Source: Mobula hypostoma (lineage: Eukaryota). Taken from it: a stretch of DNA of 64,000 bases. This document shows, one piece after another, positions 1 through 64,000 of this stretch. Below the pieces are notes generated by a model. That model searched no databases, was not told where the DNA came from, and saw only the letters and a list, made by a program, of their open reading frames with translations. A program made the position numbers and the translations under genes. The stretch spans positions 40,550,001 through 40,614,000 of the forward strand of contig NC_086097.1 in NCBI RefSeq assembly GCF_963921235.1, in the 5' to 3' direction. How positions within the stretch are numbered: position 1 is the stretch's first letter; every line of letters starts with the position of its first letter.

Positions 1-207
1 ACATTGAACCCATCAACACTATCTCACCCTTCTTTAATTATTTCTTTTTTTGCTATATTTTTAATTTAACTGTTTACTATACATATCAATACTTATGGTA
101 TATCATTTTAAAACTTTTCTTCTATGTATCATGCATTGCATTGTACGACTGCTACTAAGTTAACAAATTTCATGACATATGCCTTTGGAATTAAACCTGA
201 TTCTGAT
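1..207 (+). mobile_element. 3' tail of a Rex1/Babar-type LINE (truncated by window start)
   Basis: Ends ACAAATTTCATGACATAT...TAAACCTGATTCTGAT, the reverse complement of the tail (ATCAGAATCAGGTTTATT...) attached to the Rex1/Babar RT remnant at 62891-64000. Confidence 0.65.
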
Positions 208-668
208 CACATGATTAGCTCATCACTTGCAAACTCACTATTCTTTTAGACTTTGCTTGAAGTGAATTAGAGTTGTTGTAAAGCAATCTGACACTTCTGT
301 ATTTGGCATATCATGAGGAATCTGGATGTTATTGCTGTTCACCACTGCAGTAAATTGTTAGCTAGTATAATTCCCATACTCTAACCATGCAGTGATACAA
401 CTCCTGTGAATTAGAGTATCCAAGGCTTAGAGTTAGAATTAGAGTTCAATGGGATAACGTCAGAATCTGGTTTTTCGAATGGTCTTGACAGCATTTCTCT
501 GGCCTATGGTTCAACCAAGATAATGCTCCCCATTTTATGTAACTTCAGGCGGAGTCAGGTTTTGCCTGAGCTGTTATGAAGTCAGAACGTTCTCCATTAT
601 TGACCAGTGTGCCCAAGGTTGGATTTAAACAATATACAATTGACCCTGGTTGTTAATTCATAACAAAA

Positions 669-807
669 ATGGCAGAAACAAACCAAACAAAAAGTAAGTA
701 TAGTCAGCATTAGTGTGGAATATTTCAGTATGAATTTATACCAGCACCAAGCAACCAACGGCAGCCAATGTGTGTGAAAAAGTTTCTCAAATGAGGCTTT
801 GTAGCCA
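669..807 (+). pseudogene. hAT (Buster/Charlie-type) transposase relic, N-terminal part
   Basis: ATG at 669 gives MAETNQTKSKYSQH, then with frameshifts SVEYF..FIPAPSNQRQPMC..EK.SNEAL*P, resembling the BED-finger start of Buster-type transposases. The reading resumes at 3880. Confidence 0.75.
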
Positions 808-939
808 ATGGTTCAATGGTTCAATTTAATATCAGCAAATGAATACTTATTCTTCAAGGACATCCACAAAACAGAAATAAAACCAAGAAAACATAAGAAC
901 CCCAAACCCCATCCCTCCTGTGCACAAGCAGCAGAAAAT

Positions 940-2790
940 GCATCAACACTCCCCCTCCTCCCCCCACTGGCTCCAGCAAAAGCATCAACACTCCCCCTCC
1001 CCACTGGCTCCAGCCAAAGCATCAACACTCCTCCTCCCCCCCACACTGGCTCCAGCAAAAGCATCAACACTCCTCCTCTACCCACTGGCTCCAGCAAAAG
1101 CATCAACACTCCTCCTCCTCCCACTGGCTCCAGCAAAAGCATCAACACTCCTCCTCCTCCCACTGGCTCCAGCAAAAGCATCAACACTCCTCCTCCTCCC
1201 CCCCCCCCCACTGGCTCCAGCAAAAGCATCAACACCCCTCCTCCCCCCCCCACTGGCTCCAGCAAAAGCATCAACACTCCTCCTCCCCCCCCACTGGCTC
1301 CAGCAAAAGCATCAACACTCCCCCTCCTCCCCCCACTGGCTCCAGCAAAAGCATCAACACTCCTCCTCCCCCCACTTGCTCCAGCAAAAGCATCAACACT
1401 CCTCCCCCCCTCCCCATTGGCTCCAGCAAAAGCATCAACACCCCCCCCCCAACTGGCTCCAGCAAAAGAATCAACACTCCCCCTCCTCCCCCCACTGGCT
1501 CCAGCAAAAGCATCAACACTCCTCCTTCTCCCCTCCCCACTTGCTCCAGCAAAAGCATCAACACTCCTCCCCCCCCCCCACTGGCTCCAGGAAAAGCATC
1601 AACACCCCTCCTCCACCCACCACTGGCTCCAGCAAAAGCATCAACACTCCTCCTCCTCCCACTGGCTCCAGCAAAAGCATCAACACTCCTCCTCCCCCCC
1701 ACTGGCTCCAGCAAAAGCATCAACACTCCCCCTCCCCCCACTGGCTCCAGCAAAAGCATCAACACTCCTCCTCCTCCCACTGGCTCCAGCAAAAGCATCA
1801 ACACTCCTCCTCCTCCCACTGGCTCCAGCAAAAGCATCAACACTCCCCCTCCCCCCCACTGGCTCCAGCAAAAGCATCAACACTCCCCCTCCTCCCCCCA
1901 CTGGCTCCAGCAAAAGCATCAACACCCCTCCTCCCCCCCCACTGGCTCCAGCAAAAGCATCAACACTCCCCCTCCCCCCACTGGCTCCAGCAAAAGCATC
2001 AACACTCCTCCTCCTCCCACTGGCTCCAGCAAAAGCATCAACACTCCTCCTTCTCCCCTCCCCACTTGCTCCAGCAAAAGCATCAACACCCCTCCTCCCC
2101 CCCCCACTTGCTCCAGCAAAAGCATCAACACTCCTCCCCCCCCCCCACTGGCTCCAGCAAAAGCATCAACACTCCCCCTCCTCCCCCCACTGGCTCCAGC
2201 AAAAGCATCAACACTCCTCCTCCCCCCACTTGCTCCAGCAAAAGCATCAACACTCCTCCTCTCCCCCCCCACTGGCTCCAGCAAAAGCATCAACACTCCC
2301 CCCCCCAACTGGCTCCAGCAAAAGCATCAACACTCCCCCTCCTCCCCCCACTTGCTCCAGCAAAAGCATCAACACTCCTCCTTCTCCCCTCCCCACTTGC
2401 TCCAGCAAAAGCATCAACACTCCTCCTTCTCCCCTCCCCACTTGCTCCAGCAAAAGCATCAACACTCCTCCCCCCCCTACTGGCTCCAGCAAAAGCATCA
2501 ACACCCCTCCTCCCCCGCCCCACTGGCTCCAGCAAAAGCATCAACACTCCCCCTCCACCCCTCACTGGCTCCAGCAAAAGCATCAACATCCCCCTCCCCC
2601 CCCACTGGCTCCAGCAAAAGCATCAACACTCCTCCTCCCCCCACTTGCTCCAGCAAAAGCATCAACACTCCTCCCCCCCCCCCACTGGCTCCAGCAAAAG
2701 CATCAACACTCCTCCCCCCCCCACTGGCTCCAGCAAAAGCATCAACACTCCCCCTCCTCCTCCCCCCCACTGGCTCCAGCAAAAGCATCG
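940..2790. repeat. Minisatellite/VNTR, ~45 units of ~37-45 bp
   Basis: Near-invariant core CACTGGCTCCAGCAAAAGCATCAACAC (variant CACTTGCT...) separated by variable C/CCT-rich linkers. Confidence 0.97.
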
Positions 2791-3064
2791 ACCCCACCAC
2801 CGTCCATGCAAGCAATTGCAAAACCCCCAGAGACCATGATTTAGACTCCATCAGAAACTACAGTCCATTCCAATATTTTGATATCGCAGACAGGCTCCCT
2901 CTCTCTCTCTCTCTCTCTCTCACTACTGAGGGACAGAGAAATACCACTCCTGCCACAAAGAGAGGGGAGATCAATAGCTTGCTGTTTTGATGTTGCAATG
3001 TGCTGATTTGCTTGTCTGAATTCCCCCGACATGGGGACCAGCAGACTGTCACTCACCATTGAGA

Positions 3065-3473
3065 GAAACATAGAAACATAGAAAATAGGTGCAGGAGTAG
3101 GCCATTCGGCCCTTCAAGCCTGCACCGCCATTCAGTATGATCATGGCTGATCATCCAACTCAGAACCCTGTACCAGCCTTCCCTCCATACCCCCTGATCC
3201 CTTTAGCCACAAGGGCCATATCTAACTCCCTCTTAAATATAGCCAGTGAACTGGCCTCAACTGTTTCCTGTGGCAGAGAATTCCACAGATTCACCACTCT
3301 CTGTGTGAAGAAGTTTTTCCTCATCTCGGTCCTAAAAGGCTTCCCCTTTATCCTTAAACTGTGACCCCTCGTTCTGGACTTCCCCAACATCGGGAACAAT
3401 CTTCCTGCATCTAGCCTGTCCAGTTCCTTTAGGATTTTATACGTTTCAATAAGATCCCCCCTCAATCTTCTAA
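3065..3473 (-). mobile_element. CR1/HER1-type LINE, 5'-truncated 3' end
   Basis: Minus-strand peptide RRLRGDLIETYKILKELDRLDAGRLFPM...RKNFFTQRVVNLWNSLP...GIRGYG, 3' UTR and (TTTCTATG)n tail. Sits in a (GA)n tract. Confidence 0.93.
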
Positions 3474-3879
3474 GAGAGAGAGAGAGAGAGAGAGAGAGAA
3501 CACGAGAGGGATCACTTGAGTGCAGAGGCCTTCTTTCAACAGATGCGTATACTGCCTGCTTGCTGTCTCGATGTTTCAGTCTTCCATGATGCTTCGTGAA
3601 TTGGTTTGTCCACAGGGCTACAGCCCAAAGGCACACATCTTCCAGGCTGCACTTGGAGATATCGAACACTAGGCTGCCCGGTGAATTCCAAGACCGAGAA
3701 CCCACCACCCATGACTAAGCACGGTTTGAGCTGCAGCTGTAGATCACAGACTCCAGCCACCTTGAAAAAGAAAGGAAGAGACATGTGAAGAGGGGAATTA
3801 AACTGCTTCATGGACAAAATGGAATAAGTCGCCCAAGTCTGCAAAAATCCCAGGCACCATCTTTAGCTCCTCCCACTCC

Positions 3880-5690
3880 AAACCATCCAGGCTCCTGAAC
3901 ATTTGAAGGGAATACCACTCTGATAAAACAAATAATAAACTGGCTTATTTCCAGTCACTTCATGAAAACTTCCACAAATATAAAACACTTTAAAACATGT
4001 TTGCCAACATTTCACAACAAAAACAGTGATAATTTGTGTGCTTCATACAATATTTCATTGTTTATTGTTAAATCTGGAAAGTCCCATTCAATTGGAGAAG
4101 CACTAATTCCAGACCAAATAATTAAAGCGATTCCTCGCAGTGACAACTCTGCTCAAAGGTGAATAATTGAAATGTCTGATAATATGGAAGACACATTATA
4201 CAACATTCTTCAGACAAAAGAATTTGCTCTGCAGTTGGATAAGTTAACAAACCATTATAAAAGAGGAATGCATGGTTTGAGAGTTGTTACTTGCAAATAG
4301 AGTAGAAACAGATCCAAAGGGAGGGTCAATATCTTGGGTTTCTGAGCAATTTTTCAAAGAGAAGGACATTCCGTTCACCAACTTTCTTGCTTGTGCCACC
4401 ATCAATGACAGGACACCACTGTGCATTATTATTTTCTTGAAAAAAAGGTGTACCTAACATATTTATCTTTCACAGAGAACATCTTGTCACAAAAGAAACT
4501 AAGCGATCAGATGCACAAATCATGAAATATTGCTATTACAGCAGTAAATAAAATCAAAACTCATGCTCTCAATTCTGACTATTTTGAGAGGTTTGTATTG
4601 AGGATGATGAACCATCTGACTGCTCGCTGTTGCACACAGAAGTCAGATGGCTCTCCAAAGAAAACTGCCCGAAGCACTTTATGCACTTTTTAAACTGTAA
4701 TAAAATTCTTTGAAGACTTGAATACTTCATTTGGTAATCAACTCAAGAATATTTGGCATGACTTTGCTTATTTTTTCTGAATTATTCACATAGTTTAATG
4801 CAATCAGTCTTCAATTGCAAGGAAATTATATGAATCTTATCAAAGTCAAGTCAATTGTCTTCACATTTGTCTCCACATTTGTCCAAGTTAATCCAATTTA
4901 AGTGCAACATTGGCCGTCACGACCTTTTCAAATTTCTGAGCTTCTCTGAGTTTTAAGAGAAAGAAGGAATACCTGACAATGATCTTCAACTATTCTGTGC
5001 CTACCTGGGTGAGCTGCATAAAGATATGTCAGAGAGATAACAGGATCTTCTCTCAATCCAAATTCCAGATTGGGTAATAAATCCATTCCTGAACAATTGT
5101 AATGAGGGATTAACAGGAAGGATGAAGGAAGAACAAATCTCACTACAAAATGACCTTGATCTGAAGCCGAGGTTAAAAGAAAAATCATATCAAGAAAGAG
5201 ATCTCTGAATGCTATCCTGCACTCTGGAAAAAGGTCAAGATATTCTTTATTGCCTTTCTAACATCATATTTAGTGGCTCACAGTTTCAGTGCAGTCACCC
5301 AACTTCTTCCAAAGCAATGAAACTGACTGCAAATTACTGAATGAATGATTTGAGACATTCAGCCTGATGTTGAGAAGTTGATGTCACTGCACCAAGCCTG
5401 TCCATCTCATTGAAAGGTGAAAAAACAATGAAGTACTGAATAGTTGGACCACTAATGTATGCTCTAAAACTGCTGTTGAAAATTGTTTCTATTGTAATTA
5501 GATAAATATTTTTTAATATAGTTTTAAATAGATTTGAATAATGTTTGCAATTATTTGTCACTGATTTAAATTTGCAGTTCCTGTTTTCTTTAACTTTGTA
5601 ATAGCTGGAAAAGTGTTGGGGTGGGGGGGGGCGCTAGGAAAGCAGTTGGGAGCTAAGGGATGGTAACCCAAAAAAGTTTGGGAACCACTA
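3880..5690 (+). mobile_element. hAT (Buster/Charlie-type) DNA transposon relic: transposase body and right TIR
   Basis: Degenerate peptides KPSRLL.., ASYNISLFIVKSGKSHSIGEALI, KAIPRSDNSAQR, EFALQLD, HTEVRWLSK, FIAFLTSYLVAHSFSAV and terminal PSH* (~5413). TIR-like GTTTGGGAACCACTA at 5676-5690. Many stops and frameshifts. Confidence 0.88.
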
Positions 5691-7330
5691 TCCTACAGTA
5701 TATGTAACCATTCGAATCTCGTGCATTAAAATGTAATAACGTTGTTCTACTTACTCATTTAGTACTTTTCTGCAGAGTGTACTTTTTATTAGGCTCAAAC
5801 TCTTTGTGATTCCATGGTCAATCATTCTTTTATTTTTATCTTGAACTATTTAGCCAAGTGAAACTCTCATAGTTTTATTTTTTGCACAATTTCAAAAGTG
5901 CAGGTAATAGCTGTGGATGAAGAACTTCAATTTGTCACATTTTTTTTGAACTGAGGAGAATATAAATCTCAATGTTTAAAATTGCTTCTTAAAATTAACA
6001 GCTGATATTTATTGCTACAGAACTCTCTGTAAAAGGGAAATCTAAAGTATTTTGTGTAAAGGCAGGTGTGTCTACGCTGAACTGCTATTAGAAATCAGCA
6101 GATCGGCGTCTGCACCTCCTTCCCCACTCCAGAACAAAGCGAAGCCGTGGGTGGGAGATGGCAGTCTACCCCTTGATGGCCAAAGATCCTGGATGAATGC
6201 ATCGACGACAAATTTGTGTTTACCACTCAGTGTCAATCTTATATATGTTATGCCTTGAACAGTCCTAATGTTTACAACAGCACACTTGGAATTTGAAAAA
6301 TGGAAGGTCGATTAATAAAAAAAATCGCATTCACTTTATTAAAACCACGTACAAGGTCATTTGATGTTTAATTTTCTGCAATTTAAGAATTCAGTTTTAA
6401 TTGCAGAATTATGTCTAGCGACGTGATTGTGCAGATTCCAAATCCGTGATTGTTACTTAGCCTGTTGGCCAGTAGAGTGCAGTCAGCACATTAATACTGC
6501 AAAAGTCTCAATACAGTAAAGAGCTGGCCATATCCACAGAATTACAACGGTTCATCTCTCCATGATAACTGCCATTGACATTAACTGTCATAAAGATTTG
6601 GGGAGATGTAAGAATTTACTTTAGTGGGAAATATTCCGTACATGGAATCAAATTGTCTTATTGGTGATTATTGCTGATCCTCTGTTTGTTTGTTTGTAAC
6701 GAAGTTCTTGTTTCTTGTATGAGTTGGATGCCGTACTGCCACCACGGTCAGTCCTGCCCGTCTCTCAGTGGATCTACATCTCACCTTCGATTGGATGGCT
6801 CAAGTGATTGACCTACAAAGCATAGAATTCGTCCACCACTTACAAAGATGGCCTGATCATAGTTGTGAGAATCGCTGTATAGATAACTGGTGATCATTAT
6901 CTACTTCCCGCAGAGTTTCAATTGTTTGAAGCCTACTGGATTCCAATTACTGGAGATGACGGTGACATGAGCAGGAAACTTGAGGAGCAGACTATATCAC
7001 TCTCTGCCGAGCTGCGATTGATCTGAATTGATCTTAATACTAAAACACTTTGGCAGAGGAAAACGGAACCTTTTTGTAAATCGCGGATCGGACTTTTAAA
7101 ATTCTCCCAGAATGAGACAGAATGGCGAAGTAAGCGTTTATTCTTCGCGCTTAGATTCACATTCGAATGTCAATCTCTTAATATTTCATATCTTTGCGCG
7201 TTGAACGTGCAACAAAAAACGTTGACATTATAAACCATTGAAACACTAGCTCCGTGGGTCACTAGAGTGCAAGTTACCCGGCAGCCAATCACCCAACTCA
7301 CCGGTACTATGATAGAGCGAAATTAAAATC

Positions 7331-9006
7331 CTATACGGAAAAGGATCTTGGCGATTGCAGGGATGATTTACAGCGGATTAAAAAGCTTGAACATAGAGAC
7401 ATTTTAAAAAAAGGATGTGCTGATGCTTTTGGAAAGCATTAAGTTGAATAAATCTCCGGGACCGGACGAGATGCACCCCAGGCTACCGTGGGAGGCGAGG
7501 GAGGAGATGACTGAGCCTCTGGCAATGATCTTTGCATCATCACTGGGGACGGGAGAGGTTCCGGAGGACTGGAGGGTTGCAGATGTTGCTCCCTTATTCA
7601 AGAAAGGGATTAGAGTTGGCTCAGGAAATTATAGACCAGTGAGTCTAACTTCAGTGGTTGGTAAATTGATGGAAAAGATCCTGAGAGGCGGGATTTATGA
7701 ACATTTGGAGAGGCATAATATGATTAGGAATAGTCAGCATGGCTTTATTAAACGCAAGACGTGCCTTAGGAGCCTGATTGAATTTTTTGAGGATATGACT
7801 AAACACGTTGATGAAGGTAGAGCAGTAGATGCAGTGTATATGGATTTCAGCAAGGCATTTGATAAGGTACCCCATGCAAGGCTTATTGAGAAAATAAGGA
7901 GACATGCAATCCAAGGGAACCTTGCTTTGTGGATCCAGTACTGGCTTGCCCACAGAAAGCAAAGAGTGGTTGTAGATGGGTCATATTCTGCATGGAGATC
8001 GGTGACCAGTGCTGTGCCTCAGGGATCTGTTCTGGGACCCTTACTCTTTGTGATTTTTATAAATGACCTGGATGAGGAAGTGGAGAGATAGGTTACTAAA
8101 TTTGCTGATGACTCAAAGGTTGGGGATGTTGTGGATAGTGTGGAGAGCTGTCAGAGGTTACAACGTGACATTGATAGGATGCAAAACTGGGCTGAGAAGT
8201 GGCAGATGGACTTCAAACCAGATAAGTGTGGGGTGGTTCATTTTGGTAGGTCAAATATGATGGCAGAATATAGCATTAATGGAAAGACTCTTGGCAGTGT
8301 GGAGGATCAGAGGGATCTTGGGGTCCGAGTCCATAGAACACTCAAAGCTGCTGCGCAGGTTGACTCTGTGGTTAAGGCGGCATACGGTGACCCTCATCAA
8401 TCGTGGAATTGAGTTTAAGAGCCTAGCGGTAATGTTACAGCTATAAAGGACCCTGGTCAAACCCCACTTGGAGTACTGTGCTCAGTTCTGGTCACCTCAC
8501 TACAGGAAGGATGTGGGAACTATAGAAAGAGTGCAGAGGAAATTTATAAGGATGTTGCCTGGATTGGGGAGCATGTCTTATGAGAATAGGTTGAGTGAAC
8601 TCGGACTTTTCTCCTTGGAGCGACGGAGGATGAAAGGTGTCCTGATAGAGATGTATAAGATGATGAGAGGCATTGATTGTGTGGATAGTCAGAGGCTTTT
8701 TCCCAGGGTTTTTCTCCCTCTAGCACGAGAGGGCATAGTTTTAAGGTGCTTGAAAGTAGGTACAGAGGGGATGTCAGGGGTAAGTTTTTTTACGCAGCGA
8801 GTGCTGAGTTCGTGGAATGGGCTGCTAGCGACGGTGGTGGAGGCGGATACGATAGGGTCTTTTAAGAGACTCCTGGATAGGTACATGGAGCTTAGAAAAA
8901 TAGAGGGCTATGGGTAACCCTAGGTAAATTCTAAAGAAAGTATATGTTTGGCACAGCATTGTGGGCCGAAAGGTCTGTATTGTGCTGTAGAGTTTCTAAG
9001 TTTCTA
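7331..9006 (+). mobile_element. CR1 LINE ORF2 (reverse transcriptase) fragment with 3' end
   Basis: [71 protein letters not shown]-type tail near 9000. Interrupted by stops and frameshifts. Confidence 0.95.
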
Positions 9007-11434
9007 TACACTACGCCATACCCTGCCTGCATGCAGTCACTCAGATAAATATATAACCCGGATTATTTGTATTTTGAAGAAAAAACTTTGCAGAGAACAA
9101 ACAAAAACAGAACTTGTGATGTTACATTACTACTGAAGTGATTCTAAAAAAGCAATTAATGGCGGGGGGGCGTTGACGACGATAGGTGGGAATTTTCTAT
9201 ATTTTTGCGTTCTTCAGAAAAGAACAGTAGTTCTGGCATACGAAGATTTACTAATTGCAGATAGAGTTGTGTTTGCAGGTAAATGGTTGAACGTACAGTT
9301 CTTCACATTCAAGTAGGATCAATCAGCCGGGCTCCCGTGAACAGTTCATGCTACAGAAGCAACCAACAGCTGTGGCAAAGATCGTGCTCGCCGTAACCGT
9401 GTAGCGGGCGGAGAGCTCCATCAACCTAGCCTGTTCCGGCAGCGCCTTGGTCAGAAGCTTTCATCAATGCGATTTCAAGGGAGGACAGCGTATCTATTCC
9501 CGCCGCCGGCCGAGCTGAGAGTGGTGTCAGTCTCGCAGTGGAGTGGAGCCTGAAATCGCGCTGATACCGACGAACTGGTTTAAAAAATGTGATTTAAGTG
9601 AAGGAGGCTCTGTATCAAAGAGCAAGCCCAAATGTCTCGCTGGACTACGAACTGCATGGCAATTAAGCCTATTAAGGAAGTAATATTATTTTGTCAAATA
9701 ATAATATCACCAAAATGTCCTGACAGGTTTTGCAAATTATTCCCTATTGTTAATTGATTAAGGGACCGAGGTTTGAATTTTCACAGAAATCAGTTGATGT
9801 TGCCAACGGAGGGCACATGACTCTTCTCATGACAGGAACTTGAGTCCATTTGGAAGACTTCTCACAAATTTATGCATAGGAACCTTGTTGTGACACCCTT
9901 GTCACTTTAAGTAAATAATTAAGCTTGGGGTGGTGGGGAGGGGACGTCAATGGAAGCGTTGAAAACCCAGAAAGTTTCTCTTTTCTGAGAGTAGAAATGC
10001 CTGCCTTCTCCACCTTACTCCGCCGTCGGGAGTATTTGTGCAGTAAGTGATTCATGGTGCGGCTATTAATGAAATAACTGATAACATCGTTCACGTTCCT
10101 GTTTGCAACTATTGATGCAATTGACTGCGCTATTGGAGCTTATAACGCGCCAACTCAAAATAATTAACATTTCGCGTCACTGCTGTTCCAGAGTCACGCC
10201 AACGAAGTGTGAATATTGTTCGTTTGTTCGACATTCCCTACCATAGAAGCCTACTATAGGTAGGCTTAATTGATGTTCAATATTCTCAAAGTCATGATTT
10301 ATTTAAATTGCCAATAAACTGTTGACGGATACATTCAATGTCCCGTGCATTTCGACTCCGGAAAACGTACAGAACTGAAGGTGATAAACCCTTTGAAGAT
10401 TTCCTTATATCTTCTGTTCTTTCTATGGGATCTATATCTCCATGGCTGTTGTGTATATTGAATGTCACCTTTGGAACTGCAACTGTTGGGCGTCAAATGC
10501 AGGTGAAGCTTAATCGGAAGCCAATAAAGTTGACGATAGTTCGGGTGAGTGGGGTATGTGGAAGGTTATATGAATCTCCCCACTCCCCACCACTGCTCAA
10601 ACACAAAACAACACATTTTTCTTGGAGCACGACCATCTTCGGCGCATTCTCGCATCCCTAAGAATCTCCTTTCACGGAACCGCTTGATTTTGACTTGACC
10701 TGCCTACAATTTACATTTGTTGGCAAGGAAGAAGACGAAGCCCCCCCTCCCCCCCACGGGCGCTGCAAATCTGCGAAATGGCGCGATCTACAACACGCGT
10801 CAGCACCTGTTCGTTACGCAATGCCTATTAATAAAATACTCATCAAGTGATACCCCATGTCCTGAGAACCAAGGCAAGTTAAGCCCATAGTTATACGGGC
10901 TAGCTGACTGTTAATGGTCGGAACACCAACCAGGCTTAACGAGAGTGGGCAGTTAAAATTTAACTGAGTTGCAAGATTCCTCCCATTCACCGGGAAAGCC
11001 ATACGGACGAACTTTCTATCATCTGCACCAATACATACCCTATTGGCCTTTATCTCAACAGAGTGTAGTCCATTTCCTTACGTGAGATGTGATACAGGCC
11101 AGGAGCTTTAGAATTCCCTCTGCCAACGTTTGGCCTTTCCAATTTTATCCTCGCTTCTCCACTGCGCTCCTCAAAACCGTAACCTTAGACCAACCCAACA
11201 CAATAACTTTTTTTTTTGCTTCCTTACATCTCATAGAGTCTCTAAAACACGTTATTAAAGTAAACGTGACACAGCATTACAAGTCACTACAGTATGACCC
11301 TGACGATAAAGCGACCTGTATCATCCTTTCGGAATTTCCCGCTCTCCTGTCGAATTTGGACCATTTAGCAGGAAAACAATTTCTTGGAGGCACCGAGGCT
11401 ATATTACTCACCATTTATACTAATACTCCTTAAC

Positions 11435-11655
11435 TCTCCCCATTTTCCCATCGACTCCCCCCAGATACTAACATTCAGTTACACACATGGGGCAATTTAC
11501 AGTGGCCAATTAATCTACCAACAGGCACGTCTTTGAGATGAAACCTAACCATCCGAAAGAGACCCGTGCGATTACAGGGAGAACGCGCAAATCCCACGGA
11601 TATTTAATCAAATTCTGGATTGAACTTGGTTCACTGGAACTGTGCGTCGCCGTCT
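11435..11655 (-). mobile_element. HE1-like tRNA-derived V-SINE, degenerate
   Basis: The rc contains a B-box-like GTTCAATCC and a V-domain-like TTTGCGCGTTCTCCCTGTAATCGCACGGGT; AATTAATCTACCAAC resembles the copy at 46425-46920. Confidence 0.7.
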
Positions 11656-11871
11656 GGTGGCGGGGGGGGGGGCATTGCACAGGATGGAAAAAGCTGCAGA
11701 AAGTTGCAAAACTTAGCCAGCTGCATCAGTCACTGGCCTTCCTAGCGTCCAGGACATCTACAAAAGGCGATATGCGTCATTAAGAGCTCCCATCACCCAG
11801 GTCATCCCCTGTTCTCATTGCTACAATCAAGGAGGAGGTATAGGATCCTGAAGACACACACTCAGTTTTAG

Positions 11872-12039
11872 CTACAGTCGACGTTTCGGGCCGAGACCCT
11901 TCGTAGTCCTGACGAAGGGTCTCGGCCTGAAACGTCGACTGTACCTCTTCCTAGAGATGCTGCCTGGCCTGCTGCGTTCACCAGCAACTTTGATGTGTGT
12001 TACTTGAAATTCCAGCATCTGCAGATTTCCTCGTGTTTG
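11872..12039 (+). mobile_element. Penelope pseudo-LTR-derived insert with inverted 5' arm
   Basis: 32-bp inverted repeat (11873-11904 / 11912-11943, 1 mismatch). Flanked by CACTCAGTTT(T/C)AG at 11859-11871 and 12040-12052. Homologous to the terminus next to the GIY-YIG relic at 30232-30310. Confidence 0.85.
11905..11940 (+). ncRNA. Minimal type I hammerhead ribozyme motif
   Basis: AGTC (stem I) CTGACGA A GGGT-CTCG-GCCT (stem II) GAAA C GTC^ GACT (stem I'). Palindromic ACGT in place of stem III; predicted cleavage after C11936. Confidence 0.8.
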
Positions 12040-13289
12040 CACTCAGTTTCAGAGACAGCTTCTTCCGCTCCACCATCAGATTTCTGAATGGACAATGAAC
12101 CCATGAATATTCTGAATCCTGATTTTTTTTTTGCTCTTTTAGGCTCTCTTTTGCACTACTTCTTTAATTTAACTTTTTCCACATATATTTCTTATTGTAA
12201 TTTATTTTAAAAATTATTATTGTGTATTACAATGCAGTGGCTGCTGCAAAACAACAGATTTCACGACAATATGCTAGATCCTTAAATTGTAGTCCACTGT
12301 TCAGTAATGTGTTGTAATCAATTCATAAAGTGGAAAGGCGCTAATGCAACCAGCAGTTTCCGTGAAACCAGTCACGAGACCAGATTATTGAATCACCAAG
12401 TCTGATTTACACTGACTTGGATGGTAGGTTAGTTCCAGCCGCAAAGGGGAATAATTGTTTCTTTTCTGTTAGATGGTTCTCGCCAAAGCCTTGGAGTTTA
12501 GTCTGTTGCAACTACCAAAAATGCAGGGGCCTTTTCCGTTCTCCAGGTATCCTCCTTTCCGAGTAACTTCATGCATCTCTCCGCCTAAGGTACTGTGTAC
12601 TGCTGTTACTGAAGGCTTCCCGTGTGTGCGCAGCAGAAGGGTAAAACGATCGTCGTTACGGCTAGTATCCAAAGACACGCGTTCCACTCTCACCACCGCA
12701 ATTCCAGTCAGCTGGTCTTAATAATGATTATGAAATTTGTAGATTGTATGGAATCTCTTTTCGTTCAACAATGTCCGCGAGAGTGTGAAATCTACCTTTT
12801 TGTTCCTGTTTGACCAAGATTTGACTTCAGACCCTAACATTGCAGTTACTCTGAAACGGCTTTGCGAGCGAATCTGCTAGGGAACAGTGACTGATAGACA
12901 GTAAACGCCGGCACTCGCAATGATGCCTATCACGTGGAAGATGAATTTGAAGGCGCCAGCTAACCAGGGATCGTCTTTCTGTAATACAGACAGAGAACTT
13001 AAGGATCACAGTCGCCCAGCCTGCGTCCTCGGACAAGGGGGATGTTTCATTGGCCGAGTAGGTTTCAAACTTTGCAGATGGCCTTTCCGAATTAAAAAAA
13101 AATGTTGATAAGCAGGCCTGGTCTAATCCGCCAGCTTTGGATGGCTAGATGGTACCTTACCCTGTAATAAATGTTTGTGTACAACTTCGCAAGGCATTAA
13201 ATACAGATACATTTTTCATATAGTTCAAAAAGGCATTTGAGAACTTAAACAAACAAAGGCGACAATTGCAATCAGTGGGATGATGTGGT

Positions 13290-16143
13290 GTCAAATGTGG
13301 GCAAAATCGAAAGCATGATGAATACAGGACTAAAATTATTATATTTGAATGCACCCGTATACCAAATAAGCTCAATGCTCTTGTAAGGCCGTTCGAGATG
13401 GGCAGGTAGTAGTGGGCATCACTGAGACGTGGCTGAAAGAAGTTATTAGTTAGGAGTTTAACATCCAAGGATACACCTTGTATTGAAAGGAAAGGGAAGT
13501 AGGCAGAGAGGGTGGTGTGGCTCTGCTGGTAAAAAATCAAACCAAACCCCTAAGAAGTGACATAGGATTGGAAGATGTAGAATCCTTGTGTGTAGAGCTG
13601 AGAAACAGCAAGGCTAAAAAGGCACTGATGTGAGTTATAACTAGACCTCCGAACAGTAGCCAGGACGTGGGGTACAAATTACAATGGGAAATAGAAAAGG
13701 CATGTCAAAAGAGCAATGTTGTGCTAATCATGGGGGATTTCATTGTACAGGCAGACTGGGAAAATCAGATTGGTGCTGGATCCCAAGACAGGAAATATGT
13801 AGAATGCCTATGAGATGGCTTTTTTAGAGCAGCTTATGGTGATCCCAGTAGGGGAAAGGCAATTTTGGATGGGGTATTTTATAAGAAATCAGATTTAATT
13901 AGGGGGATTAAGGTAAAGGAACCCCTGAGAGGCAGTGATGATATTATGATAGAATTTGCCCTACATTTTGAGAGAAAGAAGATAAAGTAGATGTATCAGT
14001 AATACAGTGGAGTGAAGAGATTTACAGAGGCATGAGAGAGAAGCTGGCCAATCTTGGTTGGAAGGGGACACTAGCAGGAATGATGGCAGAGCAGCAGTGG
14101 TTGTTTATGAGATCAATTCTGAAAGTGCAGGGCAGATGAAGAAAGAAAGATTCAAAATGGAGGATGAGGCAACCATGGGTGATAAGGAAGATCAAAGGGT
14201 GACAAGGAAAAGCAAAAGGGAGGGCATTTAAAATTGCAAAAAAGTAATGATAATTTAGAGGATTGGGAAGCTTTAAAAAGCAACAGAAGGCAAATATTAA
14301 AAAAAGGAGAGAAAAAATGGAATAAGCTAGTAAAAAATATCAAAGAGTATACCCAAGTTTCTTTTTTAGATATATAAAGAGTCAAAGAGAGGTGAGAGTG
14401 AGTATTGGACCACTGGAAGATGACACTGGACTGGTAGCAATGGGGACACAGAAATGGCAAACAAACTTAATAAGTATTTTGCATCAGTCTTCATTGTGAA
14501 AGACACTAGCAGTATGTCAGAAATTCAAGAGTGTCAGGGACCAGAAGTGACTGTAGTTGTCATAAGGAGAAGGTGCTTGGGAAGCTGAAAGGTCTGAAGG
14601 TAATTAACTCACCTGGACAAGATGGATTACACACCAGAATTCAGAAAGAGGTAGCTGAAGAGATTGTGGAGACATTATTAATGATCTTTCAAGACTCACT
14701 AGATTCTGGAATGGTTTCAGAGACCTGGAAAATTGCAAATCTCATTCCACTCTTTAAGAAGAGTGAGTGGCAGAAGAAAGGAAATAATAGGCTTGACCTC
14801 AGTTGTTGGAAAGATGTTCGGAGTCCATTACCTAGGATGAGGTTTTGGGTACTTGGAGGTGCATGATAAAGTAGGTCTAAGTCAGCATGGTTATCTTAAG
14901 GGAAATCTTGTCTGACAAATCTGTTAGAATTCTTTGAAGAAATAATAGGCAGGACAAAGGAGTTGTTTACTTGGATTTTCAAAAGTCCTTTGACAAGTGT
15001 TGCATAGGAGACTTCTTAACAAGATAAGAGACCATGGTATTACAGGAAAAATACTAGCATGGATAGAAGATTAGCTGACTGGCAACAGGGAAAGAGTCAA
15101 AATAAAGGTAAAGGTTTATTTCTGGTTGATTGCTGGTGACAAGTGGTGTTCCATTGGGTTGGTATTGGGACTGCTTCATTTCATGTTATATGTCAATGAT
15201 TTAGATGTCAGAATTGAAGGCTTTGTGGCCAGGTTTGCAGAAAATACAAAGATAGGTGGAAGGGCAGGTAGTGTTGAGGTTGAAAAGAATCTGCAGAAGG
15301 ACTTGGACAGCCTGGGAGTGTGGAAATAGAAGTGGCAGATGGAATATAGTGTAGGGAAGTTTATGGTCATGCACTTTGGTTGAAGGAATAAACGTGCAGG
15401 TATGTTTTTAAATGTGGAGAAAATTCAAAAATCAGAGTCGCAAAAGGACTTAGGAGTCCTTGTGCAGGGTTCTCTAAAATTTGGCTTGCAGGTTGATTCA
15501 GTGGTAAGGAGGCAACTGTAATTTTAGCATTCATTTTGAGAGGACTAAAATATAACAGCCACAATGAGATGCTTGAGGTTTTATAAGGCATTGGTCAGAC
15601 GGCCCTTTGGAGTATTCTGAGCAGTTTTAGGCTCCTTATCTAAGAAAAGATTTGTTAGCATTGGAGAAGGTACAGAGGAGATTCACGAGAATGACTCTGG
15701 GAATGAAAGGGTTGACATATGAGTAGCGTTTGATGACTCTGGGCCCGTACTCGCTGGAATTGAGAAGAATGAAGTGGGATCTCACCGAATCCTATCGAAT
15801 CTTGAAGGGCCTAGATAGAATGGCTGCGGAGAGGATGCTTCCAGGTGGGTGAGACAGAAGACAGACTCCAAATAGAGGGATGGCCATTTAGAACAGAGAT
15901 GAGAGGGAATTTCTTTCGCCAGAGGATGGTGAATCAGTGGAATTCTTTGCCGTGGGCGGCTGTAGAGCCATTCATTATATTTAAAGCAGAGGTTGATGAG
16001 TTCTTGGTTAGTCGAGGCGTCAAAGGTGATGGGCAGCAAGCAAAAGAACAGAGATGAAAGGAATAATTATATCAGCCATATCGAATGGCGGAATAGAGTC
16101 GATGGGCCGAGTGGCCTGGTGCTTCTCCTTTGTCTTATGGTCT
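13290..16143 (+). mobile_element. CR1 LINE ORF2 (endonuclease + RT), heavily decayed
   Basis: GITETWL and IMGDF endonuclease motifs, LKVINSPGQDGLHTR, ARFAENTKIGG, RTEMRGNFFRQRMVNQWNSLP; tail TCTTATGGTCTT. Confidence 0.92.
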
Positions 16144-16675
16144 TTAGGAGAGGATATGAGTGGCAGATATTATTGTTGTGCGGTTGGTTGTGTGAATGGA
16201 CATTTAAAACTGCCCACTGAATTAACCCAACGTTCAGTTCGTTGGACAGGACAAGATGCTCAGTATAGAAGGGGACCGTAACCAGAGGTTGAGTCGGCAG
16301 TGTTTTCTGGAGGCTGGACTCATTTCCTGGCTCCGGATATTTCTGCGTGCGAATACTGCAAAGGAATTCTATCCTGGAATAAAACCACACGTTGATATCC
16401 GTTCTCTGTTATTTGTTTTTCATGAGTTACTTAGCCCATCCGTTTCCCCGCATACACTGAAGCCTCGCTCACCTTGGCTGCAGTGGGTTGCCTGTGCATA
16501 GTCAAATGCAAAATCTTTGGGCACAGAGCGATCCGTTGTTTGGGGCAAAATAAACCCCAGGAACCGATTTCGCAAAAGTTTGGTTCCGAACTCTTAAATT
16601 CAGGTTCGTGACAAGGACCCAGCTGATCAAACAATCATTTTTTTAAAACTGAAATATTTTAAACAAATTTCCAGC

Positions 16676-16880
16676 AAAAAAAAACTACGAGAGGAAATCG
16701 GCAGGCCAGGTAGCACCTGTGGGGGAAAATGGACAGTCGATGTTTTTGGTTGGGGCCCCTTATCAGGTTTGAGTCTTGATACGAAATATCAAGGGTCCAG
16801 TTCCATCAACAGAAGCCCCGATGGGTTCTTCAAGCAGTTTGTTTTTCTTTGCTACAGATTCCAACAATCTCTTGCGTCTC
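16676..16880. mobile_element. Degenerate palindromic Penelope-terminus element
   Basis: GCAGGCCAGGTAGCACCTGTG...CAGTCGATGTTTTTGGTTGGGGCCCCTTATCAGG resembles the rc of the hammerhead-bearing terminus, followed by a decayed forward arm. Confidence 0.55.
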
Positions 16881-17399
16881 CATTTAACAAATGTCTAGCC
16901 GCAATTGAAATAATTTAAGTAGTTAAGATGAAGATAGGTTTATATTTGAAAGACGGAGGTTTATGGTTATTTGACATAAAGAAGATGCCAAGGCCTGGGT
17001 AGATTGTCAGGATCATACTGAATGGTGGAACAGGCCTGAGGGGCCGAGTGGCCTACTCCTGCTCCGGTGGTTTTGCGAACTTTCCGCGTAAGCGCAAAAC
17101 CTGAAACGTCCCAAGCAGTAGCTTATTTGCGAGGAGATACAGAGGAGCCCTAGTCATCGAGAAGAAACTGACCTCATCTGAGAACACGAAACTTCGACTC
17201 ACCTCTTATAAAGAGAGGGGTCTCGAGGAGCCGCGCCCCTTTCTGATTACCTGCCCCAGGAAGTGTCTGCTTAATGCTGTGCCCTGGAGTTTTGCTAGAG
17301 GGCCTCTTATGGAACTTTGTCTAATACGAACAAGGGGCTTCTCTAAAACATGCATGCATAAAATCATTGCGATTCCGTGCGCAAAAAAAAAGTGTTGGT

Positions 17400-18730
17400 C
17401 CTAATATCATCTAATTTCCCTGTTTGCCCTCCTCAGAAAGCCCAGGGCGGGGAATAGAGTGTTTCAGCACTGCGAGCCGCGGCCCCGATCTCTGTGCCCG
17501 TGTGTGCGCGCGCGCTCGCTTGCGCCTTTTTATTCACACAGTAACCGTGCTCAAATGTAGAAATGCGAAAGGCGATGCAGCTGAAATGCGCGTTGAGTGG
17601 GATGGAGCACTCCTTTAATCTGCTTTCTTCGCCTCGCTGCTGACGAGCTTCAATCACGCAGCCCGTACGTCTCCGTCTGCGGGCGAGCTGCATGTTCACT
17701 ATCCGAGCACGTACTGAGCAACGTGATGATCGGGCTCCGCTAGCAGCCACTACAGCTGCTGACAATTCCGCCCGGACTCTGTCTGCCTCTGCCCCTCCAT
17801 CCAAACCCTACATCCACCCAGCCAGGCAGCCGTCTCGCCGAGCCGAGGTAGTGCGGGATCGGATCGGGTGCGGATGGGGATGCTGCTACTGTCGCTGTCT
17901 TCTCCGGCGCCCTTCTCGTTCTCTCTCCCTGCCGAGCTGACATGTTTCTACTCCGCCAGCCTTCGATACAGCAGTGAACCAGCCTCTCTCCACGTCCTGA
18001 ACTTCTCGTCTCAGTGATTTTTTTTCTCTTCCCCCTCTCCCGGGTCTGGGGAGTGGATGGGTATTGAGTTCCGAGCAGATTCAGCTGTGTGTCTCTGTAT
18101 GTGTGTATGTGTCCGTTTGTGCGTGCGTAGAGGAAACGGAGAGATTTCTCATTGAAAAAAAATGTTGCAGCTCGAATAATTCGTCGCTGTTGAAAAGGAA
18201 GCCGAGTTTTGCCGGGAGCTGGTGCCTTCCTCTTATCCGTTTTATCATTGGGTATGTTAGCGACTGCCGGAATGGGCCGGGAACTAAATGGATTCAGCTG
18301 AACTGCGATCGAACGTGTTTTCTTAATTGTTCTCCAGGGACCAAAGCGAGTTACTTTTAAACAACCGCCGTGGCTAGCAAAGCTCTCGCCTCTTACAGTG
18401 TAATAACAGCCTCCATCTCCATGGGTTGGCTGCAGGCTCCGACCCGGACAGTAACGGGCGCAGTCCCGCTTCTCTAACCCCGAAACACAGACACCTGTCT
18501 CTGACTTGATTTCTTCCAAAAAAAACACCATTATATTTCCTCGTAGTCGACCGCCCTCTGCCCAGTTGGGGACTGAGGGGATCATTGCCGCTGGTCCCCG
18601 GTTGCCGGGATTGCTGAACAGTGCGCCGAAGGCTGGATATGTTAACGTGAAGATGGATTGTGCTTATCTGCTCTCGTGGCTGCTTACAGTTGTACTAGAA
18701 GGCATTTCTGCCCAGGGGGTGTACGGTAAG
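17400..18730 (+). promoter_or_regulatory. MDGA2: CpG-rich promoter / 5' UTR region of MDGA2
   Basis: Visibly CpG-dense, repeat-free sequence directly upstream of the signal-peptide exon; GC box GGGCGGGG at 17445-17452. TSS cannot be determined from sequence. Confidence 0.7.
18653..18725 (+). CDS. MDGA2: First coding exon (signal peptide) of MAM domain-containing GPI anchor protein 2
   Basis: AAGATGG strong Kozak context. MDCAYLLSWLLTVVLEGISAQGVY matches my recollection of the vertebrate MDGA2 N-terminus (MDLLYGLVWLLTVLLEGISGQGVYA). Ends in phase 1 at canonical donor G|GTAAGT (intron starts 18726). Confidence 0.9.
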
Positions 18731-21700
18731 TTTGTGATGGAAACGATTCTCTTTTGGTGATCAGCGTGGAATTGTTCTTCGTGCTAACTCGGCGCATCTG
18801 TAAACGCTCCAAGGATTTCAACAATGTATTCTTAAAAAAAAATGAAATCCTCGTCCAAGTCTGAGCGAATGCAGTGAAAGTATTTTTTAAAAAAACATAG
18901 AATTCCAGTTGACGTTTTAATTTCCAGCAACTGTTTAGCGAGCTGTTCCATTGTGGTAAATGCATATGCGGATTTTCAATGAAAAAAATATTGCGAACGC
19001 GACGCTTAATTGTTGGAATGTTAACCGCAGTTGCAATAACGCGTGTTAAGGGCTTCCGGGGTTGCCTTCCCTCAAAAAGGGGCAGTTTCTCTCATCTGGG
19101 CATCAGCTCCCTGTTTAATTGGGTACACACTCGTACATTTAATATCATCTTTATTTTATTGATGTTTGAAGTATCCATGAGGTGGCTGCAGTTTGTTACA
19201 TGATGCCGAAATCCCTTCCTCAAGCACGACCTTAAACTTGCTTGCGTACATTTAGTTCTGAAGATCATTAATCACTGATCAAGCTCAAGCAATTCATTGA
19301 GCACACTGTGTACAACACTGGAAACCGGGATTGCTGTTTCAGATTTTACGTGCCAAGTTCCTAAAGAATTAGACTATTAACGATGGCTCCAAAATAGATC
19401 ACTACGTGAAAGCGATTTAATACACGCGAGCGATAATACCATAACGGTTTGAAATGAATGACGGTATGTGTGAAAATGAACGATTTTTAATTAAGAGCAT
19501 TTTCGGGCTGTAGCCAGAAGGGTCATTAGGGGAAACTAGTAGATGTAGTATACTTGATATCGTTCAAGCATTTTGACAAAGAAGCGCACGAGGTTACGCA
19601 GTTTAAGGCACATCGGATTGTGCGCAACAGAATGACCGGGGTGGAAATTTGGTGAAAAGGGAATTGCAATAACGGGCCAGTTTCAGTTTGTTAGTTAATA
19701 ATTAATGAATAATTATGCAGCCGTTTGGACCTGAAGTATTCACAAGCAGTAAAGATATCATGGATGACGAGACCCACCTGGTCCAACATTTCCAATGTAA
19801 AAGCTGGACTTAAGCTTTGAGGAGGTGAGGTTAAGTTTGTGGACAAGAACATTATGTATTGGTTATAATTGGAGATAATAAATTTTTCTCATTGTAGTTG
19901 GAAAATTTAATATTTAAATGATATTTGAAGAGGTCCTGGTGACCTAGTAATCAGATTACAAATTAGATGCAGATGCCAACTAGGAAAATAGAAGGAACGA
20001 ATGTCTTTATCGGAAGATAATTACAAGTGAACCCCCGCCTGTAGCGCTGAATACTTGTTGTATTGACAAGGCGAAATAAATACACCTGGGTTCAACAAAG
20101 GTTCACTGGGCTTGTGTTTGAGTTAAGAATAACACCGAATAAGTTTTGGTTTATAATCCAGATACGTCCTTTATTGACGTTCGGAACTAAATGACCGCTT
20201 TTTCTAAACAGAAAGTTGACTAGGAGAGATGGGGAGATTTCCTGGAATTCAGTCGCGAGAGCGAATGAATGTTAGGTCATATAATTCTTTTTTCAGGAAT
20301 GACGATGAAGTGGTGTAGGTATGATGTCACCATTTTATGAATGGGGGGGGCAGACGTCAAGGGCAGTACCCTTCCGCTCTCAGGCTTTTTAATTTTTTTT
20401 CCAAAACAAACAAGTTCCATCTCCACCCCACCAACAAAATACCCATCCTATGCTCCAACCTGTTGAGTTAACTGGAGAGACTGAAACAAATATTGGCAAG
20501 GACTTGAAACGATCATCTGAATTTCAGACAATCAATTGCTTTAAAAAGTTCGGAAAAGGAGGTTGTACAGACGGTTTTACAAATTCCATTACATCACTGT
20601 ACTATTAAAATCATTCTCAAAATGCGACGTCGTGTCGAGAATGTGTTCAGACTGCTAACGCAGAGTTGCTCGTTCGTCTTTCTCTCGCTCACTCATACAC
20701 ACTCACAGGCTAACCCTCTACTGAGTGATCTAATGGAAGCTTCATTGGGCACAATCTTGCATCCGGAGAGTATTAAAAACTGTTGTCTCCTTTTTTTAAA
20801 AAAAAATGAACAATCGCGCAGGGAGTCGTCACAGGTCTGACTGTGTAACCGGCATGTTACTATTATCTCGGCATCTGCAGTGAATAACCAGATTAGCGAT
20901 TGATAATTGGTCACAATATAGATGGTGGCGGAGGTCCCGTTGTAAAGGAATCAATGAGCTCGCTATTTCGAGCCGACTGAACTATAACTCTTTTTATTTC
21001 CTTCCTGGGCTGAATCCACTGAAGTCATAGTACCGCTTTCCTAAGGACGGCGCTGTAATCCAATGGCGGGGAACGTGGGTTGTTGATGTTATGGGGAGCG
21101 AGCATTCGTGAGTTGAGCAACGAGATGTCAGGTTATGTTAATGTCGCAAACGAAATTGACCTGTCGGTCTCTAATAATCAATCAATATTGAGGAGCCACA
21201 AGGAAACAACATTCCTTCCTTCACTAGCATGGGACTGTAAAATTTGGCTGCTGTTTTGAAACGCATTTTTATTTGACTGGTACAAATAAGAGCTGAAGAA
21301 AAATTCAAAAGAACTGTAACAGAAACAATCGTTTTAAGTTTTGCCTAATTGTCGGCCAATAGTTTCTGGCTGTCAGAGGTACCCCAGTGAGAAATGACAC
21401 CAGATATTTACAAAGTAGCTGAACATTTAGTTGTGTGTCTGTTTTTTGAAAGGTATATTATTTTTGGTACAGGTGGCAAAGCAACTGATTGGCATAAATT
21501 ATTCTCCCTCTGTTGAGATTTTACATATTTTGGAGGGGAGAGGCAAACACTGCAGAGGGTTGTCGTTTAAAGTACACTTGCATATTAACAGCATCATGGA
21601 AATGTGTTTTTCAGATAGTTGGCATGAATCTGGAAGTGACTGAGCACATCTGATCTTTAGAGGAATACAGGGTAAACACAGGCAAATGGGACTAGCTCCA

Positions 21701-23472
21701 GTAGACATATTGGACCAAATGGTCTGTTTCCATGTTGTACAACTCCATGAACCTAATCTTGGTTTGTATTTGGCTGGGAAATCACAAACAAGGAATACCA
21801 GGTATCACAGAATTTACTTGGTGAGGAATGGGGGCCACCAAGTCACTGTGCCCAACAGTCACCCAGGGTACTCATTAACCATGATGCAGCATTTAAGAAG
21901 CCTTAATGATTGCAGGCTGTGTTTGGCTTTTGAAGCCAAAACAAGAATGTGGGATGATCTAATTATTTATTACATTATGTTTCTGTCCTTAAAGTACAAT
22001 ACAAGTTAACTAACATATAACCTGAATTATTGCTCTGAGTATTTTTAATGTGCATCAGAGGAGACTTCATTTACTGGAAAACTGTCACTTGTGTATTAGG
22101 CAATTATAGTTTGCTTACAATCTCCTGAACGGCAGATAGTGGCAAGTGATAAACTGATTCATGTATTTGGCCTCTACATTCCAGACGGGCAAGGTCAGTA
22201 AGAGCAAAAGGCCTTTGAAATATAAGTTCACCTTAAGTGAGGAGGAGTTTGCTCCTGATGCCTGCACCGATTTTTCATGCATGGATATTTCTTCTCCCTA
22301 CAGTCTGAGCTATCATGTATCCAAAAAGCCAAAATGATTCCCTTTTCTCCATTTGTCTATATGCAATACGGCCTGAGGAGTTCTATGTAATTCTTTGAGT
22401 GGATGTAATTTCAAAGTCATATGCATGCACAAAGGATACATTACATTAAATTGAATACCACTGATGTCACCCACATGACATTCTATTTGCAAGTGAATGT
22501 GGTAGTCCAATGTCAAAGGATAAATGACAAATGTGGCATTTGCTTTGCAAGTTCAGACCATTAAAATGACAAACCTAAGGCTCCTCCAGAGTCGGGCAGT
22601 GGTTGGTGGAATTAATAGCTTGCAGAGTACAGTAGCTTATGGGTCAGCTTGTTTCTGCCTTCAGTACCTGCACATTGTAAAGTTTCAGCCCACCCTTTCT
22701 GATACACCTGGGCCCTGACTTTATACCAGGCATGGCTGGTGAAGGTAGCACAGTCTGTTAGCTTGACTGGAGTTACTGACCCTGCTCAGAAAAGTCATCA
22801 GGCTTTTCCCATACCCCTTTTTGATTTAAAGCTACTGTATTTTGAAAGCTCTTTAGATTAAGTAGTTGAAAATAATTGATATTGTTTCAATCTAACTGAC
22901 AATTTACAGCTGTTTTTTGAAATAGACTTTTGATTAAGTAGTAGAAAATAAATAATGCTGTTTCATTCGAATAGAGACATTTTTAATCATCCTTGAACTT
23001 AGAGATAATTGTAACGAGTTCAAAGCACATTGGGCTTTTGGCAGGGACTGGCGACCTGCTACACCTCATGTAGGACTGAGGCACAGGGCAAGTAGAAGTT
23101 TTTATGGTAACTTGAATTACCACATATTTCATGGAAGCATAGAATGAGGTTAATATTCCCACCTGGTTGATGTTTTTGCTTCACCTAAACCTCTTCCTAG
23201 AGCATTCCATTCATTTTTATTGTTTAACTGGCATAATTTTATTTTAAAAAAATCCCATGGAATCAAAATTTTCTTGTTGCTCATGCCTAATCTTTGGTTC
23301 TGCATATTGTTGCATTTAGCTGTTTACCTCTTTGCTCTTGACATGCTTCGTTAGCTGGAAGCCTTTTAAGGCTTCTGCTGTTGACAGGAAAATCTGAGCA
23401 TTTGTGGATTCTTAGCCAATTGAAGGACAGTTGTAATTGCATCAGTATCCAGGTCAATGACTGGCCCATCAT

Positions 23473-24685
23473 TAGACACTAGGATACTACAGCACAGTAC
23501 AGGCCCTTCAGCCTTTGATATTGTGCCAACCCATATATTCCTTTTTTTTTAATAAAAAGTACTAAACCCACACTACCTCGTAACCCTCTATTTTTCTTTC
23601 ATCCATGTGCCTGTCCAAGAGGCTCTTCAATACTCCTAATGTTTTGGCCTCCACCACCATCCCTGGCAAGTCATTCCAGGCACCCACAACCCTCTGTGTA
23701 TAAAAAAAAAACTTACCCCTGATGTCTCCCCTAAATTTCCCTCCCTTAACTTTGTACATATGCCCTCTGGTGTTTGCTATTCATGCCTTGGGAAACAGGT
23801 ACTGGCTATCCACCCTATCTATGCCTCTCATAATCTTGTAGACCTCTATCAAGTCCCCTCTCATCCTTCTATGCTCCAAAGAGAAAAGTCCCAGCTCTGC
23901 TAACCTTGCCTCATAAGACTTATTTTCCAATCCAGGCAACATCCTGGTAAATTTCCTCTGCACCCTCTCCATAGCTTCCACATCCTTCCTATAATAAGGT
24001 GACCAGAACGGAACACAATACTCTAAGTGTGGTTTCACCCAAGACTTGTGGAGTTGCAACATGACCTCTGTACTCTTGAACTCAATCCCCCTATTAATGA
24101 AGCCTAGCATCCCATAAGCCTTCTTAACTATCCTATCAACCTGTGCAGTGACCTTGAGGGATGTATGGATTTGAACCCCAAGGTCCCTCTGTTCACCCAC
24201 ACTCTTAAGTAACCGACCATTAACCCTGTACTCAGCCTTCTGGTTTGTCCTTCCAAAATGCATCATCTCACACTTATCCGGATTGAACTCCATCTGCCAC
24301 TTTTCTTCCCAACTCTGTATCCTGTCTATATCCTCTTGTAACCTTCGACAACCTACAGCTCCATCCACAACTCCTCCAGTCTTCATGTCATCTGCAAACT
24401 TACTCACCCATCATTCCACCTCTTCATCCAGGTCATTTATAAAAATCACAAAGAGCAGGGGTCCCAGGACAGATCCTTGCGGCACTCCACTAGTCACCGA
24501 CCTCCAGGCAGAATACTTTCCTTCCACTACTACCCTCTGCTTTCTTCCTGTAAGCCAATTTTTTACCAAACAGCCATGCCTCATGACTTTCTGAATGAGT
24601 CTCTTGTGGGGGACCTTGTCAAATGCCTTGCTAAAATCCATGTAGACCACATCTACTGCCCTACCCTCATCAGTTTCCTTTGTTA
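23473..24685 (-). mobile_element. CR1 LINE RT and 3' end
   Basis: [56 protein letters not shown] on the minus strand. Confidence 0.95.
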
Positions 24686-26189
24686 CAAAGGGAAAGATTA
24701 GTTTGCATCAGTAATAAAGTACGACATCTATGAGATAAATGTATACTGGATGATGACTTGCAGTCATATTAATACATGCATCATGTCTACATAGGTCAGA
24801 TGCTAACCTAATTTGTATTATACCAACTATGAGAGATTCAGTTAATTTTACAAATTGGTGCATTTACTGTTGGATAGAAATGCAATGGATGCAGCTGTGC
24901 TATTCTTTATAAATATCTCTAATGAAAGAAAATTAGAGTAATTTTCAGTCCACAAAGAGCCCACCCTGCTCACGCGGCTTGCTGTTTTAGCTAGTAACTT
25001 AATCGCTGGACATCCCACAGAGTCCAACAGCTGAAGTAATTTTGAATTATTATGGCTGGAAATGTGGCTGCCAATTTGGAAGCAAGGATCCATGAACAGT
25101 TCAATACTAGTTGGGCTTAGGCCGATAAATTGAGAATAACTATTGTCCAGAATTCTTGCTTTTAATGATATTTAGATTCAAACAGCTTACTTGGATTTTA
25201 ATGCCCTATCAAAAAGCCTGCATGTCATTCAGTCATGCTGAGATATTAGATGTGTGATCAAGTGTCTGGAGTGTGAGTTATATGTTTAACCTCCTAACGT
25301 AATGGAATGGATGCTAACTGAAGAAGTTCTACTAATCCCTATAGGAAAAAATACACTTTTTATGCTAGTTATGAACAAGCTTTGTGTATTTTGTAGGGCT
25401 ATCATTTACAGAAACATGTAAAAACAAATTCATTTTATATTTACTGTTATTAACTTTCAAAACCTGATTGGTCATATTTACCACTGTGGATTGTGGATCA
25501 ACGTGGAAGCACACTCTGACTCAGCATAATAGGAAGCCCATCATACCAATCCTGACGCTTTCATGGGCTTTCCACGTGATCCCTCTCCTGTTTTGCAGCT
25601 CCAAATATTTATTCTGTTTGTTTTTGAGCATTATAATTGAACCTGCTTCCATCACTGCAGACTTGCCCCGAGTCCTTTTTAATTTGTAGTTCTATTCTTC
25701 ATTGTAGTGACAATGACTTCGCCTGTTAAATTTCATTTGACGTAGTTTGACTCTCATCATTAAATCTCCCCTGAAATCAGTGACTGTTTATTGTTTACTA
25801 AACCCCTCATTATCATTTCAAAGTGTCGGAATCGTGGCTTCAGTACCAAAATCCAAGGCATTTAAAGAGTAATATGCTTTGTACAGACCTCCTGGGGGAA
25901 ACAACTGTTTATTTTCCTTCAGTGTAGAAAATGTCCTTTCCAATTATTTTTCATCTAATTTTGTATTTCTGTTGTTTCCATGCCTAGTTTCCAAATGGTT
26001 CTTGTTTTCTGACTGACTGCATTCTATGTCCTCTTACCATCAATAATTATGGAGGTAGTCTCATGCAATTTCTTTGATCAATTAGTGGAGTACAAACACT
26101 GTAAAGAAACTGTCTTCTCCTTCAGCCACCTCCGCGTTGCTTGTATACTCAACATGTCACAGTTTCCAGTTGTACCTCCCATGGATATA

Positions 26190-27135
26190 AAGTATTGACA
26201 GAAACATCACCAAACAAAACAACATTCCTCTGGACCAAGATGCACAGTACATATAACACAACACTTAAAGTAATATTACCACAAATAAGTTAACAAATAG
26301 TAAGGTGCATTTATGACACAAGTTTAAAAAGTAAACCGTGTAGTGCTACTGGCACTTCATAAGTGATGAGACCTGGGTGGCAGCATAGAGTTCAGTCATC
26401 TCCCAGCCTGGGAGAAGAAGCTGTTTCCTATTCTAACAGTCCTTGTCCTAATGCTATGGTATCTTCCGCCTGATGGTAGGGGGTCACAGAGATTGTAGGA
26501 TGGACGGCAGAGATCATCGATGGTGCTAAGGGCCCTGCGTATGCAGCACTTCCGGTAAATATCCCTGATCATCCTCTCAGCAGTTCTTGCAATCCTTTGT
26601 AGGGACTTGTAATCAGATGTCTTGCAATTCCAATACCAGACGGCAATACAGCTAGTCAGGACAGTCTCACTATCGCTCCTGTAAAAATTGATCAGAATGG
26701 TGGGGGGTGGGGGGTGGGGCGGGGGGGGTGGTGTTGGGGAGCCTCACTTACCTCAATCTCAACGGGAAGTGCAGATGCTGCTATGCTTTCTTGACCAAAG
26801 AAGTGGTGTTGAGGGACCAGGTGAGGTTGTCTGTAATGTGCACTCCTAGAAACTTAGTGCACCTAACTCTCTCCATAGAGGAGCAATTTATGTTTACCAT
26901 TCTATCAGCCGATCCACCTCCTCTCTGTATGCCATCTTGGCAATATTACTGATGAGGCTAACCACTGTTGTGTCATCAGTGATCAGTGAACTTCATAACT
27001 TGGTTTAAACTGGATCTAGCCGTACAGTCATGCATCAGCAGTTATGGACAGCAGTGGGCTGAGCACACAGCCCTGGTAGGGGTGTGGGGGAAGGCAAGTG
27101 CTCAGCGTGATGGAGCTAGAGATGTTGCTGCCAAT
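26190..27135 (-). mobile_element. Rex1/Babar LINE relic with internal deletions
   Basis: GAAGAAGCTGTTT, CCTGATGGTAGGGG, GGGACCAGGTGAGGTTGTCTGTAATGTGCACTCC and GGGCTGAGCACACAGCCCTG (rc encodes QGCVLSP) parallel the element at 62891-64000. Confidence 0.75.
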
Positions 27136-29899
27136 TTAGATCCTTCGGCTTTTTCTACCATTGAACTGATGATCTGGACCTTAACATCCTCTTCTTATGT
27201 TTTACATTCTTTTTACCAAATAACATTCTATCTATTCGTTATGAAAAGTCCAATGATCTTAGCATCAATGCTTTTTATTTGATGGTGAAGGAATGGAAAA
27301 GTGCACCAGATTTTCATTGATCTTTGCCTGGGTGATGGTAAATATGCTGGTTTTCCACTGGTAAAATAGCTCAGATTTTAAAAGTTTTATGACCTCTTGT
27401 GATGGATCATCTAGTGGAAAGCTTAACTAAACCCTGTAGATTTAAAAATAAAAATATATTTATTTTTGTTAAATCCCATATTCATAAATGTACATTACTT
27501 TGTATCTGGATATCAGTGCACTTTAAGCCTTAGTATCCTTCTACTGAATCTACAGTCTATTCACTATTGGATCAATAAATCTTGCTGAGAGTCAATGCAC
27601 ATACTCAAGCATATTCTTGTGAATTGATCTGATCAAGCCTGTCTTACAAGTGAAACATTGCTTCTCAATTTTTAATCCCCAAAACAATTGATGCATTAAC
27701 CTTGATGATTACATTTGGCATGTGTGAGTTTGCTTTTAGTTTTGTATATGCAGAGATAAATCTTATCGCTCTTTCACTTTTCCTAATCTCTAATCAGTAA
27801 GCAAATTTTCTAATCTGTCCAACGCAAACCCAAAGTGGCTGACTATACATCATGCTTTGAACACCATTTGCCATATTTTTTGCCTATTTACTCCCCCCCC
27901 CCGCTTGCTGAATTATTCTCCCTCTTTCTATAAATTAGTTTGTCCCTCTAAGTCCATCTCCGATTCAGATTTGTGAAACTCCATTACTTCATTCCTTTAA
28001 CATAATGAAAATGAAAAATTTCAGACCCCAGTACAGGTCCACTTGTCATATTCCATCAATCTTAAAATGACCCCTTTATCCCCATCCCTCTGTATTCTAT
28101 ATCCTTCAGCAATCCAGATTGTTCTCAATCTGTGCACTTTTTAATTTAGCTGACAATTCCCTTATTCACCAAGTTAGTGACCACCATAACTTCATAGATA
28201 AATCCTGACGTCTATGCTAACTCTTATGCTTGAATGCCCATCAGCTTGAGGACTGTATGCATATTTCTGATCACCCCTTATGGGAAGGATGTGGTTGCAC
28301 TGTAGAAAGCAGATTTCTAAAGATGTTACCAGGACTGGAAAATTACAAGGGGGTAAGAAAAGGTTGGATGTTAGGATGGTTTGCTTTGGAGTAATGGAGG
28401 TTGAGAAGAGACTTGCTTAAGGGAGAATGAATTGGAAGAACTTCTATCTCTTGGAGGCTGGAATATCAGGGGAATGGTTTTAAATTAATTGCTAGGAAAA
28501 TTGCAGGGGAGATGAGGATTTTGTTTTACCCAGTTGTATGCACATGTCTGGAACATGCTGTCTGAAAAGATGGATTAAAACATTCATCACATTTATAAAA
28601 TGCATGAATGTTGCTCCCTTCTGAGTCATAAATTTTTTCCATGATGTAATTCTGTTTCTATTCACTTGATGGGATGTGAGCAGTCTTGGTTTATTCCTGG
28701 AGATCATGTTAATTTGATCACCTTATCATTTGCAGTTTATCCATCCTGAATCACAAAACTGAAGAACTCTAATTTGCCCCTAATCCCCTTTAGATGATAA
28801 TCATTGGGTCCCAGAGATTTGACTATCTTAAATTCTGTTTCAAGGGGTATACAATCCTCTGTTTCTCCTTGACTTAGGTTTGGGTTCCCTTGTATTTCCC
28901 AGTATTGTATTCTCTTTCTCTACTCTGATAATTATCTAGACTGTTTGGTTAATCAGATAAATTGTTGCTTTTTCAATAGTTCTGTATGCTGCGTGTTGGG
29001 CACAATTCCTTTTTACCACTTTGTCAGTGGTTTTCAGTAAATTTTAATAGCCTTTATAAGGTATTGCAGCTTTCTATCTTTGTGCTTCCCTCTTGGTATT
29101 TTAATTGCATTTTATCATTTTATTTTATTCTGCTGGGTTTCTATTTCTTGTTTTTCTGTAGACTTTTTCATTTCACTTGATACTGTCTCCTTGCTGAACC
29201 ACGAGTGAAGCTTTTCTCTTTAACGTGTACATATTAGTTTGCAGTGAAATAACCTATTCAAATATTATGTTAGATTCAGATTTATTTGTTATCTCCAGTA
29301 GTGCACAAAAGACTTCCAGCCAGATTCAGTAGTCTTACATGATTCAATGCTTTTAGTGCATTTAAGTTTTTAGATTCTTCTGTTTAATTGTCCTCTAAGC
29401 TTTCCTTTGTCTTATTTATTACTCTAGATTTTTAATGTTTCCTGACTTCTACTACATCATAAACCTTTCCTTTTTTTCCCTTCACTCTTTTTCTTTCATC
29501 TTATAATTTTTTCAGTCCTGATGAAATGTCATCTGCTTGAAGTGCTAATTCTATTTCTCTCTCCACTGATGCCGCCTGACCTGCTGAGTGTTTCACGGCA
29601 ATTTGTCTTATCATTTCAACCCTATTTCCTGTAGCCAAGTTAATGTTCCTTGTGGGAAATCTGGGTTGCTGTTGATCATTAATAAAATCTGGATGTGTCT
29701 GTGTAGACTTACTGCTGGGTTATGGGATAGTGTTGGTTAATGCTGCCTATTACTGCTCTTTAATAGATGAGCTCAGCAATGCTCTGAGCTGATAAGTATT
29801 TTAATAAAGTATTCCATTGCCTATCACACATTAAGGCTATCCATTAGTCTTCTATTCAATTATATACATCTGCAAAGTAGTCAAATATATTAATATATT

Positions 29900-30130
29900 T
29901 GTTATACAAATTTGTCTAAATCAAGGGTGCCAAAACAGTCATGAGAGAATGATGAGAAAATTTTATCTAGTATTGGCTAAGATGTCTGCAGAACTTCTCT
30001 GTTTTGGTCTCTTATAAAAAGTTTGACAGAAAGTTGGTTTAATGGTTTGTTCCACAGATGCATTGTACTGTCATGTTAGTCTAAGTTATGTGCTTGAGTC
30101 TTGGGGTAAGGCTTGAATCCACAGCCATGT
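29900..30130 (-). mobile_element. Old DeuSINE/SacSINE1-like SINE remnant
   Basis: TTATGTGCTTGAGTCTTGGGGTAAGGCTTGAATCCACAGCC resembles the rc of the tRNA-derived head as I recall it for this family; highly diverged. Confidence 0.4.
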
Positions 30131-30231
30131 TTAACCATGTTAAAGCTAAGTCTTAGTCCGTCAGACTTCAACACTAGCCAAGCCAAAAGTGGGGTGCCGC
30201 AAGCATTTAAGTTTTTGAATATATTCTATGT

Positions 30232-30950
30232 TACACACACAAAATGCTGGAGGAACTGAGCAGGACAGGTAGCATCTATGTTTCAGGCTGAGACCCTTCA
30301 TCAGGACTGGAAAGGAAGGGAGAAGAAGCCAGTACAATACAAGAAGATGTGAGAAGGGGAGGATGAAGTACAAGGTGGCAGGTGATAGGTGAAATTGGGA
30401 GAAGGGGTGGGGTGTAGATAAGAGCTGGGAAGTTGATCGGTGGAAGAGAGAAAGGGCTGGAGAAAGGGGAATCTGATAAGAGAGGACAGGAAACCATGGA
30501 AGAAAGGGAAGCAGAAGGAGCCCCAGAGGGAGGTGATGGGCAGGTAAGGATAGAATCTGTGAGAGGGAAGTGGAAATCCAGAATGACAATGTGGGGGGGG
30601 GGGTGGAATTACAGAAATTTCAAGAAATTAATGTTCGTGCCATCAGGTTGGAAGCTACCCAAACAGAATATGAGGTGTTGCACCTCCAATCTGAGTGTGG
30701 TCTTATCATGGCAGGAGAGGAGGCCATGGACTGATGTGCTGGAATGGGAAGTCGAATCAAAATAGGTGGCCACTGGGAAATCCCACTTTTTGATGTGGAC
30801 GGAGTGAAGATGCGGATATACAGGAGGCCACACCGGGAGCATTGGATACAGTAGATGACCCCAGCAGAATTGCTGGGGAAGTGTCGCCTCACCTGGAAGG
30901 ACTGTTTGGGGCCTTGAATGGAGGGAGGAGGTGTAGGGGTTATTAGCGGT
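30232..30950 (-). mobile_element. Penelope-like element: GIY-YIG endonuclease relic plus pseudo-LTR
   Basis: Minus-strand peptides IQGPKQSFQVRRHFPSNSAGVIYCIQCSRCGLLYI and DFPVATYFDSTSHS..RLEVQHLIFCLGSFQPDGTNINF. Downstream terminus has AGTC CTGATGA A GGGT CTCA GCCT GAAAC with the cleavage site deleted. Confidence 0.9.
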
Positions 30951-32519
30951 GTACAGAACATCTCTATCAATGTTGTGTGTGTGTGTACTTGCCATGTGAG
31001 GAAATGGTGTCCCACTTGTGAAGTCTTTTCAGTACTTCGGTCTGGAGACTGATGCAAGATAAAAGTTGCCAGGGTTGCACTGGTATTGACCCTGACCCTC
31101 TGCTTAGTGTAGCTGAGAAAATCAGAAATTGTGGATGGATTGGACCTTCGCATGACTGACAGGTTCTGTTCACAACCAAATTGAACATGTTTTAAAGTGT
31201 TATGGCCCTTGCTCACCTTTGCTAAAGCTTTGTAACTGAAAAAGGGAAAATAGAACCTGCAACAAAAACCCTTTGGCAGGGATGTACTTCGGCACAACAC
31301 AAGGTAATGTCTTTGACATGAGAATCAAAAGAAGCTCCCTTGGCTTTGGGATGCTTTTATCACCATAGAAGTGGTAATTATTTGGTTTCTGTTGCATGGA
31401 AGTGATTTTACAAGTGGCAGTTGTTGTAATTTTTTTTTATGTAAATAAAGACACATCCCTGTGAAAATATATTGAAGGCTGAAATAGAAAATTCCGGAAA
31501 TACTTGAGGATTGAGGCCAGCTGTGGAGGGCAAAACAGCTTTTGTTTCCAGTGTCTGGCAAAGATTAGTTTTGCTATGAAATTACTGATTAAACTATTAA
31601 TCCATTTCTCTCCACAATAGGTGCTGTTTGATTTGTTGAGGAAACAATGTCAGTAGGTTCAAAAGTACTAATGAAATTGGAAATACAAACCTCACTTTAG
31701 GGCTGTTTGGATAACAGAAATTCTCCCTAACTGAATTCACAAATCACTAACAAAAACATGGGAGTATGGAACGAAAATTTGCTCTTACAAAGTTTATGTG
31801 AAGAAATTAGATACACAGTTTTAAGCTCACATTTCTGGATGCATGTGATGATGGCATGGCTTTGCATCATGGAGGATCACGATAAAGACAGTTTTCTTGG
31901 AGCTGGAGATGCATTTGCTTCAAAGATTCACAAGAGTATTTTAAACAAAAAAAATGCGAAATGCAAGGAACAGTGCAAGTTGGAAAATATTGTGTTAATT
32001 ATTAGTATTCACTGTATCGTATCCTACTTATTAGAAGGTGGTGATTTGCTGTGCTGTCATGTTGAAACCAGGCAGTTTGTGCAGTGAACAACGTTCTTCC
32101 GATATGGTCAAATATACAGTTCCAGTCCTGCAGCTAATGAAAATGCATGATCAAGTCAGACTGATGTATGGTATGGTTAGTGGTGGTTGTAGTTTGAGAG
32201 AAAGGCATCTTAGTAAGTTGTAGTCTATTCTGTAGAAGGGAGACCTGTACCTATGTTGCAAATGAAATAATTGCGTTGCCACAATATTGAACTTTGAGCG
32301 TCATTGCAGATGTATCTTGTCAGGCAAAGGGAGGCTGCTCCATACTGCTGCTTTTCACCTCTTAAGTTTGTTAATTTAAGTCTTTGTCCAGGAATAAGAG
32401 AGCCCTCAGTACCAGCCTAGAATTTCACATGGTATCCAAATATGCTGTCCTGTTGGAAGTGGTGATTTTTGGTTGAGAATATACTAAAGTTGGGCTTCAG
32501 CTTACTGGTAGTTCAAGAG

Positions 32520-33325
32520 GCAAGAACTATGACTAAAAACATTATTAATACTTCTTTGCTGAGGTAAATTTTTGTAAACTATCACTACAAACAATGAAGA
32601 GGTAAGCAAAAGTGAAGCTGACTTGAGAGATGGATGTCGGAGTTAAAAAAAAAGGAGCTGGAGTGATTCAGAGAGGAGTTGTGGTGGAGAAGTTTCAGTG
32701 CCCATCCACCTAAACCGGGACTGAGGTTAGATTGATCTAAGCACTGAGCTGATTTGGAAAGGTCAAGAACGACTTCATGCTAGGTGGCAAGGTCTAGGCC
32801 CAGAGTGTATTGCTGCAGCAGGTCCTGGGTCCTGGTGCACGGCATGATCTGGTGTTTGGACCATTTAAACGCTGGGCCAGTTAGACTGGAAAGACGGGGT
32901 GTTGGGACTGGAGCTGAGGGTCGGGCCAATTCTGCTTGGTCTCCTGTGTTGTTTGCTGCTCTCTCCGCAGCGCTGAGGCTGTGACACTGTGAGGCTGCTG
33001 CAAGCTTCATGTCTGCAAACTTGGCAGTAATTTGCTCCGCTATATGATGAACTGAGACCGAGGCTATGTGCAGACTCTGGCTGCGCTGGGATTCTAGTCT
33101 ATAGACTCAATTTGGTTCAGAAAGCTGTTGCTTGCTTTTATTGCTTGCATGATTTGTGTTTTTTTCCCCCCTTTGTCTGCATATTGGATGTTGGTCTTTT
33201 TTTTTTAAAAATTGGGTTCTTTCAGGTTTCTTGCTTTTTGGCTGCCAGTAAGGGGACAAATCTCAATGTTGTATAATTTATACATACTTTGATAATAAAT
33301 GAACTTTAAACTTTGAACTTTGAAT
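32520..33325 (+). mobile_element. Non-coding retroelement with Rex-type tail
   Basis: Ends TTTGATAATAAATGAACTTTAAACTTTGAACTTTGAA; GC-richer non-coding body. 5' boundary uncertain. Confidence 0.55.
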
Positions 33326-34284
33326 TCAAATATCCCGTGGCATTATTTTTGAACAACAGATAACTTATTCCTGGTGTTCTAGACAGGACTTATTCTTGGA
33401 TCAACATTGTCAGGGGATATGATCTAGTCTCTAATACGTTGCTCTGTTGCCTAGAATTTGCATGTGTTTGCACCTGTTTTTCAAGTGGTCAAATCAAGCG
33501 TGGATTTGTTTTCTTTTCTGCTGTAGATCTCAACAGTGACTGCAACTGGGTGAAATTTGCACCCATTGGGAAAATGGCCCAGGTACTTTTTTGTGTAATC
33601 TCCTTCATGTATGATAGTTCCTAGCATCGGCTGCGTACCTACCGATATTATGAGTTGTGCTTCATTTGTGCCTTCCCTTCTCTGCATAAACATACAATTC
33701 GGCTACAACCTAGGATCTTCACGGATTCCTTTACAGATACAACTGGGAGAATCTTGGGCTAGTTTGTTGCATTTGTATTCATTTAAAGGGACATTCTGAC
33801 ATTCGGAGACCTGACTAAACAGCTTCAAAACTTACTGCATGTTACTTTCTAAAGTTGGGAGTGTGATTAAAGTAAGAGTATCTGTTGAATCCATGGTGCT
33901 TCTGTGCTATTGCTGGCAGCATTCCTTTGGCAGCCTTTCAGGTTGAGACATGGCAGGGTTTGCATTAATGGCAGCAGCTTATCTCTGAACAATGACTGAT
34001 ATTGTTTGCTTTTAATGTGAGAGGCATGATTCAATAGAACTGCATTCGGAATTGAAAATTACATTATGCAAGGATTGGAAATCATTTATAAAAGTGCACA
34101 GCCTTGTGCTTTTCCCAGCTCTCAGTCTTGCATGTGGGTTTCAAAATATTGCTGATAAATTGCTTTGTCACCTTTGTCGTTGCTCGGAGGCTCCTCTCTT
34201 TCACTTTGAGAGCAGAGTTACACTCTTGACTAGATGGGCTGGCTTCAGACTGCACCCCGAGGCCTACTGAATGAGCACTTCCAC

Positions 34285-34640
34285 TCACTACCGACCCTTG
34301 GCCCACGATGTTGTACTGACATTTTAACCTCCTCCAAAATTAATCTAACCCTTCTCTCCCACAGAGTATTCCATTTATCCTTCATCCATGTGTCTATCTA
34401 AAAGTCTCCTTTAATATTCTTAATGTATCTGCCTTGACTACAATGCCCGGCAGTGTGTTCCATGCACTTTACTTATCACTCTTTCTTGTAACACCTACCT
34501 CTACCACCCCGCTATACTTTCCTCTCATTACCTTAGAATTATATTCTTACATACTAAGCATTGCCACCCTGGACAAAGCTGCTGGTTATCCACACTCTTT
34601 ATGCCTCTTCATCTTGTACACCTCTACCAAGTGGCCTCTA
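34285..34640 (-). mobile_element. CR1 3' fragment, decayed
   Basis: CCTTCATCCATGTGTCTATCTAAAAGTCTC and CATCTTGTACACCTCTACCAAGT parallel the copy at 23473-23860. Confidence 0.7.
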
Positions 34641-35816
34641 TGTATGTAGAGGCACATAGAGATGTGTATGCTTTACAGAGAGTTGTGGAGAGATTTATAG
34701 GAATGGTTTCACTGAAAGGAGATTGAATATGATGGATCATGCAGATGCGAGATCAGGGTGGAAATTAGCAGAAAAGTGGTGTCATTTTGACTTTGGCCTC
34801 CGTCCGCTTGTATTTAGCCCTAATGAAGGTTCTTGGCCTGAAATATCAACTGTTTATTTTCCTCCATAGATGTTGCCTAAGCTACTGAGTTGTGGCATTT
34901 TGTCTGTTGACATTTATGAGTTCTGATTTTGTGCAATGCAGTCACTGATGTATTGAAAATGTATTGATGTATTTGGTCTCTGTTCAAAGAAGAAATGGAG
35001 GACCCTCAGACCTTGTTGATATGGGATGGGAGTGTAAAGGGGTTAAACAAATCATGGGTCGAGGTTAGGAGGGGGAATAAGAAGAATAAAGTAATAGAGA
35101 GCACCGCTGTGGCTGTGGCGCTTGACAATAAGTACTCCTATTTGAGTACTGTTGGGGGGGACAGCATACCTGGGGGAAGCAACAGCGGCCGTGCCTCTGG
35201 CACAGAGTCCAGCCCTGTAGCTAAGAAGGGTAGGGAACAGAAGAGGAGGGCAGTAGTAATAGTTAGGGGGTCAGATAGACGATTCTGTGGACGAAGTCAG
35301 GAGACCCGGATGGTCGTTTGCCTCCCTGGTGCCAGGGTCTGTGATGTTTCTGATCGCGTTCAAGAGATCTTGAAGTGAGAGGGAGAGGAGCCAGAGGTCG
35401 TGGTACGTATAGGTACCAATGACATAGGTTGGAAAAAGGGAGATGTCCTGAAAGAAGAATATAGGGAGTTAGGAAGGGAGTTGAAAAAAAGGATGACAAA
35501 GGTAGTAATCTCGGGATTACTGCCTGTGCCACGCGACAGTGAGAGTAGGAATGCAATGAGGTGGAGGATAAATGCGTGGCTGAGGGATTGGAGCAAGGGG
35601 CAGGGATTCGGGTTTTTGGATCATTGGGACCACTATTGGCGCAGGTGTGACCTGTACAAAAGGGACGGGTTGCACTTGAATCATAGGGGGACCAATATCC
35701 TGGCGGGGAGATTTGCGAGGGCTACCAAGGTGACTTTAAACTAGAATGGTTGGGGGGAAGGAGTCAAATTAAGGAGACTAGGAGAGGGTTAATGTAAGGG
35801 AAAAAGAAGAAGATAA

Positions 35817-36202
35817 CAACGCAAACACGAGGAATTCTGCAGATGCTGGAAATTCAAGCAACACAGATGAAAGTTGCTGGTGAACGCAGCAGCCAAGCAG
35901 CATCTCTAGGAAGAGGTACAGTCGACGTTTCAGGCCGAGACTCTTCGTCAGGACTAACTGAAGAAAGAGCTAGTAAGAGATTTAAGAGGGGGAGGGGGAG
36001 ATCCGAAATGACAGGAGAAGACAGGAGTGGGAGGGATGGAGCCAAGAGCTTGGACAGGTGATTGGCAAAAGGGTGATAGCGAGTCTGAGTCAAAATGTGG
36101 TCGAAAAGTTGAAGAGCCGAAGAAATTACAGATGGGGAGCAGTGAGAGATGGTTTCACTGAACTCCCGTCGAAGAAAAGATTTAAACTTCTTCAGTGTAA
36201 AC
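35817..36202 (-). mobile_element. Penelope-derived insert (pseudo-LTR with hammerhead motif, probably joined to the ORF start)
   Basis: 35820-35955 is close to the rc of 11905-12040; hammerhead motif at rc 35920-35955. 36075-36202 (TLKKFKSFLRREFSETISHCSPSVISSALQLFDHILTQTRYH) is tentatively the element's N-terminus. Confidence 0.8.
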
Positions 36203-36286
36203 AAAGTTGTTTGCTCAATTATGGATAAACAGAGTGGGAGGGGGAGAGTTTCTTAAATGCATCTATTTTAATGTTAGCATTGTAAG

Positions 36287-36784
36287 TGTTACATGATCAA
36301 GGAGATCTGTTTTTTTTAGTGAGAATGATGTAATGGTCTTTTGGAGGTCACCTGATGTGATTTTCCTGCCGATGTGAGGTCACATGATGACATGTGCCTC
36401 GTGACTATATAAGGGTCGACCCAGGTGACGCAGGGGTTTTTTTTAGTTTGTAGATTTCCAGGTAGAGCGTGCTGTATCTCCGTTTCTGTTGTGTGTTTGT
36501 TTTTGGTGATGCAGTTTCATTTTTAAAACGGAGTGTGCGTTCTGTTGCAAAATTCCATATTATTTGGACTGGAAATTTTTGCTAGATGTGTTGATTTACT
36601 CAATTCCAACATTAGAAGGGAGAGTGAAGAACTTATTGAAGCTACAGGATGGAAGGATCAAGAGGTGTCGGCATCATTTGGCAGTTTAATAAAGGATCGA
36701 CCTTATTGAGTCTTCACTGGAGGAGTAGCTACCGGCATCGAGATAACTCTTGCCACAAAGAGCAAGGAGTTCATGCAAAAAGGT

Positions 36785-36863
<79 letters not shown>

Positions 36864-36912
36864 CTTTCTCTCTCTTTCTCTCTCTTTCTCTTTCTCTCTC
36901 TTTCTCTCTCTT

Positions 36913-36993
<81 letters not shown>

Positions 36994-37506
36994 CTTTCTC
37001 TCTCTTTCTCTCTCTTTCTCTCTCTTTCTCTCTCTTTCTCTCTCTTTCTCTCTCTTTCTCTCTCTTTCTCTCTCTTTCTCTCTCTTTCTCTCTCTTTCTT
37101 TCTCTCTCTCTCTTTTCTCCCCCCCCCCAAGGAATTTAAAGTCAGTTGATTTAGACTGTTTATTTTCGGCATTGTGAATCCTGTGGACAGAACCAGCAGT
37201 AAAATTGCGTCTGAAGAAATCCTTCTCCAGAGAAGTCTCTCCCAATTGAACGTGTAAATCTGTTGGACTTTCGAAGTTATCGCTTTAAGAACTATATTTG
37301 ACTTTATTGCTTTAAGAACTGTTTTCGCATTTAACGCTTTAAGAACCAGAGCTGAGTGTCAAGTTGGTGAACGGCTGCATATCTGTTAACTTCCGGTTAA
37401 AGTTTTCGTTTGTTTTTTCCTTATCATTTATCCGTGTTTAATAAATGTTTGGTTGTTTTTATATAACCTGTCTCGATTGATATTCATTGTTGCTGTTTAC
37501 GTAACA
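36287..37506 (+). mobile_element. Solo LTR (Gypsy/ERV-type)
   Basis: Termini TGTTAC...GTAACA; 4-bp TSD TAAG (36283-36286, 37507-37510); TATATAA at 36406-36412; AATAAA at 37440-37445. Removing it restores CR1 ORF2 SIVRKVDELRAW. Confidence 0.88.
36791..37112. repeat. Compound (CT)n / (CTCTCTCTTT)n microsatellite inside the solo LTR
   Basis: About 320 nt of pure pyrimidine on the + strand. Confidence 0.97.
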
Positions 37507-40374
37507 TAAGAAAGGTGGATGAGCTTAGAGCATGGATTGATACCTGGAAATATGATGTTGTAGCTATTAGTGAAATGTGGTTGCAGGAGGGGTGTGATTG
37601 GCAACTAAATATTCCAGGATTTCATTGCTTCAGGTGTGATAGAATAGGAGGGGCAAGAGGGGGAGGTGTTGCATTGCTTGTCAGAGATTATATAACAGCG
37701 GTGCTCTGGCAGGATAGATTACTGGACTCGTCTAGGGAGACTATTTGGGTGAAATTGAGGAATAGGAAAGGTGTTGTGATGCTTATAGGGGTGTATTATA
37801 GACTACTTAATGGGGACCGAGAACTGGAGGAGCAAATTTGTAAGGAGATAGCAGATATTTGTAGGAAGCACAAGGTCGTGATTGTGGGAGACTTTAATTT
37901 TCCACACATAGACTGGGAAGCCCATTCTGTAAAAGGGCTGGATGGTTTGGAGTTTGTAAAATGTGTGCAGATAGTTTTTTGAACCAATACATAGAGGTAC
38001 CAACTAGAGAAAGGGCAGTGTTGGATCTCCTGTTAGGGAATGAGACAGGGCGGGTGACGGAGGTATTTGTTGGGGAGCACTTCGGGTCCAGTGATCACAA
38101 TACACTTAGTTTCAGTGTAATTATGGAGAAGGATAGGACTGGACCTAGGATTGAGATTTTTGATTGGAGAAAGGCTAACTTTGAGGAGATGCGAAAGGAT
38201 TTAGAAGGAGTGGATTGGAAAAATTTGTTTTATGGGAAGGATGTAACAGAGAAATAGAGGTCATTTAAAGGTGAAATTTTGAGGGTTCAGAATCTTTATG
38301 TTCCTGTTAGGTTGAAAGGAAAGGTTAAAAGTTTGAGAGAGCCATGGTTTTCAAGCGATATTAGAAACTTGGTTCAGATAAAGAGAGAGATCTTCAATAA
38401 ATATAGGCAGCTTGGAGTTAATGAGGTACTTGAGGAATATAAAGAATGTAAAAAGAATCTTAAAGAAATTAGAAAAGCTAAAAGAAGATATGAGGCTGCT
38501 TTGGCAAGTAAGGTGAAAATAAATCCAAAGGGTTTCTACAGTTATATTAGTGGCAAAAGGATAGTGAGGGATAAAATTGGTCCCTTGGAGAATCAGAGTG
38601 GATGGCTATGTGTGGAGCCAAAAGAGATGGGGGAGATTTTGAACAATTTCTTTTCTTCGGTATTCACGAAGGAGACTGATATTGAATTGTGTAAGGTAAA
38701 GGAAACAAGTAGGGTAGTAATGGAAAGAATAACAATTAAAGAAGAGGAAGTACTGACACTTTTAAGGAATATAAAAGTGGATAAGTCTCCGGGTCAGGAC
38801 GAGATATTCCCTAGGACTTTGAAGGAAGTTAGTGTACGTATAACAGTGGCTCTGACAGAAATATTTCAAATGTCATTAGAAAGGGGAATGTTGCCAGAGG
38901 ATTGGCATATTGCTCATGTGGTTCCATTGTTTAAAAAGTGTTCTAAGAGTAAACCTGGCAATTATCGGCCTGTGAGATTGATGTCAGTGGCGGGTAAATT
39001 GATGGAAAGTATTCTAAGAGATGGTATATGTAATTTTCTGGATAGACAGCGTCTGATTAGGAACCGTCAACGTGGATTTGTACATGGAAGGTCATGTTTG
39101 ACAAATCTTATTGAATTTTTTGATGAGGTTACTGAGAAAGTTGACGAGGGTAAAATGGTGGATGCTGTCGATATGGACTTCAGTAAGGCCTTTGACAAGG
39201 TTCCACACGGAAGGTTAGTTAGGAAGGTTTAATTGTTAGACATTAATATGGAAGTAGTAAAATGGATTCAGCAGTGGCTGGATGGGAGACGCCAGAGAGT
39301 AGTGGTGGATAACTGTGTGTCAGATTGGAGGACGGTGTGTAACGGTGTGCCTCAGGGATCTGTACTGGGTCCAATGTTGTTTGTCATATATATTAATGAT
39401 CTGGATGATGGGATGGTAAATTGGATTAGTAAGTATGCAGATGATACTAAGATAGGTGGTGTTGTGGATGATGAGGTAGGTTTTCAAAACTTGCGGTGAG
39501 ATTTAGGACAGTTAGAAGAGTGGGCTGAAAGCTGGCAGATGGAATTTAATGCTGAAAAATGTGAGGTGCTACATTTTGGTAGAACTAATAAAAATAGGAC
39601 ATACATGGTAAATGGTAGGGTATTGAAGAATGCTGTAGAACAGAGGGATCTAGGAATAATGGTGCATAGTTCCCTGAAGTTGGAATCTCATATGGATAGG
39701 GTGGTGAAGAAAGCTTTTGGTATGCTGGCCTTTATAAATCAGAGCATTGAGTATAGGAGTTGGGATGTAATGTTGAAATTGTACAAGGCATTGGTGAGGC
39801 CAAATTTGGAGTATTACGTACAGTTCTGGTCATTGAATTATAGGAAAGATGTCAATAAAATTGAGAGAGTACAGAGGAGGTTTACAAAAATGTTGCCTGG
39901 GTTTCAGCTCCTAAGTTACAGAGAAAGGTTGAACAAGTTAGGTCTTTATTCTTTGGAGCGTAGAAGGCTGAGGGGAGACTTGATAGAGGTGTTTAAAATT
40001 ATGAGGGGGATTGATAGATTTGACGTGGTTTGACTTTTTCCCATTGAGAGTCGGGAAAATTCAAACAAGAGGGCATGGGTTGAGAATTAGAGGACAAAAG
40101 TTTAGGGGTGACATGAGGGGGAACTTCTTTACTCAGAGAGTGGTAGCTGTGCGGAATGAGCTTCCAGCAGAAGTGGTTGAGACAGGTTCTATGTTGTCAT
40201 TTAAAGTTAAATTGGATAGATATATGGACAGGAAAGGTATGGAGGGTTATGGGCTGAGTGCAGGTCAGTGGGAATAGGATAGGGTAAGAGTTCGGCACGG
40301 ACTAGAAGGGCCAAGATGGCCTTTTTCCGTGCTGTAATTGTTACATGGTTATATATGGTTATATGGTGAAGCTG

Positions 40375-40730
40375 AGCTTATTGTAATTTGAAATTGTTAA
40401 AATGGCAGATGGTTTCTGAAGCATCAGGGATGTAGGTGAGAAGAATGGAGGAGATAGAACTGAATTCAGGTAAGAACAGCAGGCTAAAGCTGTAGATCTA
40501 TCAGGACAGTCCTGTTTGTGGACCTTGGGTAGAAGGATGAAGTGGGCAGAGTGGGGTTGGAGAAACACCCTGGCTGAAACTCTTCAGGGAAGATGTCCAG
40601 TTGAAATGTGTAATCTGGAAGGCAATGGCCTGATGTTGGTAGATGGGATCGTGGTCCAGAAATATGTTGGAGGAGGTGTCTGAGAGGTGAGATTTGATTT
40701 CTGCAGGGTAGAGGTAATTTCACCAGACTA
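40375..40730 (-). mobile_element. Penelope RT relic
   Basis: PHSAHFILLPKVHKQDCPDRS resembles the Penelope RT motif FYLLPKIHK..PGRPIV. Confidence 0.7.
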
Positions 40731-41136
40731 TAACAGGATTTCTAGTCCATAGTTTCCTGAAAGCAGTTGTACACATTGGTAAGGTGATTAAAAAAGGGCA
40801 TATGGTATGTTGGCATGTCTGATAGGGAAAAATGGATTGGAAGTTAAGATGGATAGACAAAGACAAACATGTAAGGAAATATCTTATAATTCCCAATAAA
40901 GGTGTATTCCATTGAGATTCTGTATCTGTTTTTAACTTCAAAGAAAAGTTAAAGATAATATCAAAGTGAAAGAAAAGGCATGCAAGTGCTGTAAGGATTA
41001 GTAGTGAACCTGGAGGAAGGGAACATTTTAGAAACCAGGAAAAGAAGGGTTACAAATGGAGAAAATAAATTAAGAGTAAAAGGACAAGTAGCAGGCAGTA
41101 AGAGATTCTTAGATATATTTAGAAAGAGTGGGTAAG

Positions 41137-41575
41137 TTCAAAGGTCAAAGTAAATTTATTATCCATGTACTTACATGTCACCATATACTACCCTGAGATT
41201 CATTTTCTTGAGGATATTCACAGTAGAACAAAGAAATACAACATGATCAATAAAAGGCTACCCACAAAAAAAACTGACAACCGATGTGCCAAAGAGGATA
41301 ACTGTACAAATGAAAAAGCTAAAAATAAAAACTGCAAATAAATAATTAATATTAAGAACATAAGTTGTAGAGCCCTTGAGGGTGAGTCCATGGGTTGTTG
41401 AATCAGTTCAGTGTTGAGGTGAGTGAAGTTATCTGCACTAGTTCAGGAGCTTGATGGTTGAAGGGTAATAACTGTTTCTGAACCTGGTGATGTGGGACCT
41501 AAGGCTCCTGTACCTCCTTCCTGATGGCAGCAATGAGAAGAGAGCATCGCCTGAATGGTGGACATTCTTAATGAT
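41137..41575 (-). mobile_element. Rex1/Babar LINE 3' fragment inserted in an older CR1
   Basis: Tail GTTCAAAGGTCAAAGTAAATTTATTATC and AGGCTCCTGTACCTCCTTCCTGATGGCAGCAATGAGAAGAGAGCAT. Confidence 0.8.
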
Positions 41576-43050
41576 GGGATATCAAGCAGGTATATCATTA
41601 TCAATAAAGTGTATGTTGGTCCCTCAGAGGTTGAGAATGAGGAATTCATCTCAAAGACTTTTGTTTGTATCTGTCTGTGTGGTATGTCAGTAATAATAGT
41701 AGATAATCCAAGGAAAAAACGAAGGAAGGAATTTTAAACCCTCATCGTCATTAGGGAGAGGAAACACATGGAGACTGAATGCTGACGTGCATCTTGAACC
41801 TGATGGGCTGCCTCCTATATTACAGTGGCTGCCAAGATTGTGGATGCCCTGGTGGGCATTTAATGAATCTCTCTAGATGCTGGAAAAGTTCATTTGGCAG
41901 TTGAGTCCCTATTTGCAAACTGGGGATGGAATATGGGGTCAGTTAGCCTGACATTTACATTGGGGGAAATGACTGAACCAGTTGTCTTCATGAGAATCAC
42001 AGAATGCTAAGAAAATCAAAATACTGCTGAGCAGATTCACATGATTTTGTTTGAAGGCAATTGTTTGACAAATTTGGAGTTCTGAAGCTGTAACTAGCAA
42101 GGTGGATAAAGTGACTTGGATGCAAGACTGGCTGTCTGACAGAAAACAGTCAGTGAGTGGAGGGGGTTGCAATGTGGTTGATTAAATAAGTTATTTACAA
42201 TTCTCAAGGTGTACTGGCTAATTGCCACAAGAATTAGTACTGGGCACCAACTCTAAACAATTTATATTTATTAAGATACAGTACAGAGTGAGGTGGGAAA
42301 GCAAAGTTATGATGAGGACATATCTGTCAAGAGATAGCTTGAGCAAATGGGCGAACATTTGGGTGACAGCATAATATGGGTAAAAGTTATCTACTTTGAT
42401 AAGAAGAATACAAAAGCATAATACTTTGTAAATGTAAAGAGTCTATGGAATACTGTGGTACAAGTGAATCCAGGTTCTCCTTGGACATGAAAAGGTTGGT
42501 CTGCAGGTATGGCAGGTAAATAAGAACACAAGTGGAATATTGGCCTTTTATTCCAAGGGGGATGGATTCAACAAAAAAAAACTATTTGCTCCTACATCTT
42601 GGGCCAATAGTGAGACCACTTTGGGATCACTGCACACAATTCTGGCCCTGTTTAAGAAAGGCTACACTTGCAGTTGAAACTGTTCAGAAAAGTTCACAAA
42701 GTTAATTCTTGTGATGAAGACATTAACTTGACAAGAGTGATTCAGCGGGTTGGGTCAGCCTGAATTGTGACCATTGTGAAATGGAGGCAATTCTGATAGA
42801 GCTTGACTAGATGGGTGCAGAGAGGAGGTTTTCCCCTGTGAGGCACCGAGAAAGGGGTTGGGACATAGCTTCAAATAATTGTTTGCCCTTATAAAGTGGA
42901 GATTTGTGAAGTCTGAGATACAAAGGTATTTATTGAGCTTTGGATGAATTAAGGGTTATGGAAAACAGATGGGAGCTTGAACTGAGGTCAATATCAGATG
43001 GGGTGTAATTGTATTCAAGATGAAGACTACGTTGTTATTTCCTGCTTCCC
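41575..43050 (+). mobile_element. Old CR1 ORF2 remnant
   Basis: Decayed motifs TTGTTTGACAAAT, CAAGACTGGCTGTCTGACAGAAAACAG and GTGAGACCACTTTGGGATCACTGCACACAATTCTGG. Probably continuous with 40800-41135. Confidence 0.65.
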
Positions 43051-43500
43051 GTTTCTCTGTGAGCTCTGAGGCTGAATGGCTCATGTTGCCCTATGGGTCA
43101 TTCACTGTGATTCTCGTATTCTCATCAGCCGGTTAAAATCATGTGTAATGCCAATCTTCCTATTCACACAGACATTGTGAAACCACAGCATAAGCTTCCT
43201 AATTTATGTTGACTTTTTTGTGAAATGACCCCCGATATCTACGACATAGGCACAAATCTTTGAACAATTTAGGAGGCACGCCGCCATGCTTTACCACAAA
43301 TAGATTTATGTGGCTTAGCCCAACACCTCTTTTTCAACCCGAGGGGATGATGACCTTGATGGTTGCATGGGTCATGGATGTTGTCGCTATCTGCTCAATC
43401 ACTGGATGATGCTTGGTGATCTGAAATCTGTTTGTAAGTTTGGAACACCTATTAGATTTCTGACAAGAGTTACCATATTTCTCCAATTGGATTCTTGGGA

Positions 43501-43589
43501 CACACATCAAAGTTGCTGGTGAAAGCAGCAGGCCAGGCAGCATCTGTAGGAAGAGGTGCAGTCGACGTTTCAGGCCGAGACCCTTCATC
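43501..43589 (-). mobile_element. 89-bp Penelope-terminus insertion with perfect TSD
   Basis: TGGATTCTTGGGA at 43488-43500 and 43590-43602; insert is the rc of the hammerhead-bearing terminus. Confidence 0.9.
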
Positions 43590-43747
43590 TGGATTCTTGG
43601 GATATTGATTGGATGGATGGATTGGGCAACCACGAAGCTTTGTTTTGTTCCTTATAACCATTCATAACCAATAATGGGAGAGGTGACGACTGAAAGTGCC
43701 ATAGAGAATTTGATTTGTGTGGGGTTATTTCCTCATCCAGTTGACTA

Positions 43748-44705
43748 TCAGAGCCAGATTTATTATCACTGTCTTAAATGGCATGAAATTTGTTATTTTG
43801 CATCAGCAGTCCAGTATAAAGACATAAAATTATTATAAATCACAAGTTATGCAGTGCAAGAGGAATAATGAGGTTGTGTTCGTGTACTGTCCAGAAATCT
43901 GATGATGGAGGGAAGAAGCTGTCCTGAATCATTGAGCATGGATCTTCAGGCTCCTGTACCTCATTCCTCATGGTAATAAGAGGATGAAAGCATGTCTTGG
44001 ATGTTGTGGGTCCTTAATGATAGATGTTGCCTTTTTGAGATGCTGCCTAAACGGTGGAGGATGTTGTGATGGTGCTGGCGAGTCTACAACACCAGCAACC
44101 TCTTGATATCCTGTGCACTAGAGTCTCCATACCAAATGATGATGCCACCAGTCAGTCTCCAGAAATTTGCAAGAGTCTTTCATGGCATATCAAATCTCTT
44201 CAAACTTGTAATGAAGTAAAGCCACTGGGGTACCTTCTGCAACAATGTGTTCACCCCAGGACTGATCCTCAGATGTTGACACCCAAGGTCTTCAGCTGCT
44301 CCCCCTTTCCACCACTGACCCCTCAATAAGGAAAGGTAGATATCCTCCTGACATTTCCTTCCTGAATTTCACAGTCTTGCTGACACTGAGTGCAAAGTTA
44401 TTGTTGTGATACCACTCAACCAGCAGATCTATCTCATTCCTGAACATCTTATCACCACCTGAGATTCTGCTCACTGCAGCTATCATCAGTAAATTTATAA
44501 ATGGCATTTGAGCTATACCTAGCTACACAGTTATGAGTCTAAAGAGGGCAGAGTAGTGGGCTAAGCATGCATTCTTGAGGTGCACCTTGGTTGTTTGTCA
44601 TTAAGGAGGAGAGGTTATCACTGTTCTGCACTGACTATGGCTTATCAATGAAGAAGCCAAGGATTTAATTGCAGAGGGAGGTTCAGAGGCCTGGGTTCAG
44701 AAGCT
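43748..44705 (-). mobile_element. Rex1/Babar LINE RT and 3' end, decayed
   Basis: RISGGDKMFRNEIDLLVEWYHNNNFALSVSKT; tail TCAGAGCCAGATTTATTATCAC. Confidence 0.85.
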
Positions 44706-45749
44706 GCGTGACATGTGTTTTGCTGTTGCCTAGGTACTTAAAGCGGAGAACTAGTGAGACAGCGTCTGCAGTAGACTTCTTGTGATGCATTGTAGTGAGT
44801 CCAATTTATCATTCAATCCCGCAAATAAAAAGCAGTAGATTTTTTTTTTAAGCACAAAAAGTCATGGGACTGATCCTTGCTCTGTCCTTAATCTTTGCTG
44901 GTAATCATGGAACATTAAAAATGAAAGAGATTTCTCCACCCCTCCAGTTGTGAGCCACTGAAGCGTATCATAGCAGTAGCAGCAAAATCAGATATTGCCA
45001 ATACATACAATAATAATGTGGGACCTCCTTAATCTGTACTATTGAGTACAATGCTAGGATGCATTCTAAAATTTCTGTGCATTTTATTACAATAGAATTG
45101 AATTAATATTTGGATAAATTATGCATGTGTGAATGGACCTGAATTTCCACCTGGCATTCTTGAAGTTACCAATGGAATTGCTTGATTTTGTTTTATTTCT
45201 TGATACTGCGTAAATTGGGGCAACTTAATATTGACTATAAAATATGGGTAGTGCCTTTTTATCATGATATCTCATTTCCAATTTACACTAAACTATTAAA
45301 AGAAAACATGGTCACTGTGAATCACAAAAGTGTGTGCAATCTTCATTTCACTGAGTCACTTGTTGTCATGCTGATCCATAACAAACTGTATGTACCTCGG
45401 TGACCTAACCAGTTATCATATTTGCTGAGAAGTTTGAGTTTAAAAAAAAAGATAAAATAGCTGTCATGTCAGGATGAGTCAAATTTGTGGACCCACTTTA
45501 CTTTCATAGAATCTTGGATATATGGTATTCAGAAGCAAAAGAAACAGGTTACTCGCAGTGGGATATGGAGGAATATGATGCACAATGGATACTTTCATAT
45601 CCAAGGCCAGCACTTATCAAATATTGGAACAGGTAACCGCAATTATAGTTGGCAGTCTGTTGCAGAAATTGTTTTGCACCAACTTTGTCCAAAATGACAG
45701 CTGTGGATTCACATCAGCAGATTCAATATTTGGATTCACTCCCGAGTGA

Positions 45750-46203
45750 AAGCCAGGCTGTCATCATTGGTTCAAAAGCCTCACCATTGGAAGTATCTAC
45801 AGGAGGCACTACCTCAAGAGGGGTAACATCCATCACTAAAGATCCCCGCCATCTGGGGCAAGCTATCATTTCACCGGTGCCATCGATCAGAAGGTACAGA
45901 AACTGCACACCGCCAGGTTCAAGACCAGCTACTTCCCTTCAACCATTCAATCCTTAAATCAACCTACAGAACCCTACTCACCAGAACTTAACAACATTAT
46001 GACCACTATTAACACGATGACTTTGATTACTTTGTACTATAATGGACTTTGTTTTTGCTCTAATTGTGTTCTTTCTTGTAAAACATTTTGTTTATATTCT
46101 GTTTTTCTTGTGAAAGCTGCCTATGTGATGTTGCTGCAAAAAAGTTTTTCCTTGCACTTGTGCTGACATGTACTTGTGCATATGATACTAAACTTGGCTT
46201 TGA
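45750..46203 (+). mobile_element. Rex1/Babar 3' fragment
   Basis: TSITKDPRHLGQAIISPVPSIRRYRN; ends TATGATACTAAACTTGGCTTTGA. Confidence 0.75.
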
Positions 46204-46424
46204 AATAAAACAGTAGTATAATTTAGTTGAAACTTCACAGATCTGTAGATTCTCACGTTATTCTTCTAGCTTTTTTGGCCAAGTAGAATTGGGTCTGGGT
46301 TGTAGATCCCAGGAATTCTTTATTTCCAGAAGTCAATGGAAGCTCAGTGGTTGATTATGATCATGGCTGGATGTCAACAAAGGATCAACCATGTGTTAAA
46401 TAATGGAATAACTTCATGATATTC

Positions 46425-46920
46425 ATATAGTCATCGACTGGTACAGCAAAGAAACAGGCCCACTGACCAACCATCAACCACTTACTTTTGCAAAAACTTT
46501 TTTTTCTCTCCTGACTTCCCATCACATATCCTGATTCTACCACTCACCCATATTCTCGGGATAATTCCATACACAATTAACCTACCAATTCAAAAACACA
46601 AAATAATCTGTAGATGTTGGGGTCAAAGCAACACTCACAACATGCTGGAGGAACTCAGCAGGTCGGGCAGCATCCTTGGAAAAGATCAGTCGACATTTCA
46701 GGTCGGTCCTGATGAAGGGTTCCGACCCGAATCGTCGACTGATCTTTTCCACGGATGCTGCCCGACCTGCTGAGTTCATACTACCAATTCACATCTTTGG
46801 GATGTGGGAGGAAACCAAAGCACGTGGAAGAAATGGGGAGAATGTCGGACACCATCTCCCCATATGGCACCGGAGGTCAGCATTCATCCTGGGATGCTGA
46901 AAATGTGAGGCATTAGCTGA
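46425..46920 (-). mobile_element. HE1-like V-SINE interrupted by a Penelope-derived palindrome
   Basis: CR1-like tail (TACAGCAAAGAAACAGGCCC) and CATCTTTGGGATGTGGGAGGAAACC V-domain-like sequence. Confidence 0.75.
46593..46780. mobile_element. Palindromic Penelope-terminus insert with hammerhead motif
   Basis: TSD CTACCAATTCA (46582-46592, 46781-46791); ~56-bp inverted arms 46651-46706 / 46722-46777; hammerhead motif 46705-46740 with GAAA changed to GAAT. Confidence 0.88.
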
Positions 46921-48763
46921 TACATTTTGCTGTTTATGATGTTGAACCATTGTAGTATGTTAGAGCTGAAGGAAAACTCGAATAGAACAGAGACAACTTA
47001 CCGCTTTTTTCTTTGTACAGTCAATAAAAAGCAACATGAGGCATTCTCAGCGATCTTGTTCTTTCACATTTCTGATGACTGTGAAATTTAACTCTAAAGT
47101 TTATATGACATGGTAGTGTTTTTTTAAATCGCTTTAGTATTCTTAATCTCTGAGCAAGTACTTTAGCAAAAGGAGTATTGTCCCAACGATGCCAAAATTG
47201 GTGCTCAGATCAAGCTATATCCAAAGGGATCATGATTACAGTGAGCTTAAATACTGTAACTATACCGAAAGAGTCCACGTAGGTATTCCGAGCTCAGCTG
47301 CACGTACACAGAAGATTCATTCCAGAATGCTAATCAGATAACATCATACTGAAAACCAGAGTGATTGATTGGAACATTAAGCAGATGTAAAATAATTGCT
47401 GCTTTCTAACAAATTTTATGGTGTTTTTAATGTTTGCTTTTGCTTTCTCCGTCTCATTAATTGATCTAGCCAGCTACTGGGGCACATTCACTTTGGTTCC
47501 CTTTTTCTCAAGGGTCCTGCTCCCAAAAAGTGCAACAAGAAAGTGAAAAATATAAAATTTAGTCATAGCTTTTGCACTCTCTTGATTTTGTCCCTTGACC
47601 AGAGGTCAAGTTGCCTGACAACTCATTGACGAATGGTCCCTTTGGCTTGTACAAAGGTCTCCACAATGAGGAAGGATGAAAACATAAGAATTTCAACAAC
47701 AAAACCAAGCAATACATCAATTAGCGATGGGAAACAATTTTAATGACTAAATCGCTGTTTTATTAAACTTGCTCATATACCCCTGGGTTAGTGGCAGAAT
47801 GATCAGAAGAATCTTAAATTTCCATTATTTAATTGTTCTTTATGCATTGAATTGAATACATCATGATGTAACTGAGGTAGCTGGATGAATTCATCCATAT
47901 TTTGAACAGCCGTTTAATTCTATAATATTTCTTCTGAAACTAGGATGTAGTATTTTCTCATATTTTAATTTGATTGCTAATCCAGAAGAGCTTGATAACT
48001 ACCTTTAACAATATACAGTGGAGGTTTCCTTCTCCGTTGTAACACGTACTGCTTCCCTCACTGGGACAATCTCAGCAATGTAAGATTTTAAAGTTAACCT
48101 TGCCCGTTCTGATGTGAGATGAGGCAATTTCTCCTTGTAACCTGTCTCTGACGCCAGCACCCTTGTCTGCCTGCCTTCTCAATGTGGTCCCATCCTGCTA
48201 TGGGGGTCACCCAACAGCGGTCTTTGTGTTCTGAAACAGGTAAAATATGCAAAGCTTCTTCAACCAAGAGTGAGAGCCATTCAGTCCATCCTCATTATGC
48301 TCCATCTCATTCATATGTTACTTTTTTTGTTTTTTGAAAAATCACTTACCTTAAATTTTAGAATTTTTCCGCAATTTCTTAATGCGATCTCTGATGACTT
48401 CTCAGTGAAATTTGCAGTTACTAATTGCTTTAAATAGTTCTTGCGTATTTTATAATATAGGCAGAGTTCAAGTTGACCATTATATCCAATAGCAGGAAGC
48501 AATATCAGATTGTGTTGTGATGGTGTCAACTTTTCATGGTTCAATCTTGTATTATTTGTGTCTATGGATTCTGTTCCAATTATGTTGTTATTTTAATTAC
48601 TCCGGGCATAAATTGTGGAGTGTGAATTATTTTGCAGAAGGAGGGCCGTATTGGTCTGTACTCTTCCATACATGAGTTCTATTTGTCCGTGGGCAGCCGT
48701 ACTGAGTTTGTGCCTCTTCAGCACTCAACACGCAACAGGTTCAGACGGTTGTGTCATTCACAG

Positions 48764-49660
48764 GTGCAAAGGTTTATTTTATGATCAAAGTATGCAGCTC
48801 TGAAATTCTTCATTTCTCCAGGTCGCCATGAAACCAAGAAAGGCAGGACGATTTTCAACCCCCAAATCCCACCTCCCTGCAAAAAAGGAACAGGCATATC
48901 AACCCCAAATCCCCCTCCCACACGCAAAGAATGAGAAGATAAGGTGGGAAAAAAAACACAGAATATAAAAACTGTAAAACTGAAAAAAAACATTTTATAG
49001 TCCAAGTCCACATGCAAAAACGCAGAGAAAACCTGGGCAATACTCTTCGCAGTGCAGGCGCTCTTCTCTCCAGTAGCATAGCAGAGCGATCAAAAGGCGG
49101 GCAGTCAGTGCTCACCCTCCGGACTCGCTTCGATGCCTCAGTTGCTCTCGTCGCCCCAATCGGTGAACAATTGAAGCTTTAATCAGCAAAATGGAGCCAA
49201 CCATTGGCTTGCAACCTCCCCGCTACGAAGTTCGTGCACACTGCCCCTGCCTCTTGGAATCCTCTCGGAGACTGCAGAGTGCTGGAACACCCAAACGATC
49301 TCCAAACTCTGCGCTATCTTTGATGTTTCAATCGCCCTCGTCACTTTAATCAGTGACCAATGAAAGCTTTAATTGGCGAAATGGGGTCAAACATTAGATC
49401 CTGTGCCGTCCTGCAAGCTTCCCACCATGAGGTTCACTCACACTGCCTCTTCCTCCCGGAATGCTCTCCCAGACTGCAGAGCGCTGAAGCACCTGAACGA
49501 TCCCCAAGCGGCAAAACGCAGGCTTAACAGTTCCAAATCCACACTCAAGACCAGAAACAACCGTGGAAGACATAAAAGAAGTGAAACGATGGTTTCATGA
49601 TCTATCCAGAAGATGTCGACCAAAGGAGCACTGTACACAGGTGTCATCTTGACCAGAAAT
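48764..49660 (-). mobile_element. Non-autonomous retroelement with Rex-type ends and internal ~190-bp duplication
   Basis: 3' end AAAGGTTTATTTTATGATCAAAGTATGCAG; 5' end rc TTCTGGTCAAGATGACACC; duplicated blocks near 49130-49310 and 49320-49510. Confidence 0.6.
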
Positions 49661-50829
49661 AAACACAAAAGATTGGGGATCCTTGTGGATTAATTCAGTT
49701 TGGTCTAGGCAGCCTCGGGAAAACTAATGCTGGAATTGATCTGTGGTTTACACAGTAGCTCCGTGCAGTAAGGTCAACATTCTTAGGTAGTATCAGGTTT
49801 GGTTCTAAGCTTCTTTTATTAGATAAATCTATGGATCTATTCAAGTTTTCAAAGTGTGAAATGGACAGTTTGATTTTTTTTAAATACTCAGACTTGAAAT
49901 AGATGACGACTATTGCAAGATGACTCCAGTTGTCTTGACTTTGCCCCAGATCTTAAGAATATTTTGGCTCCAGTTTAAGTCAGTTCACAAATTAATGCTC
50001 CTCTTCGTTTAGTGAGGTTGATGGAGGACATGGCATAATTTAATTTGTGTATAATGCGTTCTGTAGCTTTTAGACCATCTGCTGTTGTGCACACAGAATT
50101 GGGAAGATTAATGTATAAAACATCAGTAAAAACTTTTATCCAGTGTTGTCTAATTGACATCAATGAATATGGTCTGCTTCTGCAATCTCCCATTTGCTTT
50201 TTAATGACAACAACTAAATAACTATCACTGTGACCTTGCAGGGTTATCAAAGTTTTCTGCAGCAAAGTCCAGAGCCTGTAAGGTAAAACTTAAGACAATC
50301 GTATGTTCTGTTTTGATTTAGAAACTCAAACAATGATGCTTAAAAGAACAAAAGGTCTGCAGTAAAATATCTTTATTACTGGATCAAAACTCTGTGAACC
50401 AAACAATTAACAACTCCAGTCAGCAATAATTCTTTCTGAATTATTTTCAAAACCTTTGATTTGCTGTTAAAGCACAGATGATGACTAACAATCTTTTTTC
50501 TTTTATTCTCTATTAATCAGCTTTGGTCTTGGTAGTGGGTTAGTTTTTTATATTAAAAATATTATTTTTCAATGTTACGAACTAATTGATTTGTACAAAT
50601 ATAGGGTAAGGAGTCTTTATATGCGATTTAGTTTAATGTATTGACATTTTTTCCTGTACTGTGTATTCTTATGTATAAATTAATACAATTATTGGAAAAA
50701 GAAAAGCAATAGTGAAAGAACTTTCAATCGTTCATTGATAATTTTAATAATAGCAACTGCTTTTAAAACCAACATTGTGTTGACTGGAAGTAACACTGAT
50801 ATATTGATGAATATGACATTGATATATTA

Positions 50830-51310
50830 AAATTGGTAAATTGCCTTATTATGGTCACATGCACCAAAACACAATGGAACAACTTGTTTTATGTGCCATC
50901 CATACAGATCATTTCACTACAACAGTGCATTGAGGTAATTGAAGGGAGAACAAAAATAGAACGCAGAATGAAGGGTTACAGTTGGACGATACGGTGTAAG
51001 GTTGTAAGGAGAAGATGGTGAGTTCAAGAGTCCATTTTATCAAACTGGGTGATGGTCCAATAGTCTTGTAACAGTGGAATAGAAACTGTCCTTAAGCCTG
51101 GTGGTGCCTGCTTTCAGGCTATTGTATCTAATGCTGATGGGAAAAATCCAAAATCCTTTTGTCTCCTGAGGAAGTAGAGGCGCTGGTAAACCCTGACTGT
51201 GGCATCTGTATGGTCGGACCAGGATATGCTACCGATTCCACTCCTAGGAACTTAAAGCTTTTAATCCTCTTGATCTCATCACTCTTGATATAAAAAGCTG
51301 TGTGTGCACT
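50830..51310 (-). mobile_element. Rex1/Babar 3' relic
   Basis: Minus-strand EIKRIKSFKFLGV; GAAACTGTCCTTAAGCCTGGTGGTGCCTGCTTTCAGGCT. Confidence 0.6.
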
Positions 51311-51311
51311 G

Positions 51312-51502
51312 TGATGCACCATCAATAATTCCAAAAGACTGGAGGTAGGGCAAATACTGAAAGGCTTTTATTCACAGTAAAATGTGACTTCCAGCGTGCT
51401 GAATGTCTGCCGCTGGACTGAGGAGGAGGAGCAAGGTGAAATCGCCTTTATTCAGGGGGCTGTGGGAGGAGCCACAGGGGCAGTCAGCAGAGGGGTGTGT
51501 CC
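51312..51502 (-). mobile_element. Probable short LTR remnant, cut by the adjacent CR1
   Basis: The rc ends ...AATAAAAGCC...TTATTGATGGTGCATCA (polyA signal and CA terminus). It appears to resume as CCAGACAGGTAAATA near 52664. The other terminus and a TSD were not found. Confidence 0.4.
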
Positions 51503-52664
51503 ATAAGACCATAAGACAAAGGAGCAGAAGTAGGCCATTTGGCCCATCGAGTCTGCTCTGCCAGTTTATCATGAACTGATCCATTCTCCTATTTAGTCCC
51601 ACTCCCCTGCCTTCTCACCATAACCTTTGATGCCCTGGCTACTCAGATACCTACCAATCTCTGCCTTAAATACACCCAATGACTTGGCCTCCACTGCTGC
51701 CAGTGGCAACAAATTCCATAGATTCACCACACTCTGACTAAAAAAATTTCTTTGTATTTCTGTTCTGAAAGGGCGTCCTTCAATCCTTAAGTCATGCCCT
51801 CTCGTACTAGACTCTCCCATCATGGGAAACAACTTTGCCACATCCACTCTGTCCATGCCTTTTAACATTCGAAATGTTTCTGAGGTCTCCCCTCATTCTT
51901 CTAAACTCCAAGGAATACAGTCCAAGAGCAGACAAAAGTTCCTCATATGTTAACCCTCTCATTCCCGGAATCATTCTAGTGAATCTTCTCTGTACCCTCT
52001 CCAACGTCAGCACATCCTTTCTTAAATAAGGAGACCAAAACTGCCCACAGTACTCCAAGTGAGGTCTCACCAGCTCCTTATAGAGCCTCAACATCACATC
52101 CCTGCTCCTATACTCTATTCCTCTAGAAATAAATGCCAACATTGCATTCGCCTTCTTCACTACTGACTCAACCTGGAGGTTAACTTTAAAGGTATCCTGT
52201 ACGAGGACTCCCAAGTCCCGTTGCATCTCAGAACTTCGAATTCTCTCCCCATTTAAATAATAGTCTGCCCATTTATTTTTTCTGCCAAAGTGCATAACCA
52301 TATACTTTCCAACATTGTACTTCATTTGCCACTTCTCTGCCCATTCTTCCAATCTATCCAAGTCTCTCTGCAGACTGTCCATTTCCTCAGCACTACCGGC
52401 TCCTCCACCTATCTTCGTATCGTCAGCAAACTTAGCCACAAAGCCATCTATTCCATAATCCAAATCGTTGATGTACAATGTAAAAAGAAGCGGCCCCAAC
52501 ACTGATCCCTGTGGAACACCACTGGTAACCGGCAGCCAACCAGAATAGGATCCCTTTATTCCCACTCTCTGTTTTCTGCCAATCAGTCAATGCTCTATCC
52601 ACGTATGTAACTTTCCCTTAATTCCATGGGCTCTTATCTTGTTAAGTAGCCTCATGTGTGGCAC
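51503..52664 (-). mobile_element. CR1 LINE RT and 3' end, relatively young
   Basis: 252-aa ORF with [35 protein letters not shown]; tail (TCTTATGG)n. Confidence 0.95.
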
Positions 52665-54569
52665 CAGACAGGTAAATAGCAATTTGTTGCCCAGGAAGTT
52701 AAAGATCCAGATGAAAGAAATGTGTTGAGTCCCAGGTCTGGAAGTTGGAAGGTGAGATGGTTTGGAATTATAATGTTGAAGGCAAACAATAGTCAATAAA
52801 CAATAGTCTAATATAGGTGCCTTTACAGATGTTTCAGTGATGAGTATAGGGCCAGGAAACTGGTGTCAGACATAGACCTGTTTCTGCAGTAGCTGATTTG
52901 CTTTGGGTCGTAGTCTGGGAACTGGAGTTATGTGCCATGACCCTGGCATTGTGGTGGGTGTCAGTGCCACTAGGTGGTAATCATTAAAGTATACGTATTA
53001 CCTTTTTCTAGGGTAACAAACATTTAATGGTTTTAAAATAGATGGAACTTCAGATTGAAACAAGATGCAGTTAAAAATGTCTGAAAATATCCCCATCAGC
53101 TGATCTGTGCAGGATCTGAAGACACTGCTGAGGACATCGTCTGGGTTAGGTGCTTTCTGTAAATGTGTTCTTGTGTATGATGTTGTAAAGAGAAAAGTCT
53201 GGATGAAAATATTAGTCAGTGTCTTTGTTAGTGTTTAAATTGTTGGTGCTATTTTTGGAAAGAATTTATTTACAGCTTGTGAGTTAGTGAACGAGATGTC
53301 TTCAGAAATGGTTGCATTGAAGCTGCTGTAAGAATTTGTAGAGCACTTTGAAAAGGCTACTCCCCAGTGATGTAGGTCAAGCGACAAGTGCTGAACCAGT
53401 GACAGATATTTTAGTGGAGACCAAAACTCTTCTTTTGTTGTTCTAAAAAGGATGGTTTTCGCAGAACAACCAGATTAATACGGAGTTGTTAGGGGAAGAC
53501 ACCAAAAGCTTCTCCATTATCTATGTTCTGTTTTAGTGATTTTGGACACGATCAAGGCCACACAGGGATTTTTAACACCATTGAGATTATGGCAAGCTGG
53601 AGAATGCACCATTAGATAAATGTGGAGGTTGTAGAAAAGACGAGTTTATTGAAAATGAATGCTTATGTAAGATGATATTTGAAAGTAGTCTCATAGTATG
53701 ATCAGGGCTTGGGTAAGGGCTTTGGCAGCAGAGATTGTCAATTGCTTAGAAGGCAATCTCTATTGTGGAGAGGTTGCATGGTCTGAAACTGAGCCCTGAG
53801 CCAAATATATCCACCTATGGAGTATTTTGGAGGATTAGAGGAATTTGAATTTTTAAAAAATCTTTTTTGGTTTTGGGAAATTGGATGAAAATATTCTTAT
53901 AATCAGAGTATATTTTATAATACTTTCTAACAGCCCATGGACCCACTTTCAAGAACTCTTCAATTTATGTTCTCAATGTTTTGTTTTGTCTTTTTGTATT
54001 TGTATAGTTTGGCTGTTTGTATGTCTTTGTTTTTTTTAGATCAATTCTTTAGTGTTTCTTTGTACTTACTGTGAATGCCTGCAAGAAAATGAATCTCATG
54101 GCGATTTGTATGTATTTTGATAATAAATTCACTTTGAAACTTTCTGTTTATGGTATGAAATGAATATAAATAATTCAGTGGTTTGCCCCAGAACAGAGAA
54201 TTGAAGTTGATTTTTCGTGTATTTTCAATGATTAACTATGCTGATGAGTGAGGTTTATCATCACTGTCTCATATATCACTTGAAATTTGTTGTTTTGCAG
54301 CAGCAGTACAGTGCAAGGACAAAAATCACCATAAATTACAGATAATACCAAAAATGAGGTGGTGTTGATGTGTTCATGGACCATACCTAAGCTCCTTGAT
54401 TCTGCTTTATCTTTTTCTCTTGTTCTGCTTATCTATGCCACCCACACAATAAGCTATGAACTACATTTATTAGGCTCCATACCAAATGACTATGTAAGTG
54501 GTTCCCTCTGCTTCAATCCTTTCTCTCCTCCTCCCGCCCACCCCAACCTTTTCAAAATGTCTCTCATTG

Positions 54570-55520
54570 TCCTTCATTCATGAGTCCAGAGTCTCAATTA
54601 TTCTATAGGCCTCTTAATAGTCAGCAGGAGACAGATGAACAGGTATGTTTGTATATTATGGAAAGATCAGAAGCAACAATGTTGTTGTATTGGGTGATTT
54701 TAACTTCCCCATTGTTGACTGGGACTTCTTCGTGCAAGAGATTTAGATGGGGCAGAGTTTGTTAGGTGCATCCAAGTGGGCTTCTTGAAGGGGTATGTGT
54801 GAGAAGAGGGGTCCTATCAGGCCTTGTGTTGATAAACAAGCAGGGCTAATGGACTGACAATTCACTGGGAGAGCATACTGGAAACAATGATCACAACGCC
54901 TTGATTTTTAACATAGTTATAAATGAGGGCTGAGGAAGAAAGTATTAGACTGAATTCAGGGGAAGTTACAATATTATTAGGCAGGAGCATGGGAGAGTAA
55001 ATTGGGAGCAGCTGTTAAAAGTCCAGCTGACCCAACTTCAGGACGGGCACGTTCTAGTAGGGAGGAAGGACATAGATGGTGAGGTATGGGAATCATGGAT
55101 GAAGAGAGGTTGTGAATTTAGTCACAAAGAAAAATGGAATATATACAGTATGTAAAGTTTTGGAAGTTGAAATCAGACAAGGCCTTGAAGTAATGTAACA
55201 ACAACCTATAAGATCTAAAGCATGGAATTAGGATCTGGGAAAAGGGACATGAAATATTCATGCCAAGTAAAATTGAAGATAATTCCTAAAGCATTTTATT
55301 GTACATTGAAGACAACGGTGTGATTGGGGAGAGGGCAGTCCTTTACCATGGATAAAGGAGGGAATTTATGTTGAGATTCAGAGGGTGTGGGCAAAGTACT
55401 AAATTAGCACTTTGCATCATTATTGACTGAGGCGAAGGCCACGGCAGACAGTGAGATTAGTGTGGGGTATACCAGCATGCTAGGGCATTTTAAGATTAAG
55501 AAATTTGTTATTCTAGCTGG
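54570..55520 (+). mobile_element. Old CR1 endonuclease-region remnant
   Basis: GGGTGATTTTAACTTCCC (GDFNF) and GGAAACAATGATCACAAC (GNNDHN). An RT piece with KFADD follows at ~56440-56680. Confidence 0.7.
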
Positions 55521-55583
55521 AGGTCTGTAACCAATGGTGTTCTGCTGGGATGTATGTAAATATCTCTGTTTGTGAATGTCACT

Positions 55584-56420
55584 CAAATCAAATCATATCA
55601 AATCATTTTTAATTATTATTCAAACCATACATGGACACAGCTGAACGAGACAGCATTCCTCTGGGGCCAACACGCAAAAACATACATGTGCATTCAAAAT
55701 AGCGAGAAAGGGGGAAAAAAAAACATCATCACGTAAGAAAACAGATTTTTTAGTCAGCAACCCTAAGTGACAAGTCCTTCAAATTGATGGTTCCTGGCAA
55801 TCCATCCTATCATTCCACTGATCAAGCACCATAGGGCAGCACTGATGGGAGAGGTCTCCCCCAACTGAGCATGGATGCCATGCTACGCCGACCTCCAGTG
55901 TCTCCTCACCTGAACTATTGCAGCAGCAGGCAAGCCCAGGGCTTGAGGCCTAGTTCTTGCTACAACTGAGGCTACTTTGCTGCCTCTCCACCTATCTTCC
56001 CACCAAATAAGGGCAATCAATGTCCAACAGGGTCTTGTGATCGCAAGAGAAACATCCAAGACAGCCACTTGCTGTTTCACTGCACGCCGGCTTCAAGCAG
56101 CAGACAGCAGCATGGTGTGCACCCAGGTCAGCTTCTCGGAACCTAATCCAGTCCCTCCAGTGGTCTGACCGGCCCGTACTCCTCCAGTAGTCGGAATGGT
56201 GCATTCCCCTTCTCCTAACCACCAGCCAGCTCCTCCAGCACCCTGGCCAGCTACTGTGAACAACGAGCAGCTCACTGATGCAGTAAACCTGCTATACCCA
56301 TAGTTATTGGAGTCCAGTATAGTCTTACAATCATAGAAAAACACATTTAACAAAGAAAAGAACACTTTTCGTTGGCCCCCCGAGAAGCTGTTGTGTGTGC
56401 ACATGCCACCAGCTTACCAG
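55584..56420 (-). mobile_element. Non-coding retroelement with (TGATT)-type tandem tail
   Basis: TCAAATCAAATCATATCAAATC tail then TTTAATTATTATTCAAACC; GC-richer body; lies between two CR1 remnants. Confidence 0.5.
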
Positions 56421-56971
56421 AGTGTAACTGTTTGTGATATGACCTTGATGGGAATGGAGATGGATTGGTTACTAAGTTTGCAGACGACATAAAAAAACTG
56501 CTGGAGGTGTGGAGAGTGTAGAAGGTTACAGCGGCATATAGATCAGTTACAGGCAGAGAAATGGTAGATGAACTTTAATCTGAACACGTGTTAAGTCCTG
56601 CACTTTAGGCGGTCAGTTGTAAGGAGAAAGTGTACCGTTAAGAGCAGGACCCTTATCAGCAATAATGTACAGAGGGATCTGTTCATATGCTGTCCTCTTG
56701 TGTTCTCACTGACTTCCATGTTCCTGTCAAGCCTCCAAGCTCCTTTTGTTATAGGGCCCATAAATTGAGGATGATAAAACTTTCCACCTTGCCAGCTCCC
56801 GACATGGGGGGATTAAATCCTGAAGTCTGACTATCTCATTAGTTTCCTGGATGAGCTTCTGAATTGATATCATTTCCATCACAAGCACCACCTGCGGAAA
56901 CATGGTCAGTCTCGGCACCTCATAATTTTGATTCATTTGATTCATCCCATCTATTCTGACACACCCCCGGC

Positions 56972-57200
56972 ACAGAATCAGAGCGTGGAAACAGGACTTT
57001 AAACCCATCGAGTCCATGCTGACTAAGCACCCAGTTTTTTTTACAGCTAATCCTACCTGAGCCCATTTTATTGTTCCCGGATTCTCATTAATTTCAGGAT
57101 GTTCCACAATTCATTTGCACACAGTAAGAAACTTACTTTAGCTGACATGGGTGTTATTGGAATGTGGGAGGAGAGTGAAGCACACAGAGAAAACCCACAT
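56972..57200 (-). mobile_element. HE1-like SINE remnant
   Basis: AGCGTGGAAACAGGAC tail and TTGGAATGTGGGAGGAGAGTGAAGCACACAGAGAAAACCCAC. Confidence 0.6.
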
Positions 57201-59137
57201 AGTTCAAAATGTCTCATTCGTTTTTCATGGGTGCTGCATAACCTGAATGTTTCCAGTATTTTGTGCTCTATTTCATGTGTTCAGCTTTTAAAAAAATATT
57301 TAGCAGTTTATCAAAACCAGGTTATTCTGAGAGTAAACAAGGATGGTCTTACTTCATTCTCTGGCAACCAATAGGAATATGCATAAAGTTGCTCCTCGGG
57401 TTCACCGTTTCTTTCAGCAGTACAGCACTTCCTTCTTTTGGAGTTGATTGAATGAACTTCTTGTCCTTTATCTCCGCATTTCTGACAGCCCTCGTAGTGT
57501 TTTTCATAGACTACGATTACATATTATGGTTGAAACCAGATACAGCTCACATCAATCTCGATGTGTAAAACGTAAGCACTATTGTACCATCTTGCCACTT
57601 GTATGCATTTTTGACACATTGGCTTTAACTGCTTGTTTCTCTTGTATGTCTGGAGATTGAATAATCCTGTTAAGCCTCAAGGCTGCAATCATAATCTTTT
57701 GTAAAGTTAAAGGTTACTTTTTATAGTGTAATTCTCTTGTCAGATTACTGAGAACTACTGATGTAAGCAGGCAGGAACACTTGGTAGATTCTGATGTGCA
57801 TAGGGGATCTTTTTATGTCCCTTCTGATTTGACTCATTCTGAGTAGTCACTCTTTCCTGTCATTCTGCAAACTCATCTGTCAGAATGATCTTGCATCAAT
57901 GCAGAATTGTCCTGTGGCAAATATTTGAATTCAAAGAACTGTTTTACTCACTCACTACATTTCACATCCATGGAAAGTCATTTAGCAAAATGTATTTTAC
58001 AGCTGGTGTGCAGTATAAAAGCCTCACCAATTTTGGCAGTGTTCATAGAGGACGTAAGTGGTTGCAAAATCAATAGCAGTTTTAGTTAGAAATATGCAAA
58101 GTGCAAATATAACCATTTAGAAATCAGACTGTGCAAATAGAGATTGCTACCATCAAACATGATATTTATAAAATAAGTTTAACTTTAAAAATTGCACTTC
58201 ATAACATACTGCAGAGTTTGACTGAAAGTGCAACCCAAAAAAGTCATCTGGGTAATGATCCCTGTGGTCAGTTTGAGCAGTTGTTAATTCAGCCATCCTA
58301 TGTTAATTCCTTGGGGTAGCAGTAATCAAATAATCTTGAAGTGATGCACTATCAAATGGGTTTGTTTAAAAATTGTCCCAAATATTGATTTCTGGAGCTG
58401 CAGCTGTATATTACAATCTGAGAGCAATGGAACAACTACCCTTTGGGGAATACTCACAATGAGCAGATTGAGTGATATCTTTAATAATATTGTCCGGTTT
58501 ATTGTAAAATTAAAATATCTTGTCTGTGTCACTTCTGCTTGAAAATAACACTCATTGAATATTCCTTGTTGTGAAATGGGATTCCTTGTAAAATAAACAG
58601 AAATATATTCATGTTCCTGCAGGTGTACCTTTGGATCAAAGCATAAGAGATTTACTGAGCTGTCTTCTGTCCATTTCTCCTAGATTCCAGATGTACCAAC
58701 ATGGTAGTTTCAGCCAATGTCAGCAGCTTGTAAGATTGATCTAATTTACTTTGGCCTTTGCGTGGTTCCACTCTTGTCTTTGTCACCAATAAAGTTTACT
58801 TTCATGTCTCTGGGGTCTCTGTTAGAAAGTCCTAAGGATATGTCTAAGGCCCTCACTCTACCCATGCTACCTGATACCTCTTGGTGACATCTGCAGACAA
58901 GGGACTATCTTTCCAATGCACATTCAGTTCTTTCTCCTCCCTCTTTTCTTGCCTGATATTCAGCCATGTGTGGCCTGTTCGAGTATGTCTTGGAAAGTTA
59001 CAATATTCTTCAACTGAACATTAGCAAGAACAAAAGCCCTCTAATTCTGCTGCCATAACCTGTTAACTGTTTAGTTACCACCTACTTCTGCAGCACGTGA
59101 TTTTCAACTGAATCAAATCTTACTAAACTTTTGTATT

Positions 59138-59345
59138 CAAAATGCTGGAAGAACTCTGCAAGTTAGGCAGCTCCTATGAAGGGGAATAAACAGTCAATGT
59201 CTTGGGCCGAGACCCTCCGTATGTACTTTCAGGCCTCTGCCTGAAGCAATAACTGTTCATTCCCATCCATAGATGCTGCATGACTTGCTGAATTCCTCCA
59301 GCATTTTGTGTGTATTGCTCAAGATCTCCAACATCTGCAGAATCA
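59138..59345. mobile_element. Palindromic Penelope-terminus element
   Basis: Imperfect ~80-bp inverted arms, CAAAATGCTGGAAGAACTC...GGGCCGAGACCCT and GCCTGAAGC...GAATTCCTCCAGCATTTTG; hammerhead core lost. Confidence 0.8.
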
Positions 59346-59349
59346 TTCT

Positions 59350-59582
59350 ACTTGTGTTCCCACAACCAATGATCTCATTTTAAAGACTTTATCTTGTTAT
59401 TTCATGCTCGTTATTTATTGCTATTTATTTATATCTGCATTTGCGCAGTTGGTTATTCATTGATCCTGTTTACAATTACTGTTCTATAGATTCGCTAAGA
59501 ATGCCTGCAGAAAAAGAATCTCAGGGTTGTATGTGGTGACACGTATGAGTTCTGATAATAAATTGTACTTTGAACTTTGAAC
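59350..59582 (+). mobile_element. Rex-type 3' tail fragment
   Basis: GAATCTCAGGGTTGTATGTGGTGAC...TGATAATAAATTGTACTTTGAACTTTGAA; similar to the rc of 41137-41215 and to 53940-54140. Confidence 0.65.
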
Positions 59583-59819
59583 CTCATGCTTAAACTTTTC
59601 CATTCTTTTTGATCTGTAGCCGAGGTTCATATTGTAATCCATTTCACGTCGAATTTTTACAGCTTTGTCTTTTAGCTATTGTTGATTTCTGAAACTCCTG
59701 TGCCATTTTGTTTCAATACAATAGTCTTACGTACTGAATTCCACAGATTGGCATCTGTCAATCAGAAATCGTTACTCATCTTGCAAAATCTAATTTCTAT
59801 AACCTGGTTGTAGATTTAT

Positions 59820-60040
59820 GGAGCACTACAGCACAGAAACAGGCCATTTGGCTCATCTAGGGTCTGCAAGCTATGATTCTGCTTAATCCCACCAACCTGC
59901 ACTTGGACCATAGCGTTCTGTAACCTTCCCAACCATGCACCTATCCAAATTTATCTTAAATGTTGAAATTGAACTCTCATCACCACTTCTGCTGGCAGCT
60001 CGTACCACACACTCACCACCCTCTGAGTGAAGAAGTTCCA
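59820..60040 (-). mobile_element. CR1 3' fragment
   Basis: TACAGCACAGAAACAGGCC tail and CTCACCACCCTCTGAGTGAAGAAGTT (rc encodes NFFTQRVV). Confidence 0.8.
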
Positions 60041-61247
60041 TTGTAAATAACTTTGTTAATTGGTTATTCAGATCTGCTTCCGAGAAACCAGGTTAGATCC
60101 TGCAATTATTGGTGGATGGCACTTTCTGACCTGGAGAAACTGAAACACTTATGGCCATCATTCTTTATCTGCCAAACTGAATGAATATTGTCACTGTGTA
60201 ACAATACAATAAGCCTGACAAACAGAAACCCAAAGTGGATCTTGTGGGCCCTCTAGCCTGCCCTGTGGATCAGTTAGCGTCAAGATTTATTCTTTTCCTC
60301 ACCATGTTCCTACTAAACCCCATGTCCCTTGATTTCATTGCGTCTTAAAAATCGATTTGTCTCTGTCTTGAATATATTGTGATTGAATTTCCAGCGATCT
60401 ACGTCCCTGACAAAAAGACAATCCTGTTGGGCTCAGTCGCAGGTGGCCAGTTTCTCATTTTGAGGCTATTTGCCCTGATTACAAATCCTCCAGGTCCGTT
60501 TCCTGAGAACCAAGATGTTGATTCTACTTCACTTTCCATGGGTGCTGTTGGGCCTGCTGAGTTTTGCCAAGATTTTCTGCTATTATTATTAGAGAAAGCA
60601 GCCTGTTGGCTTTTAAATGCAGAAATGTGCTGCACCAGTGCAGAATAAGCTGTTTTCCTTGTGTTTGTATGTGGGGAAAGGTAAACGGGTTGTTTACACA
60701 GCAGATTGATAGTCCACCTATAATCATGGACCAGCCGTGCTTGATCTGACTTTTAAATGGACTTATTAAATACCTGTTGCCCACTCTTCAGTAACTGGAC
60801 AAATCTGCCCCAGCAAGTTATATGGGACGTGCATCAGGAATCTTAAATTACCTGAAGTAATCCAAAGAGACATCTGCAGTTAGTGTTCGATCAATGTTTG
60901 TTGAATTAAACCCATGGTCTGCCTCTCAGCTACTGTGGCGCTGCGATGAGATCTGTGGAGCTTTATAAATTAGATTGGTTTCACTCCTGTGATTATTCTT
61001 ATACTTTGTCTAGAATGTCCAGCTGTTTTAATTTTGCATTCCAAGAAGACCACAACAAGTTACACTGTCAGTAATATAGCAAAGAAATGTGACCTTCTGG
61101 GATTAGTTAGTGCCAGAGTGTTTGGCAATGCTGCCGTCCCCAGCAGCAGGACACTGACACTCAAGTGAAGTTGTAATACCCAGGGCCAAGAAGTAGAGAA
61201 TAAAGGGGAAGCAGGAAATGGGGTATGGAACAATGGTTGGTGATAAT

Positions 61248-61791
61248 GCTGCTTTCCCAACCGTGAAGAAAACTGCAGTACACAGAGCAGGAACTCGAGT
61301 GCACCAACCATGACATACTTCCTCGCCCTTGCCAGTCCTTTTGTTTGGAAGTAAAAACCCATTTTCTTTAATAATCGATCTGTTAAAAGGCCATGTCTGA
61401 AACCACAATTAAGCATTCAAGTGGAACTTGGGAGATTCTGCAGAGATGATAGGTGAGACAATGAAGATATTGAAGTGAATTAATGGAGTCATTACCCAAG
61501 TTTTTGATGAAGCTCCAGGATTTCCAGGAGCAGCCTGGTTAGAGATAAAATACAGTTATTTTGTTCAAACGATACTGCTGTTGGAGTCAAAAACAATGTT
61601 TAAAATCATAGTTGCTCCATCGTAGCAGCTTTCTCAAACTGTGAAGTAAACAGCAGAATATGGAGCAGGAACTGGAGTGCATGGCATACCTCCTCATCCT
61701 TGCCAATCCTTTTGTTTGGAAATAAAAACCCATCTTCATTAATAATCGATCTGTTAAAAGGCCTTGTCTGAAGCCACAATTAAGCATTCAA
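61248..61791. repeat. Local direct duplication of ~170 bp (61248-61420, 61625-61791)
   Basis: 94-bp ungapped core (61327-61420 vs 61698-61791) with 6 mismatches. Confidence 0.92.
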
Positions 61792-62094
61792 ATAGAATAT
61801 TGTTTTCTTGACTCCTGATGCTATTTTCATTATTTTAATTCCACAGAACAGCTGCCCTGTGATTCAGTTGTTAATATTGCCACGCTTCCTTCAATGGTAG
61901 TGGGCCTCTTCACAATTGTTCAGGCTCATGTTGGCTCTGAACTTGGACAAATGCCTACAGTTGAACAGGTGGCCCTTAAAGATCAGGTAAAATAACCACA
62001 TCTGTTTATTTTCTGCAGCAGAGAAATACAGGAGTAAAAATCCACCAGCCAAGCATTTTACAGCACGTGATGTGTATTTGTTACCTATTATATG

Positions 62095-62622
62095 CTTTAG
62101 TGGCTACTTTATTTGGTACACTTGCTTGTTAAAGTAAATATCTAGTTAGCCAAACATGTGGCAGCAGTTCAATGCATAAAAGCTTGGAGACATGGTCAAG
62201 AAGTTCAGTTTAAGTACTAGAATGGGGAAGAAATGTGATTTTAACCATGGAATGATTGCTGGTGCCAGACAGGGTGATTTGTGTATGTCAGAAGCTGCTG
62301 ATCTCCTGGGATTTTTTTTCACGCAACAGTCTCCAGAGAATGGTGTGAAAAGTACAAACATCCAGTGAGCAGTAGTTCTGTAGGTGAAAAGTCTTGTTAA
62401 TGAGAGAGGTCAATGGAGAATGGCCAGAGTAGTTCTAGCTGACAGGAAGGTGACAGTAACTTAAATAACCATGCATTACAACAGTGGTGTGCAGAAAAGC
62501 ATCTCTGAGCACACAACACATTGAACCTTGAAGTGGATGGGCGACAGCAGCAGAAGCCCACAAACATACACTCAGTGGCCACTTTATTTGGTACAGGAGG
62601 TGGGTAATAAAGTGGTCATGGA
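62095..62622 (+). mobile_element. Tc1/mariner deletion derivative
   Basis: TIR-like AGTGGCTACTTTATTTGGTACA on the left and TAATAAAGTGGTCA on the right. Transposase HTH relic MGKKCDFNHGMIAGARQGDLCMSEAADLLGF and VNERGQWRMARVVLADRKVT. Confidence 0.85.
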
Positions 62623-62890
62623 TAGTAGATAGGGCCCAATGATAAATTCTATTCACTGCGTTAGAGCTGACAATTGGGTGTTACATTTATTAGGCACTGC
62701 TTCAAGCTGGCCATTTTGCACCAAGGCTAAAGACATTTTTTTTTTACACTATTGCATTTAGACTACTGGTCTAAGTTTAATCAGATGAATGATTAAAATT
62801 TATATATTGTTGGTTTTGTGTTAGTGTCTCACAGAAGATAATATAGTACAGCACACTGCAGGTACTTTGGCCCAAAATGTTGTGCTGACC

Positions 62891-64000
62891 TGAATCAGAA
62901 TCAGGTTTATTATCACCGGCATGTGACATGAAATTTGTTAAGTTAGTAGCAGGAGTTCAATGCAATAAATAATCTAGCAGACAGAGAAAAAAATAATAAT
63001 AAAATAAAACATAATAAATAAATGAGTAAATCAATTATGTGGATTGAATAGATTTTAAAAATGTGCAAAAGCAGAAATACTGTATAGTTTTAAAAAAAAG
63101 TGAGGTAGTGTCCAAAGCTTCAATGTCTATTTCGGAATCGGATGGCGTAAGGGAAGAAACTGTTCCTGAATCGCTGAGTGTGTGCCTTCAGGCTTCTGTA
63201 TCTCCTACCTAATGGTAACAGTGAGAAAAGGGCATGCCCTGGGTGCTGGAGATCCTTAATAATGAACGCTGCCTTTCTGAGACACCGCTCCCTGAAGGTG
63301 TCCTGGGTACTTTGTAGGCTAGTGACCAAGATGGAGCTGACTAGATTTACAACCTTCTACAGCTTCTTTCAGTCCTGTGCAGTAGCCCCTCCATACCAGA
63401 CAGTGATGCAGCCTGTCAGAATGCTCTCCACGGTACAACTATAGAAGTTTTTGAGTGTATTTGTTGACATGCCAAATCTCTTCAAATGCATAATAAAGTG
63501 TAGCTGCTGTCTTGCCGCCTTTATTGATATGTTGGGACCAGGTTAGATCCTCAGAGATCTTGACCCAGGATCTTGAAGCTGCTCACTCTCTCCACTTCTG
63601 ATCCCTCTATGAGGATTGGTATGTGCTCCTTTGTCTTACCCTACCTGAAGTCCACAATCAGCTCTTTCATCTTACTGACGCTGAGTGCCAGGTTGTTGCT
63701 GTGACACCACTCCACTAGTTGGCATATCTCACTCCTGTGTGCCCTCTTGTCACCACCTGAGATTCTACCAACAATGGTTGTATCGTGAGCAAATGTGTAG
63801 ATGGTATTTGAGCTATGCCTAGCCATACAGTCATGGGTATAGGGAGAGTAGAGCAGTGGGCTAAGCACACATTCTTGAGGTGCATCAGTGTTGATCATCA
63901 GTGATGAGGACATGTTATCACCAATCTGCACAGACTGGTCTTCCGGTTAGGAAGTTGAGGATCCAATTTCAGAGGGAGGTACAGAGGCCCAGGTTCTGCA
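62891..64000 (-). mobile_element. Rex1/Babar LINE RT and 3' end (runs off window)
   Basis: APQECVLSPLLYSPYTHDC..YTFAHDTTIVGRI..WCHSNNLALSVSKMKELIVDFR and HPGHALFSLLPLGRRYRSLKAHTQRFRNSFFP; tail GAATCAGAATCAGG. Confidence 0.93.

Follow-up and report, generated by a model that had tools for sequence, protein, structure and literature searches.

The window, a 64-kb stretch (64,000 nucleotides) of the Mobula hypostoma genome on contig NC_086097.1, contains nine dispersed loci of one repeat, at positions 11872, 16676, 29514, 30232, 34816, 35817, 43501, 46593 and 59138. The repeats are the 3' terminus of a GIY-YIG Penelope-like element (PLE), that is, a minimal hammerhead motif followed by a tail. 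An nhmmer profile recovers all nine, the best arm at each locus scoring between E 2e-60 and E 8e-19; since the profile was built from the window's own arms, these matches are by construction. In five block-shuffled windows the same profile finds nothing better than E 0.5, and blastn also shows cross-matches between the loci. By both methods, the at least nine related copies counted in the first-pass annotation are real. Two weak extra pieces were found with the profile, at 57222-57265 (E 0.0045) and at 60511-60587 (plus strand, E 1.4e-6), the latter a heavily decayed tail fragment absent from the earlier list. Pattern scans for further copies in viral_contigs, metagenome_contigs and genome_contigs returned 0 loci. 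Positions within the motif are given with C3 of the catalytic core as 0, which puts the cleavage site at +27/+28.

The identity of the family comes from the copy at 30232, which spans about 700 bp on the minus strand. Its 3' UTR, hammerhead (C3 at 30304) and short tail end occupy 30233-30611, with a 21-nt deletion that removes the cleavage site. Joined to it, at 30612-30931 on the same strand, is a broken relic of a GIY-YIG endonuclease that is spread over two frames and carries an internal deletion, so the attachment of such a relic to one copy, as first annotated, holds. Both pieces of the relic match protein P0001, its best homologue (81% over 36 aa; 59%, E 3.6e-14), in which GIY-YIG itself matches below the Pfam cutoff (E 0.002); an Atlas lead for the relic also gives GIY-YIG, at 0.90. 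Pfam gave no match for three relic peptides, and nothing was found in a PDB sequence search or in word-index protein searches. P0001 carries the CX2-5CxxC linker between reverse transcriptase and endonuclease, a trait of the Neptune clade, and the relic is cut off just downstream of this linker. The source element is probably of Neptune type. No reverse transcriptase piece of this element is present within the 64-kb window.

Four other loci have a single arm. The young 5'-truncated copy at 35821-36073 (minus strand, at least 253 bp) has 122 nt upstream of the core, an intact core (C3 at 35951) and the long tail end; no target site duplication (TSD) was found around it, and searches including protein-level ones gave no identity for 36073-36195, the 120 nt upstream of it. 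Two decayed copies with broken cores lie on the plus strand at 29514-29612, preceded by a pyrimidine tract and CAG, and at 34815-34908, whose 5' end falls near -4 or as much as some 30 nt upstream of it. The 5' ends of both are not fixable (upstream similarity, p 0.04-0.94). The fourth is a young insertion of 89 bp at 43501-43589, within 43488-43602 on the minus strand when its TSDs are included; it runs from +2 to +90, the short tail end, and is thus truncated inside the CUGAUGA core as had been noted. The description of these repeats as tiny suits the short copies, but not 30232 and 35817, which are ordinary 5'-truncated copies.

The remaining four loci are palindromic, fewer than the word "often" in the first-pass annotation would suggest. 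The youngest lies at 11872, with an inverted arm at 11872-11904 (minus strand, +3 to about +35) and a main arm at 11905-12039 (plus strand) that starts at -4, or at -5 with a 1-nt microhomology, has an intact core (C3 at 11909) and reaches the long tail end at +130. At 46593-46780 there is a 188-bp insertion whose tail-bearing arm (minus strand) begins at about +13, while the other (plus strand) covers -2/-3 to about +70. An older palindrome occupies 59138-59357, its inverted arm (59138-59227) reaching about -4 and its main arm extending from about +4 to +12 to the long tail. An old one, at 16669-16882, consists of an inverted arm (about 16669-16771) reaching -1 to -5 and a main arm (16772-16882) from about +8. 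Arm mismatches are 2/33, 6/59, 19/81 and 35/82, respectively; two of the four palindromes are degenerate and their junctions uncertain by several bases.

Three insertions are flanked by clean TSDs: 13 bp with 1 mismatch at 11859-11871 and 12040-12052, within a host repeat; a perfect 13 bp at 43488-43500 and 43590-43602; and a perfect 11 bp at 46582-46592 and 46781-46791, so that the whole 46593 insertion spans 46582-46791. Only 2 of 2971 random position pairs score as high, which bears out the three duplications first annotated. A fourth, degenerate one of 10 bp (16659-16668 and 16883-16892) surrounds 16669-16882 and would arise by chance in about 2% of cases. The other five loci, 59138 among them, have no TSD beyond chance. 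Once the 11872 insert and one TSD copy are excised, the flanks again form a host repeat, which can be aligned over the former insertion site to three paralogues in the window; at four other loci the window offers no paralogue for this comparison.

The copies end at two fixed 3' positions about 40 nt apart, at about +90 and +130. The long end, at 35823, is confirmed in 4/4 runs of public contigs, where loose ends of low agreement gather (405, 416, 248 and 56). With this optional tail of 30-40 bp, a C-terminal endonuclease of the GIY-YIG type ahead of the terminal repeat, a minimal type I hammerhead within it, and inverted 5'-truncated copies (two arms at 4/9 loci) with variable TSDs of 13, 13, 11 and probably 10 bp, the layout is that published for endonuclease-bearing (EN+) PLEs. 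This architecture is already known, and the family itself is ordinary.

The hammerhead was called by direct reading against the published minimal descriptor, with helix I and the palindromic stub read from the sequence. Rfam did not detect it in the window; its three matches are below gathering and are all chance hairpin matches. The copies had been called ribozyme-bearing: the motif is present, but the catalytic core is intact at only two loci (11872 and 35817) and decayed at seven. Within the palindromes the cores are buried in hairpins, as with the intact core of 11872 in one of -65 kcal/mol. In both intact copies the monomer region folds no better than its shuffles (z 0.2 and 0.5). None of the nine loci starts or ends at the cleavage site and no arm of the four palindromes stops there; 5' ends defined by cleavage are rejected for the window.

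The breakpoints of the palindromes fall elsewhere. In all four, one of the arms terminates 1-5 nt upstream of the core, and the other starts at about +3 to +14, so the junction placed at the hammerhead 5' edge by the first-pass annotation is right for one arm per palindrome and not for the other. Taking the more upstream inner end of each palindrome, the four junctions lie within 8 nt, an interval chosen post hoc (p 1.4e-4 over a 213-nt span, 0.023 over a 40-nt span). In public contigs, among the 15 joints listed out of 34, two of the four that change strand fall at position -2 itself, share no bases between the joined sequences and come from runs of two organisms. These statistics rest on four window junctions and two contigs. 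Breakpoints are thus concentrated at the ribozyme 5' edge as claimed. Of the five copies with a single arm, 43501 alone has a clear break at the hammerhead. A loose-end peak at 35955 (406, 363 and 295 contigs) was discarded as a truncation count, its consensus beginning like a different upstream sequence of the 30232 type.

The palindromes are not copies of each other. Junction, arm length and arm divergence vary among them, identity between the arms of separate loci is only 54-74%, and each belongs to a sequence type of its own. No structure is shared between any two short copies in the window, and the youngest palindrome is 98% identical to a copy that continues upstream. Because they differ in subfamily, junction, arm length and age, the four look like separate dead-on-arrival insertions and not like a retrozyme or MITE family. 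In three of the four, the arm reaching -1 to -5 has the shorter outer end, hence the longer arm cannot be its copy. At 46593, 59138 and 16676 each arm holds sequence absent from the other, which excludes a simple fold-back of one cDNA there and favours priming from both target strands. Microhomology amounts to 1 nt at the two well-preserved junctions and 0 nt at the two contig joints; with such values, an explanation by microhomology, through a CAG/CTG mini inverted repeat at the edge, is unneeded for these joins.

Taken as a whole, we consider it likely that target-primed reverse transcription (TPRT) placed the terminal 90-130 bases of a GIY-YIG Penelope-like retrotransposon at each site in an independent event, every copy being dead on arrival, with both nicked target strands priming cDNAs in the palindromes and these being joined head-to-head. 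Under this explanation the ribozyme is a landmark in the insertions and not an acting enzyme. The TSDs would come from staggered nicks 10-13 bp apart, and the fixed ends from reverse transcription starting internally at about +90 or +130, a mechanism taken from Frangieh 2024. The template is uncleaved RNA, given that copies span the cleavage site. The first cDNA often ends at -5 to -2, as in all four palindromes, most likely by running off the 5' end of its template. The opposite target strand would supply another cDNA, joined to the first with 0-1 nt of microhomology after 5-18 nt are trimmed from one arm; this is how we account for the observed geometry.

Why the cDNAs end at this edge is a separate matter. 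In the three copies examined, a pyrimidine tract and YAG precede -2, with 95%, 75% and 80% pyrimidine, values reached by 0.05%, 4.5% and 2.1% of the AGs in the window, respectively. The stop coincides with this boundary, which resembles a splice acceptor or a transcription start. Conservation of the AG at -4/-3 is no evidence of splicing, since helix I depends on these bases too, and no exon-1 sequence or splice donor was found at any junction. In passages of PMC4209133, the Penelope intron of D. virilis ends at the 5' end of helix I, a precedent for such a boundary; Penelope copies are known to keep introns (PMC2377424), which counts against a splicing step. From these sequence features, we put at about evens the proposal that an abundant template RNA begins at the helix I edge, where transcription would start or a 3' splice site would lie. 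A fuller version, to which we give somewhat less than an even chance, is that the tiny copies are run-off cDNAs of the "strong-stop" kind, primed at the tail sites of the 5' pseudo-LTR (pLTR) and ending at the mRNA 5' end at this edge (transcription start or 3' splice site), with the palindromes made by a dimeric enzyme that primes both strands on two RNAs.

A possible but less probable cause of the clustering is a reverse transcriptase stop on a long RNA, imposed by a folded or dimeric hammerhead or by a protein bound to the pyrimidine tract. All eight inner arm ends and the end of 43501 do lie within -5 to +14, in or beside the motif, and a cofold allows pairing between two copies of it. For a reverse transcriptase travelling in the 3'-to-5' direction, however, the 3' side of helix I (+28 to +32) would come first, and a stop caused by structure should lie there; the monomer folding given above is no better than that of shuffles.

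Self-priming, with a single cDNA (or, after Arkhipova 2013, an antisense RNA template) folding back at the hammerhead edge to copy itself, is improbable. It has been proposed on an antisense template for head-to-head palindromic junctions, in a passage of PMC3846280, and 11872 would fit it with a main arm to -4, an inverted arm from +3 and a 7-nt loop. The private sequence in each arm of 46593, 59138 and 16676 is impossible from one self-copied cDNA, and 1 nt of microhomology at the two well-preserved junctions also speaks against it. The first-pass proposal of cDNA termination or template switching at the ribozyme is accordingly upheld for the concentration of breakpoints, but switching by fold-back fits only one palindrome of four.

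A non-autonomous family of short forms that spread by themselves, in the manner of retrozymes or SINEs, with the Penelope protein mobilising them via small or circular RNAs, is very unlikely. The copies do lack coding sequence, are short and are flanked by TSDs, the repeat is highly abundant (70,619 contigs from run X1 match 301 bases), and animal retrozymes have been argued, in part of bioRxiv 10.64898/2026.07.22.740005, to derive from PLE pLTRs with dispersed monomers. Retrozymes would show head-to-tail tandem units with at least two complete hammerheads and monomer ends set by cleavage. The 12 tandem-repeat rows of the window include no hammerhead units, no locus begins at +27/+28, and the core is broken at 7/9 loci and buried in the palindromes. 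The one head-to-tail-type joint, in run X1, fits ordinary partial tandems. Contig coverage is likewise deep 60-80 nt upstream of the core, a weak sign against such a family, since this depth is not a copy number. Together with the lack of shared structure and the near identity of the youngest palindrome to a longer copy, this goes against the retrozyme-like family first suggested. DNA-transposon MITEs have a negligible chance: despite strong hairpins (z -11.5 and -17.1), the asymmetric termini (5-6/20 matching bases in 4/4 TSD-bounded inserts, hence not inverted repeats of each other) and the variable TSDs of 10-13 bp, with no fixed TA or 8-bp duplication, refute this reading, the sequence is continuous with the GIY-YIG relic, and the copies are retrotransposition products as the earlier annotation held.

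Twin priming of L1, credited to Ostertag and Kazazian (2001), is said to let both target strands prime, with cDNAs joined mid-insert and the TSD kept, as in the window palindromes, and its arms reportedly cover adjacent, nearly non-overlapping parts of one RNA. In the window, by contrast, both arms cover the same stretch, which requires two RNAs or two pLTRs of one RNA.

Canonical EN+ PLE insertions (Pen2a_Av and relatives), as far as described in passages of PMC3846280 and PMC8557442, share the head-to-head inverted 5' copy overlapping the direct copy, the one-sided tail of 30-40 bp, variable TSDs and solo pLTRs. The window palindromes differ in being two termini without a body, of 168-220 bp, with TSDs of 10-13 bp instead of 8-10, and in having their junction at the helix I edge, which these passages do not mention. 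Metazoan PLE hammerheads of the minimal type I, in the corresponding part of PMC4209133, are also alike in their CUGANGA core, short helix I, palindromic stub without a real helix III and mostly single dispersed copies. That text notes opposite-strand pairs 100-700 bp apart, and insertion breakpoints are not mapped in it, unlike here. The PLE protein of the anole (Poseidon of Anolis carolinensis), according to sections of PMC11167929, is a predicted dimer that cleaves and extends both strands in vitro, using uncleaved RNA and two internal initiation sites that define the tail. The window element is instead probably of Neptune type, and two-armed products and 5' end points are absent from the analysis in those sections. 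Animal non-LTR retrozymes, in the part of bioRxiv 10.64898/2026.07.22.740005 concerned with them, are likewise short, non-coding, pLTR-derived and equipped with a type I hammerhead, but form head-to-tail tandem units with complete hammerheads, whereas the window repeats are single or head-to-head, heterogeneous and mostly core-broken. A literature search, with most subscription papers, Repbase entries and supplements outside its coverage, gave no paper treating this repeat family in cartilaginous fishes and none mapping PLE 5' breakpoints to the hammerhead edge.

The geometry of the junctions speaks against both a simple fold-back and ends set by cleavage, and it predicts an RNA end or a splice junction at -5 to -2. 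If the run-off reading is true, the mini-insertions would amount to a fossil record of where the element's transcript begins, like a 5' RACE map. The window repeats offer a testable handle on the origin of head-to-head insertions, on how the RNA 5' end is defined and on the role of the ribozyme in PLEs.

One sequence is common to all nine loci named in the first-pass annotation (11872, 16676, 29514, 30232, 34816, 35817, 43501, 46593 and 59138). A profile built from their own arms recovers 9/9 of them in the window, with two weak extra pieces, and finds nothing comparable on five shuffled windows. The three clean target-site duplications (TSDs) also hold, at 13 (1 mismatch), 13 and 11 bp, a score reached by 2 of 2971 random pairs. 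A degenerate 10-bp TSD (about 2% by chance) flanks the 16676 insert; at five of the nine loci a search of insert flanks found none. At 11872, a 168-bp unit was inserted as such, since the empty site, once rebuilt, can be aligned through the junction to three host-repeat paralogues; for this locus the earlier claim of insertion as a unit is borne out. The host repeat is a second dispersed family (11761-12140, 41452-41574, 43892-44035 and 63119-63260). The description of the copies as tiny and often palindromic suits the two-armed loci (4/9), and fails for 30232 and 35817, where sequence continues well upstream of the terminus. For 29514 and 34816, upstream sequence comparison fixes no 5' end.

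What the loci share is a minimal type I hammerhead with a tail of 60-100 nt behind it. The hammerhead is built from helix I (AGUC/GACU), the CUGANGA core, helix II, GAAA and a palindromic stub replacing helix III, a layout described for metazoan Penelope-like elements (PLEs) in PMC4209133. Positions are counted in element sense from C3 of CUGANGA as 0, with the predicted cleavage site after +27. The core is intact at 2 of 9 loci. The 30232 copy lacks the cleavage site and helix I's 3' strand, owing to a 21-nt deletion at 30280-30290.

At 30232 the terminus adjoins a broken ORF, and both pieces match its best protein homologue, P0001, at 81% and 59% (58 proteins returned at E up to 0.001). A weak GIY-YIG match in P0001 agrees with the proposed tie to Penelope, and the protein's CX3CxxC linker suggests the Neptune clade under the criterion of PMC8557442. 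Among nine protein matches scanned, two have a weak GIY-YIG match and several others are predicted host proteins with the same piece. The copies end at +90 or +130, a tail signature that two internal initiation sites account for in PMC11167929. Matching public contigs (70,619 in run X1, 45,286 in X5 and 22,098 in X12) show the family to be highly abundant in three organisms or more. On the features compared, namely the endonuclease, the hammerhead, the tail, the inverted 5' copies and the TSDs, the element works like and is an endonuclease-bearing (EN+) PLE.

There is no sign in the window that the short forms are a family. From +14 to +72, 11872, 35817 and 43501 are alike at 93-98% and differ in build, being two-armed, long and single-arm, respectively. 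Between different palindromes, arms are only 54-74% alike. Arm-to-arm mismatches of 2/33, 6/59, 19/81 and 35/82 make it likely that the four palindromes arose at very different times. The outer ends of the inverted arms all differ (about +35, +70, +85 and +100), and the palindromes fold into long hairpins with the hammerhead buried inside. The suggested non-autonomous retrozyme-like family is not upheld: retrozymes have tandem units and cleavage-defined ends, whereas the window contains no tandem hammerhead units and no ends set by cleavage. MITE tests failed as well, the insert termini not being inverted repeats of each other.

Breakpoints concentrate at the hammerhead 5' edge, as had been claimed. 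At 11872 the tail-bearing arm starts from -4/-5 and the inverted arm from +3. At 46593 the shorter arm runs to -2/-3 and the tail-bearing arm starts from about +13. The same layout, more decayed, is seen at 59138 (about -4, and +4 to +12) and 16676 (-1 to -5, and about +8). The four upstream-edge ends fall within 8 nt (p 1.4e-4 over a 213-nt span, 0.023 over 40 nt; n=4, window chosen afterwards). Among 15 displayed public-contig joints of 34, 4 change strand, two exactly at -2 with zero shared letters (X1, X12) and two at the tail end. A large peak of contig loose ends at -4 was left out of the count, since copies of the 30232 type carry a different sequence upstream and this confounds it. The cleavage site is a breakpoint at none of the nine loci. 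Because the copies read across it, the RNA used as template was uncleaved, as was that of the anole element in vitro (PMC11167929).

The right TSD's end, 43590-43593, agrees with element positions -2 to 0 and departs from the element once, at +1; in this one copy, too, reverse transcription may have stopped at -2, with the cDNA then annealing to the target. Against 35790-36090 (the 35817 copy), two contig joints combine an arm from exactly -2 with an inverted piece, apparently only the ~40-nt tail, and one further joint resembles a head-to-tail partial tandem.

Each arm at 46593, 59138 and 16676 holds sequence missing from its partner, which favours two-strand priming, where two cDNAs primed from both nicked target strands would be joined in the middle. 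For the anole protein, both strands are extended and a dimer is predicted (PMC11167929). Arkhipova 2013 (PMC3846280) explained junctions of this kind by self-priming on an antisense template. Fold-back of one cDNA is feasible only where the whole of one arm lies within the other, the one whose inner end is further upstream; this is seen at 11872 only, so the template switching first proposed for the palindromes fits one of four.

A pyrimidine tract and YAG precede the stop spot in three copies examined, and its bases also fit the initiator consensus YYANWYY, a permissive one, with A at -4. The Penelope intron of D. virilis stops at the helix I 5' end (PMC4209133); it is 75 bp long and lies 46 bp beyond the transcription start (PMC2377424). 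From these features we infer that an abundant RNA would begin at -5 to -2, and that priming inside its 5' pseudo-LTR would yield short run-off cDNAs. It is possible that this RNA boundary is instead a 3' splice site, but no junction carries exon-1 sequence, introns are retained in PLE copies, and the AG belongs to helix I as well; a transcription start would be simpler. A structural stop of reverse transcription at the motif would be expected on its 3' side, not at -5 to -2.

The 35817 copy is joined directly, on its upstream side, to about 120 nt (36073-36195, minus strand, open for 41 codons) for which database searches gave no identity. At 36073 the public contigs run on differently, which makes this a junction, perhaps from an internal deletion or a template jump that brought in another part of the element. 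The copy lies, with a CT-rich microsatellite (36788-37119), inside a decayed LINE (34968-40030) whose frames we label esterase-like, endonuclease-like and RT-like. Related relics, presumably CR1-type RT, account for the longest inverted-repeat pairs (7400-8900, 23600-24700, 39300-40000 and 52150-52660). A 39-42 bp minisatellite (about 45 copies; several frames open) occupies 932-2789.

Inverted 5' copies, palindromic junctions, one-sided tails and solo pseudo-LTRs are in print for EN+ PLEs (PMC8557442, PMC3846280). No paper mapping breakpoints to the hammerhead edge was found in the literature searched, main texts only. The repeats are thus real and of a build known for PLEs, with one unexplained regularity, the junctions at the hammerhead edge, which deserves a genome-wide and RNA test.

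What the first reader, a model, noticed from the sequence alone, without database searches (positions are those of the whole stretch)
11905..11940. Apparently intact minimal hammerhead ribozyme in a Penelope-derived insertion
Seen: AGUC-CUGACGA-A-GGGU(CUCG)GCCU-GAAAC-GUC^GACU, with all core nucleotides, a 4-bp stem I, a 4-bp stem II with a tetraloop and a palindromic ACGU instead of stem III. Other copies vary in ways that keep stem II paired (GGGU-UCCG-ACCC at 46717-46728; GGGU-CUCG-GCCC in the inverted arm) and share an extra A after CUGANGA. Known: Penelope-like elements carry minimal type I hammerheads that are thought to cleave as dimers. Inference: this is a potentially active self-cleaving RNA about 6.7 kb upstream of the MDGA2 start codon.
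Basis: partly seen in the sequence, partly recalled or inferred. Interest (0 to 1): 0.75.

Follow-up and report, generated by a model that had tools for sequence, protein, structure and literature searches.

The report
Masked hammerhead in Penelope transposon stub
This is a real copy of the tiny self-cutting RNA motif already known from Penelope-type jumping genes, one of an estimated tens of thousands in this genome, and this copy is likely silent because an inverted copy right in front of it is predicted to pair it into a long hairpin.

Summary
The motif is exactly as described (0 of 100 shuffles give one). It is the minimal type I hammerhead of a Penelope-like element (PLE). It lies in a 172-bp insertion (11869-12040) with a 9-10 bp target-site duplication, 92-97% identical to the terminal repeats of RT + GIY-YIG elements with a Neptune-type linker. 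A 1.01-Mb sample gives about 38,000 exact and 72,000 descriptor-intact copies per genome, so lying 6.7 kb from an MDGA-type gene is unremarkable (about 13% by chance). The family structure is supported by one compensatory pair in stem I. This copy is likely silent: a 35-nt antisense arm forms a 34-bp hairpin that costs about 44 kcal/mol to open, it has no intact same-strand partner nearby, it lies upstream of the gene, and published PLE hammerheads need a dimer or protein. No cleavage or transcription was shown here. A family-level point remains: 33 of 89 young copies begin at the ribozyme's front edge and 1 at its cut site. The scan noted this family and pattern before, in this and other genomes.

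The parts
11860..11868 (+). left target-site duplication (9 bp; 10 bp if the C at 11859/12040 is counted)
11870..11904 (-). inverted 35-nt arm: copy of pLTR positions +8 to +42; keeps stem II, GAAAC-GUC and the 3' strand of stem I, lacks CUG and the 5' strand of stem I
   Evidence: 2 differences from the direct arm in 35 nt
11905..11940 (+). minimal type I hammerhead motif: stem I 11905-08/11937-40, core 11909-15, extra A 11916, stem II 11917-20/11925-28, GAAAC-GUC 11929-36, predicted cut 11936|11937
   Evidence: sequence; PMC4209133 (motif definition)
11870..11946 (.). predicted 34-bp fold-back hairpin (32 contiguous pairs 11873-11904 with 11912-11943, 7-nt loop 11905-11911) on either strand
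   Evidence: -65.1 kcal/mol, z -12.9, 0 of 200 shuffles
11941..12004 (+). rest of the pLTR up to the first common 3' end (+100)
12005..12040 (+). optional ~36-nt PLE 'tail' up to the second common 3' end (+136)
   Evidence: 3' ends at +100/101 in 42 of 89 and +134 to +136 in 26 of 89 copies
12041..12049 (+). right target-site duplication
11680..12260 (+). older dispersed repeat that the insertion interrupts (both flanks run on without the insert in other copies); LINE 3' end by recall, not tested
   Evidence: 16 empty-site-like rows, 15 distinct places
35821..35959 (-). second young copy in the window: core intact, stem II broken by an A-C mismatch
18653..18725 (+). context only: first coding exon (signal-peptide-like 24 codons, then GTAAGT) of an MDGA-type gene
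   Evidence: MAM exons about 1 Mb downstream

Best explanation
The motif is the minimal hammerhead carried in the terminal repeat (pLTR) of a very abundant Penelope-like retrotransposon, left here in a young 172-bp stub that is likely silent. Shown: the stub has a target-site duplication, ends at the family's +136 tail end, begins at the first base of stem I, and has a 35-nt inverted arm. Inferred: the element's protein nicked the target, started reverse transcription at the tail on an uncut RNA, stopped at the front edge of the ribozyme, and the inverted arm arose during the same insertion (fold-back of the cDNA over a 7-nt loop, or priming from the second target end). In the parent element the motif likely cuts weakly, as a pair of tandem copies 3.5 kb apart joined through the palindromic ACGU, or when the element's protein binds. 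At this locus any + strand RNA coming from upstream is predicted to lock the motif in a 34-bp hairpin, and the - strand holds no complete core.
For: TSD. Direct arm 91.5-97% identical to pLTRs beside long RT-EN frames; all 12 loci picked for long frames have the motif downstream on the same strand and 4 of 12 also about 3.5 kb upstream (L145 sequence). RVT_1 E 4e-5 and GIY-YIG E 6e-4 on the L145 frame, both under Pfam cut-off; GIY-YIG above cut-off on L029. C-x4-CxxC linker in 7 of 8 copies examined. Best named relative: bamboo shark protein, 72%. Youth explains intactness: 2-5 differences in 134 nt to the 29 best relatives. Folding: holding stems I and II costs 44.4 kcal/mol in the whole insertion and 14.7 with only 10 nt of arm, against 4.0-4.4 without the arm and 6.0-8.7 in native pLTR context. 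1 of 13 family hits in 74 kb has both core halves on the + strand, this one. Papers: a single minimal motif did not cleave, dimers weakly (PMC4209133); the anole PLE motif cut only with protein, unprocessed RNA was the main insertion substrate (PMC11167929).
Against: No cleavage, transcription or RNA-end data for this copy or family were obtained. Folding energies are equilibrium nearest-neighbour values without tertiary contacts, protein or co-transcriptional kinetics; the same model does not favour the double hammerhead either (-9.5 against 2 x -6.0; co-fold minimum -28.3 is another duplex). An RNA that began inside the 7-nt loop at about 11905 would escape the arm. The stub lies in a CpG-rich block (9-13 kb, observed/expected 0.74-0.89; 3.7% of 1010 random 1-kb tiles reach 0.7) that may be a regulatory region. 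Clade assignment rests on the linker motif, with no RT tree. The inverted arm is unusually short: most inverted partners end at +85 to +136, this one at +42.
Confidence: 0.88

Rival explanations
1. This copy is an active self-cleaving RNA. A transcript that starts at about 11905, or one whose hairpin is opened by a helicase or the element's protein, pairs in trans with one of many other family RNAs through ACGU and cuts at 11936|11937, without a host role.
For: All core residues and both stems are present; as a 36-mer stems I and II form with probability 0.65 and 0.86; family sequence is abundant in contigs of runs guessed to be RNA; the locus lies in a CpG-rich block.
Against: 10 nt of arm already drop stem I to 4e-8; the promoter part of the pLTR upstream of stem I is absent from the stub; a 4-bp palindrome is a weak trans contact; published monomers were inactive (PMC4209133).
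Confidence: 0.08
2. The copy has been co-opted to regulate the MDGA-type gene, by cutting an upstream or alternative-leader transcript or by acting as a DNA cruciform or double-stranded RNA element in an upstream CpG-rich block.
For: Sense orientation, 6.7 kb from the ATG; lies in a CpG-rich block apart from the promoter block.
Against: About 21 intact copies per Mb give a 13% chance of one within 6.75 kb upstream of any gene; the insertion is young and interrupts another repeat; divergent transcription from the promoter would read the - strand, which has no complete core; 2 papers hold both 'MDGA2' and 'ribozyme' and their listings show no link.
Confidence: 0.03
3. The hairpin is a copy of a separate non-autonomous element (MITE- or retrozyme-like) that moves as a unit.
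For: Hairpins centred on the motif are common: 13 of 159 sampled insertions have arms meeting within about 11 nt.
Against: Junctions and arm lengths differ from copy to copy; the direct arm is plain pLTR plus tail; no tandem array of monomers as in non-LTR retrozymes.
Confidence: 0.03

Closest known systems
Minimal type I hammerheads (min-HHR) in pLTRs of metazoan Penelope-like elements (Cervera and De la Pena 2014, PMC4209133)
   Same: [quoted passage not shown]
   Different: Helix II is 4 bp (7-8 bp in the Schistosoma families); 10.1-11.1 is G-U in this copy and about half of the family, not the highly conserved G-C; copy number estimate (about 7x10^4 intact) is above the 4,000-9,000 given for coelacanth and Xenopus, though search methods differ; no cartilaginous fish in the parts read or the supplement file searched (one file could not be searched).
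Endonuclease-positive PLEs, Neptune type (Craig et al. 2021, PMC8557442; Arkhipova et al. 2013, PMC3846280)
   Same: Single RT + C-terminal GIY-YIG frame, CX2-5CxxC linker, partial tandems, inverted 5'-truncated copy at the 5' end, one-sided 30-40 bp tail, 8-10 bp TSD.
   Different: Linker is shared with Nematis, and no tree was built; the inverted arm of this copy is only 35 nt and does not reach the usual 3' ends.
Poseidon element of the green anole, PAc (Frangieh et al. 2024, PMC11167929)
   Same: Two 3' ends about a tail apart, which in PAc are internal RT start sites; inserts keep an uncut hammerhead; no pile-up of ends at the cut site.
   Different: In PAc the ORF starts at stem II; here the first in-frame Met after the tail lies about 170 nt past stem I (L145). 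Protein-assisted cleavage is shown for PAc only.
Non-LTR retrozymes of animals (bioRxiv 10.64898/2026.07.22.740005)
   Same: Type I hammerhead, PLE pLTR ancestry, non-coding.
   Different: Retrozymes are tandem arrays with a ribozyme in each unit; this is a single stub with a head-to-head arm.

Membership tests
PLE minimal type I hammerhead | Core CUGANGA ... GAAA ... UH | tested here: met
PLE minimal type I hammerhead | Helix I closing the motif and helix II hairpin | tested here: met
   4 bp each; 86.0% of cells paired across 59 distinct copies, 0 of 500 shuffles as high, slid controls 14-46%
PLE minimal type I hammerhead | Extra nucleotide between 9 and 10.1 | tested here: met
   A in 291 of 301 aligned copies
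PLE minimal type I hammerhead | Palindromic 15.2-16.2, no loop 3 | tested here: met
   ACGU; CG in 137 of 301 copies, CA 80 and TG 53 as expected from CpG decay
PLE minimal type I hammerhead | Conserved G10.1-C11.1 pair | tested here: inconclusive
   G-U in this copy; G-C 127 and G-U 121 of 301 copies; the inverted arm of this same insertion has G-C
PLE minimal type I hammerhead | Compensatory changes between families | tested here: inconclusive
   One clear pair: 2.1-1.1 is C-G 175, U-A 39, C-A 54, U-G 10 of 301, probably a single lineage event; stem II shows one-sided changes only; pairs with two-sided change 3, not above shuffles (385 of 500)
PLE minimal type I hammerhead | Self-cleavage as dimer or with protein | not testable with these tools
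   bench assay; only contig data available
EN+ Penelope-like element | Motif lies in pLTRs flanking one RT + GIY-YIG frame | tested here: met
EN+ Penelope-like element | 5' truncation, inverted 5' copy, 30-40 bp tail, TSD | tested here: met
Neptune clade | CX2-5CxxC linker between RT and EN | tested here: met
   7 of 8 copies; shared with Nematis (PMC8557442)
Neptune clade | RT phylogeny with named Neptune elements | not tested
   no named reference sequences fetched
Non-LTR retrozyme | Tandem units each with a complete hammerhead | tested here: not met
   no tandem array at the site; the second arm is inverted and lacks the 5' core
Domesticated genic hammerhead (conserved intronic or UTR type) | Inside a host transcript and conserved in place across species | tested here: inconclusive
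   upstream of the gene's CpG-rich start and young; orthologous sites of other species could not be fetched

The most novel reading that the evidence does not exclude
The stub is a fossil of the element's copying step. Young copies begin about 20 times more densely in the 41 nt around the front edge of the hammerhead (33 of 89; 0.80 per nt) than in the 279 nt upstream (11 of 89; 0.04 per nt), and only 1 of 89 begins at the cut site. The template would then be an uncut RNA whose 5' end lies just before stem I, at an initiator-like TCAGTT six bases upstream (motif identity recalled). Reverse transcription started at the first tail site would run off that end and give 100-136 bp ribozyme-tipped stubs, many with a head-to-head arm. 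The hammerhead would then mark, and perhaps gate, the RNA 5' end instead of producing the template.
Probability: 0.45. Interest if true: 0.5.

Novelty: new member of a known kind. Interest (0 to 1): 0.2.

Why it matters
For this copy, little: it is one of tens of thousands of identical motifs and is likely locked by its own antisense arm. The family has some use as material. It is young, has copies with open frames of 800-1038 codons, and its insertion ends record where copying starts and stops, which bears on the open question of what PLE hammerheads do (PMC8557442 calls their function unclear; PMC11167929 found cleavage dispensable in vitro). The pair 'motif with arm / motif without arm' is also a simple natural test of cis masking.

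Tried and rejected
Rfam scan: no hammerhead family at E<=1; the MIR814 and Plastid-psbJ-4 rows reflect plain hairpins and are below cut-off. Bare core pattern: not above chance. Sequencing runs: no RNA holder on record was listed; the five runs laid are contigs of other organisms guessed to be RNA and cannot show ends, strand or level, so they say nothing on cleavage or on transcription of this locus; one X6 contig covers 18434-18715. Energy model for a double hammerhead: not favoured over two monomers or another duplex, so no support for dimer formation from folding. Pfam found nothing on 2 of 3 ORF fragments, and RT and EN hits on the long frames are under cut-off. The 24-residue first exon had no PDB match at E<=10. 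Pile-up of 5' ends at the cut site, which would indicate cut RNA as template: not found (1 of 89; nearest +37 among 47 pieces). The Fisher test printed on counts against lengths is not a valid test and is not used; densities are given instead. My split of copies into young, mid and old was crude (only 11 'old'). A fourth random sample could not be obtained, so copy numbers rest on 101 tiles from large contigs. Lunse, Weinberg and Breaker (PMC5785218) could not be read and is known to me only by its title and a review passage. Searches for a printed description of a shark or ray PLE hammerhead found none; the library lacks most subscription papers and Repbase was not searched.

Full report
Observation. 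A descriptor asking for the core, stem I of 3 or more pairs, stem II and a palindromic stem III gave 2 hits in the window, this one and one at 35951 on the - strand, and none in 100 of 100 dinucleotide shuffles. The bare core pattern is not above chance (10 against 7.35). Rfam gave no hammerhead match.

The insertion. A 9-bp duplication (11860-11868, 12041-12049; 10 bp with one ambiguous C) frames 172 bp. The flanks join up in 15 distinct other places among the fetched loci (16 rows, one place fetched twice), so the insert split an older repeat. It has two parts: a direct arm that starts at the first base of stem I and ends at 12040, and a 35-nt inverted arm (11870-11904) complementary to 11912-11946 with one G-U and one mismatch.

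The family. The direct arm has close relatives on many contigs: the 29 best differ at 2-5 of 134 nt. Upstream they run into reverse transcriptase and GIY-YIG coding sequence. An RT fragment gave 90,558 first-look candidates; 150 were scored, at 86-100% identity, several in open frames of 800-1038 codons. I fetched 12 of the long-frame loci: all 12 have the motif downstream on the same strand, and 4 also have it about 3.5 kb upstream. L145 is a textbook partial tandem: pLTR, 1038-codon frame, pLTR. Pfam gives RVT_1 (E 4e-5) and GIY-YIG (E 6e-4), both under cut-off; GIY-YIG passes cut-off on L029. A C-x4-CxxC linker lies before the endonuclease in 7 of 8 copies, the mark of Neptune and Nematis (PMC8557442, passages). 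The best named relative is a Chiloscyllium punctatum protein at 72%, which fits a cartilaginous fish. The window's direct arm is 91.5-97% identical to these pLTRs. 3' ends fall at +100 and +136, the one-sided tail of PLEs.

Copy number. In 101 evenly placed 10-kb tiles (1.01 Mb, large contigs only) I found 177 profile hits at E<0.001, 126 covering the ribozyme, 21 passing the descriptor and 11 identical to the 36-mer. For 3.48 Gb this is about 434,000, 72,000 (95% interval 45,000-110,000) and 38,000 (19,000-68,000). The chance of an intact copy within 6.75 kb upstream of a given gene is about 13%.

Is the fold under selection? In 301 distinct aligned copies pair 2.1-1.1 is C-G 175, U-A 39, C-A 54 (CpG decay) and U-G 10. 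This is a real compensatory change but probably one event between subfamilies. On 62 copies (the window's and 61 drawn from those 301; 59 distinct), 86.0% of cells pair (0 of 500 shuffles as high), two-sided cells and the covariation score exceed all but 2 of 500 shuffles, and slid controls pair at 14-46%; but the number of pairs with a two-sided change (3) is not above shuffles, and stem II varies on one side only. Relatedness inflates these measures. So the fold was likely kept in the parent lineages; nothing shows selection on this copy, whose intactness follows from its youth.

Can this copy cut? In PMC4209133 (parts 1-2 of 4 read) a single minimal motif did not cleave and dimers did so weakly. 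In PMC11167929 (parts 1-2 of 4 and passages) the anole motif cut only with protein, core mutants did not affect insertion, and no RNA-seq reads ended at the cut site. Here the arm adds a block: the insertion folds into a 34-bp hairpin (-65.1 kcal/mol, z -12.9); holding stems I and II costs 44.4 kcal/mol, against 4.0-4.4 without the arm and 6.0-8.7 in native pLTR context; 10 nt of arm cost 14.7. Of 13 family hits in the window plus 10 kb upstream, only this one has both core halves on the + strand, so there is no cis partner. The energy model gave no support for a double hammerhead, but it lacks tertiary terms. Sequencing data were uninformative.

The gene. An ATG at 18653 opens 24 signal-peptide-like codons before GTAAGT. 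MAM-domain exons lie on the same strand about 0.96 and 1.0 Mb on; one matches MDGA1 in the PDB at E 1e-17. The name MDGA2 is from recall. The gene's CpG-rich block spans about 16-21 kb; the stub lies upstream of it, in a second CpG-rich block at 9-13 kb. That block may be regulatory and is the main reason to leave a few per cent for a role. Divergent transcripts from the promoter would read the - strand, which has no complete core.

How the stub arose. Among 89 young copies chosen by tail sequence downstream of +41 (90 fetched, the window's own left out), 33 begin between -20 and +20 of stem I, 5 between +21 and +45, 11 between -299 and -21, 28 further up to -1199, and 12 run past the reference; 1 begins at the cut site. 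23 of the 33 have an inverted neighbour by my count of the rows. The random tiles show the same cluster. The template was therefore likely uncut RNA, and copying often ended at the ribozyme's front edge, either at the RNA's 5' end or at a structural barrier. Head-to-head pLTRs with palindromic junctions are known and were read as self-priming (PMC3846280, passages). The short arm here fits a fold-back over the 7-nt loop; priming from both target ends, proposed in earlier notes of this scan, is not excluded. Earlier notes report the same family and the same pile-up; I measured it myself, and the notes are not independent support.

Literature. Also seen: bioRxiv 10.64898/2026.07.22.740005 (part 1 of 5 and passages; one chondrichthyan genome sampled; supplements not seen), PMC6155905 and PMC6765202 (passages). 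Searches for a shark or ray PLE hammerhead found no description.

Verdict. A real motif, a new member of a known kind, in an ordinary and likely silent transposon stub. Interest 0.2.

Noticed in passing
window 9001-13000: CpG-rich block (observed/expected 0.74-0.89 at 41-51% GC) apart from the promoter block at 16-21 kb; 3.7% of 1010 random 1-kb tiles reach 0.7. Possibly an upstream regulatory region of the MDGA-type gene.
   Followed up: partly
window 932-2789: Minisatellite of 39-42 bp, about 45 copies, C-rich, with a higher-order 248-bp period.
   Followed up: no
window 46651-46777 and 59138-59308: Two more head-to-head hairpin insertions of sister subfamilies with junctions inside the ribozyme; neither has an intact core.
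   Followed up: partly
L302 (G000:C116, around locus position 1490): The one copy of 89 whose 5' end falls exactly at the predicted cut site (+33), next to a short inverted tail piece; could record a cut template or be chance.
   Followed up: no
L109:5730-5958 and L114:6348-6573: Hairpin insertions in which both arms keep nearly whole ribozymes on opposite strands.
   Followed up: no
L162 near 7524: A partial ribozyme copy directly in front of a complete one in the same orientation, a possible cis dimer.
   Followed up: no
G000:C9:8101776-8184438: MAM-domain exons repeated at about 10.7-kb spacing with identical scores: a recent tandem gene array or an assembly artefact.
   Followed up: no
L145, L146, L148, L152: Tandem PLE copies with two motifs 3.5 kb apart around long open frames, showing recent activity of the family.
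   Followed up: partly
window 36788-37346: CT-rich microsatellite of about 330 bp followed by a 27-bp repeat in three copies.
   Followed up: no
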